From: Heptranchias perlo
Taxonomy: Eukaryota
Length of the DNA: 64,000 nt
NCBI RefSeq assembly: GCF_035084215.1
Contig: NC_090336.1
Location: 29,078,001-29,142,000 of the forward strand
Direction: 5' to 3'
Made by a program: the position numbers and the translations under genes. Positions 1 through 64,000 of the stretch are shown piece by piece; within the stretch, counting starts at the first letter, position 1; each line of letters begins with the position of its first letter. Under the pieces are notes generated by a model. The model ran no database searches. It saw nothing but the letters and a program-made list of their open reading frames with translations, and had not been told where the DNA came from.

Positions 1-942
1 CTTCTTCACTGTCCACAATGCCACCAATCTTGGTGTCATCTGCAAACTTACTAACCATGCCTCCTAAATTCTCATCCAAATCATTAATATAAATAACAAA
101 TAACAGCGGACCCAGCACCGATCCCTGAGGCACACCGCTGGACACAGGCATCCAGTTTGAAAAACAACCCTCTACAACCACCCTCTGTCTTCTGTCGTCA
201 AGCCAATTTTGTATCCAATTGGCTACCTCACCTTGGATCCCGTGAGATTTAACCTTGTGTAACAACCTACCATGCGGTACCTTGTCAAAGGCTTTGCTGA
301 AGTCCATGTAGACCACATCTACTGCACAGCCCTCATCTATCTTCTTGGTTACCCCTTCAAAAAACTCAATCAAATTCGTGAGACATGATTTTCCTCTCAC
401 AAAACCATGCTGACTGTTCCTAATCAGTCCCTGCCTCTCCAAATGCCTGTAGATCCTGTCCCTCAGAATACCCTCTAACAACTTACCCACTACAGATGTC
501 AGGCTCACCGGTCTGTAGTTCCCAGGCTTTTCCCTGCCGCCCTTCTTAAACAAAGGCACAACATTTGCTACCCTCCAATCTTCAGGCACCTCACCTGTAG
601 CGGTGGATGATTCAAATATCTCTGCTAGGGGACCCGCAATTTCCTCCCTAACCTCCCATAACGTCCTGGGATACATTTCATCAGGTCCAGGAGATTTATC
701 TACCTTGATGCGCGTTAAGACTTCTAGCACCTCCCTCTCTGTAATATGTACACTCCTCAAGACATCACTATTTATTTCCCCAAGTTCCCTAACATCCATG
801 CCTTTCTCAACCGTAAATACCGATGTGAAATATTCATTCAGGATCTCACCCATCTCTTGTGGTTCCACACATAGATGACCTTGTTGATCCTTAAGAGGCC
901 CTACTCTCTCCCTAGTTACTCTTTTGCCCTTTATGTATTTGT
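1..942 (-). mobile_element. CR1 LINE fragment (RT region)
   Basis: Reverse strand carries [19 protein letters not shown] and DKSPGPD. Confidence 0.9.
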
Positions 943-2344
943 ATGGGTTTTGCCTGTTAACTAGTCACTCTGTGCAATGTGGCAACCAGGTTCCCACAAA
1001 TCATTCAAAATGCTTTGTGAATTTATTTTTCATCTAACATTATTTCCTTCAGTAACTAATATTTCTAATGTCAAAATAAAAGTTTAAACAAAATATATTT
1101 TTTTAATTAGATATTTCACATTAACGTGATTAAATTCTCGTGTCTTTTAATGCCTTCATTAGTTTTTACTTGAAGACCTCAGCATCTCCCAAAGCCTAAG
1201 CTTGGAGTTGAAGCGCCTTGGGATGTTTTATGATGTCAAAGACACTACATAACTGCAAGTTGTTGTTGTTCATACGTTTGCTCAGAAGAATGCGATTTCT
1301 GCAGTCTGACCATGTGCAGTACACCTAATTTCCCAGGATGTATCAGTAAGTCAGCTGTACCAATGGAATATTTTCCATCAGCTTCTAGCACTTTTTGCCC
1401 AGTAGCCTTTTTAAAAAATGATTGTGAAAAACAATGGGATAAATTTCAACACTAAGTAAAACATTATATTGATTTTTTGTTTTAGAGACTGAGAGTGAAA
1501 AGGTGATCAGCTACAAGTGTGTTAGTAGTGCAACGTTTTGTGTTTACAAACTTCAGATAACATATTAAGCTGAGAGCGAGCATAGGGGTGACAGCGCACA
1601 ATGGGGTGAGAGCACGAGTGCTCTAGGGGGGTTGAGAGGGGGAACAGAGAGAAGGGGGCAGTTTTCTAGCTGCTTTCCTTGCTCTTGATTTCTATATTCC
1701 CTGCTCCTCAGTTCAGAGTTGTTGCTATTTCATTTTGACAAACACTGAAGCAAGAGGATAGAGGTGCATGCTATCATAGCAATATTTTGATTTCTCTCTT
1801 TATGGATATTGTAGCTTTAAACTGAGCTGTTGAAGGTAATATTCAGTCAAATACAGAATTTAAAATACTGTTTTTTTAATGTGGAGTTTGGTAACTTAAA
1901 GGGGAAGAAAAGTCTGGGTTATTACTCTGTTCACAGTACTCTCCAATGACTATTGCAAATTATGTTTATAAAAATAAGCCTTTTTTTTAAACCTGGTTTC
2001 TTATGTGAACAGACATTTGAACACTGTATTGGGTCTCCCTGCCTATAAGCTGCAGTGACATCACTCATGGGAAGAAGCTGCTTGCTGCATGTGGGGCCCA
2101 CATTTTTGGATTGACCGCTGACCAAATCTGTAGCTGCCAAGACCCAAGAAAAGCACTTTAAACAAAAACTCTGACAGAGATCAGCTAACTCAGTGCAGAT
2201 CAAGAATTATCTGATAGTTCAGATTCACATTGGGAAATGTACTGATTAAATGAGTGAGACACAGAACGAGCTCAAGCAAGACAGTTTTGAATAATCATAT
2301 TATATGCTTCTTATATTTCTGAAGTGTATAAAAGGATATTTTAC

Positions 2345-2461
2345 CTTTTCTGAGATACTTCAGGTATGTGAAAAATCCAATGCCCAGGATCACTATACAC
2401 ATCAATACACTAACAAATACGCTCCCAACTATTATTCCGACTGGTGTAACAACTTTTGGTT
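2345..2461 (-). CDS. NCR3LG1-like: Gene B exon: transmembrane segment (absent from the ORF track)
   Basis: ctacag|AA ... AAA G|GTAAAA; 117 nt, phase 1-1. EPKVVTPVGIIVGSVFVSVLMCIVILGIGFFTYLKYLRK parallels the gene A TM exon. Confidence 0.88.
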
Positions 2462-2917
2462 CTGTAGATAAAACACAACGTTCATTTTAACAGTAAATGG
2501 CAAAATAGAGCAACATCTGCAAATTAGGACTTATTCTAAGACAATGATTTATCTTAAAGCAAAACAGAAAATACTACAAATGCACAGCAAGTTGAAAGAG
2601 AAAGGTTAACATTTCAGTTTGAAGCTTCTTCAGAGTTCTGATTAACATTAACAAATCTCCCTCATCTGTCGATCGACCTGTTGCATCTTTTCAGCGCTTT
2701 TTGATTTTACTTGAGTTCCAGAATTTGCAGATTTTTTTTTACTCTTCTCAATGGTTTACATTTGTGAAATGAAAATGTAGCTTTCTTAATTCATGGCACA
2801 CTGCACTGCGCATCAGAAGCAAGTCACATCAATTAAAAAACAAAAAGTAAAAAACCATCCAGATGCTAGAAATCTGAAACAAAAACAGAAAATGCTGCAA
2901 ACATTGCGATCAAGCAG

Positions 2918-4925
2918 CATAAGAACATAAGAAACAGGAGCAGTAGGTCACATGGCCCCCCGAGTCTGCTCCGCCATTCAATCACATCATGACTGATCTT
3001 CGACCTCAATTCCACTTTCCTGCCCGATCCCATATTCCTTGATTCCCCTAGAGTCTAGAAATCTGTCTATCTCAGCCTTGAATATATTCAATGACACAGC
3101 ATCCACAGCCCTCTGGGGTAGAGAATTCCAAAGATTCGCAATCCTCTGAGTGAAGAAATTCCTCATCTCAGCCTTAAATGGCCGACCCCTTATCCTGCGA
3201 CTATGCCCCCTAGTTCTAGACTCTCCAGCCAGGGGAAACAACCTTTCAGCATTTACCCTGTCAAGCCCCCTTGTAATCTTATGTTTCAATGAGATCACCT
3301 CTCATTCTTCTAAACTCGAGTGTATAGGCACATTCTACTCAACCTCGCCTCATAGGACAACCATCTTATCCTAGGAATTAATCTAGTGAACCTTCGCTGT
3401 ACCACCTCTAAGACAAGTATATCCTTCCTTAGATAAGGAGACCAAAACTGTACACAGTAGTCCAGGTGAGGTCTCACCAAAGCCCTGTACAATTGTAGTA
3501 ATACTTCCTTACTTTTGTACTCCAGCTCCCTTGAAATAAAGGCCAACATTCCATTTGCTTTCCTAATTGCCTGCTGTACGTGCATGCTAACTTTTTATGT
3601 TTCTTTACAAGGACACCCAAGTCTCTCTGAACACCAACATTTAAGTTTCCCATTTAAAAAATATTCTGTTTTTCTATTCTTCCTACCAAAGTGAATAATC
3701 TCACATTTCCCCACATTATACTCCATCTGCCAACTTTTTGTCCACTCATTTAACTTTTCTATATCCCTTTGCAGACTCTGTCCTCCTCACAGCTTACTTT
3801 CCCACCTAGCTTTGTATCATCAGCAAACTTGGATACATTACACCCGGTCCCTTCATCAAAGTCATTAATGTGGATTGTAAATAGCTGAGGCCCAAGCAAC
3901 GATCCTTGCAGCACCCCAGTAGTTACAGCCTGCCAACCTGAAAATGACCCGTTTATCCATACTCGTTTCCTGTCCGTTAACCAATCCTCTATCCACGCTA
4001 ATATATTACCCACAACCCCATGAGCCCTTATAACCTTTTGTGTGTCACCTTATCGAATGCCTTTTGAAAATCCAAATATACTAGATCCACTGGTTCCCCT
4101 TTATCTACCCTGCTAGTTACATCCTCAAAAAACTCCAGTAGATTTGTGAAACACGATTTCCATTTCATAAAACCATGTTGACTTTGCCTATCATATTACG
4201 ATGTTCTAAGTGCCCTGTTAGAACTTCCTTAATAATGGATTCCAGCATTTTCCCGATGACTGACGTCAGGCTAACTGGCCTGTAGTTCCCTGTTTTGTGT
4301 CTCCCTCCTTTCTTGAATAGCGGGGTCAACATTTGCTACCTTCCAATCTGCTGGGACCATTCTAGAATCTAGGAAATTTTGGTAGATCATAACCAATGCA
4401 TCCAGTATCTCTGCAGCCACCTCTTTTAGAATCCTAGGATGTAGCCCATCAGGTCCAAGGGATTTATCAGCTTTTAGTCCCATTAGTTTCTCAAGTACTT
4501 TTTCTCTATATTGATTGTTCCTCACTCTCATCAGACCCTTGGTTCCCCACTATTTCTGGTATGTTTTTTGTGTCTTCTACTGTGAAGACAGATACAAAAT
4601 ATTTATTTAACGCATCTGCCATTTCCTGATTCCCCATTATAATTTCTCCTGTTTCAGCCTCTAAGGGACCAATGTTTACTTTTGCTACACTCTTTTTACA
4701 TACTTGTAGAAGCTCTTACAATCCGTTTTTATATTTCATGCTAGTTTATTTTCATGTTCCATGTTCTCTCTTTTTATCAATTTTTTGGTCGTCCTTTGCT
4801 GGTTTCTAAAACTCTCCCAATCCTCAGGCTTACTACTCTTCTTGGCAACATTGTAGGCCTCTTCTTTTAATCTAATACTATCCATAACTTCTTTAGTTAG
4901 CCACGGGTGGATCACTTTTCCGTGG
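2918..4925 (-). mobile_element. CR1 LINE, 5'-truncated, with tail repeat
   Basis: ORFs with KFADDTKLGG and LYRALVRPHLDYCVQFWSP; cataagaacataagaa tail. Confidence 0.92.
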
Positions 4926-5609
4926 AGAACAGACTGTGGAGAGAACAGACAAGTTAATGTTTCAGGTGCTGAACCTTCCTCAAAACAGAAAAGTAAGAGG
5001 CAGACAGGGATATTAATACAATTAGAGGGGAAGGGGAAAATATCAATTGTTTAAAACTGACAAATCCAGAGAGGAATACTGAGTGGAATGATGCAACAGG
5101 CAAATTCAGTAATGGATTAAAACGTTAAAGGAACAAAGAGAATATAACAAATGAACAGCATTTAAAAAGGAACAGAACAAATGGAAGGGCAGGGAATGAG
5201 AAAATAGGAAGCATAATGAGAGGAATCAAAAAAATTAAAGGCATTTACATTACACAGAGAACATATGAATAGCTGAGGCTGTGGGAGGTTAGGCAGGTAT
5301 AAACTAAAGCACAAAAAATTGGCAAAGCAGAGTAGAATCCAGCAGTTCAGGAACCTAGGAAAAGAATAAAAGCAGGTTGACACCAAGAACGCAGGCTGCC
5401 CCACCAGTAGAACGTTCACTGCCCCCTGGAAACACCAGCATACCCATCCCACATCACCAGTAACTCCTGCCAAGGAGAAAGTGGGAGCTGAAGTTATTAA
5501 AGTCAATATTAAGGCTAGAGGGTTGCAGAGTGCTGAGAAGAAAAATCTGCATTTTCCAACACAAACCAGACTTCAAATAAACGTGCATCAAACACAAAAA
5601 AAAACTTAC

Positions 5610-5930
5610 CTTTGACAGTCAGTTGGGTCTCCAATTTTAAATCATTAATAAGCGATCTATGTTTCACGTGGCATATATAAACATTACCGCTGTCTTTGAG
5701 TGTTGGGCGTAACCTCATACGGCTAGAAATGCTGTAGGTTCCATCTTCATTTTTAACTGGGGATCCCGTGCAGATATGTTTTAAAATGATTTGTTCCTCA
5801 TCGTTTGTTTTCTGTATCCAACTCATCTCAATTAGGATAGGATAAAAGCCAACACTGTCACACCTCACTGCCTTCTCTGTACCATTCTCAATTGTGATAG
5901 AGGTTGATGATAAGGTCACCTGAGGTTTAG
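5610..5930 (-). CDS. NCR3LG1-like: Gene B exon: Ig C1-set domain
   Basis: ttcacag|CT ... AAA G|GTAAGT; 321 nt, the same length as the gene A C1 exon. CDSVGFYP..W..CTGSPVKNEDGTYS..YICHVKHRSL. Confidence 0.93.
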
Positions 5931-6429
5931 CTGTGAAGATCAATACAACAGATATTAAACATTTAATATTACTAGTTTTTTTCACCCTTTTAGGGCAAGT
6001 TATGACTGCACACATTGAAATGTCTGGAGCTGAAAATATCCTTTTCTCACAACTGAGGAGAAAAGTATGCTAAGTATAGAGGAATGGACTATATTAGCAG
6101 AACTTAGTATAATCAGTTGTCTCTACCCTCAGAAAACAGACATGATGCTGCCATTTCCTAGCTTAATGCAAAGGAAAATAAAAGGAAAACCACTTAATTT
6201 CACTGTTTTCCTAAATATAATAAGGAACAATACCGTTTACCATTTTCTTTCCAACAGTCCCTGTTAACCAGCTTTATTTGCATGAGACTTACTGGTTAGA
6301 CACACTGTACCAGCAGACATTTTGTGTGAAGTCCACTTTCGTGTGACATTATGAAACCAAAGAATGGATTGTGAGCAACGCCATTCATTTATTGCACAAT
6401 TAGAGTGAAGTAAAAGAAAATAAACAGTA

Positions 6430-6870
6430 ACTTGCATTTATATTGTGCTTTTCATCACATCAGAACATTCCAAAGCACTTTACAGCCAATGAAGTACTTT
6501 TTGAAGTGTGCTCACTGTTGCAATGTAGGCAAACATGGCAGCCAAATTGTGCACAGTAAAGTCCCACAAACCTCAACGAGATAAGTGATCAGATAATCTG
6601 TTCATAGTGGTGATCATTGGGGGATAAATGTGGGCCAGGACACCAGGAGAATTCCCTTGCTCTTCTTTAAGTATTGCTGTGGGATCTTTCACATCCACCT
6701 GAGAGGGCAGATGGGGTTTAACATCTCATCCAAAAGTCAGCACCTCTGACTGTGGAGTACTGCACTGAAGTATCAATCTAGGTTATCTTCTCAATTCTCT
6801 GGAGTGGGGCTTGAATCCGCAACCTTCTGACTCAGAGGCAAGTGTGCTACCACTGAGCCAAGGCTGACAT
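6430..6870 (-). mobile_element. SINE-like repeat with L2-type tail (relatives at 15660-15920, 35950-36210, 45760-46190)
   Basis: tRNA-like head (ctcagtggtagcacacttgcctctgagtcagaaggttgcggattcaagcccc on the minus strand) and the shared acttgcatttata end. Confidence 0.7.
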
Positions 6871-9137
6871 TTGCAATAGTGTTATAGGAGAGGCTCTACA
6901 TAAAATGTCTGCTCCTACATTGCCTCTAATTAGCTGTTCTAAAGCAGGGTTGTGACCAACTTCAATGTGTACTGGTATCACCCTGCATAACATTGAGATA
7001 ATATGATATTTCATCTTCAGTACAGGAAGGCAAGTATTGGAGCTATTTTACACCAACTACTGTTTAAAATACTGCAATGACCTGCATTTATGAAACAAGC
7101 TTAGGTCAAATCTGGCAAAATACTCCAAATCATTTGTTCTTTTTTACCCTGAGAACCATACAAGATCAACTACTAAAGTCTTCATTCTCAAATCATTTGC
7201 ATTGCTAATTTTTGAAAAGGAATTATTCTTGCTATTTACATTTGCAAAGCATTCAACAAGATTTAGTTACAACCAGTATGTCAAATTATGACACCAATAC
7301 AAATTTTGCTAGCAAATGAAACAGTGGGTTTGTCACCACACTAGGCTGAGTCCTAAGTTGTATACTCAGACCCTTCTGCCTTATCCCACACTTCCCACCC
7401 TAACTTCCTCAACAAGACCCAGCCCATGAACGCTCCTTCCTCCCACCCTATTCCAATGTCCCAGATATCTCCCTTCAATCCTCAGTTTTCAGACTCCACT
7501 TCAAGTGCTCTCACCGATAGTCACAGGCAACAGCTCTCTTTCCATGAGTGATGTCAGAGGCCAGCTAGCTCCAAAGTCTTTCTAGGTCCAGGCCATAACC
7601 TAACACTCCAAACCTATCCTTCACAACTATTCTCAATTTCAGTCCTGTCCTGTTCACACACCCTCTGAAGCATTCATACCCTCTGCCCCTTCCTTCCCAC
7701 ATTCGACCCAATGCTACCCATCAACTGCAGACCCTTCCTGCCCCTCCTGACCATCAATCCCACCTTCTGTTTCAACCGCCCACCTTTGTACCAGCCTCTT
7801 CCTACCCTGCTATATGACAGCTTTCATCTTCCTGCATACCTTAGGATTTAAGAATGGCATAGATGGACATGAAGCATCAGTAAAGAAACCTGGGTGAGAC
7901 AAACATAATGTCATGCAAAAGCCAGTAGACAGAGGGGAGGAAAGACTTAAACAGAAGTAATGGTGAAAAAAGTCAAGAATAAGAGACACCAAAATAAGAG
8001 TGTGAGAAAGTAATGTCCCTAAAAAAAAAAGAAACATAACTTGGAGGAGGCCAAATGCCCAGTTTCATGGTGGAAGTGCAAGTGCCTCCTTCCATGACAC
8101 GTGCACAGGCTTATTTATTTACATGTAACTGTGGTATGCAAGAGCAACATTTATTTTTTTTTACATGCAGTAAGAAAAGCACTTTATTTCCCAGGAATCA
8201 ATGAAAACACAATGACTTCACTATCTGAGCTCAACTCTCACAATCTTCTTTCAAAATCCTCTGCAGCAGTATAACCTCCAACTCAATATCATGGGTAATC
8301 TGCTGGTATACTAATAAATTAACCAAGTAAATTTAACGAAAGGAACTCACCAAGTTTGATATGGTAACTTGTTGATAGAATTGTGCATGTCAAAATATGA
8401 ACAATGACAGACAGGAAAAGACCCTCTGGTCAATCCAGTCTGTCCCATACAATTGTGATAACTTGTGCATCACAATATATAAACTCCCCATCCCACCCAA
8501 AACCATGTGATCTCCTGAGAGACGAAAAACCAGATAAACGTCCAAGTCAAATTTGGCAGGAAAAAATCTGGGAAATTCCCTTCCGACCCCCCCCCCCATC
8601 TTTAGGTGATCGAAACTAGTCCATTAGATCACCCTGGCCCTGATAATTTTATGCTGTACCTACCTTTTGTATGAGGTGATCTCTACCCCAGCCAGAAAAA
8701 GGTCCAGCTCTCGCTTGAAGGAATTCAGCAAATCGGCTGACTATAGTATATAGTGCTACATACTTCAGGATCAGGGTGATTATGCCAAGTTTGGGCGGGG
8801 GGGGGGTGGGGAGAAACGGAGGGGGAGGTGGGGGTAGGTAGCCGCTCAGGATGCATACGAGCTATCCTGTAGTACTATACCAATACATGCAATTATGTCA
8901 ACTTAATGTTTCAATGTCGGCTCCTCAAATACCTATAAAAAATTATCCAACTCCAACCATACTTAAATCAATTTACTTTTTAAAAAATGTAAAAGTACAG
9001 TAATACCACTAAACTGCTTATAGTTGCATACATATAGTTTCACTGAATATCTTTGCCTGATTTGCTTTAAATTTATTGTAGTAGCAATTCAGCAGATTGT
9101 ACGAACAAAGGAAGAAATCATTCTTAGTGATTCTTAC

Positions 9138-9503
9138 CAGAAACAGTCATTGACGATTTTCCACTTGCATTGTCTGAGATTATAAAAACAACACAGGTGT
9201 AATCTCCTTCTTCAGTAAATTGAACACTTGGAAGAAAAAGGGAAGCAATTCCATTCTTCAACTCATCATCATAAATTGTGGCTCCTTTTCTGTATGGTGT
9301 ACGTTTTCCACCGTTGAATTGATACACCTCTCGTCTGCTAGAATCTGGAGAACCTAATTCTTGGACGAACCACTGAACTCCCACATGTTGAAGGTCAATT
9401 TCTTTAGTCGTGTAACCAGACACTCGGCATTCCAGAACAATATCGTTATTTACAATGGCTTCCACAGTTCTCGAATTCATCGACACAATTAGGCCACTTT
9501 CCA
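9138..9503 (-). CDS. NCR3LG1-like: Gene B exon: Ig V-set domain, B7-H6/NCR3LG1-like
   Basis: attgcag|TG ... TCT G|GTAAGA; 366 nt, phase 1-1. IVLECRVSGY..VGVQWF..RKGA..LKNGIASLFLP..EEGDYTCVVF; clear paralog of the gene A V domain. Confidence 0.92.
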
Positions 9504-10691
9504 CTGCAATAATAAAGGTCAAAATTTATCAATATATAAATCAGTTTCCTAACAAAAAATAGAACATAAAGTTTTAGAAAATAATGATTAATGTTGTTAA
9601 AATAAACATGAATTTTCGTTACGAAGAAGACTGACAGCCGGCCCTATAATAGACACTATCATAGGATTACAGCAAATGCAAACTCCTGGTGGTTCATATC
9701 AGTCGCCAGTCTTTGAAAATGCTGAGGTCTTAAGCCACATGTATAAGCCAGAAATGCACTTTTAACATTGTTGGCCTATACAGGGAGGCCTGCGGCAAGA
9801 AATTTTAAATTGTGACTGCAACATGCAAGGAAATTCAGATGCACAGCTATTTCTAACTGCGGTTGCAATTTGAAAACAATTGTACATACAACTGTATCTC
9901 AGCTGTTACCAGTACTGAGTTCTGACTTGAAATGTGAATAGAATCAATTTTAAAATATGAATGGGGTATTACAAAGATCCCCAAAGAACCAAGCTAAATA
10001 AGTCCAGCATCAACAATAAATCCAAAAAACAAAATTCATCACAGAGGCAGGATGGGAAGATGTAATTAAGAGCATGAGAAGAGCATGGGCGGAGAATAAA
10101 TACCAGCTAGACCGAATGGCCTGTTAGTGTGTTGTAGATTCCATGTAATTCTATGTAACCTATTTGAGTCGGCATCTCATCAACTGCTCCATTCCAGTTT
10201 GCTTCTACCAATATCTTTGATACAAACCAGAGCGCTATTGGATACAATATTTCTTCCACACTTATTTGGTCCAACAGTGCAACATATTTGCTTCTTTGTT
10301 GCTTGTGCTTTATTTGTTATGCCAATGGACAAATATTGCCTCCAACAGATCCGAGAGACATCTGCTACACATCATACAAAGGATGATGATTTGCTTGCAA
10401 TTCCACATCCAAAATTTTCAATATCCCATGAGGGCAAACATCATTGTCACGGACACCAGATTCCAATGACTGAATAAGTCAAATTTCAGTTAAAAAAAAA
10501 TTACGTATTTCACAATAGGATTAAACTTAACCATCAAGTTGTCATTTAGTAGCTTCATAAATGTTTTTACTTGAAGGCCTCAGCCTCTCCCAAAAGCCTG
10601 GACTTGGCTTTGACATTCTTTCTCAAAGCTATGATTCTCTTTGCTTAAGACAGATTCATCAGTAGCACTTTTTCCGCCCAACTGACACAAT

Positions 10692-11307
10692 GGCCTCGAT
10701 ATTAACCCCCATGGCGGCAGGTATCAGGGCTTCCCCAGTGGAGAGGTGGGACGCTTAATTAACATATTTAAATCGGGCATCCACACAGCAACCGGGAGCC
10801 CGATTTGAAAATTACTGCTCCTGCATAGGTTTCCCAGCGGCTGGGGGGAACTCGGCAGTGAAACAGAGGCAGGAGCTGCCCGCTCCCCAAGGTAAGGTTC
10901 AGCACTCCTCGTGGGCCAGGCGGAGCAGGAGTGCTCAGTCCAGGTCCCTAAAGGAAACCTTCGGCCTCCCCTAGTCCCGATCGACAACCTTCCACACCCC
11001 CTACACCCCTGATTGCCGACCTCCTCCCAGCGGCGATTGCTGACCTTCCCCCACCCCTCCCGATCCCAGGCCTCTCCCCCCTCCTGACTGCCGGGGACTG
11101 TCCCCAAGGGTCCCCAGCTGTAGCCGCCTGCCGCTGGAGTTCCCTCTCACCCGCCAGCCAGGCTGTCCATTTGGCCGGACCTACAAAACGTTAATGAGGT
11201 CCTGCCGTTAAGATCGGCAGGATTGCTACATCCCCGGCCTAGCCGGGTTCTTCGGCCGTTTTCGACCTCACCCGCAACCCCCCCGCCGTCCTGTAAATAT
11301 CGGGGCC
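10692..11307. mobile_element. Non-autonomous DNA transposon (Harbinger-type MITE)
   Basis: TIRs ggcctcgatatt / aatatcggggcc and a 3 bp AAT duplication. Confidence 0.75.
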
Positions 11308-12084
11308 AATGCTTCTCTTCAGTTTCTAACAGTATCTTGTTTGGTTGCTCTTCAAAATTATTTGAAGAAAAGCTACAGGTCATATTTCAAAAGCTTTATT
11401 CAAATACTTTATATTTAATGTTTTTCACAAAGACTTTTTTTTAAACAAGAGGCTGTTTGTGAGAGAATAAACTCCACTTCAAACAGTGATTACACAATCG
11501 TTGTATCTTTATGTTTGAATTATCAATGTTTATTTTTCTCAGTGGGAGAAAATCAAATTGTGTTTATTTCCATTTATGTGTTTTTGGAAACGATTTGAAT
11601 ATAAATTGGAAATTGAATCAAAGCATTGAATGAATTGATCTCTTAGAAATTTACCAATGATGGCTCTCTCGCCCCAGTGCCGTCAGACTCTCTCCCATCA
11701 CTGCTGACAGACCCCAGGAACCAGTGAACTTATCCCCCCTATTCCACTTCAAATTCTATCAAACCCCAAGCTTCTCCTCCACTGTGGTCTCAGACCACAT
11801 ACCTACCCTTGCTATTAAGCCACAGGGGCCCGTGCTGCATTTCTCCAGGATGCGCAACGCAGGGACTGCCAAAGTTCAGAATACATGCCCTCTTCTGCCA
11901 AAGTTGAGAGCCATCACATTTCAAGGAGCTAAATTCTAGATCAAGGAACACAAGATCCAGTCATAATCCCTGGATTACTCCCAGTGCCAACCACTGGACT
12001 AGAGAGAGAGAAAGATTCGGATTGTCAACGTGTGACTGAAAGGATGCTTTAGAAGGAAGGGTTTCAGATTCCTGGGACATGAGG

Positions 12085-12622
12085 TCAGACCTCATCTGGA
12101 GTATTATGTTCAGTTTTGAGCACTGAACCTCAGGAAAGATATTGGCCTTGGAGGAGGCTTAGCAAAGACTACCAAAATGATACCAAGGCAAAGGGTTAAG
12201 TTATGAGGATAGGTTGCATAAACTTGATTTGTATTCCCTTGAGTTTAGAAAATTATGGGGTGATCTAATCAAGGTGTTTAAAATGATAAAGAGATTCAAT
12301 AGGGTAGATACCGAGAAACTATTTTTCTGGTGCAGAAATCCAGAACAAGAGGGCATAATCTTACAATTAGATCTAGGCCATTCAAAAGGTGATATCAGAA
12401 AGCATTTATTCACACAGAGAGTTGTGGAAATCTGGAACTCGCTAGGCTGTTGAGGCTACGTCAGTTGAAAATTTCAAAACGGAGATCGATAGATTTTTGT
12501 TAGGCAAGAGTATTAAGGGTTACTGAACCAAAGTGGGTAGATGGAGTTAAGGTACAGATCAACCATGATCTAACTGAATGGTGGAACAGGCTCGAGGGGC
12601 TGAACGGCCTACTTCTGTTCCT
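12085..12622 (+). mobile_element. CR1 3' fragment
   Basis: LYSLEFRKLWGDLI..FTQRVVEIWNSL plus CR1 tail. Confidence 0.85.
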
Positions 12623-13383
12623 AAAAGTACATAGCAACAGACCTGTGCTTGGTGAAAATTTCATATGATTGGAAGTGGAACTGTATCAGCATTCCCTGTT
12701 GAAACAGAGGACTTTCACAAGCAGTACAAACATTGAGAGAGCCTTGCCAGAGAGTCCATGTAGTGTGGAGGAGGGAAAAATGAAGAATGAGAAAATTAAA
12801 AGGAAGAGGCTATGGAGGCAAGATATTAAGAGACTTCATTAACTTGGTTCCCTTCCAGATTTACAGCCCTATATTAAAGCAGTCTGTGCTGCGTTAGCTT
12901 GGAACAACCACAATTAGCCTCGAACCTCTCCTCCCCTTTCCCACTCAGGGAAGGAGGAAGGGGGAAAAACCAGACATGGCTCCTACTTCTGAACAGTATC
13001 CACCACAGTTAAGTAGCCAGTTGGACAATCACTGTTTGGGTTAACACACCAAGAATGGCTATTTGGACCGAGTGTATATTCTTTAAATGCACACAACTTC
13101 ATCTAGAATGCGATTTTAATGACCAAATAAAAGAGAACTACTCAAATAATTAATGTCGATTTTTTTTAAAAATGCATTAATTTATGGTTTGTAACCCAAC
13201 CCCAAAAGGAACATCAGTTACAGACCGGTTGGCTCTGCTCCAATTTTATCTTGACCTCCGGGGGGAATCCACAAACAGCCGAAGTACAAACCCCACCCTC
13301 AACCCTTGAGCCCAGGCTCGAAGTAGCCCAAAGGCCGCCCCGCCCCGCCCCGCCCCAACCCCTCCGGCCATCTCGCACTTTAC

Positions 13384-13441
13384 CTGAAAACGGCACCACG
13401 GCCAACAGCGCGACCACCAGCGAGTTCCCGATCCAACCCAT
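13384..13441 (-). CDS. NCR3LG1-like: Gene B leader (signal peptide) exon
   Basis: GCCATGG Kozak context; MGWIGNSLVVALLAVVPFS+G; donor TCAG|GTAAAG in phase 1, matching the V exon; lies in CpG-rich DNA. Confidence 0.85.
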
Positions 13442-13617
13442 GGCCCACGGCCTCTTTCCCCCCCTCCTCCTCCTCCACTGTGGCCCCAGGTTTTCTCCCC
13501 GCTGTGATCAGGAAGCCGCACCAACAACAACCGCCTCCCCTCCGTCCTCGTTTCACTTTCGCCGCCAGCGGGCAGGAGGAGGCGGTGCGTGCGTGCGTGC
13601 GCGCACCCATTGATTCC

Positions 13618-13913
13618 ATGATGTGGAGATGCCGGTGATGGACTGGGGTTGACAATTGTAAACAATTTTACAACACCAAGTTATAGTCCAGCAATTTTAT
13701 TTTAAATTCACAAGCTTTCGGAGATTTTCTCCTTCCTCAGGCAAATGTTTCAAGATCTCCTTGAAGCCTACGCATTTATACATATTGAACAATAATAAAT
13801 GGTGTTTACAGACTGCCTCTGCAACTGCCCGTTGCCAAGGCAATCACCGTGTTCAGACAGAGAGGTGTTACCTGCAGAACCTCCGAATACACATTCAATA
13901 AAAAAACAAACAG
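13618..13913 (-). mobile_element. Penelope-like element 3' terminal (pLTR) fragment with hammerhead motif
   Basis: Near-identical to the end of the GIY-YIG element at 38215-38540 (caacaccaagttatagtccagcaatttt..aagctttcgg). Confidence 0.85.
13707..13745 (-). ncRNA. Minimal hammerhead motif (pLTR)
   Basis: UUUGC-CUGAGGA-AGGAGAAAAUCUCC-GAAA-GCUU-GUGAA. Confidence 0.62.
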
Positions 13914-14100
13914 GGTGCGTGCGCGCACCCACTGATTCCTGGCGGCGGTGCGTGCGTGCGCGCACCCACTGATTCCTGGCGGCGGTGCGTGCGTGCGTGC
14001 GCGCACCCACTGATTCCTGGCGGCGGTGCGTGCGCGCACCCACTGATTCCTGGCGGCCGTGCGTGCGTGCGCGCACCCCCTGATTCCAGGTGGCGGCGGT
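13914..14100. repeat. GC-rich minisatellite, about 33-39 bp unit ggcggcg(gtgc)n gcgcacccactgattcct; one further unit at about 13580-13617
   Basis: Five units visible directly; the array is split by a Penelope terminal fragment. Confidence 0.9.
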
Positions 14101-14540
14101 GGTGATCGCTCTGTCCGCTGGTGCCATCACTCGGCGGGTTACCAACGGGAGCGGGTCAGCATCCCGCTGGGCAGGCCTCCTGGTCGATGTGTAGCCTTCG
14201 ACCAACACCACCTAAAACAGGTTAAACCCCAGCTAGGCTGTGCAACACATCAAGCGTGTTTCCATAAGGGAGGGTGCAGCTCACTAAAATTTTTTATAAG
14301 GATGAAACAACTGAATTTAAACGCATTACAAATAATCACAACACCTCAACCAAATAACATAGGCAGTAAAGGCGGGAAAATGATGGAAATACTCAGCAAG
14401 TCAGGCAGTGTCTGTGGAAAGAGAAACAGGAGCTAACATAGGAAGTAGGCCATTCAGCCTGTTCTGCCATCCTATGAGATCCTCTGTACCTCAATTCATA
14501 TCAGTACGGTACTGTTCATCCATCTTACAAAGTGAAAGTC

Positions 14541-14635
14541 AAACATTTGCCTGAGGAAGGAGAAAATCTCCGAAAGCTTGTGAATTTAAAATAAAATTGC
14601 TGGACTATAACTTGGTGTTGTAAAATTGTTTACAA
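14541..14635 (+). mobile_element. Penelope pLTR fragment, inverted copy of 13656-13750
   Basis: Reverse complement of 13656-13750 over 95 bp, with no mismatch seen. Confidence 0.88.
14546..14584 (+). ncRNA. Minimal hammerhead motif (pLTR, inverted copy)
   Basis: tttgc-ctgagga-aggagaaaatctcc-gaaa-gctt-gtgaa. Confidence 0.62.
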
Positions 14636-14924
14636 AAGTGGAAGGTGATTTATCCTCGACAGAGCAAGGGTTACCTCTGTTAACGTAAAGGAGTTGGTGC
14701 TGTTACTGTAAGAGCAAATGAAAGCTTCCACCAGCTGACGGCAAGGCAAAGCATCAGCTTGCTCAAGGGGCAGGCTTGAGTCAGGGGCCCTTTGAGTCGG
14801 AAGGGCTGAAGCCCATCATCTTGGTTGCCGCTTCAGTACTGTGCTGAAGGAGTGTGGCATCGTCAGAGGTGCCGCTTTTTGGATGATGTGTTAAACTCAG
14901 GCCCTGTCTGCCCGTGTGGATGTA

Positions 14925-15660
14925 AACATAGGAACAGCAGTATGCCATTTAGTCCCTTGAACCTGTTCTGCCATTCATGGCTGATCTGTATCCTAACTTG
15001 ATTTACCCGCCATGATTCCATATCCCTTAATACCCTTGGCTAACAAAAAAGATCAATTGGTCTCAGATTTAAAATTATTAAATGAACTAGCATCTACTGC
15101 TTTTTGTGGGAGAGAGTTCCACACTTCTGCCACCCTTTGCGTGAAGAAGTGTTTCCTTACTTTTGTCCCGAATGGCCTGGCTCTGATTTGAAGGTTATGT
15201 CTCCTTGTCCTAGACTCCCCCCACCGGTGGAAAAAGTTTTTCTTTACCCTATCAATTCCTTTCAAAATCTTAAAAACCTCAATCAAATCACCCCATAACC
15301 TATATTCCAGGAATACAATCCTAGTTTATGTAATCGCTCCTTATAATTTAACCCTTGAAGCCCTGGTAACACTGGTGAATCTGTGCTGCACTCCTTCTAA
15401 GCCCTATATATCCTTTCTAAGGTGTAGTACCCAGAACTGTACACAGTGCTCCAGCTGTGGACTAACCAGGGTTTTGTATAGCTGTAGCAAAACCTCCTCC
15501 CCATTATATTCTAGCCCTGTAGATATAAAGACTAGCAATACTTTAGCCTTTTTGATTATTTTTTGTATCTGACCACTGCATTTTAGTGATCTGTGTACAA
15601 GGACCTCTAAATCTCTTTGGACCGCCACTGTTCCTAGCTTTTCACCATTCAAAAAATACT
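14925..15660 (-). mobile_element. CR1 3' fragment
   Basis: LYKTLVSPQLEHCVQFW and FFTQRVAEVWNSLP. Confidence 0.88.
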
Positions 15661-17579
15661 TGGTAAAAGATCCCATGGCACTACTTAGAGACCAAGGAAA
15701 TTCATCAGGTGTCTTGGCCAACATTTATCCCTTAGCTAATACCACCAAAACAGTATAACTAGTCATTTATCTCATTGCTGTTTGTGGGATATTGCTATAC
15801 AAATTGGCTTGATTACTTTCACAACAACAGTGATTATACTTCAAAAGTAATTTGTTGGCTCACAAGTGTTTTAGTATGTCCTGAGGATGTGAAAGCCACT
15901 TTATGAATGCAGTTCTTTCTTTTTAAATGGTTCTTTTTAAATGGTTAAAGTGCCTGTGGCACTTTCCCTTTAGTCCGCCATACTGGGGCAGCCTATGGGC
16001 AGATAGTTTTCTCAACCCCCTCCTCTCAAAATGCACTTGCCATTTTAGGCAAACATAGACCTCATCCAGACATCAGAAAAGGTCATGTACACATGTGTGC
16101 ATTTGGCCCATTGTTGCCAAATCTGCTCTGCAATCAGATGATTTGGTATCGAGGGAAGCAGGTTCATTTATGGCACTGCTTCCAATATAAGTGGGTATTA
16201 AAATCAAGTGATGACTCCTCATACAATACAAGTTAACTTAAATCACTATAGTGCTTTACTTTTCCAATTATATTGCAACTGCAAATTAGAATCAAGATGA
16301 GAGAAAAAAACAGAAAAGAGTTGTAACTGAAACGACAACCAGTCTTTTTTCTTCGCAGATGCTGATTTATCTCTGCTTTTGTTCCATATTTCAAATATTT
16401 GCAGTTTTTAAATCTCCTTTTATCAAGATGAAATAGATTTAATTTATGTATCTCTTAAAAGTGTAACCATTCCACAAGAACAATAGTGGAAGAAACTTCC
16501 ATTGAGGACTTAGCTGGTACTGCTATGCAAATGAAGGAAGCTTGTACTTTATGCAGAACAAAAGGAACCAGATGGTGTACTTTGCACCGTTCTTCACTAC
16601 AGGGGATCTTTAATACAGATGCATAATACTTTTGCACCATTTGTATGAGAACTTCATTGCACAGTAATGTGCAAATGATCTCTCACATGTAATTTTTCAT
16701 TGCTAATGCTCTGATTCATGCAGTGTGTTCATCCTGTCTATATAACATGGGTGTTAAAGCCAGTCATGTTCTGTCCTTTTAGGAAGTAGTTTCTTTGAAT
16801 TTTGACTGTGGCAACAAAAATTGTCAAAATAGCATTTGCTGCTTCTCCATCCCCAAATATTTGGAAGGCTGAACTGGAGAATGAACAAAGAGAGATTCAC
16901 CTGTACAGGAGGCTATCTGCCTGCAACTGTTATTATGCACTGTACGCCATAACATTTCCCACCTAAGCCCACCGCTGCTGAAACCCTCATTCATGCCATT
17001 GTCACCTCCAGACTTGACTACTCCAATACTCTCCTGACCAGCCTCTCATCTCCACCCTACATTAATTTCAACTCATCCAAAATTCTGCTGCCCCTATCTT
17101 ATCTCACACCAACTCCTGCTCACCCATCACTCCTCTCTTTGCTGACATACAATGGCTCTCAGTCCTCATGTTTAAATCCCTCCATTGCCTCTTCCCACCA
17201 TATCTCTGTAACCTCCTATTGCTCTACATTCCCTCCAAACTCTCCTATTCTCTAACTTTGGCCTCTTGTGCATCCCCCTCCCTTTATTCCACCACTGGCC
17301 ATGCCTTCAGCCACCTAGACCCTACACAATGGAATTCCCTCCCTAAACCCTTAATTTTCTTGTAGCTATTAATTAAACTCAAAGCTGTGGGATTCAGGGT
17401 AAACCCCGAGAATGAATAAGAGTAGAAAACAATCAATACTCATTAACAGAGTTATATCAGAGTTGGGGAATGCACTGACTGGGGTGGATCAGGGCTCAGG
17501 GTTGGGACAACTATTGTTTCTAATTTACATACATGACCTGGACTCAAACTCAATGCTAAGTGGTCAAATTTGCAGATGC

Positions 17580-18230
17580 TACAACAGCAACTTGCATTTA
17601 TATAGCGCCTTTAATGTAGTAAAAATGTCCCAAGGCGTTTCACAGTAGCGTTATCAAACAAAATTTGACACCGAGCCACATAAGGAGATACTAGGACAAG
17701 TGACCAAAAGCTTGTTCAAAGAGGTAGGTTTTAAGGAGTGTCTTAAAGGAGGAGGAGAGAGGGCTAGAGAGATTTAGGGACGGAACTCTAGAGGTTAGGG
17801 CCTAGGCAGCTGAAGGCACAGCCGCCAATGTTAGATCTATCAAAATCCGGGATTGCACAAGAGGCCAGAATTGGTGGGGCGCCGAGATCTTGGAGGGCTG
17901 TGGGGCTGGAGGAGGTCACATAGATAGGGAGGGGTGAGGTCAGGGAACGATTTGAAAACAAGAATGCGAATTTTAAAATCAAGGTGCTGCTGGACTGGGA
18001 GCCATTGTAGGTCAGTGAGCACGGGGTGATGGGTGAACAGGACATGGTGCAAGTTAGGATACAGCAGCAGAATTTTGGATGAGCTCAAGTTTACAGAGGG
18101 TGCAAGGTGGGAGGCCGGCTGGGAGAGCATTGGAATAGTCGAGTCTGGAGGTAACAAAGGCATGGATGAGGGTTTCGGCAGCAGATGAGCTGAGACATGG
18201 GCAGAGATGTTACAGAGGTGGAAGTAGGCT
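17580..18230 (-). mobile_element. L2-type LINE 3' fragment (relatives at 16960-17350 +, 24490-25070 -, 53900-56000 -, 61570-62120 -)
   Basis: HITPVL..LQWLPV..DFKI-type frames and a shared caacttgcatttatatagcgccttt end. Confidence 0.75.
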
Positions 18231-18249
18231 GTCTACTTCCAAACAGATA

Positions 18250-20089
18250 CCAAACTAGAAGGGGCAATGGAATTGAAGGAGGCAGCTCAGAAATTACAGA
18301 AGTTGGACAAGATGTACAAGTGGGCAGAATAATTGGGGATGAAATTTATTGCAGAAAAAGTGTAGAGTGCTACATATAGGAAGGAAAAATAGACGACATG
18401 CATACTTCATAAATAGTGTTGAAATAGGTAAGGATGAAGGTACGAGAGATTTAGGAGTCTTGGTAGACTCAATGCTAAACATGCCCAACCAATGCAAAGC
18501 AGCTATAAACAAAGCCAATAGGATGTTGAACTATATTGCCGAAACAGCAGAATATAAAACAGGTGGTAGTGATCAAATTGTCCAGTCAGACTACAACTTG
18601 ATTACTACATCCGGTTCTGGTCGCCAATATACAAGCGAGACATTCAAGTGATGCGGTTGATGTGGTCTATATGGCCTTCCACAAGGCGTTTGATAAAGTG
18701 CCACATAATAGGCTTGTCAGCAAAGTTGAAGACCATGGAATAAAAGGGGCAGCGGCAGCAGGATATGAAATTAGCTAAGTGACAGGAAACACTGTCACTG
18801 GTGGTGAACGGTTGTTTTTCAGATTGGAGGAAGGTATATAGTGGTGTTCCCCAGGGGTCAGTACTAGGTCCGCTGCTTTTCTTGATACATATTAATGACT
18901 TGGACTTGGGTGTACAGGGCACAATTTCAAAATGTGCAGATGACACAAAATCTGGAAGGGTAGTGAACAGTGAGGAGGATAGTGATAGACTTCAAGAGGA
19001 CATAGACAGGCTGGTGAAATGGGCGGACACGTGGCAGATAAAATTTAACGCAGAGATGTGTGAAGTTTGACATTTTGATAGGAAGAACGAGGAGAGGCAA
19101 TATAAATTAAAGGGTACAATTCTAAAGGGGGTGCAGGAACAGAGAGACCTGGGGGTATATGTGCACAGGCCGTTGAAGGTGGCAGGGCAGGTTGAGAAAG
19201 CGGTTAAAAAAGCATACGGGATCCTGGGCTTTATAAATAGAGGCATAGAGTACAAAAGCAAGGAGGTCATGAAGAACCTTTATAAAACAGTGGTTGGGTC
19301 ACAGCTGGAGTATTGTGTCCAATTCTGGGGACCGCACTTTAGGAAAGATGTGAAGGCCTTGGAGAGGGTGCAAAACAGATTTACTGCAATGGTTCCAGGG
19401 ATGAGGGACTTCAGTTACGTGGATAGACTAGAGAAGCTGAGGTTGTTCTCCTTAGAGCAGAGAAGGTTGAGAGGAGATTTGATAGAGGTGTTTAAAGTCA
19501 TGAGGAGTCTAGCCAGAGTAGATAGAGAGAAATTGTTCCCATTGGTGGAAAGGTCGAGAACCAGAGGACACAGATTTAAGGTGATTGGCAAAAGAACCAA
19601 AGGCGACATGAGGAAAAACTTTACACAGTGAGTGGTTATGATCTGGAATGCACTGCCCGAGGGGGCAGTGGAGGCAGATTCAATCGTGGCTTTCAAAAGG
19701 GAATTGGATAAGTACTTGAAAGAAAAAAATTTGCAGTGCTACAGGAAAAGGGCGGGGGAGTGGGACTAGCTGGATTGCTCTTGCAGAGAGCTGGCACGGA
19801 CTCGACGGGCCGAATGGCCTCCTTCTGTGCTGTAACCCATTCTATGATTCTAAGTGCTAGAGGCAATGCAAAGATTCCTAGTGTTAGAGTCTGAGTTATG
19901 AGAAAAGACTGGAGAAACTTGGGCTTTTCAGCCTAGAAAGGAGTTGTCTGAGAAGTGATCATATAAAGGTATACAAGATTGTTAGGGGTATAGATAAAGC
20001 AAACCCAGAATATTACTTCAAATTAAACAATGGGAATAGAACAAGGGATACAGGTTCAAACTAGTAAAAGGTAATTTTAGGACTGATAT
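18250..20089 (+). mobile_element. Nested CR1 fragments (younger copy about 18648-19851 inside an older one)
   Basis: [18 protein letters not shown] and LEYCVQFW; attctatgattcta tail near 19850. Confidence 0.88.
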
Positions 20090-20725
20090 TGACAAACTGG
20101 ATTCTTTTACCCCTCAGTCTGGTTCAGCAAACACTGAGTCGAATACACCTTTAAAGTTCAACACAATTTTATTAGCTGCAGCGGACTTATTCTGGAGCAT
20201 CGAGTTCAACTCTTCAAAGAGTCTTGTCGATCCTCAGAGCAAGCCAAAGTTACATACAAGAGTTCGTACAGTTATACCTTTACAGAGAAGGGAGGGACAT
20301 GATTAACAAGGGGTTAAAACCAATCATAAGCAGAGCCTGGGCATACCATGCTAAGTGACAGAATGGCTGACCACTCACAGGTGGTACATGTACGTGCGTA
20401 CGCCGAGGTTTAGACAAGGATGAGAGAGGCAGCCGTATCTCAGCTTGGTATGTTTTTTGGCCTTGTCTAGCATAGAGTGACTATTCATTATACAGCTGCA
20501 TAAAGACCCTTACCAGACTCCCACAAACTTATCAGGGTCTCCTATACTTTATCAGGGTTCCTCCCTTGGTGAGCATAAACAACTAATCATACAGACAGGT
20601 GGCCTGAAGAAAGGCCCATTGTTAATTCTATTAAAAAGCAGCTTCTAATTAACCCTTTGCTTAACTGCACTATGACTGTGCTATGGAGGGTATTCTACTG
20701 AAAGCTAACCACGTAGGCATTCTCA
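20090..20725 (-). mobile_element. Probable solo LTR inserted in a CR1 fragment
   Basis: TG...CA ends with a 4 bp ATAT duplication; removing it restores the CR1-like aggactgatatcagga; AATAAA on the minus strand near 20170. Confidence 0.65.
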
Positions 20726-21549
20726 ATATCAGGACATTCTTCCCACAATGCATGAACAACATGTGGAATACATTTTCTTATAGATTAATGGAGGCAAAAT
20801 CCCTTGAAGCATTTAAGAAGCAATTGGATGCTACAATGGATGATAAATAAAAATGGTCTTCCTCACCTGCAATTATCTTGTGAACATGCGGATTATTTGT
20901 ACCTTGAAACAAAATTTCAGATACTTTGATAAGTCAGGAAGGTACTGTGGTGTCTTTAAGGCCACTATGTCTGTTACACGCTCTGCATTTTCACTGTCCA
21001 GAGACTGAACTGTGGAGGATGAGGCCCATCTGTAGGCAACACCAAATGATGACATGAATAATACCCATAGGACCGAAGAAGGCAGAAATGGCTTTACAGC
21101 CTTGAAAGGTAGAATACCAGGCTGCTATTGAAGAGATGTTCACCGAGGTGACTGGCTCACTTCACAAACAGACCTGCCCATATGTGCACTACAAGTGGCC
21201 TAATGCACCATCCTCATCATTGTCCTCTGCACAACCTAATTACCAAGAATGCACATCCTGCTATCTGGTGCTACCTTATTCTGCACTAGCAAGGAGAAAC
21301 TCTCAGGAGATGGTTGAAATCAAGTGCAATCAATTAATTTTCCTAAAAGTGATCAGGGATGTATACTCAAGCATTTTTCACTCTGTTGCTTTCCCTTGGT
21401 AACAGTGTGTGTTTTATAGAACCAATTCTAGTTCTCCTTTTAGATGTTTCCCCAGTGAATATCAATGAAGTTCTGCTTCAGAGCACTCAGATGCAGACTT
21501 TGATGGGCCAGGCTACCGAAGAAGGTTCATGGACATGCACCAGTTAATG

Positions 21550-22420
21550 CTTGAAACAATGCTGTGGAGCTTGGAGAAGTCCAGCTCCAACAAGGCTCAA
21601 AATGTTGTGCAGAGCATGATGACCGTTCTGTCCAAAATGGACTGAGTGGTCAGCTCCATCAGCAATGCATGGAACCAACCATGATGTAGCACTACATGAC
21701 AAATCTGACAGCTTCCATCGCAGCACAAATTGATGCCGTGGAATCTCAGACGGCTGCCATCTTGGCTTTGGGGACCACTGTTGAAAGGGGCTTCCAAGGC
21801 ATCACATAACTCCAGCACTCTGTTCTCCAGCATAGCCCTAGGAGAACTTAGGCATTGCACCAGTAGAGCGACCTTGTCTCCATGGGAGAGGCACTTGCTG
21901 CCCTCTTTCAGGATGACAGCATGCTTGCTCCCCTGCCAGCCACTCCGCCAGTGCCCTTGCTGGTACCACTCAGCCAGCCCGCCCAGACTGCTGCAGCCCA
22001 CACAGAGATGCTGCAGTCTGCAGCCGGGCCCTCTAGGCTCAGAGCTGCTCGAGGTCATCCTCCAAGGCCATCTGAAGTATCCTGAATGGAAACGTAGCAG
22101 CCTTCCACCTCCCAAGCCGTAACCAATGAGGAATCACCATATAAGAGCACTAAGGGAAGGAAAGGAACACACTAGACAGGCACTAAAGGCAAGCACTGGG
22201 TGAATAGTCTTTTTTTGTAAATGATAACATGGTTTGTTTGATAAATTTGTTTTTGCATTTGGATTTGGTGTTAGTATTTGTCTTTGTAGTGAAGTGAGGG
22301 CAAGACCAATAAGTGAAGGTAACCTGATGGTGGTTGTAAGACGAGAGGTAAGGATTGTGAGACTATTGGTGTATGGCATATGGTAGGGCTGACTTAGTTG
22401 AAGCGCACCTCAATGAGCTT
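21550..22420 (+). mobile_element. Degenerate Harbinger-like remnant
   Basis: Frame ..QSAAGPSRLRAARGHPPRPS resembles the 37.3 kb segment (QPTAGPSQ); inferred. Confidence 0.4.
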
Positions 22421-22537
22421 GTCTCACATACAAGTTATAAAAAAGTAGGCCATTCGGCCCATCATGTCCGCTCCACCCTATAGTCATTCAAGGCAGCTTT
22501 TCATTTCTTTACCCCAATTCCCCTCCCTTCTCCTTAT

Positions 22538-23050
22538 ATCATAGAGTCATAGAGTTATACAGCACGGATAAAGGCCCTTCGGCCCATCGTGTCCGCGCCG
22601 GCCATCAAGCCCAGTCTTATCTAATCCCATATTCCAGCATTTGGTCCGTAGCCTTGTATGCTATGGCATTTCAAGTGCTCATCCAAATGCTTCTTGAATG
22701 TTGTGAGGGTTCCTGCCTCCACAACCCTCTCAGGCAGTGAGTTCCAGACTCCAACCACCCTCTGGGTGAAAAAGTTCTTTCTCAAATCCCCTCTAAACCT
22801 CCCGCCTTTTACCTTGAATCTATGCCCCCTTGTTATAGAACCCTCAACGAAGGGAAAAAGCTCCTTAGTATCCATCCTATCTATGCCCCTCATAATTTTG
22901 TACACCTCAATCATGTCCCCCCTCAGCCTCCTCTGCTCCAAGGAAAACAAACCCAATCTTCCCAGTCTCTCTTCATAGCTGAAGCGCTCCAGCCCTGGTA
23001 ACATCCTGGTGAATCTCCTCTGCACCCTCTCCAAAGCGATCACATCCTTC
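22538..23050 (-). mobile_element. CR1 3' fragment
   Basis: LERVQRRFTRMLPG..FFTQRVVGVWNSLP; tcatagagtcataga tail. Confidence 0.9.
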
Positions 23051-26000
23051 CCAAGTAAGTATTAATCTCCTCTTTAAATATTTTAATTGATTCTGTATCC
23101 ATGGTCTTCTTGGGCAGTACATTCCACTTTCTCAGAACCCCAGAGAACATTTTTTTCTGAATTCGCCTTCAATTGGTTTAGTTCAAATTTTAAGATTGTG
23201 TACCTTTATTCTGGATTTCTTAACAGGAAAGAGTCATTCTCCACCTACTGTGTCAATTCCGCTCAGTATCTTAAATACCTCAAACTTTTTAACCTCTTCC
23301 TCTGGGAATATAAACCAAACTACCCAGTTTTAGATCACTTTGCTTAAGATATCATTCTGGTGAATCATCATTGGACTTGAACAAGACCAGTATACCCTTC
23401 AAAAGCTGGAGCATGCAAAATTGAACACAATACTCCAACTAAGGCTTGATCAGCATTTTATAACGAGTTATTTTTCTTTGCTTTTACATTCTATACCTTG
23501 TGACAAAGCCCAGCATCCTATTTGGTTTTTTGATCACCTTTACATCTATGTGGGACAATTTTTGTGTCCCTACTGCCCTGTTTGCACTTAAAAATGGAGT
23601 TGTAACAGGCTCAAAATAGTGCACATAGGTGAAACGCTGACTTATTACCAAGGTCCTGAATGTTCCGTTTTTCGGGTAGTCCTCGATCCTGGCAGCCAAA
23701 GCTGCCAATGGAAACAAGCAGGACCCTCATGAATCTATGTTAATCTAGAGCAAGTAAAATAGTTATGACCTCCAACATCATTTTTGTCTCTATCCACTGG
23801 ATTACTGCCAGTTCCTGTCCAATAAATATGGGCGATAGAAGTTGGAAGAAGGCTAATTTGAGCATCTACTAAAGGGTTCCTTAGCTGCAGTCAAAACTAT
23901 CTGGAAGCAGTTTATGGATTTTGAGCCTTAAAAGGTTTCCATATTTAATCTCCTTGCTGCTGTAAGTGCTGCAAAAATTTTGCCTGTTGCTCAAAACTGG
24001 CACTTCCAATTTCCATTCCCAATGCTTCCACTCCTCCTATTTAAGGTGCTGCTGCAGGCTGCTTCACTGGAATTCCCACCCCCTGGGAGTGTATTTTGTG
24101 CTGGCATCTCAGCGAATTAATGTAAATGAGGCCCATTGACAAAAATGGCACAGGCCCCAAGCCAACACCTTCAGGCAGGCACAACATATTGCCTGCCTAC
24201 TTGATTTATGCTAGAATTGAAAATAGTCCCATGATCTACATCTTATTGGGGTATGTAACTAAACTTCTAAATCCCTTTATTCATCTACCCCAATGGTTTA
24301 TATTGTAGTCCCATCTACTATTCTGAAGTCTAAAGTGTGCTACCTCACCCTTTGTGCGTAAAGCTGCTGCATCTGCTGTTGTTTCATTCACTAAATGTGT
24401 CCTTTTCCAATTTCTGTTCTCTACAATTCAGTAGACCTCCTAGCTTATTCATTTGCAAGCACAGATATATTCCCCTTGATTCTCAAATCCAACAACAACT
24501 TGCATTTATATAGCGCCTTTAATGTAGTAAAAAACGACCCAAGGCGCTTCACAAGAGCATTATCAGACAAAATTTGACATTGAGCCACATGAAAAGGTAT
24601 TAGTACAGGTGACCAAAAGCTTGGTCAAAGAGGTAGATTTTAAGGAGCGACTTAAAGGAGTGGAAAGAGGTGGGGAGGTTTAGGGAGGGAATTCCAGGAC
24701 TTAGGACCTGGGCAGCTGAAGGTATGGCCACCAATGGTAGAGCGATGAAAATCGGGGCACAGAGATCTTGGAGGGCTGGAGGAGGTTAGAGCTAGGGAAG
24801 GATGAGGCCATGGAGCAATTTGAACACAAGGTTGAGAATTTTAAAATCGAGGCGTTGCCGGACCCGGAGCCAATGTAGGTAAACGAGCACAGGGGTGATG
24901 GGTGAACAGGACATGGTGCAAGTTAGGTTATGGGAAGCAGTTTTGGATGAGCTCAAGTTTACGGAGGGTTGAAGGTGGGAAGCCGGCCAGAAGAGCATTG
25001 GAATAGTCAAGTCTGGAGGTAACAAAGGCATGGATGAAGGATTCATCAGATGAGCTGAGGCAGTGGCAGAGATGGGAGAGTGGGAGTTAAGGGCCCGGCC
25101 ATAGGGACTCCACCTGTCAGTCCCTGCTAATACAAGCATGTCTCTTTAATCCAAGCTCTCTAACTCCTGATCAGTTTCTGATCATGCCATTAGGATGTCT
25201 GCAATTCAATGCAAAGCAGTATGAGCTAGTAATGTTTTGAGGGGAACTTTATGAAAGTCCACATATATGACATCCATTGATCCTTCTGTATCTACCATCT
25301 CAGTGATTCCATCAGAAGAACTGTATTAGGTTCATTAGACATGACCTATCTTTCACAAAAGCATGCGTGTCTCCCTAATCAACTTAAACGTTTCCAAGTG
25401 CTCATTTGCTCTAGCCCAGATAATGAATTCTAACAATTTTCCTGCCACTGATGGTAAATTCATTGGCCTATGTTTACTTAATTTCCTCCTACCTCCACAT
25501 TCCCTGGTTTGTAAATAATGGTGTAACATTCACTACCTTCAATCCTCCAGGACTGTCCCAGAATCCAGTGAACCGTGAAAGATTACAACTAATTCATACC
25601 CAATTTCCTCATGTACTTCTTATAATACCCTCAGGTACAAACTTTGAGCCTAGAGGTTTGTCTGGCTTCAATCCCATTACAGTTTTCCTGTTTATAACTC
25701 CTGTCATTTATTTTTCACCATCAATAATCTCTAATCATCCTTGTACCTCTAGTAACATATTTTCCTTTTTCACTGTAAAGGCCAAGCAAAATATTCATTT
25801 AGAAGTGGTTCATTAATTTTATCTTCTGCTGTCATACCAAAGTGATTTTTAAAATAGATCAAGATCACAGGTTCAATCCCTAGCCTGTGCTAATTTCAAA
25901 CAGAGCAGCAGCAGGGACTATAATTGGTCTCAGACATTTACTTAGGACAAAAAGATCAGGATACCTGCTCCAGATAGCTATCCGTCAAGCTATGATGGAA

Positions 26001-28169
26001 GTGCATATGTGGATGTCAGGTGACGACAGGATTGGACTTGGCTGCAATGCTGCTACTGTTGAACAGTTTGCTGAAGTTCACATTGAGGTTCATATGTGAA
26101 CAATGACCACTTGGATGAGTTAGCAGTGAGCAATAGTAGTCCACCTAAAAATCAATGCCTTCAGCAAAGAGGGGAAAAAAGTGGGAAACTTTTTTCTGTA
26201 AAGTTTAAGAGCATTTCCAATATCTGCATTTTCCATGCTACATATTGATTTTGCAGTGTGGTGACTTGCTCTCAGCATAAAACTGCAACTCTCAAGATGG
26301 ATAGTGTCTTGTTGTTGTTGATAATGGAACAGTTAGCTTAGAAGTGAGTGTATTTTCATTAAAAATACGACTAACTGCAGGATTATGAAAATGGAAGATT
26401 AACATTGACTATGATTTGATTGGCAGTATAAACAGCAAGAAACAGTTCTCTCTGTCTTAAGTTCAATATATTTCCAGATCTCACCAAACTGTAGTGATAG
26501 AACTCGGTCACAAAATGATCTTTGAAATCAAATCTAAATCATTAAAAGTCTTGCATCCAGCGTAGCTATTTTGTGTCATACCTTTCAAAGGTACGACACC
26601 CAAAAGTGCTACATTTCAAGGCGTCACACATTCATGGGGTAAAAATTAGTGATTAACAGGTAAGTCCTCATTTCAGTCAATCACCAATCAAATCAAATTA
26701 CTTAATTTATTATCCAAACTTATCAATCCCAACTGGCAAGTAACCAACCAAAAAATATCATGAAGTTAGCTTGAGTCATCAGCCATAATTTTTTACCCCA
26801 ATGGACAATTTACCAAAAAAAGTAACATGAAGATTGCTCATGTTCTATTCATAGACAAAATAGGCACAGAATCCAAACCATTATTGTAAATCCATGGAAA
26901 ATATCTTCTGAGAGAGGCCTTGTCCTGTGAGAGGACCCTGGGACTCATTTTGGAGTGCTAGGCTGCAGCTTCAATTATTGGGTTGGGATTTGTTGATTAT
27001 TTTCTCAGCAAATGCCAGGTTCTTCCCAACTGGCTCCAGTCTGTATCAATTACAACAAGCTCCTCCTCTCCATGTTAGCTCCACCCACCACCTTGCCCGA
27101 GTTCAGCTCGTCCTGACCGACCCACCTGACATCATACCAACGACCTCTGAACCATTCGCACCGAGTCCTTTTCCACCTGTAGTTTTCCTATCAGCTGTTG
27201 CAGAACTTGGCTTTCCTAATGTACTTGACAATTGTAACTGTGATTAGAGTCATCAAATACAGTTGGAAAGTCAAACTCTACATTTCATTATGAAAAAAGC
27301 ATGGATGAAGCAAGAATTGGTTAGAAATTATTCTAGTCAGGTCAAAGTGGGAAGACCAAACTCAAAGTCTCTCACCTGCAGAGTTGTTATTTGCCAAACT
27401 ATTCATTTGCCAACTTGAATGAGTGGGCAGATGGGAACCACTTACCTGTCTACCTGTTCTGAATGCTTCTTCACTGCCTTTGCCAGAGTGCGTTCCAGCC
27501 CTGCTGCTCACCCACGTACTCAGGCAACACTTGTGTACTCACCTGCCTGGCCTGTGAGCTTCCTAGCCCACACCAATTTGCCTAGAATATTTCCCATCCA
27601 TCCACCAGACACTGTGGTTTTCAGCATGCCTCACTGCCCCAAATGTTTCTTGACCCACCTACTCACTCATCTGTCCTGAGTGCCTACTGACCCGCCTACT
27701 TGCTCACCCTGCCCAAATGCTTCTCGGGCGGTCCAACCTGAGTGCATTGCATCTTGCCCACTTGCTTTTCTGCAGGGCATTTAGCCGAATGCTGCTGCTC
27801 ATTACCACCAACTCTGCCATACTTTGCGCTCTGTTCCCAAGTACTTGAAGCCCAGCCACATATCCTGTATTGCTTCCAGCCCCCATTTCACCCCCTCAGT
27901 ACTCCCACACACCAATCCAGTGACATCTACCAACTTAATTGTGCCCCTGCTCCCTATCCTGCCGAACCTCAGTGGTCCAACCCCTTCCATGATCAAGAAC
28001 TGAGATAGGCATTTAGAGATTTTTGACTGGAATGCACTAAGTCCTCCTAGAGTGTATTCCCTCCCCAGAGTGATTCCAGGCAATAGTACCCTTGCCCCAA
28101 CCCCCCATTGATCTCAGGCCTTACAGCTCAGCCCTCTCTTCAAATGCTGCCAAAGCTAACCCATCCCCA

Positions 28170-28405
28170 AAATTAGGGGTTATGGGGAGCGGGCAGGAAA
28201 TTGGACATGAAGCTGAGTTCGGATCGGTCAATGCCCTGTGGGTGGCGGAGAGGGCCCAGGGGCTATGTGGCCGGGTCCTGCTCCGACTTCTTGTGTTCTT
28301 TAGATTTGTGGTTGGGATCAGATCAGCCATGATCTTATTGAATGGCGGAGCAGGCTCGAGGGGCCGATTGGCCTACTCCTGCTCCAATTTCTTATGTTCT
28401 TATGT
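28170..28405 (+). mobile_element. CR1 3' tail fragment
   Basis: gatcagccatgatc..gaggggccga..ttcttatgttcttatgt. Confidence 0.75.
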
Positions 28406-29104
28406 AAAAGTTCTCCCAGAACCTATACTGCAATCCCACAGTGTTCCCTCACTCCTAGATTCATACAAAAGAAAGATACCAAAACAAATCAAAAAAGTCA
28501 GAGTGATATAGCCATCATATGATGGAGAAAGTGAGCGAATGTGGGCAGAAGACAAAAGCCACTTTTATATTGGTCTTTTAATTTAGATTCCAGAAGCCTT
28601 TCATCAGAGCCACGCACAGCACTTATGCTGTTAAATCCAAGAGACCTTTAGATGCAGTTTATCCTGGGTCTACATATCTGTTGCCAGTCTGTGAAAAATG
28701 GATTTAGCAGCACAAATTCTGAAAATCAGGACATGGATCCCAGGATCCAAATTAAAAACCAATGTAAAAGGCCCTATAGACAGGAGGGAGTGAGAAAGAA
28801 GCAGCAATAGTTACAAGAATGTGTTTTTTGTTCTTGAGCAATGCCACAGGAAAACAACTATATTATAATGCATTGTGTGACATGTATAACGCTTCTATGA
28901 TTATAAAACAGAATATGTTTCAACTCACCTTAAGCAACAACACAAGAGATCATTAGTAGTTTGTGAAAGTCTAAGCAACAATTCATGCATGTTCAACTCA
29001 ATAATACCAAATCTTTATTAAATGTTTAATTAATTATGCAAAATAACAATTACAATTGTTGAACGTTTAATTGCAATATGCAGATACCCAAAGGACTACA
29101 AACA

Positions 29105-29276
29105 ATTCCTTTATTGTCGCTGGGTCAAAATCCTGGAACTCCCTACCTAACAGCATTGTGGGAGTACCTTCACCCCATGGACTGCAGCTGCTCACCACCA
29201 CATTCTCAAGTACAATTAGGGATGGGCAATAAATGCTGGCCTTGCCAGCGACGCCCACATCAGATGAATAAAAAAA
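29105..29276 (+). mobile_element. 3' fragment of the same LINE family
   Basis: gtcgctgggtcaaaatcctggaactccc..gccagcgacgcccacatc matches about 31380-31545. Confidence 0.85.
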
Positions 29277-29785
29277 TAACTTTTTAAAAATGTACAATTT
29301 AAGACATGATGCGAATATACTGAGATTGCTGGTATAGTTAAATCACACCTGTGCATTTTTAAAAATCCTTATTAAATTGTTAACGAATAAATATTAGTAA
29401 AAGCAATGACTCTCAATGACTTAAACTTTTGAGCAATGAGCAATAGCTATATCAGAACTATTTGTCTGCTCTCCACACGCAGACAAGCCTGGGTTAAACC
29501 CAGAAGCTGGTGTGTTGGAGCCGGGGTGCCGTGGCACTCCGAAAACAGAGTATTTTTACTCCCCATCTGCCCCAGGGGTAAAAATTTACCCCATGGTCTC
29601 TTCACACTGTACCCTCTTTTTCCCTTCGCACTTCTATCTCACCCTACACACTCTGCATAACAAACTACAGCTGGTTTTAGCAGCCACTCATCTCTCCGCT
29701 CTCCCTTCACACTAAATGATAACCGGTGTCCCTCTCTTTCATTCGCTCCAGAACAGTTGTTCTATTTTATCAATGATGTGGAGAT

Positions 29786-31856
29786 ACTAACGGGAGGAGG
29801 AGGCTCTGCAAACATCCCCATCCTCAATGACGGCGGAGTCCAGCACGTAAGTGCAAAATACAAGGCTGAAGCGTTTGCAACCATCTTCAGCCAGAAGTGC
29901 CGAGTGGATGATCCATCTCGGCCTCCTCCCGATATCCCCACCATCACGGAAGCCAGTCTTCGGCCAATTCGATTCACTCCACGTGATATCAAGAAACGGC
30001 TGAGTGCACTGGATACAGCAAAGGCTATGGGCCCGACAACATCCCAGCTGTAGTGCTGAAGACTTGTGCTCCAGAACTAGCTGCACCTCTAGCCAAGCTG
30101 TTCCAGTACAGCGACAACACTGGCATCTACCCGACAATGTGGAAAATTGCCCAGGTATGTCCTGTCCACAAAAAGCAGGACAAATCCAATCCGGCCAATT
30201 ACCGCCCGATCAGTCTACTCTCAATCATCAGCAAAGTGATGGAAGGTGTCGTCGACAGTGCTATCAAGCGGCACTTACTCACCAATAACCTGCTCACCGA
30301 TGCTCAGTTTGGGTTCCGCCAGGACCACTCGGCTCCAGACCTCATTACAGCCTTGGTCCAAACATGGACAAAAGAGCTGAATTCCAGAGGTGAGGTGAGA
30401 GTGACTGCCCTTGACATCAAGGCAGCATTTGACCGAGTGTGGCACCAAGGAGCCCAAGTAAAATTGAAGTCAATGGGAATCAGGGGGGAAACTCTTCAGT
30501 GGCTGGAGTCATACCTAGCACAAAGGAAGATGGTAGTGGTTGTTGGAGGCCAATCATCTCAGCCCCAGGACATTGCTGCAGGAGTTCCTCAGGGCAGTGT
30601 CCTAGGCTCAACCATCTTCAGCTGCTTCATCAATGACCTTCCCTCCATCATAAGGTCAGAAATGGGATGTTCGCTGATGACTGCACAGTGTTCACTTCCA
30701 TTCGCAACCCCTCAAATAATGAAGCAGTCCGAGCCCGCATGCAGCAAGACCTGGCTTGGGCTCATAAGTGGCAAGTAATATTCGTGCCAGATAAGTGCCA
30801 GGCAATGACCATCTCCAACAAGAGAGAGTCTAACCACCTCCCCTTGACATTCAACGGCATTACCATCGCCGAATCCCCCACCATCAACATCCTGGGGGTC
30901 ACCATTGACCAGAAACTTAACTGGACCAGCCATATAAATACTGTGGCTACAAGAGCAGGTCAGAGGCTGGGTATTCTGCGGCGAGTGACTCACCTCCTGA
31001 CTCCCCAAAGCCTTTCCACCGTCTACAAGGCACAAGTCAGGAGTGTGATGGAATACTCTCCACTTGCCTGGATGAGTGCAGCTCCAACAACACTCAAAAA
31101 GCTCGACACCATCCAAGATAAAGCAGCCCACTTGATTGGCACCCCATCCACCACCCTAAACATTCACTCCCTTCACTACCAGCACACTGTGGCTGCAGTG
31201 TGTACCATGTACAAAAGGCACTGCAGCAACTCGCCAAGGCTTCTTCGACAGCACCTCCCAAACCCGCGACCTCTACCACCTAGAAGGACAAGAGCAGCAG
31301 GCAGATGGGAACAACACCACCTGCACGTTCCCCTCCAAGTCACACACCATCCCGACTTGGAAATATATCGCCGTTCCTTCATCGTCGCTGGGTCAAAATC
31401 CTGGAACTCCCTTCCTAACAGCACTGTGGGAGAACATTCACCACACGGACTGCAGTGGTTCAAGAAGGCCGCTCACTACCACCTTCTCGAGGGCAATTAG
31501 GGATGGGCAATAAATGCCGGCCTCGCCAGCGACGCCCACATCCCATGATCACTGACAAAGCAGTTTGCCTCCTGGTTTTAGACAGACTGGTGAGCTGAGC
31601 ACAGGGTGACAAATATTAGCTCACAATCGGAAGCTCCTGGTCACAGAGCTGTATCTCAAAGAGACTACAAAGAATCGTGGGCCCTGCTCCCCCTCAGTCC
31701 CGACTTACATCTTCACCTCAGTTGCAGCTGTCAATCAAAACCACTACCTCAGTCACCTAGGATGATGGAATTGAATGGGATGGCTTGATCCATTTATTTG
31801 TGCCAAATACTTTGTGACCTGCGACGCCCACATCCCGTGAACGAATAAAAAAAAAA
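29786..31856 (+). mobile_element. 5'-truncated CR1/L2-group (jockey-like) LINE, RT domain and 3' tail, carrying an extra 288 bp segment
   Basis: [39 protein letters not shown] with one stop and one frameshift; ends gaataaaaaaaaaa. Confidence 0.92.
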
Positions 31857-32425
31857 TGCCGGTGATGGACTTGAGTGTACAAATGTAAGGAATCTTACAA
31901 CACCAGGTTATAGTCCAACAGTTTTATTTGAAAATCAAAAGCTTTCGGAGGCTTTCTCCTTCGTCAGGTGAAGTGTGGGATTCCTTGTCGGTTACCACAT
32001 TTATAGTCAGAGAACAATACCTGTTGATTACAGATAATCTTTCCAACTGCCCGTTGTCAAGTCACTCAAAGTGTTCAGACAGAGAGATGTTACATACAGG
32101 ACCACCGAATATACAAACGGCCAGAACAAAAGACAGAGCGAGAGAGAGAGAAATATCCGAAAGGAAGAGAAAGAGAGAGAATGACCCGTTGTATTAAAAA
32201 CAGATAACTTTTTTTCGCTGGTGGGGTTACGTGTAGTGTGACATGAACCCAAGATCCCGGTTGAGGCCGTCCTCATGGGTGCGGAACTTGGCAATCAATT
32301 TCTGCTCGACGATTTTGCGTTGTCGTGTATCTCGAAGGCCGTCTTGGAGAACGCTTACCCGAAGATCGGTGACTGAATGTCCTTGACTGCTGAAGTGTTC
32401 CCCGACTGTCTGGCGATTGTTGATC
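31857..32425 (-). mobile_element. Penelope-like element 3' fragment (GIY-YIG tail plus pLTR); its extreme end is displaced to 29773-29785 by a LINE insertion
   Basis: GEHFSSQGHS..LRVSVLQ..EQKLIAKFRTHEDGLNRD matches the 38.5 kb copy. Confidence 0.9.
31934..31972 (-). ncRNA. Minimal hammerhead motif with degenerate stem I
   Basis: UUCAC-CUGACGA-AGGAGAAAGCCUCC-GAAA-GCUU-UUGAU. Confidence 0.5.
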
Positions 32426-32831
32426 TGGCGATCAAAGAGAGGCTCTGAAGGCTTGTCTTTGATGCACATTCTTTCAACTAGTTTCTGTGTGCAGTTACTT
32501 GTTCATGGCTTTCACCCATTGCTTCTAATCATTCATCTAATTGATGAAATGAATGCAGGTGAAACAAAATTACCGTATAATTAATACAACTTGGATATGT
32601 TACAAAAGATTCAGGATAAATATGCTAATAATCAGAAAAAGAAACTTAGATAATAGGCTATAAAATATGAAAATGAAACTGAAGTTGACCATAAATCATT
32701 TCATTCACAGATGGAAAACATTCTAGCATCGTGTATACTTGATGTGAGAGGTCAAAATAAGGATGCTGCTTCCATCTGGTATATCAAAACCATAACTCAT
32801 TACTTACTGTTCCAGAAAATGCCACACCAAC

Positions 32832-33133
32832 TCAACTTAATTTCAGCCTGAAATATCTGGGAACTGGGTCCATCTCAGTGGTAATCTCAACTTGGAGCAG
32901 ACAATTGTCATCTTCTTGCCTTGGTATGTAAGTTAGTGCAGTGGTGAAACCTTTACCAGTTTCAAATGGTGTGTTTGCAATAAAGCTCTTATCTTCAAAA
33001 GGGTAGACGTCTCTGTACCAGGTGATGTGAGACTCCGCTATGGTGAATCCTTTAACGGTGCAGGAAACAATTACGGGTTGGCCAGCTTTAGGACTTTCTG
33101 TTTGGCAAGTTATCTTTGACACTGTCTGAAAAT
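32832..33133 (-). CDS. Gene A last coding exon: post-TM C1-like Ig domain 7 ending in TGA
   Basis: ttccaacag|AT (phase 1). DFQTVSKITC..VSCTVKGF..ITW..LLQVEI..LKLS*. A possible donor ACA|GTAAGT lies at 32808, 24 nt past the stop. Confidence 0.82.
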
Positions 33134-33391
33134 CTGTTGGAATAAAATTTGAAATGTAAAACCCTTAATAATGTGACAAAAATAAAGATTTTATTTTACA
33201 AAGTAAACACAAGAAAAGTTGGTAGTTCCAGCAGTACAGCTCGGCACTCCCAGACTAGGGGCTTTTTATTTTTAATCCCAACTACTTCTGACATTTGAAC
33301 TCAGCCATCAATTGGCATTTCCTGCCTAAAAACATGGAATCAGATGGTGTACATCATGGCCATGGAATATTCTATGAGAGTGACGTGGCTG

Positions 33392-35281
33392 TCATAGAAT
33401 CATAGAAAATTTACGGCACAGAAGGAGGCCATTCGGCCCATCGTGTCCGCGCCGGCTGAGAAACGAGCCACCCAGCATAATCCCACTTTCCCGCATTTGG
33501 TCCGTAGCCCTGCAGGTCATGGCTCTTCAGGTGCACATCCAGGTTTTTTTTTAAATGAGTTGAGGGTTTCTGCCTTTACCACCCTCTCAGGCAGTGAGTT
33601 CCAGACCCCCACCACCCACTGGGTGAAAAAAGTTTTCTTCATTTCCGCTCTAATCCTTCTACCAATCACTTTAAATCCATGCCCCCTGGTTATTGACCCC
33701 TCCGCTAAGGGAAATAGGTCCTTCTTATCCACTCTATCTAGGCCCCTCATAATTTTGTACACCTCAATTAAATCACCCTCTGTTCCAAGGAAAATAACCC
33801 CAGCCTATCCAATCGGTCATCATAGCTAAAATTCTCCAGTCCTGGCAACAGCCTCGTAAATCTCCTCTGCACCCTCTCTAGTGCAATTACATCCTTCCTG
33901 TAATGTGGTGAACAGAACTGTACAAAGTACTCAAGCTGTGGCCTAACTAGTGTTTTATACAGTTCCAGCATAACATCCCTACTTTTATATTCTATGCCTC
34001 GGCTAATAAAGGAAAGCATTCCATATGCCTTTTTAACCACCTTATCTACCTGTCCTACTACCTTCAGGGAGTGCATGTCCACAGATCCAAGGTCTCTCAC
34101 TTCCTCTACACCTCTCAGTATCCTCTCATTTATGGTGTATTCCCTTGCCTTGTTTGCTCTCCCCAAATGCATTACCTCAACTTCTCCGGATTAAACCCCA
34201 TTTGCCACTTTTCTGTCCATCTGACCAGTCCATTGATATCTTCCTGCAGTCTACAGCTTTCCTCCTCACCATCAACCACACAGCCTATCTTTGTGTCATC
34301 CGCAAATTTTTTAATCATGCCCCCTACGTTTATGTCCAAATCGTTAATGTACACCCCAAAAAGCAAAGGACCTAGTACCGAGCCCTGCGGCACCCCACAG
34401 GAAATCGCCTTCCAGTCGCAAAAACACCCGTCGACCATTACCCTTTGCTTCCTGCCACTGAGCCAATTTTGGATCCAATTTGCCACATTCCCTTGGATCC
34501 CATGGGCCTTTACTTTTTTGACCAATCTGCCATGTGGGACCTTGTCAAAAGCTTTGCTAAAATCTACGTAGACTACATGAATTGCACTACCCTCATCGAT
34601 CCGCCTCGTCACCTCCTCGAAAAATTCAATCAAGTTAGTCAGACACGACCTCCCCTTAACAAATCCGTGCTGACTGTCCTTGATTAGTCCATGCCTTTCT
34701 AAGTGACAGTTTATCCTGTCCCTCAGAATTGATTCCAATAATTTGCCCACCACCGAGTTAGGCTGACTGGCCAGTAATTACACGGTCTATCCTTCGCTCC
34801 CTTTTTAAACAACGGTACAACGTCAGCAGTCCTCCAATCCTCCGGCACCACGTCTGTATCCAGTGAAGTTTGGAAAATGATTGTTAAAGCCTCCGCTATT
34901 TCCTCCCTGGCTTCTTTTAACAGTCTGGGATACATTTCATCCGGCCCTGGTGATTTATCCACTTTCAAAGATGCTAATCCCCTTAATACTTCCTCTCTCA
35001 CTATGTTTATCCCATCCAATATTTCACACTCCTCCTCCTTAACTTCAATCCCTGCATCATCCCCCTCCTTTGTGAAGACAGATGCAAAGTATTCAATTAA
35101 GAACCATACCCACATCTTCCACCTCCACACATAGTTTACCTTTTGGGTCTCTTATAGGCCCTACTCTTTCCTTAGTTATCCACTTGCTCTTAATGTATTT
35201 ATAAAACATTGTTGGGTTTTCTTTGATTTTACCTGCTAATATTTTTTCATGCCCTCTCTTTGCTTTCCTAATTTCCTTTTA
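33392..35281 (-). mobile_element. CR1 LINE, 5'-truncated
   Basis: [34 protein letters not shown]; tcatagaatcataga tail. Confidence 0.93.
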
Positions 35282-36299
35282 TGGTCAAATAGCTGCCAGG
35301 GTGTGACCTGTGAGTTGTGGGTGTAAAGCTTGCAACAGCAGTAATGTGTGAGGGTGAGATGAAGCATCTGATTGGAAGAGTTAAGTACTGATTTAAAGAG
35401 TTTGTTGGTAGGTGGGTGATGGGGGGGTGTAGTGCTGAGCAACTTTTATTCAATATTTTGAAGGAACTCAACAATTTGTAAACATAAGGATGGGACCTAC
35501 ATGTGTGTTTTATGTGAGCGATTTCTGATCTCCGCTCAGACCCGCATCTTATATTTCGAAAATATAAAAGTCCTGCAAACTTTGAGCAGCCATGTTGTTG
35601 CTCGTTAAAAATTTCAGACTTCCCATCATCACCATGCTTCACTGTATTGCAGCATAGATTCACTTCACCATTGGCTTTTACCACTTCCTGCAGCCAAGGT
35701 GCACCTTCCCTTTAAGAGGTGCAGGCTGCCTTTAAGTGGTGCTAGCCACACGCGATATCTGGGCCCACTGCTGGTGAGCAGCCACTCAACAGCGCAGCTA
35801 GACCTGGCTGCACCCACCACCAATCATGTAAATCACCAGGCAGCATGAATGTTATGTGTTGCCTGCATCTCAACAACCGGGCACGGGTTAATCGCGCACT
35901 GCGATCACCACGCCCGTTTTTGGGGGTTAACTAATTTAACCCCCAGTATGTTTTGGTGGTGTTGGCGTTGGAGGGGGGAATGTGGCCAAGACACTGAGAA
36001 AATAGCTTTCTTTCCTGAATAATGCTATGGGATCTCTTACATCTGATGGGATCTAGTTTAACATCTTATCTGAAAGACAGCATCTCGGACAATGCAGCAC
36101 TCCCTCAGTACTACATTGAAGTGTCAGCCTGGAATATGTGTTCAAGTTCTAACACACAATCTTCAGACTATGAAGCGAGTGTACTACCACTGATCCAAAC
36201 CGACACTTGAAGCAGTGTAGTACCTTATATACTGCATGCCTTGCAGCTGTCAGCATAGCCATTATTGTCTGTATTCTGATCCGTGGGGTTTACTGCACA

Positions 36300-38200
36300 T
36301 CTTAAGAGCAAAAGGTGATTCTCACTTTTTGCATGCTTTCTTTAAGAAGACAAGCCTTATAAATCAGGAGAAATCAGCAACAGTTGGCAAGCCCCCAAAC
36401 CTGAAACGTACCACTTCAATGAGGAGGAATCCATGCAGATCCTGAGGGAAGCAACTTGGGTGATAAAGACAGCAAGGTAGAAGGGCATTTGCCAACAGAG
36501 TGTTTGTCACAGCATTCTATTCTTCCTATTGCATCTTGCATTAATCCTCAGAAGCATATCGTGAGATCCTTATCACTCCTTGCACTGAAATTGATGTGCG
36601 CTCCATTCCTGAGATTCTATTCAAAGCTGTCTTTCTCTTTTCCTTTTCTAGGGGTTTCTGGAGAAGGTGAGCCAGGCTCCAGTGCATCCAGCCCAGCCAG
36701 CACTTCAAAGCATGAACCAACACTCACTCTCTCCCTCCCAAGCACCAGCACAGTGCCATCCATTAGAGTCTGAGTGTGAAGGGAATGCACTGGGTGATGC
36801 ACATGTCACGTGAGCAGGAGGAGCCAGCGTGGAATGTGAGGCGGAAGTCATGACTGACTGAACAGTCAGGATATAATAACCCTTGGCTCAAAAGTTTGGG
36901 GATCCTGATCTTGCAGGGCATTAAAGGTATGTGAGGCAGAGAAGACAGTGTCAGATACTGTGCAGCAGATGGTGGGTAAACTGGAGGAGTCCACTCTGTG
37001 CACTGCAGTCCATCTTGGAACATGTGGTGAGGGGACCATATGACAGAGGCCACGAGAGCAGTCTGCAATTCTTTCATGGTTGCTAAGACTGCTGTCAGAG
37101 GTCTGGGGTGTCAGATTGGGGACAGTTGTCTCACGGATCTTTATTAATCTCACTATTACTGATAAATCTCCTTTCCTGCAGATCAGTGACCATGCAAAGC
37201 CACTGCCCAATGCTGGTAGCATGGCAGGAATGCATTCAGATGATGGTCTTTCTGGGCAGCAGCACATGCGTGCCATCCTGCCAGCCCCTCAGATGCCCGC
37301 ACATGAAAGGAGGCAGGGCCAAATTTCTCAATCAGCAGCAGAAGAGGTGCAGCCTACAGCAGGTCCATCTCAGAACTCTTCTGCCTTGAGGAAAGGGCCA
37401 CTGCATGCCCCGAGGCTCATGCTGACATTGCATCCAGCCACCTCACATCATCCTGCCACTCAGATGGCACCTAGGAAAAGCATTAGGTACATGCACACAC
37501 ACTTTAGAGGTTTTGATTAAAACTATGGTTGCATTAAAGTTGTGTGTCATCTATGGCAATGTTTGAAAATGGATTTGATGAGATAGCGTGAATGAAAACT
37601 CTGAGTTGATGCACACAGGAAAGATTGTGGGGGAAATAATCTGCTCGAGAGTGCAATGACCAGATGCGGTAGTCAAGAGAAGGCCTCATGTATCAGTGTG
37701 GCACAAATATGCTCTGCAGCTAGGAAAAGGTTGTGCTCCATATTATCTACAGGCCTCTGCTGCTGCTCCTTGTCTTCTTCGGTCAAATGCAGATAAGGGT
37801 CATATCTTCCTGTATCCTCAGGTGTGGGATACTGATGAGTAGATGTCATGGGTCTCCAGTGCAGCCTCACCAACTTGGTTTCCCTACTATCCTCTTCTTC
37901 CAAGAAGCAAAGGTAGTGGGGAATCCCCAATTGGAAACCTACGTTGTGTCTTGTCTGAAGTGGGGGGTCCACATCAAAGGGCAGAGAGTAATGCATTAGG
38001 AACAGCAAAAAAAAGTGGAGAAAAAAGGATTTTGCAAAGCTTTAATTATATCTGTGTTTGGCTCTTTAAATGTATTTTTGTCTTTTCTCCAGCATCTAGC
38101 AACCCTGGACAGCCATTGTATACAGGCATGGTTACTGCTAAGTACAAATAAGGCAGTACTGATGCAAAATAGGATGCATGATGTTATCATATGATTACTG
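36300..38200. mobile_element. Degenerate Harbinger-like internal remnant (partly duplicated at 40131-41300)
   Basis: Low-complexity Pro/Ala/Gln-rich frames similar in character to 21550-22420, converging on a minus-strand frame ending ..AAEHICATLIHEAFS. The family assignment is inferred. Confidence 0.4.
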
Positions 38201-38214
38201 CCTAATTTTAATAA

Positions 38215-39615
38215 TTGTAAACAATTTTACAACACCAAGTTATAGTCCAGCAATTTTATTTTAAATTCACAAGCTTTCGGAGGCTTCCCCCTTCGTCAGG
38301 TGAACGATGTGAAATGAGATCCTCGAAATTAAATCGCATTTATAATTCACAGAACAATGCTTGGTGAGTACAGACAGTTTTTTCAACTGCCCGTTGCCAA
38401 GGCAATCAGTGTGCAGACAGACAGGTGTTACCTGCCAGGTCTCACAGAATATACAAATCACCAAAAAAAAAACAACAAACAAAAAAAAACAGAAATGGAG
38501 AGGTAGAAACATAGAAAAGACAGCAACTGACCCGTTATATTAAAAACAGATAACATTTGTTCGCTGGTGGGGTAACGTGTAGCGTGACATGAACCCAAGA
38601 TCCCGGTTGAGGCCGTCCTCATGGGTGCGGAATTTGGCTATCAATTTCTGCTCGACGATTTTGCGTTGTCGTGTGTCTCGAAGGCCGCCTTGGAGAACGC
38701 TTACCCGAAGGTCGGTGGATGAATGTCCATGACTGCTGAAGTGTTCCCCGACTGGGAGGGAACCCTCCTGTTTGGCGATTGTTGCGCGGTGTCCGTTCAT
38801 CCGTTGTCGCAGCGTCTGCATGGTCTCGCCAATGTACCATGCTCTGGGGCATCCTTTCCTGCAATGTATGAGGTAGACAACGTTGGCCGAGTCACAGGAG
38901 TATGAACCATGCACCTGGTGGGTGGTGTCCTCTCGTGTGATGGTGGTATCTGTGTCAATGATCTGGCATGTCTTGCAGAGGTTACCGTGGCAGGGTTGTG
39001 TGGTGTCGTGGACGCTGTTCTCTTGAAAGCTAGGTAATTTGCTGCGAACGATGGTCTGTTTGAGGTTGGGTGGCTGTTTAAAGGCGAGTAGTGGAGGTGT
39101 GGGGATGGCCATAGCGAGGTGTTTGTCCTCATTGATGACATGTTGAAGGCTGCGGAGAACATGGCGTAGTTTCTCCGCTCCGGGGAAGTACTGGACGACA
39201 AAGGGTACTCTGTTGGTTGCGTCCCGTGTTAGTCTCCTGAGGAGGTCTATGCGATTTTTTGCTGTGGCCCGTCGGAACTGTCGATCGATGAGTCGAGCGT
39301 CATATCCCGTTCTTACTAGGGCGTCTTTCAGCGTCTGTAGGTGTCCATCGCGTTCCTCCTCGTCTGAGCAGACCCTGTGTATTCGCAGGGCCTGTCCATA
39401 GGGGATGGCCTCTTTGACGTGGTTAGGGTGGAAGCTGGAAAAGTGGAGCATCGTGAGGTTGTCCGTGGGCTTACGGTAGAGTGAGGTGCTGAGGTGCCCG
39501 TCTTTGATGGAGATTCGTGTGTCCAAGAAAGAAACTGATTCTGAGGAGTAGTCCATGGTGAGCTTGATGGTGGGATGGCTTACGGTAGAGTGAGGTGCTG
39601 AGGTGCCCGTCTTTG
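38215..39615 (-). mobile_element. 5'-truncated Penelope-like retroelement (RT C-terminus plus GIY-YIG endonuclease)
   Basis: Open frame to the stop at 38540: FLDTRI..LYRKPTD..IPYGQALR and NVVYLIHC..WYIGETMQTLRQRMNGHR (GIY-YIG). ATAA flanks both ends, and the empty site is seen at about 41305. Confidence 0.93.
38266..38304 (-). ncRNA. Minimal type I hammerhead ribozyme motif in a Penelope pLTR
   Basis: UUCAC-CUGACGA-A-GGGGG AAG CCUCC-GAAA-GCUU-GUGAA: intact core, stems I and II, palindromic AAGCUU helix III. Confidence 0.72.
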
Positions 39616-41891
39616 ATAAGATCACCCATTTAGGGTGGGTGCTGCTGCCAACAGCCAGAAAATGATGGCAGAGAATTAGGCAAGCACTGAAGTGGGCTGG
39701 CAGCTGGCACACAGCATCTCCACACCTGCCTACCTAAACAGGAATATCTGGGCTATTCTGTATAATGATCTGAAATGCCACACTGACACCATTGTGGATC
39801 AAAACCAAACATGCACAAAACAGGAACTTCTAAAAAATTAGCAGTTTACCTTCATCATTTTGTATGTTGCAATATGAACGATCATCTTCATTTTCACCTG
39901 AACAGAGAAACAAGTTAGTTAAATTCGGTATCACATTAGTCAAATTAAATAAGTACTTCCAATGTTACAGTATTGAGTAACTCACCTAATAGTATTTAAA
40001 ATAACTGAGGTCACCCAAAATTAACTATTTTCAGCATTAACGAAAGAAAACCTTGTTTATTCAATATAAAACTTCAATGTGAAATAAACATTCAAATGAA
40101 GACTTAATTTTGTTGAATTAAAAACAATCAATATGACAGAGGCCACGAGAGCAGTCTGCAATTCTTTCATGGTTGCTAAGACTGCTGTCAGAGGTCTGGG
40201 GTGTCAGATTGGGGACGGTTGTCTCACGGATCTTTATTAATCTCACTATTACTGATAAATCTCCTTTCCTGCAGATCAGTGACCATGCAAAGCCACTGCC
40301 CAATGCTGGTAGCATGGCAGGAATGCATTCAGATGATGGTCTTTCTGGGCAGCAGCACATGCGTGCCCTCCTGCCAGCCCCTCAGATGCCCGCACATGAA
40401 AGGAGGCAGGGCCAAATTTCTCAGACAGCAGCAGAAGAGGTGCAGCCTACAGCAGGTCCATCTCAGAACTCTTCTGCCTTGAGGAAAGGGCCACTGCATG
40501 CCCCGAGGCTCATGCTGACATTGCATCCAGCCACCTCACATCATCCTGCCACTCAGATGGCACCTAGGAAAAGCATTAGGTACATGCACACACACTTTAG
40601 AGGTTTTGATTAAAACTATGGTTGCATTAAAGTTGTGTGTCATCTATGGCAATGTTTGAAAATGGATTTGATGAGATAGCGTGAATGAAAACTCTGAGTT
40701 GATGCACACAGGAAAGATTGTGGGGGAAATAATCTGCTCGAGAGTGCAATGACCAGATGCGGTAGTCAAGAGAAGGCCTCATGTATCAGTGTGGCACAAA
40801 TATGCTCTGCAGCTAGGAAAAGGTTGTGCTCCATATTATCTACAGGCCTCTGCTGCTGCTCCTTGTCTTCTTCGGTCAAATGCAGATAAGGGTCATATCT
40901 TCCTGTATCCTCAGGTGTGGGATACTGATGAGTAGATGTCATGGGTCTCCAGTGCAGCCTCACCAACTTGGTTTCCCTACTATCCTCTTCTTCCAAGAAG
41001 CAAAGGTAGTGGGGAATCCCCAATTGGAAACCTACGTTGTGTCTTGTCTGAAGGGGGGGGGTCCACATCAAAGGGCAGAGAGTAATGCATTAGGAACAGC
41101 AAAAAAAAGTGGAGAAAAAAGGATTTTGCAAAGCTTTAATTATATCTGTGTTTGGCTCTTTAAATGTATTTTTGTCTTTTCTCCAGCATCTAGCAACCCT
41201 GGACAGCCATTGTATACAGGCATGGTTACTGCTAAGTACAAATAAGGCAGTACTGATGCAAAATGGGATGCATGATATTATCATATGATTACTGCCTAAT
41301 TTTAATAAGATCACCCATTTAGGGTTCGTGCTGCTGCCAACAGCCAGAAAATGATGGCAGAGAATTAGGCAAGCACTGAAGTGGGCTGGCAGCTGGCACA
41401 CAGCATCTCCACACCTGCCTACCTAAACAGGAATATCTGGGCTATTCTGTATAATGATCTGAAATGCCACACTGACACCATTGTGGATCAAAACCAAACA
41501 TGCGCAAAACAGGAACTTCTAAAAATGAGCAGTTTACCTTCATCATTTTGTATGTTGCAATATGAACTATCTTCTTCATTTTCACCTGAACAGAGAAACA
41601 AGTTAGTTAAATTCGGTATCACATTAGTCGAATTAAATAAGTACTTCCAATGTTACAGTATTGAGTAACTAACCTAATAGTATTTAAAATAACTGAGGTC
41701 ACCCAAAATTAACTATTTTCAGCATTAACAAAAGAAAACCTTGTTTATTCAATGTAAAACTTCAATGTGAAATAAACATTCAAATGAAGACTTAATTTTA
41801 TTGAATTAAAAACAATCAATGCTGCAGTTATTACAATTTTAATATCGGAAATGTTTTGCTCTGAATCTGACTCCAATAAAACAACATTCAC

Positions 41892-42206
41892 CTTTAATGA
41901 GTAATTTGAAATCTTTCTCTTGAACTTCCTTTGTTTCTATGTGAAGCACCTCACATTTGATGGAACAATTATTATCTTCTTCAGCTGCAATAAATTTTAT
42001 GCTCGAAAGTGAAGCAAAGAGGCCATTGTCAGCAATCACAGCAGTGCTGTTAATCACTTTATCCAAATAAATTCCCCCGTTTTTAAACCACTTTACTTGG
42101 ATTTTATCAGGAACATAGCTTGTCAATGAGATACTGAGTGTTGTAAGCTGATTTACTTTAGGCAGTTCTGGATCAGCTTTAATAACGGACAAGGCAGGAG
42201 ACAAAG
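41892..42206 (-). CDS. Gene A post-TM C1-like Ig domain 6 (B-strand Cys lost)
   Basis: ttctttcag|CT ... AAA G|GTGAAT; 315 nt, phase 1-1. LSISLTSYVP..VKW..IKCEVLH. Confidence 0.88.
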
Positions 42207-43126
42207 CTGAAAGAACAAATAAAAAGTACTTGAATGTTTAGCCATTGAAACAAACTGATTAATTTTTAATGCGAACAAAATAAAAAAATATAGGGTTCTT
42301 GACTAGTTTGTAATATACACAAATGAAGTATGGGAATATATAGATCTCATGAACTTGTTCTTCAAAACTACTGTCATCAGAATTATTGGAATATTCTGTA
42401 GATATACAGTTCACATATTTACATAAAAGATTCTATTGAGAACAGCGCTGATCTTAAAGTGAAGATGGTGGTAGGATATTTTGGTGCGCAACTGCCTGGC
42501 AACATGCAGTGACTGACAGCTTTACCCATGGGTGTCAAGGGACTCCTGAGCAGTAAAGGTCACAGGACTAATGCTTCAGACATAAGGTAGTGACTCACAA
42601 AAGGAAAAAGGACAAAATAAAAACTCAATCAAAATCATCACAATTTTAGTTATTTGATCCAAATCCTGCTAGAAGTATCTATACTAAAAGTTTAATTTTT
42701 TTTTTAAAAAGTTGAAAAAAAAGGAACAATTCCTGGAAATTCACTCCTCTGACATCTTCAGGTAAGAAAAAAAAGTTCAGAACTTTTGTGATTTAGCTCC
42801 TATAAATTTAATTACTTTAAAATATGTATTTATTGGCAATTATATTCTTACTGTGAATCTAAACCACCTTAAATTGTATATACGTCCTTTTAGCAACTTC
42901 AACTGAAGTTCTACTGTACGATTTATCTAATTCTAATTTGCTCGCAGTCATTTATTCTGAAATGACTCATAAATGTGACCCCCACCCTATGTCCTGCATC
43001 GAGCAGAGTTATATCAGATTATTTCTGTTGTGACCTAGTAAAGTACAGCAATATAATCCCAAACATTTATATATAAAGTGGAAATTTTCAAACCTGGGGA
43101 GGGAGAAGGATCAGGGTGAAACATAC

Positions 43127-43438
43127 CTGGAAGTGTCAAAAATGCCTGTTTTTCAATTGGAGTCTTTAGATTAGCATGCTCCACACGGAAGGAAAAATCT
43201 CGTCCAAAATCTAGTGCAGTTGGTTTTACTTTCAAGCAGGAAGACAACCGACAACATCCACTTTCCTCCCGCAGAGGTCCTTTAATTGTGATCCCTTCAA
43301 AGATCGTTTTTCCTTTTTGTAGCCAAATTGTATTGATAGGATGTGGGGAAAAGTTACTGATATTGCAGATGAGAGCAAGATCCATGCCATATCTAACGTC
43401 TGGTGGGTCAAATTTGATGTCTTCAACAAATGGAATTC
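43127..43438 (-). CDS. Gene A post-TM C1-like Ig domain 5 (F-strand Cys lost)
   Basis: taaacag|GA ... CCA G|GTATGT; 312 nt, phase 1-1. GIPFVEDIKFDPP..LICNISNFSP..IW..FSFRVEH. Confidence 0.88.
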
Positions 43439-43897
43439 CTGTTTAAATTGCAAAGAAGCACAATACTGAATAACCAAAAATGTTTAAGGATCAAAAAGGG
43501 AGGTTAAAAAGATCTATCTTTTCTCCCCCAAATGATAGATATTTAAGATGACAAGTGTCATCAAATCTACCATTGTGCAGCTTAGGCTTTGTTTCAAAGA
43601 ACGTGATGACATTTTTAGAACTTTTTACCTTACAAAACATTTATGCTGCTGACTTGATAACCACAGCTATGTTGGGATACCACCAATTTAGAGCCAGTGG
43701 AACCACTGAGAGGAACTCTAAAGTCACAGGCAAACAAGGAACGTAAGCGAGATGGCATTATTGCTGAAGGCATTGTGGATCACTAAAAGAGGCAGTAGAA
43801 GCCTGCGCCTAAAATGGCAGAGCTATCACCATTTTCAACATAAACACACAGCCAGCTCCTTTTGGAGGCAGCCATGTTTTTGGCCACTAGCAGACAC

Positions 43898-44650
43898 TTG
43901 GGGGGGGGGGGGTAATTTTAACCCCCAAGAACGGCTGGATGGTGGGCGGGTGGGCAGTCAAAATAGTAGATATTTGGAGCGGGACCACATTCCGACTACA
44001 ATGCACCCAACTTCTGGGTTTAACCCAGGCAGGTTTGGATGTGTGTGCACAGCAGACACCAGGAAGTACCACCCCTACTTAAAACCGGTGGACCGATACT
44101 TAAAGGGGCAATGTACTTCATTGAAATCATATGAAAGCAGATGGGAAGGGCCGGATCCCCGTTGCTGGCCCACCCCCACCCCACCCCCCGACTCAGCCCC
44201 CCCCTCGATCCCCGATGCTGGCTGGACCCCCCCCTCCCCTCGATCCCCGATGCTGGCTGGACCCCCCCCTTCCCCTCGATCCCCGATGCTAGCTGGCTGG
44301 ACGCCCCCCCCACCCCCCTCGATCCCCGATGCTGGCTGGCTGGCTGGCTGGCTGGACCCCCCCCCCCCACCGCCTTTGATGATGTCCATGTACCCCCCCA
44401 CCACCCGCCTTCCAATTTTTTGTGATGCCAATGATCTCTCCCTCCTCCTCCTCTCTGATTTGCTCCTTTCACTGCCAACAGGCAGCCATCCTGTCAATCT
44501 GGCTGCCTGGCGCGTGCGAAACCGGGAAGCTCAAATACTCACCTTCAAATGAGTTGCTATCGCAGATTGCGACGCACTCAATTTGCTTCCGGGTTCCCCA
44601 CACGAATATCCGTGGGCGCGTGGGGTACCCAGCTCCGAGTAAAAATCATG
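43898..44650. mobile_element. GC-rich MITE-like element with internal ~34 bp tandem repeat (ccctcgatccccgatgctggctggacccc, 44190-44365)
   Basis: Start ggggtaattttaacccc; shares sequence with 29470-29592; repeat units visible. Confidence 0.6.
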
Positions 44651-44956
44651 CTCTGAATGTTTGAAGGTCTTATGGTCACAACGTACAGCCTAGTTTTATT
44701 TACTGCAAGTATAGTGCACTGCGGAATTGCTTCAGGAGTCATTCCGGTTATATAAATGTAACGTTTATAAAATTATGTTTTATCCTCAACAATCACCAAT
44801 ATGCCAGCAGTTAGTCCTGTGATGTTTGTCTTACCTGACTAAACAGCCTCTATTAATAAAAACAATATTAATTTAATGAATTTGAAACACTTAAATCTGT
44901 CCAACATTCCGTAATTGTTACTGTGAAGTTGCACTTCTTGTTGGAACAATATTTAC

Positions 44957-45277
44957 CTTTTATTTTCAAAAAATGACTGGATGAGACAGGCTTGTTTGAA
45001 GTTTCAGAATGAAGGATTTGCATTTTGAACTCTTTCCCATGGTCCATAATAGTTGGAATAAATGTCCTTTCGGACAGTCGAGAGTACAAACCAGTCTCTG
45101 TATCCTTTGCAACTTCTTCTGTTTTAACTCCATCTGGAGTTTTATCAAATGCTTTGAACCAGAATATTTGATTTTCTTCTGGAAGGAAGCCATATGCTTT
45201 GCAGGAAAGTGTTACAGGTTTTCCCACCTCTGGGTAAAGTGGATCCACTATAATTTCTGTTACCTTTGGCACGGACA
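44957..45277 (-). CDS. Gene A post-TM C1-like Ig domain 4 (F-strand Cys lost)
   Basis: gtacag|TG ... AAA G|GTAAAT; 321 nt, phase 1-1. LSCKAYGFLP..IFW..FKMQILH. Confidence 0.88.
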
Positions 45278-46670
45278 CTGTACTCATACAAAAGAAACAA
45301 TGTTAAAGAGATTGTGTAACTGAAAGAACCCCACAATTTTTTTTTGAAATGACTAGTGTACCTTGATAAATTTTCAAACATTGATTTCTTGAATGAACTA
45401 TCCTTTTTATTTTGCCCCTCTTTCTCCCTTCACACGGTGGTACAGGTGATGGTGCAGAGTGGCCATTCATTACGTGCGAGACTGAACATTGAGTACTAGG
45501 AGACTATTCAAGCCTATTCCTGCTTTCACCGAATAAGGACCCACACACACTTTCCAACAGGGGTCATTGGACAGTGACAATTCAACTCCCTAATCCATAG
45601 GGGCCGAGACAGATTGTAGCATTCCGCCACTGCCGCAGCCGAGATCAGTTAACTCAGGGATCAGACGTGCAACCTTACAGTTTGCTATGGCTCAGGCCCA
45701 AATCGGGTGGTGCCTTTTCCCAATGAGCTAATAGGGAGCTGCAAACAAAGCTTTCCAACTCCATTCAGTTTGGTTCAGCAGTACTACTCTCACTTCTAAA
45801 GTCTGGGTTCTAGTGCCATTCCAGGACTTGAGGAAATAATTTATGCCAGGAGAGTGCAGTACTGAAAGAGGTGCATTCTTTCAGATGAGATGCTAAACAG
45901 AGTCTCTGTCCACAGGTGGACATAAAAGATCTCAATGCACTTTTCCAAAGAGCAGGGAGTTCTCCAGATGTCCTGGCCAACATTCCGCCCCTAACCAAAA
46001 TCACCAAAACACAGATTAACTGGTCATTCATCACATTTCTGTTTATGGGACCCTGCTGTGCTCAAATTGCCTGCCATGCTTGCCTACAAAACAACAAAGA
46101 CTACACTTGAAAAATAATTCCCAAAACACTTGGCTGCTAATGACTTACTTAGGATGTGAAATGCACTATATAAATGCAAGTTCTTTCTTTCGTATTATTA
46201 TTCTTAGTTATTTTGGGCTTTCATTTTATTTATTGCTCTTCTAGACAAAAGAGAACTCCAAATGGAATACTTTTCACAGACTGCAAAAAGATCAACTGGG
46301 ATTGTCTCAGTTTGCTAAAATATAGAAAAAAAAACACCAAGTTAATTTTATTTTTTGGTGAGAGCAAGCTTTCCATTCAATTTATTTTAGTTTCTTTATT
46401 TCCCTTGTCTCCAATAGGATCGCTCCATGTCATGGACCTTCACTAACCACGACCAATGCTGAAACTGCCCACTAGAATTGTTAGTCACCAACTTAAATCT
46501 GTATATTAGTTTCAAATTATTAATATTTCCCAATTAACAAATCTTTACAGTTGATGCATTTTTAAATCAAACCAGAGCAATTAAACATCTAAGTAAATTA
46601 TATGTTTTTATGAGAAATGTTAATAAAAATTAGTAATAGTCAAGATTGTGGTCAGAACTTGGTTACTTAC

Positions 46671-46979
46671 CCAGTTGATGGAGTACCCAGTCAGCTTCCA
46701 CTGGCTCGGTTAGGCTATCATGTTCTACTTGGCATGTGTACTTCATGTTAACATTGGCTCTCATAGGTATAATCTTCACACTACTTGTCAAATAATAGAG
46801 TGCATCATTTCCCAGAGTAGGCTCACACGGGGCATCTGATTCTTCTGTCATTTTCTCACCATTTTTGAGCCATGTAACTGTGATTTCACGGGGGTAAAAA
46901 GAATGTATTCGACAGCTTAAGGTCATCGGCTCTTCTGCAATAGCTTTTTCTGATGTTATTGGGTCCAGCTTTGGAGTGG
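46671..46979 (-). CDS. Gene A post-TM C1 Ig domain 3
   Basis: ttttttcag|CC ... CTG G|GTAAGT; 309 nt, phase 1-1. LSCRIHSFYPREITVTW..YTCQVEHDSL, a full C1 signature. Confidence 0.92.
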
Positions 46980-47424
46980 CTGAAAAAAAAACAAAAAAAA
47001 TTACCATAGTCTTTAACACAAGCAGATTAGAGATATTGTGGGCTAGATTTTTTGCCTAGCCACAGCCAATGGGCAGAAAATTTAATCCACTGTGTTCTGG
47101 AAATTCTGATTTAAGGCTTAGGTATAAAGTAAAAAGTTACAAAGTGACCTAATTTAAATCAGTGACTCCAGGACAAACAGCTAATGAGTTTCCCTATTAA
47201 ACATTTGAGATCTGGATATTCTTGGACCCCTTCAAATTCTTCCCTTGTAAAAAAGCACTCTGTCTTCAAAGAGTAATTAGAGAAATACAGCACTCAGGAC
47301 ACTTCACAGGATTCTGCAAACAAAATTATCAATTTTGTTGCATAACAAAAAACAAGGAAACAGTTTCTGTAAACAAAATGTAATCCATTGTTCTATACAA
47401 GGTATTGTCAAAAATATTACATAC

Positions 47425-47793
47425 CTTGAATGTTCAGCGTGCTTTCTCTCTCTTGGTCACTGCCTGTACACACATGCTGTACCTTACAGATGAACTTTGT
47501 GTCCTGATCTTGCTCAATATCTGGCACAATAACTAGTACACTGGTGATGCTGTATGTTTTGTCTTCATACCCCATCTCACTTATGTAATGGTTATACTTC
47601 TCTTTGCCACTAGGAAAGCTTGTTTTGTTGTGCTGATCTAGCCGAACAATTTCTTTCAAATAATTCGTTCCGATTTGCTGCCATGTGATACTTAATGGTT
47701 TTGGTTTAAATCCACTGATTGGACAAGTCAAGGCCACAGGCTCATTATGAATGATGTGAGGTGGCACGACAATTTTTGACATCTTTGGTGGCA
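47425..47793 (-). CDS. Gene A post-TM C1-like Ig domain 2
   Basis: cccaaag|TG ... CAA G|GTATGT; 369 nt, phase 1-1. LTCPISGFKP..ITW..FICKVQH. Confidence 0.9.
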
Positions 47794-48055
47794 CTTTGGG
47801 AAAGAAAAACAAAACAAAGAAATCACCTATTTAAACTGAAGGAATTTTCATGAGTCAGTAAGAGCAAGAAAATATTATTTTACTGTCTGAATTTTCTATG
47901 ATTTAAGAGTCTACAGATGGCAGAACTGCATTACCACTATTAATCACATGAATGTCACTTCATATGTACCAAATAAAACAAGTTAACAAAAGAAATGCAG
48001 AATGGAATCACATAGCATAAATGTTAATGTTTAAAAGCAAATGTTCATGATTTAC

Positions 48056-48490
48056 CTCCTTCAACACCCAGTGTTACACTTTTCCTAACACGAAGAGTTT
48101 TATGTTGAACTTCAATAGTTAATATAGCCCCATCATCTTTGTCTACATCAGGATACATTTTAATATTGCACATTACATTGAAAGTCCCATCACTGTTAGC
48201 GTCACATTCCGGCTCGAAAGAAATAAAGGATGCATCGCGTTCATAACCATTCATAAGAAGCTGTACTTCAGCTCGTTTTCTTTCCTTCTCTGGTTTTCCT
48301 TTGTTCTTTCGCATCTGGTCCAGACTACACCAGATAAAAATTCGCTTTTCACTTTGATCCTCCTTCCTCTTTAGGAATAAAACAATTTCAATCTCCCGAG
48401 GTCTAAATCCAGTAACTTGGCAACTGATGACGGCTTCCTCACAGTGGCGAAGGATGGGAGGTTTGCTGAGCTCACTAATTTTTGGAGAAA
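48056..48490 (-). CDS. Gene A post-TM C1-like Ig domain 1 (charged insertion; F-strand Cys lost)
   Basis: ttgcttag|TT ... GGA G|GTAAAT; 435 nt, phase 1-1. ISCQVTGFRP..NSDGTFNV..LTIEVQH. Confidence 0.88.
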
Positions 48491-48803
48491 CTAAGCAAAA
48501 CAAAAATATAATTAAAACTTGACAATCTAAATGTTTTCATTTGTTTACTCTTTTATTTCCTTGCTATGACTACAGGCAGAATGTATATACAAGACATAAT
48601 ATTGTGTTTATATATACATATTCTCTAAAACTTTGTGGAAGCACAATCACAAGGACTTCTGTGGTTCAAGGAGAAGATCCACCATCACCACTTAATTTGG
48701 AGAAAATATACAATAAGCAGCCGAAGAATTACAAGAATAACATCCACACAAATACACACATACTCATTACACAATAAAAGGGTTTCACCAGTCAACACAT
48801 TAC

Positions 48804-48917
48804 CTTTTTTAAATTTTATGCAAGTATAAAATCCAGCACCAAACAATAGTCCACATAGCAGCGCCGTAACAACTATACTTGCAACAATTCCTCCTACTGC
48901 TGAAGATTTTTCAGGCT
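48804..48917 (-). CDS. NCR3LG1-like: Gene A exon: transmembrane segment
   Basis: tttcag|AG ... AAA G|GTAATG; 114 nt, phase 1-1. EPEKSSAVGGIVASIVVTALLCGLLFGAGFYTCIKFKK is a hydrophobic helix followed by a basic stop-transfer. Confidence 0.9.
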
Positions 48918-51141
48918 CTGAAATTTGAAACACAAACACATAAGCATTTAGACAAAAGCCATATCACAAGAAGTAAACTGCCTCACTTGCACAAATTTTG
49001 TTATGGGGTTCCTCCATTTTTGTAAATGATAAATTAAGATACTAAAACACAGTAAAGTCTTTAATGAATTTGAAACTACAAACATGTGCAGTTAATGTCT
49101 CCTCGAAGTAATGAGCTGGACATTCCATGCAGTGAATTGCACTGCTTTTGCACCAGTGAAAAATAAATTGCAGCTGCCGATGACCTGGAAAGATATTTAC
49201 ACCATAATGTCATGGGTCAGTTAATTTGCATACCTATTAGGATAGTGTAAAACGGGAGTAAAATGCTGTGTTGCATGGAAATTAGAGTAGAGCCTTTAAA
49301 AAGCCAGTTCTGGCTGAAGATTGCAGCAGCAGGCAAGTAAGGAACAATGATCGACTTAGTGAATTGACTGTCAACGACCTTGACTGGATGTCGCATGACC
49401 GTTTTTGGGACACTTTATAAGGATGTATAACACATGAGAAGCCAGCAGATACAGCCAAAGGCAGCAGGAGGGCACGACACCAAGGCAGAGAAGGTGCCAT
49501 AGTTTTGCTGAGTCCGACCTGCAAACCCTCCTCAATTAAATAAAGCACAGAAGAGACAGAATGATTGGTGTCCGTGGCAGGAAACATGCCAAAAAAGACA
49601 CTCATGCTATGTGGAGGGAGGCAGCAATAGCCAATGCCACAAAAAGGTGAATGACCTGACTTGAGCAGGCAGGGTAACACACCAGCCACTATCCCTTTTC
49701 TTCCTTAGGCACCAGTACATTTTTAATCCTCTAAAAGTGACAGCTGAACAACTAACCCTTCACATTGCACTCTGGTTAAGAAGGGTACTAACTCGGGATC
49801 CTACAGTATGGCTACCCATCTTCTTAACAGAAGTTAGTTGCACACATAACCGTAAAACCTTTCCTCCACTTTAACATGCTCTCCCATACCACTTGACACA
49901 CACTCAACTGCTGGGCTTCAACTAATTTACTCAATCTTCTGGCAGGAGAAAATGGCACACAATGCCAGTGAGAGACAGGCAGCTGGAGGGGGCAGCCCCA
50001 ACCAGTAAAACCTTACATCCTATGAGGATATAGCCATGGACAACATGGGGTGACATTCTGCTCTTCCTGTGGGAGATGGCAAGATCGAAGATAAAATGTT
50101 AGAACCTGAATAGTGACTGAATACATATTCTGTCACCATGGCATCTCTGAAGCACCAAACAGCCTCAAGCTTCTACCCCGACTCTAACTCCTTAATCCCA
50201 AGGGGCATGATCACCCATAGTTAGCTTGTAGCCTCCTTTCCTGCAGATTTATCACGGCAATGGCGGGCACAGGACAAGGAAGAGAAGAGGATGGTGAGGT
50301 AGAACAGGGTCTCAGCTACTTCCTGTGAACTCTGATGATGAGGATGAAGAATTTGGATTTAAGCCCACCTATGAGTCCCTGCAGAGACCTTCTGCCCCAT
50401 CCCCCTCAAACCCACCCTCTGTGCCACTTGCTTTTTCATTCCCACGTATCAGCTCAAATACATTTACCAGGGGGCAGGGGTGAGGGAGGGAAATAGATAG
50501 TGTTAACGAGGAAGTGACGAGTTGATTCACAGAGCACGAGGAAGCTGGATGAGTGAGAAATGGGTGAGGATTTGCCAACTTCCCAGCAGAGGCTGAAGAA
50601 GGCTGCCCATGAGCTCGGAGTCATGGAATCCGGAATGTATGGATACTAGACTGAAAATATAGTTGTTCAAGGAACATCGCACCTAGGCTCCAAGGTCAGG
50701 TTCCAAAAATGTGCAGCAACTGACAGGTGTTACTCGAATCTAAAGCTCTCATTTGTGGCAACATCAGGGAAACTTTCTCTTTGTTGTAGCTTCACTGCAA
50801 TCTGCAACAGACCCCTATCTAAGAAATGGCCAGAGAGGCGTGAGTGAGGGATGGTAACGTGGCCAACTGCTGAATGCATTGGTTTGGGTGAGGCTGACCG
50901 TGAAAGAGATTCATCAGAGGGTGAGCATGAGAGAGAGCCATGACATTGTATGAGGATTGGGTTGAGTGGTAGTGGTGGGATGAGTACTGGGGAGATGAGT
51001 AAGTGCAGGTAAGTTGAGGATGAGGTTTGAGTGGGTGTGAGGAGTGATGTGATAGAGTAGTGTTGGCAGTGCAGAAGGAGTTGGGGGGTGGGGGCGGTGA
51101 TGTGGAAGACGGAGTGTAGGGGAATGAGTAAGTGTACTCAC

Positions 51142-51381
51142 TTTGGCTGACCTACTGAGGTCATTGAAGCGCTTCTTGCACTGTATGCAGGTGCGGGAGA
51201 CGTTGCTGCTGCTGGTGGCCTGCTCTGCCACCTAGAGCCAGGCCTTCTTGGTGTCAGAGGCAGGCCACTTCCACCTGTCCGCTGGGTAGATGACATCCCT
51301 CCTCCTGCTCACCCCATCCAGTAGGACCTGGAGTGAGGCATCGGTAAATCTGGGAGCAGCCTTTCCCCTGGTCTGCTCCAT
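51142..51381 (-). pseudogene. Harbinger Myb/SANT-like DNA-binding protein exon with an in-frame stop
   Basis: MEQTRGKAAPRFTDASLQVLLDGV..KKAWL*VAEQ..RTCIQCKKRFNDL|GTGAGT; TIR-like atatcagggcc near 51630. Confidence 0.75.
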
Positions 51382-51974
51382 TTTGTACTTTTAGTTCTTT
51401 GATGCAGGAGCAGCATTGGAGGACTGCCCCTTTAAGTAGGGCTCCTCCAGCTGACAGCCCGTGATGCGGGTGCTCAGTCCGCCCGCTGCGCAGGTTGACG
51501 ACGGGAAACCCGGAAACCATGGTAAGTGGCTGCGATCGCGTGGGGAACGGACGGATTTTACTGGGCGGGTTACCCAAGTGCCCAGTCGCGCCCACCTGCT
51601 GCCATCCCGCCTCCCTGGTAATATCAGGGCCATTATGTCCCTTATCTATCCCCTTTCGAGTGGTACATCAGGCTTTGAAAAAGTTCATTTTTAGAGTGAG
51701 TGGCTGCTCAACTGTTCAACATAATTGCTCACTGGCAGATGAGCAGCACTTTGCTCAAAGCAGTATTTTTTTTAAATTTAAATGCTGGCCTACAGGGAGC
51801 TTTGGATTGCCATCTTCTTCCCCATGAGTGCCACCTTCGGATCTGGATTTCCAGCGCAAGTTAATCCATATAACCAATGGGTAAAAAGAGAAGGTTTAAT
51901 GTAAATTGAAAAAATAGAAAAAAAGGATAATCTGCAAATGGTGGAAATCCAAAATGAAAAAAACAGGATTCCAT

Positions 51975-53090
51975 GGGGTCCATATTAGCCCACCCACGAT
52001 GGGCAGGCTAAAAATCATAAATTGGGGAAGGCCTCCCTAACCCGCCGCATATGCGCCTGCCGCCATTTTTACAGCAGTGGCGTGCGAGCGTCCCGTCTTA
52101 GAAAGGTGGGACACTTCATTATAATATTTAAATCAGGCTCCCACCTGAATGCTGATCTCCGGCCTATCCCGCTATCTGCCAGTCCCCCCTAGCTCCAACC
52201 CCTGATCTTTCCCTTCCTCCCTCGCCATTTCCGGGCTCTGGTCCCAACTGTCGACCAAGCTCCGATCTTGCTCTCCCCTCCTGATTGCCGGGCTCTGACC
52301 ACCCCCACCCCCGCCCCAATCCCAATTACCGGCCTTTCCCGGCTGCAGCCTCCCGTCGCTGGATTTCCCGCTTGGCAACCAGCCAACCTATCAATCTGGC
52401 CGGCTGCCAGGCGGGAAACACAAGAAGAAAATGATAATGAGGTCCTGCCGATAAATTCGCAGGACCTCTGCATCTTAAGGATTTCCAAGCTTTCCCCCGG
52501 CTACCACGCTCCGTTCCCAGAAATATCGGGACCTATATGTCTGTATTATCTCATTGATGAGCTTTTATCTATTTGCCAGTTTGAAGGTCATTTAACACAT
52601 TGACCCTGTTGGGAACAGTCCCCGGCAATTAGGAAAGATCGTGGGGTTAAAGGCTCGGGATTTGAGGGGGGGTGGGGGGAGGGGGGGTTGTCAGCCGATT
52701 GCGGCAATGAGGAGAGACCTCGATTGGCAGAAGGTTTGCTTGAAGGACCGGGGGAGCACTCCTGCTCCTCCTGGCTCGCAAGCAGTGCTATAAAAAGCAC
52801 TTACCTGCTTGATCTGGCTGCTCCCGTCTCCATTTAGCTGCCTGGTTTCCCGAGCCCTCTGAAACTCGGCTGGAAACTGTTAAATTTAAATCAGGCTCAC
52901 AACTGCACTGTGGGAGCCTGATTTAAATATTATAATGAAATGTCCCGCTTCTCCAAGACAGGACACTCGCACGACACTCGCCATTGTAAAAATGGCAGCA
53001 GGGCGTATGTAGCAGGTTGGGGTCACGTTCTGCAATTTCAAATTTTTGACAATAACTTTCTCTTCACCTATATTGTTGTCTCCCATTCTG
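51975..53090. mobile_element. Cluster of GC-rich MITEs related to 10692-11307
   Basis: Shared motifs aatgaggtcctgccg, aatatcgggacc and gagcactcctgctcc. Confidence 0.55.
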
Positions 53091-53312
53091 AAATTTAGAA
53101 ATCTTATGCTTGGATAACTTGATTAATCATTATGGCATACAATGTCTTTTCATTGTGGAATAATAAAGGATGAATTCTTGACTTAAATCAGGTGCAAACC
53201 TCAGTAGAAATTCAATGTTAGACAATGGATACAAGTCATTATAAACTTTTGTAAGATTTAACAAAAGCGCACTGAAAAAATATTCCCATCTTATTCAAAG
53301 AAGAGAACTTAC

Positions 53313-53633
53313 CTTTCACTGTGAGTTTAGCTTCCAGTGAACGACCATCAGGAAGTGATCGGTGCATCACGGTACACTTGTACTTATTACCATCATCATC
53401 CATTGTTGGTTCAATTCTCACTCTACTGGAAACATCAAAGGTTCCGTCACTGTTGGAAATTTGGGCACCAGTGCAGATATCTGTTGTTATTTTCACAGTT
53501 TTCTCCTTTGATATCTTTTCCCAGTTGAGATCATACTGCTGAGGATAAAATCCTCTAACGTCACATCTCACAGACCCCTCTGAGCCATTCAGAATGGTAA
53601 TGTCTTGTGTGGACAAATGCACCACTGGTTGAG
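53313..53633 (-). CDS. NCR3LG1-like: Gene A exon: extracellular Ig C1-set domain
   Basis: aacacag|CT ... AAA G|GTAAGT; 321 nt, phase 1-1. CDVRGFYP..W..CTG..NSDGTFDVSS..YKCTVMHRSL with both canonical Cys. Confidence 0.93.
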
Positions 53634-56030
53634 CTGTGTTAAAGATAAATGTAAGAATAGGTCAGACAGCCTGAAGGCATATTACCACAAATATCTAAAG
53701 CCAGGTCTAAATTATTGTTATGCAAACATATGCTAAACACATCACTTTCCCTCCAACAGCTATTTCTCGTGTATAATAATCCACTCTGTTTCTTCAAAGA
53801 TGTGCACAATAATATCTGGAGTGAATTAAGTAATTATTCCAATACCTCAAATTCAGATTCAAGCATTCCAAATTCCTCAATCACCAACACGCATTTTTAT
53901 ATCACGTTTAATGTACAAAAATGTTTCTAGGTGCTTCACAAATGTTGGGTAAGGGCGGGGGGGGGGGGATGGGGAATAGACAAGGTGACTAATGGCATGG
54001 TGGAATAGATATATTCTGCGAAGTTGTGTGAAAGCAGAGATAAAGCTCTGGTAGCAGCAATGGAATGGAGAGAACAGGGAATACACAGGAAGCCAGAGTT
54101 GGAGGAACAAAAGACTTGGGGTGGGGCATAAGGGTGGAGATATCACGGAGATCAGTTGGGTCAAAGTCGTAAAATGGTGTTATAGATGAGAACCAGCATA
54201 ATGAAATCAAAGTGGCAGCCAGTTCGGGTCAGCAAGAACTAGGGAGGTAGAATGCGGATAGTGGAGTTTTAAACAACGTGGAGTTTGTGGAGAGCGGAGC
54301 TTAGGAGCTGAGCGATGAGGTTGATCATAGAATCTTACAGCACAGCAGGAGGCCGTTTGGCCCGTCGTGCTGGTGTTGGAGAAATCAAACCTGAAGATGA
54401 CAACGGTATGGATAAGGGATTTTGCTGCAGATGGGGTAAGGTAGGAATGGAGGCAGGCAATGTTGCTGGCGTGGAAGTAAGTGGTCTTAGTGGTGGTTAG
54501 GACATGCAGTTTTGAAGCTGAGTTCTGGGTCAAGCAGGCCACTGAGATTGCACACAGCGCAACCTGAGCATGCATTGGGGAGGAGAGATAGATGGATGTC
54601 AGAACTGGAAACTGAACTAATAAAACTTAATGAGAAGAGGACACCATGCATGACTAGGGAGAGAGGGAGTAAAAGCATAATCGAAGGAATAGGTTTTTAA
54701 AAGAAGCTTTTTGAAGGAAGTGAGAGAAGTGACGAGGCAGAGTGGTTTAAGGAGAGAGATCCAGAGGGGAAAAGGCATGGTGACTGAAAGGGTAACCACC
54801 TAAAATAAGGTGGGGGAATGAAAAGCACACAGTAAATCAGTCAGAGGGGCAGAGATTGCATGGTGGGACATATGACTGGAGGAAATCACACAGGTAAAGA
54901 ACAGCAATGTTGTGGAAAGATTTGAAAATGAGGACATTATTGTCCTGTGGAACAGGGAGTAAATGGCGCTGGGTACAAACACGGGTAATGAGAGCGCAGG
55001 ATCTGTTGTGTGTGAGGACACAGGCTACAGAGTTTTGGAGTCACTGAAATTTGAAGGGTGGAGGAATGGTGACAAATGTGTTTGAGAAGTCAATCCTTGA
55101 CGTGACGAAAATTTCAATGGTAGAGGGGCTTGTTGGGGGCAGCGTTCGGGAGACAGGGAGAGTGTTGGGGGCAGCGTTCGGGAGAGAGAAGAATGTGGAT
55201 CTTAGCAACTGACCACTTGTGGGGTCAAGCTGGAAACCTAAATTTGCAGACCACCTCAAGCAGCTGGAGGGAATTTTGATTCACTGAGGTCTTGATGTCA
55301 GAGAGACAAATCAGAATAGTGACAGACTGAGAGTGAATGATGGAGGGCGAGAGATACAGTTGGGTGTCATCGGCAATATGAAAGCTGATCTCATGTTTGT
55401 GGATGACATCACCAAAGGGTAACATTTAATATTATAAAGCAAGTCAATCAGGGTAGTGGGTAACAATGAGCCATGGTCACAGTTACACAAGATATCATCA
55501 GTGACTTTCATCAGGGAGTCTCAGTACAGTGGACAAATTAGACACTGCATTGGAAGTAGAAGTGGGCACTGCATTGGGTGGTAAAAGCATATTTAAGGAT
55601 CTTGGCAAGGAAAGTGTTGGCTGGAGATCGGTTGATAGTTAGCAAGGAAAGGAGAGATGATGAGGAAGAGGAGGAAGAAGAAGGAGGAGATGAAGAGGGA
55701 GTGGAGGACAACAATGTACTTATATAACCTTTAATGTAGAAAAACCTCCAAAAAAGTTCAGAGAAATGCAAATCATTTTTAAAAATGCCAAGCCAAAATA
55801 GGAGATATTGGGAGTGCTGGTCAAAAGCTTGGTCAAAGAGGTAGGTTTTAAGGAGGGTCTTAAAGGATGAGGAGGAAGTGGAGAGATGGCGGCTGCTTAG
55901 GGAGGAAATGCCAGAACGTAGGGCCTAGGTGGCTGAAGGAATGGTAGGACAGGGGAGTGCAGGATGCAGTCAGTAGAACGGAGTGTACAGGGCAGGGTTA
56001 GTAAGCCTGGAGGAAGTTACAAGAGATATG

Positions 56031-57050
56031 GGCCCCGATATTTATGGGGGGGGGGGCGTTGCTAGGGCGCCTGTCAGCAGCTGGTAAACCTGGAAATACC
56101 AGTAAGGAGGAGGTCCTGCCGAATTTAAAGGCGGGACCTCATTAGAATTTTTTTACTCTGTTTCCCGCCCGGCAGCTGGCCAGATTGAGATGCTGGCTGT
56201 GGTCAGGCGTGAAAGCCTGCTGTAGAAGGCAGCAGCGATGGAGAGGAGGGAGGTAGGGATTGCGAGGCGCTTCACAGGAGCATTAGCAAACAAAATGTGA
56301 CACCGAGCCACATAAGGAGATATTAGGTCAGCTCGGATAAAGAGGTAGGTTTTAGGGAGCGTCTTAAAGGAGGAGAGAGAATTAGAGAGGTAGAGAGGTT
56401 GAGGGAGGGAATTCCAGGGCTTAGAGTCTGGGCAACTGATTCATGGTCGCCAGTGGTGAAGCGATTAAAATCGGGGATGTGCAAGAGGCCAGAACTGGTG
56501 GAGCGCAGAGATCTCGGAGGGGTGTAGGGCTGGAGGAGGTTACAGAGATCGGATCATGGTGGTGGGAGGGGGAAATCAGATTGTTGGGGGGGGGGGGGGG
56601 GGGGAGAGAAGGAAGGAGAAAGAGATTGGATCGCGAGGTGGGTGGGAGATCAGATCGCAGCAAGTTTGTTTGAGGGGCCCGGGGGGGCGGGGAGGAGAAG
56701 CACTATTGCTCCTCCAAACCCCCAAACGTTGCTGGAAAAGCGCTTACCTGCTGGATGCAGCAGCCCAAGCCTCCTATTAGTTGCCAGGTTTCCCGAGCCC
56801 CAGGAAGCCCGTGCTGTAGGCATTGATTCCAAGTCGCTGACAAGATCTGAGGCACGGAGCCTCAATTAAATATTAAAATTACCGATCCACTTCTCCAGAC
56901 CGGGTTACTCGGCCGACCCCAAACCCGCTGGATCTAGAAGCATCCGGGTTCACGATGGATTGGGGTCGGGTTTCCCATTTTTAACAATTCAACCCCCCAC
57001 CCCTGCCACTATTCCACCCGTCTTGGGGGGCGGTTAAAATCCCCCCCCCC
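56031..57050. mobile_element. GC-rich MITE interrupted by an L2 fragment (about 56265-56550)
   Basis: Starts ggccccgatatt, the same TIR as 10692; internal L2 tail sequence. Confidence 0.6.
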
Positions 57051-58083
57051 ACCATGGAAGGGTAAGGCCACAAAGGATTTAAACCATTTAAAATTTATGA
57101 ACTGCAGTTTAGCACTATTTATACACAATATTTTAAAAATATTTATTATATTGAGATTTTCCAAACCCTAGACAAACCTGCCAGGGAATAGACAATATTC
57201 TTATGCCATACAATTGGGTTACAATTGCTGCAGGAATTGGCCTCAAGAGGCCATAGAATTCTACAGGCTATAGAAATAATAGGGCTTAGAGTGATGGTTT
57301 AAAAAAAGTCCTCAGGTTTCCAGTTGTACATCTAACATATTAATATCAAACTTGTGTGCAATTTTTAAATTATGTTTTGTAGTGATACTCTGTTGGGATT
57401 GTGTGTATACTTTGTATTTTCTTCATTGGTTAAATAGCCATCATAGATTTCAATGTTGTGAGTATTCTGATTAGTTGTTTTAGGTTGTTTGTTCATTGGT
57501 ACCTGTGTGAGAGCCTGTTGGTTTTCTGTACCGAGCAGTTGAAATAATAAAAGGTTGTCACAGCACTCTTATTAAAGAAGCATTTGGGGGTAATTTTTTT
57601 TTTGTGCTCATCGCAGTTGGGCATCAGAACATTTTTTCAATTTTGTCATCCAGTGTCAGCAAACACTCATAGGTTGTGCTACCGAGTAAAATTCTTCAAC
57701 TCTGCCCCTCTACACTCTGTCTCACCTTTAACCTTAAAGAAGTACCCTTGCTGCACCATTGTAAGTTTCCTTTTTCCCCACACAGCCTTCCTGCTGGTTT
57801 TGGGTGTGAGATTGCCAATTCTGTGCCAAAATTAAGACTGCTCAAACTCATTTCACACATACTGCTAGCAGACAGAGCGGAATTTCAATCTATCAGCCTG
57901 AGCTGCATTCAAACCCAGGCTTCGTAGATGAAAAGGTAGTTTGCTAACCCAATGCATCATCTATTCTACCTTGAGCATGTTTATTTTACACCTTTATGCT
58001 TAAATGTACTGTACCTTACAGTGTTTCCCCAACCCAACAACTTAACACAAAGATCAACAGATTAAAATTTTGGAGACTCTTAC

Positions 58084-58425
58084 CTGACACCTGCATTTCT
58101 GCACTCTTTTCTGCCTTTTCAGGTGTGACAAATACAGAACAAGTGTATTCTCCTTCTTCATCAAACTGTACTTTTGGAAGATGAAGTGAAGCATCTCCTT
58201 TCTTTAATTTGGCCTCAGACATTTTTGCTCCTGGTCTTTTTGGGAAATGGGCTCCTGCCTGAAATCTATAGACCATTGTCCTCTGATTTTTGGGCCCAGT
58301 ATGCCACTCGACACCAACATTTGTTAGGTCAAAAGTGTTGTAGCCGGTAATCTTACATTCCAGGGAAACATCTTCATTCACTAAGACATGCTTTGGACTG
58401 GTGAATATGTTCACACCCAAGGTTT
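58084..58425 (-). CDS. NCR3LG1-like: Gene A exon: Ig V-set domain, B7-H6/NCR3LG1-like
   Basis: Acceptor gacatttag|AA, donor G|GTAAGA; 342 nt, phase 1-1. VSLEC..GVEW..RPGA..LKKGDASLHLP..EEGEYTCSVFVTP resembles the B7-H6 V domain as recalled (RPGA..LKSGDASLRLP..GEYRCEVVVTP). Confidence 0.92.
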
Positions 58426-58834
58426 CTAAATGTCAATAGAAGAATTAAACATTTTTATCGCCATTCAAGTATCACAACTAGAAATAAAACTGATTCAAAA
58501 TATGCTACTTGATGTGGCACAGTAGCACTTCAGATGCTCAGCTCCAAGGCACTGCCATGGAATGGTTGGATGCAAGTCACAACCATGATTCCCTGACGTG
58601 GTGTGCTACCAATCGGTCATCTCATTGAGAGGGGTTGAGCAAATGACAGATGCTTCCTCACAAGAAATTAGGGAGTATCACATTAGGTAATTCTCAGGCA
58701 TTCCCTAGCAGCTGATTATGAAGCAGCAAAGATGGAGACTTCAAAGCAGGTTGCATGACTGTCCTCCCAGGTGGGTATGATGCTCAGAATGGGGACACTA
58801 CGAAGAGAGAAAAATATCAGGAAGATATATTTGT

Positions 58835-58856
58835 ACACACACACACACACACACAC
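58835..58856. repeat. (CA)n microsatellite
   Basis: Seen directly. Confidence 0.9.
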
Positions 58857-58999
58857 TCTCCAAATCTGTTCCCCATCTCTCTCGAAGGTGACAGCTGGCG
58901 CTGTGGCAGGGTTCAACAGTCACCAGTAGTCCTCCACTATAGTCACTAGTAGCCTTCAAATAGCTTATCCAAGTGGTTACAGTAATGAATAAATAATAG

Positions 59000-60582
59000 C
59001 ACTAAAGAGTGACAAATCCCCAGGACCAGATGGTTCACACCCAGATGGTTTCCATCCCAGGGTTTTAAAGGAAGTAGGTGAGCACATTGCAGATGCCCTA
59101 ACTATAATCTTTCAAAGTTCTCTAGATTCAGGAACTGTCCCTCTAGATTGCAAAATTGTACGTCACTCTGCTTTTTTAAGAAAGGAGAGAGAGGGAAACC
59201 AGAGAATTATAGACCAGTTAGCCTAACATCTGTTGTGGGGAAAATGCTGGAATCTTAAGGATAGGGCGACTGAACACCTCGAAAATTTTCAGTTAATCAG
59301 AGAGCACCAGCATGGATTTGTGAAAGGTAGGACGTGCCTGACAAACCTGATTGAATTTTTTGAAGAGGTGACTAAAGTAGTGGACAGGGGAATGTCAATG
59401 GATGTTATTTATATGGACTTCCAGAAGGCATTTGATAAGGTCCCACATAAGAGACTTAGCTAAGATAGAAGCCTATGGAATCGAGGGAAAAGTACAGACT
59501 TGGTTAGGAAGTTGGCTGAGCAGAAGGCGACAGAGAGTAGGGATAATGGGTAGGTACTCACATTGGCAGGATGTGACTAGTGGAGTCTCGCAGGGATCTG
59601 TCTTGGGGCCTCAATTATTCACAGTATTTATTAACGACTTAGATGAAGGCATAGAAAGTCTCATATCTAAGTTTGCCGACGACACAAAGATTGGTGGCAT
59701 TGTAAGCAGTGTAGATAAAAACATAAAATTACAAAGGGATATTGATAGATTAGGTGAATGGGCAAAACTGTGGCAAATGGAATTCAATGTAGACAAATGT
59801 GAGGTCATCCACTTTGGATCAAAAAAGGATAGAACAGGGTACTTTCTAAATGGTAAAAAGTTAAAAACTGTGGCTGTCCAAAGGGACCTAGGGGTTCAGG
59901 TACATAGATCAATGAAGTGTCATGAACAGGTGCAGAAAATAATCAATAAGGCTGATGGAATGCTGGCCTTTATATGTAGAGGACTAGAGTACAAGGGGGC
60001 AGAAGTTATGCTGCAGCTATACAAAACCCTGGTTAGACCGCACCTGGAGTACTGTGAGCAGTTCTGGGCACCGCACCTTCAGAAGGACATATTGGCCTTG
60101 GAGGGAGTGCAGCGTAGGTTTACTAGAATGATACCCGGACTTCAAGGGTTGTTACGAGGAGAGATTACACAAATTGCGGTTGTATTCTCTGGAGTTTCGA
60201 AGGTTAAGGGGTGATCTGATCGAAGTTTATAAGATATTACGGGGAACGGATAGGGTGGAAAGAGAGAAACTATTTCCGCTGGTTGGGGATTCTAGGAGTA
60301 GGGGGCACAGTCTAAAAATTAGAGCCAGACTTTTCAGGAGGGAGATTAGAAAACATTTCTACAAAGGGTGGTAGAAGTTTGGAACTTTCTTCTGCAAACG
60401 GCAATTGATACTCGCTCAATTGCTAAATTTAAATGTGAGATAGATAGCTTTTTGGCAACCAAAGGTATTAAGGGATATGGGCCAAAGGCAGGTATATGGA
60501 GTTAGATCACAGATCAGCCATGATCTTATCAAATGGCGGAGCAGGCACGAGGGGCTGAATCGCCTACTCCTGTTCCCATGTT
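59000..60582 (+). mobile_element. CR1 LINE, 5'-truncated
   Basis: [33 protein letters not shown]. Confidence 0.92.
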
Positions 60583-63465
60583 ACAATATTTAGGTTTACA
60601 CGTGAATGGTAAGAAAACCATTCAGCCATGAAGGGCTGCACCTAATCTCTATTCTGCACTCACTGGATGTCAACATACCTGCACATTGCAGAAGTCTGTT
60701 GATTACAATCAGAAGTGGGTCCCTGGGCCATACAGGAAGTTTCTACTTGTCAGATATAGAGGGAACACTCTGTAAGGGCACATCCCACTTACCCAAGTCC
60801 AGAGAATTCAGATGCAGGTTGGCAATTGCCACACTTTAGGGACCCCCAGGTGAGGGTGCGCTATTGCTGGAGTGTAACCAACTAAAGCCACCCAGCTTAC
60901 CAGTTCAGAATTCTTGTCAGCTTCCCACTATTTGTCTAACTAGGGCCATCCCACTCATTAGGATATATGGCTTGCATGGTTACTTGGAGCTGCCCTGAAA
61001 GAATCTCAGGCCCCAGTGACAGGTCTGATTAATAACCTATTCTGGCTCACCAATCAACAGTGCCGGCGGACTTACCTGGCTTAAGTTCTGATACCGCCAC
61101 CGCAAAAGGTAAGTTTAATAAAAAAATACTTTCCTCAAACATGCAACCGGAAGAAGCAGTCCTGACAACAGTTGCCGACGGCGATGCTGTGGCCCGAAAT
61201 TTATATCCGCATTGCTGGTGACCTGCCTAGGGCCTACTTTAAATGAAGCCCGAGGCTTAATTCTGATCGGGTCTTGGGCCTACCTGTTTTAGCGCAAACC
61301 ACATTGCTAAAATCAATTATATTGCCCTCATCATCATTCCATTTCAGATCAGCTTTCTCAGCACAGATTAGGGGTCAAACCTGGAATCTTTCTGGTCTGT
61401 ATGGAAAGTCATCTTTTCTAATAGCTTCTCTTTGCTAAAACACTGTGAAACAAGACCTCTTTTCAGCATGCAGGCTGTAATCATATGCCTTGCCATTTTC
61501 ACGCAGGTACTGGAGTATAAACCGTAAAAGCCAAGTTATACTTAGCCTGACTCCTTCTCTGTGGTTCATACCACAAGCATGTGTGGGGCAATATTTCCAA
61601 CAATGTTGCAAAAGTAGTCGAGTCTGGAGGTGCCAAAGGCATGGAAATGGATTTCAGCAGCGGATGGGCAGTGGTGGAGGAGGGCGATGTGATAGAGGCA
61701 GTTCTTGTGATGGAGAGATATGGAGCTAGACGCTCAGCAGAGTTAATTGGGATGTCAAGGTTGCAAACAGTTTGGTTCAACCTAAGACAGTGGCCGGGAA
61801 AAGGGACGGAATTGGCGGCAAGGGTACGAAGTTTGTGGTGAGGGCCAAAGACAACGGCTTTGGTGTTCCCGATGTTCAGTTGGAGGAAATAGCGGCCCAT
61901 CCAGGACTAGATGTCTGACAACACAGAGGCAGTGAGGTAGAGCTGGGTGTTGTCAACATACATGTGGAACCTGACCAGTGTCTTCGGATGATGTCGCCAA
62001 GGGGCAGCAAGTAGATAGGTAAGAGGATAGATCCTTAGGAGACTCTAGAGGTTACGGTGTGGAGGAAGGAAAAGAAGCCATTGCTGGAGATGTTCTGGTT
62101 ACAATTGGATAGATCAAGTGAGGATTAAAAAAAGAGAAACCTAAATCCCAACCTTTCTTTATGTATTACATCTATCTAATCACATTCTGTTCTAACATTC
62201 CTTACATCGACATTATGCAAGGCCCTCTCTATATTCTTTACCCAAGTACAGTATTAATATAAACTGTAAAAATAATCCCTTGATTTTAAATGTTTTCCAA
62301 AATAATTACTGCATTTTCCCCCCCAATGAATAGAAGCTTTTCCATTGAAGAAGAAAAAAAGCTTTTGGACTGCACCAGTGAACAAGAGATGGAAGATCTA
62401 GCTCCAGCTATTTGTGCATCTTTCTTATTTTACACTACAAATGAACAAACAAACTTGTATTTATGTAGCACCGATCACACCCTCAGGGTGTCCCAAAGAG
62501 CTTCACAGCCAATGCATTACTTTTGAAGTGCAGTCACTGTTGTTGCATGGTCAAAAAGGACCTTTGGGTCCAGACCACAGTGTCTCCCAGCTGACCCTGA
62601 CTGCACCAGTGAACAAGGGATTGGACACCTAGAACAGGCGACAGGAAGCAGCAAATATGACTACCCACAGTTCCATAAAAAAAACGTAACAAGCCAGAGG
62701 CAATCCAAATAAAGACAGGAAAGGCAGAACAGCACTCGGGAAATGCAAATAAACAGAGGTTAAACAACATATAAGCCAACCCCAGAAGAGGGACAGTAAG
62801 TGGCCATAGTCATAACCAGCAGCAAATGAATACTTCTTATCCACTGGAGCAGCAAATAGGAGGATTAAAAGTGTACATAAGAAGTGTTAACTCAAAGTCT
62901 CTGCAGGTGGGACACAGATCAATGGTTAAATGGAGCCAGAAAGCTCAGGTATAGTGTCCTGCTTTTGAAAACCGTTTTCCCCCATTGTGAATTCCTTGAG
63001 TTATGTTGCTCTCCACCCTCTCAATTCCAATCACTCTAGCAGATGGTCAACGGGAAAGCCATTTAAAAAAAACGGTTAGCCAGTCCAGACAGTATCAATT
63101 GAAGTCCCAATTGCTGACGTAGGACTGCAGCATGAATCTTTGTACCAGGAGGACAAAGGGGAGGCCTCAGTTCAGAACGTGGAGACACTAATGCAGAATA
63201 GGTGAGCAGCAGACTGACCACATTGCTGAAGAAAATAACTAAGTATATTCTGCGACAAAAATGAAGCATTTTTCTCTGTTAGATTTTCTACTGGATTCTT
63301 TATTGCTGGCTACAAAGTTACAGTCAGTTATTGCGTAATGCCTTCTGCAGGCTGGAGGGAATCTACAATACAATCTAGCTGATATTCACATTTTATGGCA
63401 AGATAGCGACATGAAAAATTCTACAATTCATTGGTGTGCATGGGATGACTGTTCATATTGTACCT

Positions 63466-63753
63466 GGATGTGGGCGTCGCAGGTCACAAAGTATTTGGCA
63501 CAAATAAATGGATCAAGCCATCCCATTCAATTCCATCATCCTTGGTGACTGAGGTAGTGGTTTTGATTGACAGCTGCAACTGAGGTGAAGATGTAAGTCG
63601 GGACTGAGGGGGAGCAGGGCCCACGATTCTTTGTAGTCTCTTTGAGATACAGCTCTGTGACCAGGAGCTTCCGATTGTGAGCTAATATTTGTCACCCTGT
63701 GCTCAGCTCACCAGTCTGTCTAAAACCAGGAGGCAAACTGCTTTGTCAGTGAT
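63466..63753 (-). repeat. 288 bp segment duplicated in inverted orientation at 31548-31835
   Basis: The same 60 aa ORF appears at both sites; one mismatch seen (caccAagg vs caccTagg). Confidence 0.95.
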
Positions 63754-64000
63754 TATTTGATAGTGTTTCACCATATAAGGAGTAATTGTGTTTCAAAAAT
63801 AAATTTTACATTGGAGGTAGCCAGGAGAAGTGCCTTTGTTCTTTTGACAATGAGGAGATTAGCAAAGGTTACAACTATTGTAGGTACGCACTTTATACCA
63901 ACTACCGTTTACTTACCTTTTCAAAACTGAATAAATTTGTCAGTTGGTTTAGAAACTGAGCCTTGTTCTGATAGACTGCATATATAACTAACCCATCAAA

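Follow-up and report, generated by a model that had tools for sequence, protein, structure and literature searches.

Can C1-set immunoglobulin (Ig) domains, which textbooks place outside the cell or in the lumen as parts of antibodies, T cell receptors, and MHC molecules, make up the cytosolic tail of a membrane protein? A locus in the shark Heptranchias perlo raises this question; in the window (the whole 64-kb stretch of DNA analysed here), a first-pass annotation placed seven such domains behind the transmembrane (TM) segment of a B7-H6-like receptor.

Gene structure and transcripts

The ten minus-strand exons of the gene (Table 1) had been proposed to form one frame, and splicing them confirmed this: all junctions are AG/GT, all lengths are divisible by three (phase 1), and the product comprises 1045 residues and one terminal stop. 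The predicted order of V, C1, TM, and seven C1-like domains (D1 to D7), with an intron of 313 nt between the TM exon and D1, was recovered by exon splicing and hydropathy, and the absence of a second TM also held, with only one 19-residue window above 1.3 on the Kyte-Doolittle scale (2.48), followed by KFKK. There is no leader exon candidate inside the 64-kb window, but one was found beyond its edge and completes the earlier model. Among NCBI models, P0001 (“uncharacterized,” 1099 aa) includes all ten exons plus one 48-nt exon, P0014 (1115 aa) uses both 48-nt exons, and P0015 is a leaderless isoform. Thus, all ten exons of the original chain stand, whereas its direct passage from D6 to D7 does not, two 48-nt tyrosine-motif exons having been overlooked between them.

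Table 1. Exons and motifs of the shark gene (window positions, except for the leader exon)
Feature	Position (strand)	Remarks
Leader exon	G000:C12:29149382-29149272	7.3 kb outside the window; has a hydrophobic core
V-set exon	58084..58425 (-)	B7-H6-like IgV of ectodomain; Pfam V-set 43.9 bits; present in RNA contigs
FG-loop V-T-P-E-K	58115..58129 (-)	Aligned to human B7-H6 V-T-P-L-K
C1-set exon of ectodomain	53313..53633 (-)	Pfam C1-set 45.8 bits; both canonical cysteines kept
TM exon	48804..48917 (-)	114 nt; KFKK at end; sole strong hydrophobic window
D1	48056..48490 (-)	C1-like with long disordered insert; Pfam C1-set 23.4 bits; F-strand Cys and C-strand Trp lost
Putative acidic dileucine-type motif E-x-x-x-L-M	48252..48269 (-)	In D1 insert
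D2	47425..47793 (-)	C1-set; both cysteines kept; Pfam and contigs
D3	46671..46979 (-)	Most canonical C1-set; both cysteines kept; Pfam 64.3 bits
D4	44957..45277 (-)	F-strand Cys replaced by Met; Pfam and contigs
D5	43127..43438 (-)	F-strand Cys replaced by Phe; Pfam and contigs
D6	41892..42206 (-)	B-strand Cys replaced by Ser; Pfam and contigs
48-nt exon, copy 1	41538..41585 (-)	Phase 1; acidic linker with Y-x-N-I; in NCBI isoform X1 (P0014)
48-nt exon, copy 2	39850..39897 (-)	Phase 1; from a 1.69-kb intronic duplication; used in P0001 and P0014
D7	32832..33133 (-)	Terminal domain, ends in the stop codon; C1-like but divergent; F-strand Cys lost; Pfam C1-set 18 bits

We also compared the gene with assembled contigs, which were taken as spliced transcripts from GT..AG intron skipping alone, no source run being recorded as RNA; the comparison stretch excluded the D6-D7 and leader junctions, and contig depths were unused. 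The D6/D5, D5/D4, and D4/D3 introns (GT..AG) are skipped in contigs from runs presumed to be RNA. In X1 and X2, which represent one sample, a single contig carries V, C1, and D1, and the unlisted interval separating C1 from D1 measures exactly 114 letters, in agreement with the proposed TM-D1 junction; placement of the TM exon here rests on this length, the TM piece itself being absent from the rows shown. The X5 contig continues for 114 nt past C1, D1 and D2 lie on a single contig in X6 (a related species), and D2 to D6 lie on a single contig in X2. Beyond D6, contigs extend 48 nt that match either of the duplicated 48-nt exons, with no direct D6-D7 join.

B7-H6 identity, locus, and spread of the architecture

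The B7-H6-like identity originally suggested was corroborated by PDB matches, superposition, the FG-loop, and synteny. Human B7-H6 provides the top 3 of 23 PDB matches to the V domain (E 7e-15, compared with 9e-4 for SIRP-alpha) and ranks 2, 4, and 5 of 876 matches to the ectodomain C1, and the predicted ectodomain superposes on B7-H6 with a TM-score of 0.87 to 0.90 (rmsd 2.4 to 2.6). The cluster sits between a nucleobindin gene, represented by minus-strand exons of the NUCB1_N family upstream (C12:29.521-29.529 Mb; this does not distinguish NUCB1 from NUCB2), and KCNJ11 (C12:28.986 Mb, plus strand; PDB match E 6e-179), which lies on the opposite strand 29 kb past the last paralogue. In the human gene order, NCR3LG1 likewise lies between NUCB2 and KCNJ11; its cis proximity is visible in an eQTL table (PMC7071772). 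Human B7-H6 Thr127, Pro128, and Lys130 contact NKp30 (PMC3135353), and these Thr, Pro, and Lys residues are all kept in the aligned shark FG-loop. As judged from PDB match, fold, NKp30-contact loop, and gene position, the gene is a B7-H6 (NCR3LG1) co-orthologue, one of six in tandem. On balance, the ectodomain would be recognized by shark NKp30 (NCR3), carried by NK or T cells.

PMC2715080 describes the B7-H6 family as having an IgV-plus-IgC1 ectodomain followed by a TM and human B7-H6 as a 454-aa protein with a Gag-like tail containing ITIM, SH2, and SH3 motifs. The human and shark proteins share V and C1 on phase-1 exons, a single TM, the fold, the T-P-x-K FG-loop, and the locus, but differ behind the membrane, where the shark has a tail of ~800 aa with seven C1-type domains, and in the six tandem genes of the shark. 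No Gag-like tail was found in the shark gene, the post-TM exons being Ig only by Pfam and AlphaFold2.

Although the architecture had appeared to be a one-off, it recurs across jawed vertebrates in dozens of unannotated database models. V-C1-TM-(C1)n is present in the five neighbouring paralogues or fragments of them, and not every one of the six paralogues need bind NKp30. Elsewhere it occurs in independently annotated rays, coelacanth, lungfish, newt, frogs, lizards, a turtle, and one teleost. Among 106 database models that combine V with at least 3 C-type domains, a TM is present in 99, and in 7 no real TM separates the domains (six are listed as such; the seventh is P0019, whose false TM call remains within the 111-protein set used below). 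Domain number ranges from 1 to 14 between members, D7 closes the array in sawshark, sawfish, skate, coelacanth, lungfish, newt, and frogs, and conservation relative to the coelacanth is 30 to 53% for post-TM domains and 37 to 42% for the ectodomain. Internal duplication and loss of domains are repeated in rays and frogs, and the paralogue cluster is of the birth-and-death type; a quick tree (126 rows, many open forks) was used for groupings only and not for event order. There were no shorter relatives among proteins of 30 to 169 residues and, in a weak test, no birds or mammals among the 16 matches listed. Relatives carry database names such as “uncharacterized,” “SIRP-alpha-like,” “CD276 homolog,” “poliovirus receptor-like,” and “Ig gamma heavy chain-like,” and we found no description of the V-C1-TM-C1-array architecture in the literature, within an incomplete coverage of work on B7-H6 evolution. 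This architecture probably represents the ancestral state of the protein, which in humans has a tail derived from a retrovirus.

Fold, predicted topology, and candidate sorting motifs of the array

The post-TM exons matched only Ig families in Pfam, and six of the seven domains exceed the curated C1-set cut-off (21 bits), with D7 below it. An AlphaFold2 model built on a 69-sequence alignment gave a confident fold for each of the nine domains (mean pLDDT 87.8), with D7 forming an Ig sandwich; a single-sequence model was discarded (pLDDT 32.6). The D1 insert, where pLDDT falls below 50 at residues 361 to 377, and the D6-D7 linker are variable and disordered. PDB matches of D3 comprise SIRP-alpha (the best), IgA, and MHC class I alpha-3/beta-2m, and the ESM Atlas returned generic Ig clusters only. 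Titin, DSCAM, and CEA, the top Foldseek matches of the whole model, were rejected as kin because they reflect many Ig domains in a row. A complex prediction for two copies of D2-D3, run without use of the alignment, scored 0.01 and carries no weight in either direction.

Several family-wide statistics bear on the side of the membrane on which the array resides, the homologues being related to each other so that the counts are not independent. The C-terminal side of the TM is the more positive in 96 of 111 homologues, with 8 ties. The canonical B- and F-strand cysteine pair is present in 116/126 ectodomain C1 domains versus 228/514 post-TM domains (after exclusion of 16 domains that have gaps in the alignment), and in the shark protein it is missing in five of seven post-TM domains, being kept in D2 and D3 only; both cysteines are kept in 79/93 D2-type and 115/164 D3-type domains across the family. 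An extracellular tandem array, P0098, has the pair in 10/10 domains. N-glycan sequons occur at 1.7 to 1.8 times expectation outside and at 1.07 after the TM, with a higher density in the ectodomain in 94/111 proteins; the shark protein alone runs counter to this trend, with five sequons after the TM and one before.

The D1 insert also contains a candidate sorting signal. The consensus [DE]xxxL[LI], when located in a disordered cytosolic segment, binds AP adaptor complexes, and the shark motif is an L-M variant at the end of the low-pLDDT loop. Because some ray matches fell in a beta-strand, we redid the count on the D1 insert alone, which was scorable in 58/111 proteins, or 48 representatives after close ray and shark relatives were dropped. 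The motif [DE]xxxL[LIM] is present at floating positions in 26 of these 48 (shuffle mean, 3.1; maximum, 11; 2000 shuffles) and missing in 22, and the strict form [DE]xxxL[LI] is found in 20/48, compared to 2.5 in shuffles and to 12/269 same-sized stretches of other post-TM domains. There is no tyrosine motif conserved across the family; acidic-tyrosine linker stretches occur in 14/111 proteins, and the acidic Y-x-N form occurs in only two, both sharks.

The positive-inside charge, cysteine-pair loss, lack of sequon enrichment, and acidic dileucine in D1 together favour a cytosolic array. The product is therefore very probably a type I membrane protein, a call made on the leader, single TM, and positive-inside flank by hydropathy only, with V-C1 outside and an ~800-residue C1 array in the cytosol that would fold without most of its disulfides. 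The cytoplasmic placement put forward earlier is thus supported by the leader exon, the TM-D1 join, and the family statistics. The array could instead often be non-cytosolic, if phase-1 skipping of the TM exon yields a secreted V-(C1)8 protein like shark UrIg or if the leaderless P0015 inserts in reverse; P0019, P0033, and P0067 join C1 straight to D1, NCBI lists that leaderless isoform, and D2 and D3 keep their disulfide cysteines in a shark tail with five sequons. This is nevertheless improbable given the 114 nt at the TM position in the X1, X2, and X5 contigs, the TM in nearly all database models and in all six paralogues, and the loss of cysteines, neutrality of sequons, and dileucine motif, which point to long cytosolic residence. 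Two adjacent genes or an internal promoter, giving rise to a B7-H6 with a short tail and to an independent protein with the C1 array in the cytosol, would be in keeping with the lack of any listed contig spanning the whole gene, the break between D1 and D2 in the X1 and X2 contigs, and an in-frame methionine as the fourth residue of D2. We regard this arrangement as extremely unlikely, since V-C1-TM-D1, D1-D2, and D2-D6 are each covered by one contig, the D1/D2 break is explained by low-depth intron-retaining contigs, and numerous species with annotations of their own show the same fused order.

Known receptors resemble this type I arrangement in part. SIRP proteins (V-C1-C1-TM-ITIM tail) are likewise membrane receptors built from V and C1-set domains, and some relatives are named after them in databases; all SIRP C1 domains are extracellular, followed by a short motif tail, whereas the shark protein has one C1 before the TM and seven after and a V domain far closer to B7-H6. 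Butyrophilins (BTN3A) also have a B7-like V-C ectodomain that a lymphocyte receptor recognizes and a folded module on the cytosolic side, but theirs is B30.2, and no SPRY/PRY match was found by Pfam in the nine exons scanned. Elasmobranch UrIg2 (PMC12227049) shares a non-rearranging V and many C1 exons with the gene described here, but in UrIg2 (V plus nine C1 plus TM) the TM follows the last C1 and the array is extracellular, while here it follows the first C1; hydropathy identified no C-terminal TM of the UrIg/UrIg2 kind.

Possible functions of the tail

The protein is likely to be an NKp30 ligand with a tail that governs its trafficking and provides docking sites for partners, and we lean slightly toward a mechanism in which the array combines a trafficking switch with a docking rod. 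The tail would act on the ligand-bearing cell, where the acidic dileucine in the exposed loop of the membrane-proximal D1 would bind clathrin adaptor (AP) complexes and sustain cycling of the protein away from the surface, into endosomes or lysosomes. D2 to D7, whose positions are conserved, together with the acidic Y-x-N linker in some sharks, may bind regulators that retain the protein or mask the dileucine motif, and stress or infection could then raise surface display and NKp30 killing. In humans the whole C1 module is absent, and the Gag-like tail, with short motifs of its own, occupies its position.

With the same topology, the array might instead be mainly a structural or reverse-signalling scaffold, a rod of Ig sandwiches tethering the ligand to actin or to proteins of cell junctions and, upon engagement by NKp30, relaying a signal into the target cell, the dileucine being secondary. 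Seven stable, positionally conserved domains exceed the needs of a sorting signal, and there are precedents in titin, palladin, and MyBP-C, which bind cytoskeleton through Ig domains located in the cytosol, and in the intracellular Ig of sea cucumber AjNLR-new, which binds actin and fidgetin (PMC13133943), as well as the ITIM, SH2, and SH3 motifs of the human tail (PMC2715080). We consider this fairly unlikely: a domain number that varies this widely between members is a poor match to a fixed-length ruler, and the Ig domains of titin, obscurin, APEG-1, and AjNLR-new are I-set or unclassified domains of unrelated proteins, not C1-set. Still less probable is a decoy or sensor, in which MHC alpha-3/Ig-constant-like surfaces or fast-changing loops catch cytosolic pathogen proteins or proteases, and the ectodomain becomes available to NK cells once the array has been bound or cleaved, by analogy with inside-out signalling through the butyrophilin B30.2 tail. 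The resemblance of D3 to MHC class I alpha-3, beta-2m, Ig constant, and SIRP domains, the domain turnover in rays and frogs, the birth-and-death paralogue cluster, and the variable, disordered D1 insert and D6-D7 linker would suit such a role, but post-TM domains are no more divergent than the ectodomain.

Beyond the trafficking switch, a broader and rather speculative scenario is that the ancestral jawed-vertebrate B7-H6 had domains of the antibody-constant type both outside and inside the cell, with the cytosolic array as a sensing module for pathogen proteins or stress that unmasked a sorting signal for display to NK cells; the family, extending from sharks to lizards and teleosts, would have been eroded domain by domain until, in the lineage leading to humans, a Gag tail of retroviral origin took the place of the array.

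C1-set arrays in the cytosol behind a B7-H6 ectodomain would change the picture of where this fold works and would give the ancestral state for the NKp30 ligand. The finding would also account for database proteins labelled “uncharacterized,” “SIRP-alpha-like,” “CD276 homolog,” and similar. The conserved dileucine loop offers a testable answer to how surface display of B7-H6 is controlled, and the presence of members in Xenopus provides an established model in which topology, trafficking, and partners may be studied.

Gene structure and splicing

The ten exons of the first-pass annotation stand at the positions proposed, all with AG/GT ends and in phase 1, and their stop-free chain encodes 1045 residues plus a stop (about 1,046 aa had been estimated). 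Re-reading the spliced exons gave the same 313-nt intron before D1 and the same single TM, the only strongly hydrophobic segment of the ten-exon product, followed by KFKK. Pfam agreed with the proposed domain order, recovering a V-set domain first, a C1-set domain second and C1-set domains for six of the seven post-TM domains, D7 falling slightly below the cut-off. The AlphaFold2 modelling suggested earlier returned Ig sandwiches for all nine domains (mean pLDDT 87.8; input alignment of 69 sequences), with disorder predicted in the leader, the TM region, an insert in D1 (361-377) and the D6-D7 linker.

The leader lies outside the window. The NCBI model P0001 (XP_067849968.1, a Heptranchias perlo entry called "uncharacterized protein") reproduces each of the ten exons exactly, and it adds one 48-nt exon and a leader encoded 7.3 kb past the window end. 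P0014 uses both 48-nt exons, and P0015 is leaderless. The exons of the ten-exon chain are present, but D6 is not joined directly to D7 in the transcript contigs, which extend 48 nt past D6; the two 48-nt exons sit within a 1.69-kb duplication. The D6-D7 intron also contains a 397-aa open frame resembling a Penelope-type retroelement, with a reverse transcriptase end and a GIY-YIG-like motif; duplications of 1.69 kb and 3.09 kb, 97-99% identical, lie on either side of it.

Eight sequencing runs cover part of the window, and the contigs of four were examined. Introns D6/D5, D5/D4 and D4/D3 are spliced out with canonical ends. The proposed TM-to-D1 junction (48804->48490) is supported by a single contig of X1/X2, runs of one sample, that has V, C1 and D1, with a C1-D1 gap of 114 letters equal to the TM exon in length, the TM piece itself being absent from the displayed rows. 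D2 through D6 lie on one contig in X2 and D1 plus D2 on one in X6, a run about 10% divergent; no contig listed for the four runs spans the whole gene. Low-depth contigs of X2 and X5 keep the D1-D2 intron, which would truncate the tail after D1 and resemble frog one-domain forms. The architecture is real, expressed, conserved and unusual, RNA status being on record for none of the eight runs, and we count gene structure, splicing, fold class and family membership as demonstrated.

Features of the window and of related loci
Feature	Coordinates	Strand	Remark
48-nt exon, copy 1	window 41585-41538	minus	matches contig extension past D6
48-nt exon, copy 2	window 39897-39850	minus	near-identical to copy 1
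D1-D2 intron kept	window 47766-48085		
397-aa open frame	window 39733-38543	minus	
Piece related to 397-aa frame	window 32502-32230		
LINE-like reverse transcriptase fragments	window 29987-31497, 33771-35278, 59381-60211, 2-964, 18783-19628		introns and intergenic
GC-rich stretch	window 13170-14211		37-nt tandem repeat
Next paralogue, V, C1, TM exons	window 9503-9138, 5930-5610, 2461-2345	minus	
Next paralogue, six post-TM C1 exons	G000:C12:29076317-29062413		best match, ray protein P0006
Most divergent paralogue, V-C1-TM-D1..D6	G000:C12:29035315-29015690 (L002-L004)		open exons; adjoins KCNJ11
Paralogues with single-domain-type repeat tails	G000:C12:29380837-29362511 (L031-L032) and 29209228-29169497 (L011-L015)		five D4-like in one; three D1-like, one partial, in another
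Lone D3-like exon	G000:C12:29411599-29411294 (L035)		stop near start
Unlinked V-C1-TM and C1-like exons	G000:C18:36950985-36999727 (L052-L056)		
V-C1-TM exons	G000:C31:30345496-30350600 (L060-L061)		

A B7-H6 cluster and its relatives

The best three of 23 PDB matches to the V domain were human B7-H6 (E 7e-15), and superposition of the ectodomain model on B7-H6 gives a TM-score of 0.87-0.90. The FG loop reads V-T-P-E-K, against V-T-P-L-K in human B7-H6, where Thr127, Pro128 and Lys130 are NKp30 contacts (excerpt of PMC3135353). Six V exons, each followed by a C1 and a TM exon, form the cluster on C12, with nucleobindin exons upstream and, 29 kb after the last paralogue, KCNJ11 on the other strand. 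This is the neighbourhood seen in human, with the order NUCB2-NCR3LG1-KCNJ11; the closeness of the human neighbours is visible in a table excerpted from PMC7071772. On the strength of the V matches, ectodomain fold, FG loop, cluster and neighbourhood, the gene is a B7-H6 co-orthologue, in line with its initial B7-H6-like label.

Two neighbouring paralogues carry V-C1-TM-D1..D6 exons in open frames (one donor is off by one base and a few acceptors are approximate). Two other neighbours have homo-repeat tails, comparable to those of P0034, P0052, P0005 and P0011, and the remaining one yielded no assignable post-TM exons after its V-C1-TM. The GC-rich stretch, some 4 kb ahead of the V exon of the next paralogue, may contain that gene's promoter and leader exon. 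The lone D3-like exon precedes the cluster's first V exon and is possibly a remnant of a seventh copy. On C18, an unlinked V-C1-TM has a C1-like exon about 550 nt behind it, with a near-identical C1-TM-C1-like duplicate 37 kb further; the design is not limited to the B7-H6 cluster. The C31 locus, which appears tapasin-like, has no post-TM Ig exon within 20 kb.

Searching 1.84 billion representatives yielded 196 matches at 1e-30, and the best 150 of these were taken further. Among the matches listed, 99 of 106 proteins that combine a V with three or more C-type domains place a real TM between Ig domains. The survey of sharks, coelacanth, lungfish and amphibians suggested earlier found the D1-D7 order in sawshark, sawfish, newt and frogs (P0028, annotated by NCBI as NCR3LG1, and P0036), and with one extra domain in coelacanth and lungfish. 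Lizards, a turtle, Xenopus and a wrasse have a three-domain form, and a further group (a frog, coelacanth, bichir) combines V-C1(-C1)-TM with up to 14 post-TM domains; species names cover 20 of 148 new representatives plus those named by a further search, with birds and mammals inadequately covered. The V-C1 ectodomain is duplicated in P0008 (skate) and P0058. The post-TM domains match the ectodomain in conservation and are thus probably under selection.

The human B7-H6 tail is Gag-like (excerpt of PMC2715080), whereas the shark gene has a C1 array in that position; in UrIg2 the C1 array precedes the TM (excerpt of PMC12227049), whereas here it follows. Excerpts of PMC13262535, PMC10751288, PMC11599192, PMC3964593 and PMC6514059 describe no Ig tail, and full-text searches met no description of the architecture (at the level of titles, apart from the cited papers); the one aimed at Ig or C1 domains inside the cell brought up three unrelated papers. 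It is uncharacterised in the databases consulted; an earlier remark on it, for which Flajnik 2012 or Ohta and Flajnik 2015 are the likeliest places, is possible, though less likely than not.

Membrane orientation and possible function

The proposal of a cytoplasmic C1 array is favored by four sequence signals from 111 homologues, which are related to one another. In 96 of them the C-terminal side of the TM carries the more positive charge, with 8 ties. Both cysteines of the B-F pair are kept in 116/126 ectodomain C1 domains versus 228/514 post-TM domains (only D2 and D3 in the window's protein), and in 10/10 domains of an extracellular tandem array; intracellular Ig domains depend on a hydrophobic core instead of the disulfide (excerpt of PMC1352370). 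Sequons are enriched 1.7-1.8-fold outside but not after the TM (1.07), with higher ectodomain density in 94/111 proteins. Finally, [DE]xxxL[LIM] occurs in the D1 insert of 26/48 representatives (six of the acidic-PLL type) versus 3.1 in shuffles, at a position that floats over 20 residues. Acidic dileucine motifs are known to work solely in the cytosol, via AP adaptors. Together with the leader and single TM, these signals make a cytosolic array very likely. Against this, D2- and D3-type domains mostly retain both cysteines, the window's protein carries five sequons C-terminal to the TM and a single one N-terminal to it, its D1 motif is the L-M variant, and the close models P0019, P0033 and P0067 are without a TM. 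An array in secreted or flipped form appears improbable, and two genes rather than one more improbable still.

For function, we lean modestly toward a tail that would set surface display through the dileucine loop of D1 and would dock regulators on D2-D7, below an ectodomain that probably binds NKp30. A cytoskeletal or reverse-signalling scaffold, for which AjNLR-new offers a precedent (excerpt of PMC13133943), seems unlikely, and a tail that senses pathogen proteins or serves them as a decoy somewhat less likely again. What is surprising is the probable cytosolic placement of the C1-set array, together with its age; the conserved putative sorting motif provides a new handle.

What the first reader, a model, noticed from the sequence alone, without database searches (positions are those of the whole stretch)
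32832..48490. Canonical Ig disulfide lost only in the post-TM domains
All four ectodomain V/C1 exons of genes A and B keep both cysteines. Five of seven post-TM domains have replaced one with a hydrophobic residue: D1 LTIEVQH, D4 FKMQILH, D5 FSFRVEH and D7 LQVEIT (F strand), and D6 LSISL (B strand). Most still keep the [GSN][FY]xP turn, the C-strand Trp and the F-strand His, and all frames and splice sites are intact. This fits Ig folds maintained in a reducing cytosol and independently supports the topology. Caveat: several N-x-S/T sequons persist (D2, D5, D6).
Basis: partly seen in the sequence, partly recalled or inferred. Interest (0 to 1): 0.8.

Follow-up and report, generated by a model that had tools for sequence, protein, structure and literature searches.

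The report
Shark B7-H6-like gene, disulfide-poor Ig tail
An expressed shark gene for a B7-H6-type surface protein carries seven antibody-constant-type (C1) domains after its membrane anchor, and only these have lost the usual internal disulfide bond; the pattern is kept from sharks to alligators and fits domains that fold inside the cell, a place where I found no report of this domain type.

Summary
Gene A runs on the minus strand: V, C1, a 114-nt TM exon, seven C1-set exons (D1-D7), one or two 48-nt acidic mini-exons, then the stop. Spliced RNA contigs from four runs of one sample join C1 to TM to D1 through D6 at GT-AG introns, so the array lies after the anchor in the mRNA. V and C1 of genes A and B keep both canonical cysteines. 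D1, D4, D5 and D7 lack the F-strand Cys and D6 lacks the B-strand Cys.

About 20 species, from chimaera to alligator, carry the same architecture. In them V, C1, D2 and D3 keep the pair, while the losses in D1, D4, D5 and D6 are ancient and position-specific. The D7 loss is limited to sharks and rays. The ectodomain is closest to human B7-H6.

Tail domains are as conserved as the ectodomain and are predicted as confident C1 folds. N-glycosylation sequons occur at chance frequency in the tail but are enriched outside. This fits a cytosolic Ig tail.

It is not proven. D2 and D3 keep their Cys pairs almost invariably, and NCBI lists TM-less isoforms in two species. The scan had already noted a neighbouring paralogue (s1-882554, s1-882629).

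The parts
61076..61142 (-). Candidate leader exon of gene A (MFEESIFLLNLPFAVAVSELKP, donor CAG|GTAAGT, phase 1). Unverified.
   Evidence: Script scan for ATG + hydrophobic core + phase-1 donor. The RNA contig leaves about 257 nt for leader plus 5'UTR. No similarity to homologue leaders was found.
58084..58425 (-). V-set exon of gene A; both canonical Cys kept
   Evidence: Pfam V-set 43.5 bits. The best solved relative is human B7-H6 at E 5e-15. Boundaries.
53313..53633 (-). C1-set ectodomain exon of gene A; both Cys kept
   Evidence: Pfam C1-set 45.3 bits. B7-H6 at E 1.3e-14. Its 3' end is the loose end joined to the TM exon in RNA.
48804..48917 (-). TM exon, phase 1-1: EPEKSS-AVGGIVASIVVTALLCGLLFGAGFYTCI-KFKK
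   Evidence: Sequence. An RNA joint 48490->48804 with GT-AG is seen in all four runs, and the loose end behind 48919 equals the end of the C1 exon.
48056..48490 (-). D1, C1-set with a Lys/Glu-rich insert. B-strand Cys kept; F-strand Cys position is Ile (LTIEVQH).
   Evidence: The homologous insert is disordered in the AF2 model.
47425..47793 (-). D2, C1-set; both Cys kept
46671..46979 (-). D3, the most canonical C1-set domain (64 bits); both Cys kept
44957..45277 (-). D4, C1-set with a single Cys (B strand); F-strand position is Met (FKMQILH)
   Evidence: AF2 pLDDT 94.7. Foldseek top hits are the MHC class II beta2 domain and beta2-microglobulin, TM 0.74-0.80.
43127..43438 (-). D5, C1-set; F-strand position is Phe (FSFRVEH)
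41892..42206 (-). D6, C1-set; B-strand position is Ile (LSISL); F-strand Cys kept
   Evidence: The RNA loose end before 43127 reads into its 5' end.
41538..41585 (-). 48-nt acidic mini-exon (ENEEDSSYCNIQNDE) carrying a Tyr motif SxYxxI
   Evidence: Splice-aware scan. 315 nt (D6) plus 48 nt equals the 363 nt that the RNA contig carries beyond D5.
39850..39897 (-). Duplicate mini-exon (ENEDDRSYCNIQNDE) in a 97-99% tandem duplicate; whether it is used is unknown
32832..33133 (-). D7, terminal coding exon ending ...FRLKLS-stop. F-strand position is Val (LQVEIT). Cys kept at A7, B22 and i-4 (C75).
   Evidence: The C-terminus ...KLS is conserved in the family. Its splicing was not checked by reads.
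9124..9522 (-). Gene B V exon (ORF range); both Cys kept
5515..6015 (-). Gene B C1 exon (ORF range); both Cys kept
2345..2461 (-). Gene B TM exon, phase 1-1 (PKVVTPVGIIVGSVFVSVLMCIVILGIGFFTYLKYLRK). Its C1 array lies before the window start.

Best explanation
Gene A is an expressed member of an old, uncharacterised jawed-vertebrate family of B7-H6-like (NCR3LG1-like) type I membrane proteins.

Its layout is: signal peptide, V and C1 ectodomain, one stop-transfer TM helix followed by KFKK, then a C-terminal tail of seven folded C1-set Ig domains with a short acidic, tyrosine-bearing linker before the last one.

The tail is made after the anchor, so it should fold in the reducing cytosol. There the B-F disulfide cannot form and is not selected for. 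One half-cystine was replaced by a core-filling hydrophobic residue in D1, D4, D5 and D6 before cartilaginous and bony fishes split, and in D7 later, in sharks and rays. The remaining cysteines persist as buried free thiols.

Shown here: the exon structure, the splicing of the TM exon into the mRNA, the Cys pattern and its conservation, and the predicted folds.

Inferred: the membrane topology, the redox state, and the function. The likeliest function is a rod-like cytosolic scaffold or dimerising module that couples engagement of the ectodomain by an NKp30-type receptor to reverse signalling, or to control of surface expression.
For: RNA:
- GT-AG joints D5-D4, D4-D3, D2-D1 and D1-TM are present in four runs.
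- The loose end at the TM exon equals the end of the C1 exon.
- One 3145-nt contig carries mini-exon, D6, D5, D4, D3, D2, D1, TM and 920 nt upstream.

Family:
- HMMER with D3 gives 52 hits below 1e-30.
- About 45 cluster representatives share V-C1-TM-D1..D7.
- They come from Callorhinchus (including a 1079-aa UniProt entry, V9K7L7, that also has the TM), Cetorhinus, rays, Latimeria, Protopterus, Erpetoichthys, amphibians and Alligator. Some are named NCR3LG1.

Ectodomain: the V exon's best solved relative is human B7-H6, and B7-H6 ranks second, after one IgG chain, for the C1 exon.

Cysteine census:
- V and C1 keep the pair in 41/41 proteins. D4 lacks the F-strand Cys in 40/41, D1 in 40/41, and D6 lacks the B-strand Cys in all. 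D5 has Phe at the F position in most.
- Lone half-cystines are as conserved as the pairs: D4 B-strand 21/22, D6 F-strand 18/18, D7 A-strand 17/17. Cys conservation here therefore does not need a disulfide.
- Related families with internal TMs show the same bias: pre-TM 281 with the pair against 18 without, post-TM 275 against 127.

Topology proxies:
- Sequons: ectodomain 56 against 43.0±5.9 expected; tail 96 against 96.0±8.5.
- Conserved sequon columns occur only in V and C1.
- Net charge is -0.67 on the N-side flank of the TM and +1.81 on the C-side flank.

Constraint: mean pairwise identity is 30-39% for D1-D7 against 36-40% for V and C1.

Fold:
- AF2 of the Cetorhinus homologue gives pLDDT of about 82-95 in all seven tail domains, and a helix at the TM.
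- Window D4 gives pLDDT 94.7 and matches MHC-II beta2 and beta2-microglobulin.
Against: - No direct evidence of topology or redox state.
- D2 and D3 keep both Cys in 20-22 of 21-22 genes over roughly 450 million years. That is what a functional disulfide would look like.
- Many osteichthyan D7 domains have four Cys: A7, B22, i-4 and F79. This is compatible with two disulfides.
- NCBI lists isoforms that differ exactly by the TM exon in Bombina (34 aa) and Hemitrygon (38 aa). Such a form would be secreted with the array outside the cell.
- In some related proteins most post-TM domains keep both Cys, for example P0001.
- The leader exon of gene A itself is only a candidate.
- The RNA comes from one sample, and contigs cannot exclude a minor TM-skipped form.
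Confidence: 0.6

Rival explanations
1. The array works mainly outside the cell. A TM-skipped splice form (C1 joined directly to D1, in frame because every exon is phase 1-1) gives a secreted nine-domain protein, perhaps a soluble decoy ligand. D2, D3 and D7 form disulfides there. D1, D4, D5 and D6 are disulfide-less extracellular Ig domains of the kind known from a few other receptors. The TM form would then be a membrane-tethered variant whose tail is secondary.
For: TM-less isoforms are annotated in Bombina (P0040 against P0187) and Hemitrygon (P0183 against P0186). D2 and D3 Cys pairs are nearly invariant, and many D7 domains have four Cys. Exon phases allow the skip.
Against: Only TM-containing junctions are assembled in this shark's RNA, and no loose end at 48490 reads into C1. 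The TM form is the first or longest isoform in every species, and the 1079-aa Callorhinchus UniProt entry V9K7L7 also has the TM. Tail sequons sit exactly at chance with no conserved positions, while ectodomain sequons are enriched. Odd, shifting numbers of Cys (one in D4; three in D7 of sharks and chimaera) are awkward for a secreted protein.
Confidence: 0.2
2. Both forms matter. The same array is used in two compartments, cytosolic in the anchored form and extracellular in the secreted form. The mixed Cys pattern reflects a compromise between the two.
For: It reconciles the ancient losses with the invariant D2 and D3 pairs and the annotated isoforms.
Against: No evidence here for the secreted form in this species. 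It is the least economical of the explanations.
Confidence: 0.13
3. The post-TM exons are decaying relics, or belong to another gene, and the Cys losses are neutral damage.
For: D7 falls below the Pfam cut-off and D1 matches only in part. A large intron full of transposons lies before D7.
Against: All exons are open and phase-compatible, and D1 to D6 with the first mini-exon are spliced into one RNA together with TM and C1. The same nine-domain order and C-terminus are kept in about 20 species. Tail identity equals ectodomain identity. AF2 confidence is high.
Confidence: 0.02

Closest known systems
Human B7-H6 / NCR3LG1 (PDB 3PV6, 4ZSO, 6YJP), ligand of NKp30
   Same: Signal peptide, IgV plus IgC1 ectodomain, single TM, type I. 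The V exon's best solved match is B7-H6 (E 5e-15), and B7-H6 ranks second for the C1 exon (E 1.3e-14). Alligator and frog members carry this name in NCBI.
   Different: The human protein is short, and its cytoplasmic tail is described as gag-like with tyrosine motifs, not as Ig domains (my recollection of Brandt et al. 2009; not checked here). Here the tail is seven C1-set domains. Binding to NKp30 and orthology by synteny were not tested.
Intracellular Ig domains of muscle proteins (titin, telokin, obscurin; I-set)
   Same: Ig sandwiches that fold in the cytosol without a disulfide. From memory, some (telokin, titin) still carry the two core cysteines in reduced form, which is a precedent for D2 and D3.
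   Different: Those are I-set domains in soluble giant proteins. These are C1-set domains, the type otherwise confined to Ig, TCR, MHC, beta2-microglobulin, tapasin, SIRP and B7 ectodomains, and they hang from a membrane anchor.
Shark UrIg2 and similar multi-C1 arrays with a C-terminal TM (PMC12227049)
   Same: Long tandem arrays of C1-set domains in cartilaginous fish. Proteins with this layout (multi-C1 array, C-terminal TM) are among the D3 hits; I did not look up their names.
   Different: There the array lies before the TM (VJ plus nine C1, then TM and cytoplasmic region). In my census such arrays keep both Cys in nearly every domain.
Related uncharacterised proteins with V-C1-C1-TM-(C1)n or C1-TM-(C1)n layout (frogs, Erpetoichthys; e.g. 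P0019, P0017, P0001)
   Same: An internal TM followed by C1-set arrays. The first post-TM domain has lost both Cys (LA, VV, LV, IV), while pre-TM domains keep them.
   Different: SIRP-like rather than B7-H6-like ectodomain. Many later tail domains keep both Cys. Some models may be fusions of neighbouring genes.
Neighbouring paralogues in the same genome (scan notes s1-882554, s1-882629)
   Same: Same family and same reading: a B7-like protein with an intracellular C1 tail.
   Different: Different gene copies with six-domain arrays. The Cys census, sequon statistics and TM-less isoforms reported here are my own tests on gene A and the family.

Membership tests
B7-H6 / NCR3LG1 (B7 family) | IgV followed by IgC1 ectodomain with canonical disulfides | tested here: met
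   Pfam V-set 43.5 bits and C1-set 45.3 bits. Both Cys pairs are present. The PDB top hit for V, and second hit for C1, is B7-H6.
B7-H6 / NCR3LG1 (B7 family) | Type I membrane protein: N-terminal signal peptide and a single TM after the C domain | tested here: inconclusive
   The TM exon is present and spliced. Signal peptides are clear in homologues. For gene A only a candidate leader exon was found.
B7-H6 / NCR3LG1 (B7 family) | Binds NKp30 (NCR3) | not testable with these tools
   Needs a binding assay.
B7-H6 / NCR3LG1 (B7 family) | Orthology to the mammalian gene (synteny, phylogeny against other B7s) | not tested
   Only similarity ranking was done: B7-H6 5e-15, ahead of CD276 5e-10 and TAPBPR 8e-8. 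The NCBI names are automatic.
B7-H6 / NCR3LG1 (B7 family) | Short non-Ig cytoplasmic tail as in the human protein | tested here: not met
   The tail is seven C1-set domains.
Ig C1-set domain (PF07654), for D1-D7 | Score above the Pfam gathering threshold (21 bits) | tested here: met
   D1 23.3, D2 36.2, D3 64.1, D4 29.2, D5 35.4, D6 34.4. D7 scores 17.9 and fails on its own, but it aligns with family D7 domains, and the homologous Cetorhinus domain is a confident beta-sandwich.
Ig C1-set domain (PF07654), for D1-D7 | C1-type seven-strand sandwich | tested here: met
   Window D4 gives pLDDT 94.7. Foldseek matches HLA-DR beta2 (TM 0.79, rmsd 2.1-2.3 A), beta2-microglobulin and IgM Cmu4. Only D4 of the window was folded.
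Ig C1-set domain (PF07654), for D1-D7 | Canonical B-F disulfide | tested here: not met
   Absent by sequence in D1, D4, D5, D6 and D7; present as a Cys pair in D2 and D3.
Cytosolic Ig-domain proteins | Domains located in the cytosol | not testable with these tools
   Inferred from the position after the stop-transfer TM, the positive-inside flanks and chance-level sequons.

The most novel reading that the evidence does not exclude
C1-set Ig domains are the hallmark module of antibodies, T-cell receptors and MHC, and are otherwise known only outside the cell. Here they would be used inside the cytosol, as the conserved tail of an ancient B7-H6-like ligand family that mammals lost or replaced. 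The tail would act as a dimerising or partner-binding rod that signals backwards from an NK-receptor ligand, or senses the state of the cell that displays it.
Probability: 0.5. Interest if true: 0.8.

Novelty: new variant of a known kind. Interest (0 to 1): 0.7.

Why it matters
If the tail is cytosolic, this is a new cellular location for the C1-set domain. It would also be a new kind of cytoplasmic tail for an immune ligand, kept for about 450 million years in cartilaginous fishes, lobe-finned and basal ray-finned fishes, amphibians and crocodilians.

That would raise three questions. What did B7-H6 do before mammals replaced its tail? Do ligands of NK receptors signal into their own cell? 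How stable are C1 folds without their disulfide, which is of interest for intracellular antibody engineering?

The family-wide Cys pattern is a cheap, sequence-only indicator of topology, and it can now be tested directly.

Tried and rejected
I used per-domain protein identity instead.
2. Literature. Searches by locus and accession names, by phrases for cytoplasmic or intracellular Ig domains, and by B7H6 with shark or Xenopus found nothing describing the tail. Flajnik et al. 2012 (PMC3709836) and an id recalled from memory for a 2015 Ohta & Flajnik review (PMC4594805) are not held. Prior description therefore cannot be excluded.
3. Leader exon by similarity. blastn between genes A and B, and tblastn with the Cetorhinus N-terminus, found none. 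Only a pattern-based candidate remains.
4. Compensating shifted disulfide.
   - D4 has a single Cys, so none is possible.
   - In D1, D5 and D6 no second Cys column is conserved with the remaining half-cystine. The D1 E-strand Cys (14/22) lies in the same sheet as the B strand and, by strand register, faces outward.
   - The D7 i-4 Cys is ancestral, not a shift, and may pair with the invariant A-strand Cys. Distances could not be measured because model coordinates are not returned.
5. Separate-gene or fused-model reading: rejected by the RNA joints.
6. Joined spliced model.
8. The big word-index protein search was not used, because relatives were already in hand.


Full report
**What is there.** The finding lies on the minus strand of a transposon-rich vertebrate window. 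Translation and splice-site reading give one gene, A, with these exons:
- V: 58425-58084
- C1: 53633-53313
- TM exon: 48917-48804
- D1: 48490-48056
- D2: 47793-47425
- D3: 46979-46671
- D4: 45277-44957
- D5: 43438-43127
- D6: 42206-41892
- 48-nt acidic mini-exon: 41585-41538, with a near-identical duplicate at 39897-39850
- D7: 33133-32832, ending in FRLKLS-stop

Every internal exon is phase 1-1. Gene B, downstream in the window, has V (9522-9124), C1 (6015-5515) and its own TM exon (2461-2345).

**Is the array really behind the membrane anchor?** Four runs of one sample hold spliced contigs, so they are RNA.
- GT-AG joints link D5-D4, D4-D3, D2-D1 and D1 (48490) to the TM exon (48804) in all four runs. 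The D3-D2 link is not listed as a joint but is carried within single contigs (two runs).
- The loose end behind 48919 is the last 30 nt of the C1 exon.
- The loose end before 43127 is the start of D6.
- One 3145-nt contig carries 363 nt (315 of D6 plus 48 of the mini-exon), then D5, D4, D3, D2, D1, TM and 920 nt upstream.
- No C1-to-D1 junction was seen, but contigs drop rare forms.

The TM exon encodes 28 apolar residues followed by KFKK. D1 starts right after them.

**The cysteine observation.** It is correct as written.
- V and C1 of both genes keep the B- and F-strand Cys.
- At the F-strand position D1 has Ile, D4 Met, D5 Phe and D7 Val.
- At the B-strand position D6 has Ile.
- D2 and D3 keep both.
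- D1 to D6 pass the Pfam C1-set cut-off. D7 (17.9 bits) does not.

Within the window alone the contrast of 4/4 against 2/7 is not significant (p = 0.06).

**The family.**
- HMMER with D3 against 1.84 billion representatives gave 52 proteins below 1e-30.
- Typing their domains with the window's exons, and marking hydrophobic segments, showed about 45 representatives with the same order: V-C1-TM-D1-D2-D3-D4-D5-D6-(extra)-D7.
- They come from Callorhinchus (including a 1079-aa UniProt entry, V9K7L7, that also has the TM), Cetorhinus, Scyliorhinus, Pristiophorus, Narcine, Amblyraja, Hemitrygon, Pristis, Latimeria, Protopterus, Erpetoichthys, Polypterus, salamanders, a caecilian, several frogs and Alligator.
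- Nearly all are "uncharacterized protein". The Alligator, Rhinophrynus and Bombina entries are named natural cytotoxicity triggering receptor 3 ligand 1, which is B7-H6.
- In line with that name, the V exon's best solved relative is human B7-H6 (E 5e-15, ahead of CD276 and TAPBPR). B7-H6 ranks second for the C1 exon.

**Conservation of the pattern.**

Across 41 family proteins:
- V and C1 keep the pair 41/41.
- D3 always keeps it, and D2 keeps it in all but a caecilian.
- D1 has the F-strand Cys in only one protein (Pristiophorus). D4 also has it in only one, a truncated ab initio model.
- D5 has Phe at the F position, except in some amphibians.
- D6 always has Ile, Val, Leu, Thr or Ala at the B-strand position and always keeps the F-strand Cys.
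- D7 keeps the pair in chimaera, coelacanth and most tetrapods, but has Val in sharks and rays.

So four of the five losses predate the split of cartilaginous and bony fishes. The D7 loss is lineage-specific.

In a non-redundant set of 22 genes:
- The lone half-cystines are as conserved as the pairs: D4 B-strand 21/22, D6 F-strand 18/18.
- An extra A-strand Cys in D7 is invariant (17/17), although its likely partner at i-4 comes and goes.
- Conservation of Cys in these cores therefore need not mean a disulfide. This weakens, but does not remove, the objection raised by the invariant D2 and D3 pairs.

In a C1 profile census of all 190 proteins fetched:
- Family pre-TM domains: 42 with both Cys, 0 without.
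- Family post-TM domains: 95 with, 107 without.
- Other relatives with an internal TM: pre-TM 281 with and 18 without; post-TM 275 with and 127 without.
- Arrays that end in a C-terminal TM keep both Cys nearly everywhere.
- Fisher p is 1e-12 and 3e-18, but the sequences are related, so these are not true probabilities.

**Decay or function?**
- Mean pairwise identity across 12 species is 30-39% for D1-D7 and 36-40% for V and C1. Against Cetorhinus the tail is 50-70% identical and the ectodomain 54-64%. The tail is as constrained as the ectodomain.
- AlphaFold2 of the Cetorhinus homologue, with a 26-row family alignment, gives confident sandwiches for all seven tail domains (10-residue block pLDDT mostly 82-95), a helix at the TM, and disorder only in the stalk, the D1 insert and the D6-D7 linker.
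- The window's own D4, which has a single Cys, folds at pLDDT 94.7. It matches the MHC class II beta2 domain, beta2-microglobulin and IgM Cmu4 (TM 0.74-0.80).

**Topology proxies.**
- N-x-S/T sequons number 56 in V plus C1 against 43.0±5.9 in shuffles, with columns shared by 7/20 and 10/20 genes. In the tail they number 96 against 96.0±8.5, with no well-shared column.
- Net charge of the 12 residues before the TM averages -0.67. After the TM it averages +1.81. This is the positive-inside pattern for N-out, C-in.
- The mini-exon encodes an acidic stretch with SSYCNI, which fits the ITIM-type S/I/V/L-x-Y-x-x-I/V/L pattern. Cetorhinus has VHYENI and Scyliorhinus TYENI at the same place. This is a hint of cytosolic tyrosine signalling, and it is not conserved outside sharks.

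**What argues the other way.**
- NCBI lists isoform pairs that differ exactly by the TM exon in Bombina (34 aa) and Hemitrygon (38 aa). Because all exons are phase 1-1, skipping the TM exon would give a secreted V-C1-D1..D7 protein.
- D2 and D3 pairs are nearly invariant, and many bony-vertebrate D7 domains have four Cys.
- I therefore give about 0.6 to the cytosolic-tail reading, 0.2 to a mainly extracellular role through a secreted form, and 0.13 to both.
- Decay or gene fusion is essentially excluded.

**Comparison and novelty.** The ectodomain places the gene with B7-H6. The tail does not resemble what I remember of the human tail; that is from memory and was not checked. C1-set arrays are known before a TM, for example UrIg2, and disulfide-free Ig domains are known in cytosolic muscle proteins, but those are I-set. 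I found no paper on a post-TM C1 array in the held library. The key B7H6 evolution paper is not held, so an earlier description cannot be ruled out. The scan itself had already flagged a paralogue 37 kb away as a B7-like protein with an intracellular Ig tail (s1-882554) and the collinear array of gene B (s1-882629). My results agree with those notes. They add the family-wide Cys census, the sequon statistics and the TM-less isoforms.

**Limits.**
- Model coordinates are not returned, so Cys-Cys distances could not be measured.
- The RNA is from one sample.

Noticed in passing
window 40131-41637 vs 37038-39949: Tandem duplication (99.3% over 1178 nt, 97.3% over 338 nt) that copies the 48-nt acidic mini-exon. 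The lower copy is interrupted by a ~1.4 kb insert holding a 390-aa ORF (38540-39712, minus strand), which I take, untested, for a mobile-element endonuclease (GIY-YIG/Penelope type).
   Followed up: partly
window 63466-63756 vs 31835-31545: A 291-nt inverted repeat at 99.3% identity flanks most of gene A. It is probably two recent copies of one mobile element.
   Followed up: no
window 47794-48055 (D1-D2 intron): RNA contigs diverge from the assembly at 47818 and 47975 (A/T-run loose ends), and there is a back-joint 47995->47801. In three runs the D2-D5 contigs are 2-3 times deeper than the D1/TM/5' contig. Possible causes are 3' bias, a polymorphic intron, or 5'-truncated transcripts starting near D2.
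   Followed up: no
window 48279: RNA contigs of three runs read A where the assembly has T. On the coding strand this is AGA>AGT, Arg>Ser, in the Lys/Glu-rich insert of D1. It is probably an allele.
   Followed up: partly
window 2345-2461 (-): TM exon of gene B, phase 1-1, with the same build as the TM exon of gene A. No D1-like exon lies in the 2.3 kb left before the window edge.
   Followed up: partly
proteins P0001, P0007, P0017, P0019, P0020 and others: A second set of uncharacterised frog and bichir proteins has SIRP-like V-C1-C1 or C1 ectodomains, an internal TM, and then up to ten or more C1 domains. The first post-TM domain has lost both Cys. Post-TM C1 arrays are therefore wider than the B7-H6-like family, though some models may be gene fusions.
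   Followed up: partly
window 31798 and 31928 (-): Two AATAAA signals lie 0.9-1.0 kb past the stop of gene A. They are candidate polyadenylation sites and were not checked by reads.
   Followed up: no
window 33517-35130 (-), 59233-60214 (+), 30053-31500 (+), 2987-4531 (-): Several LINE-type reverse-transcriptase ORFs lie in the introns and flanks of genes A and B. I identified them by eye, not by a family scan.
   Followed up: no
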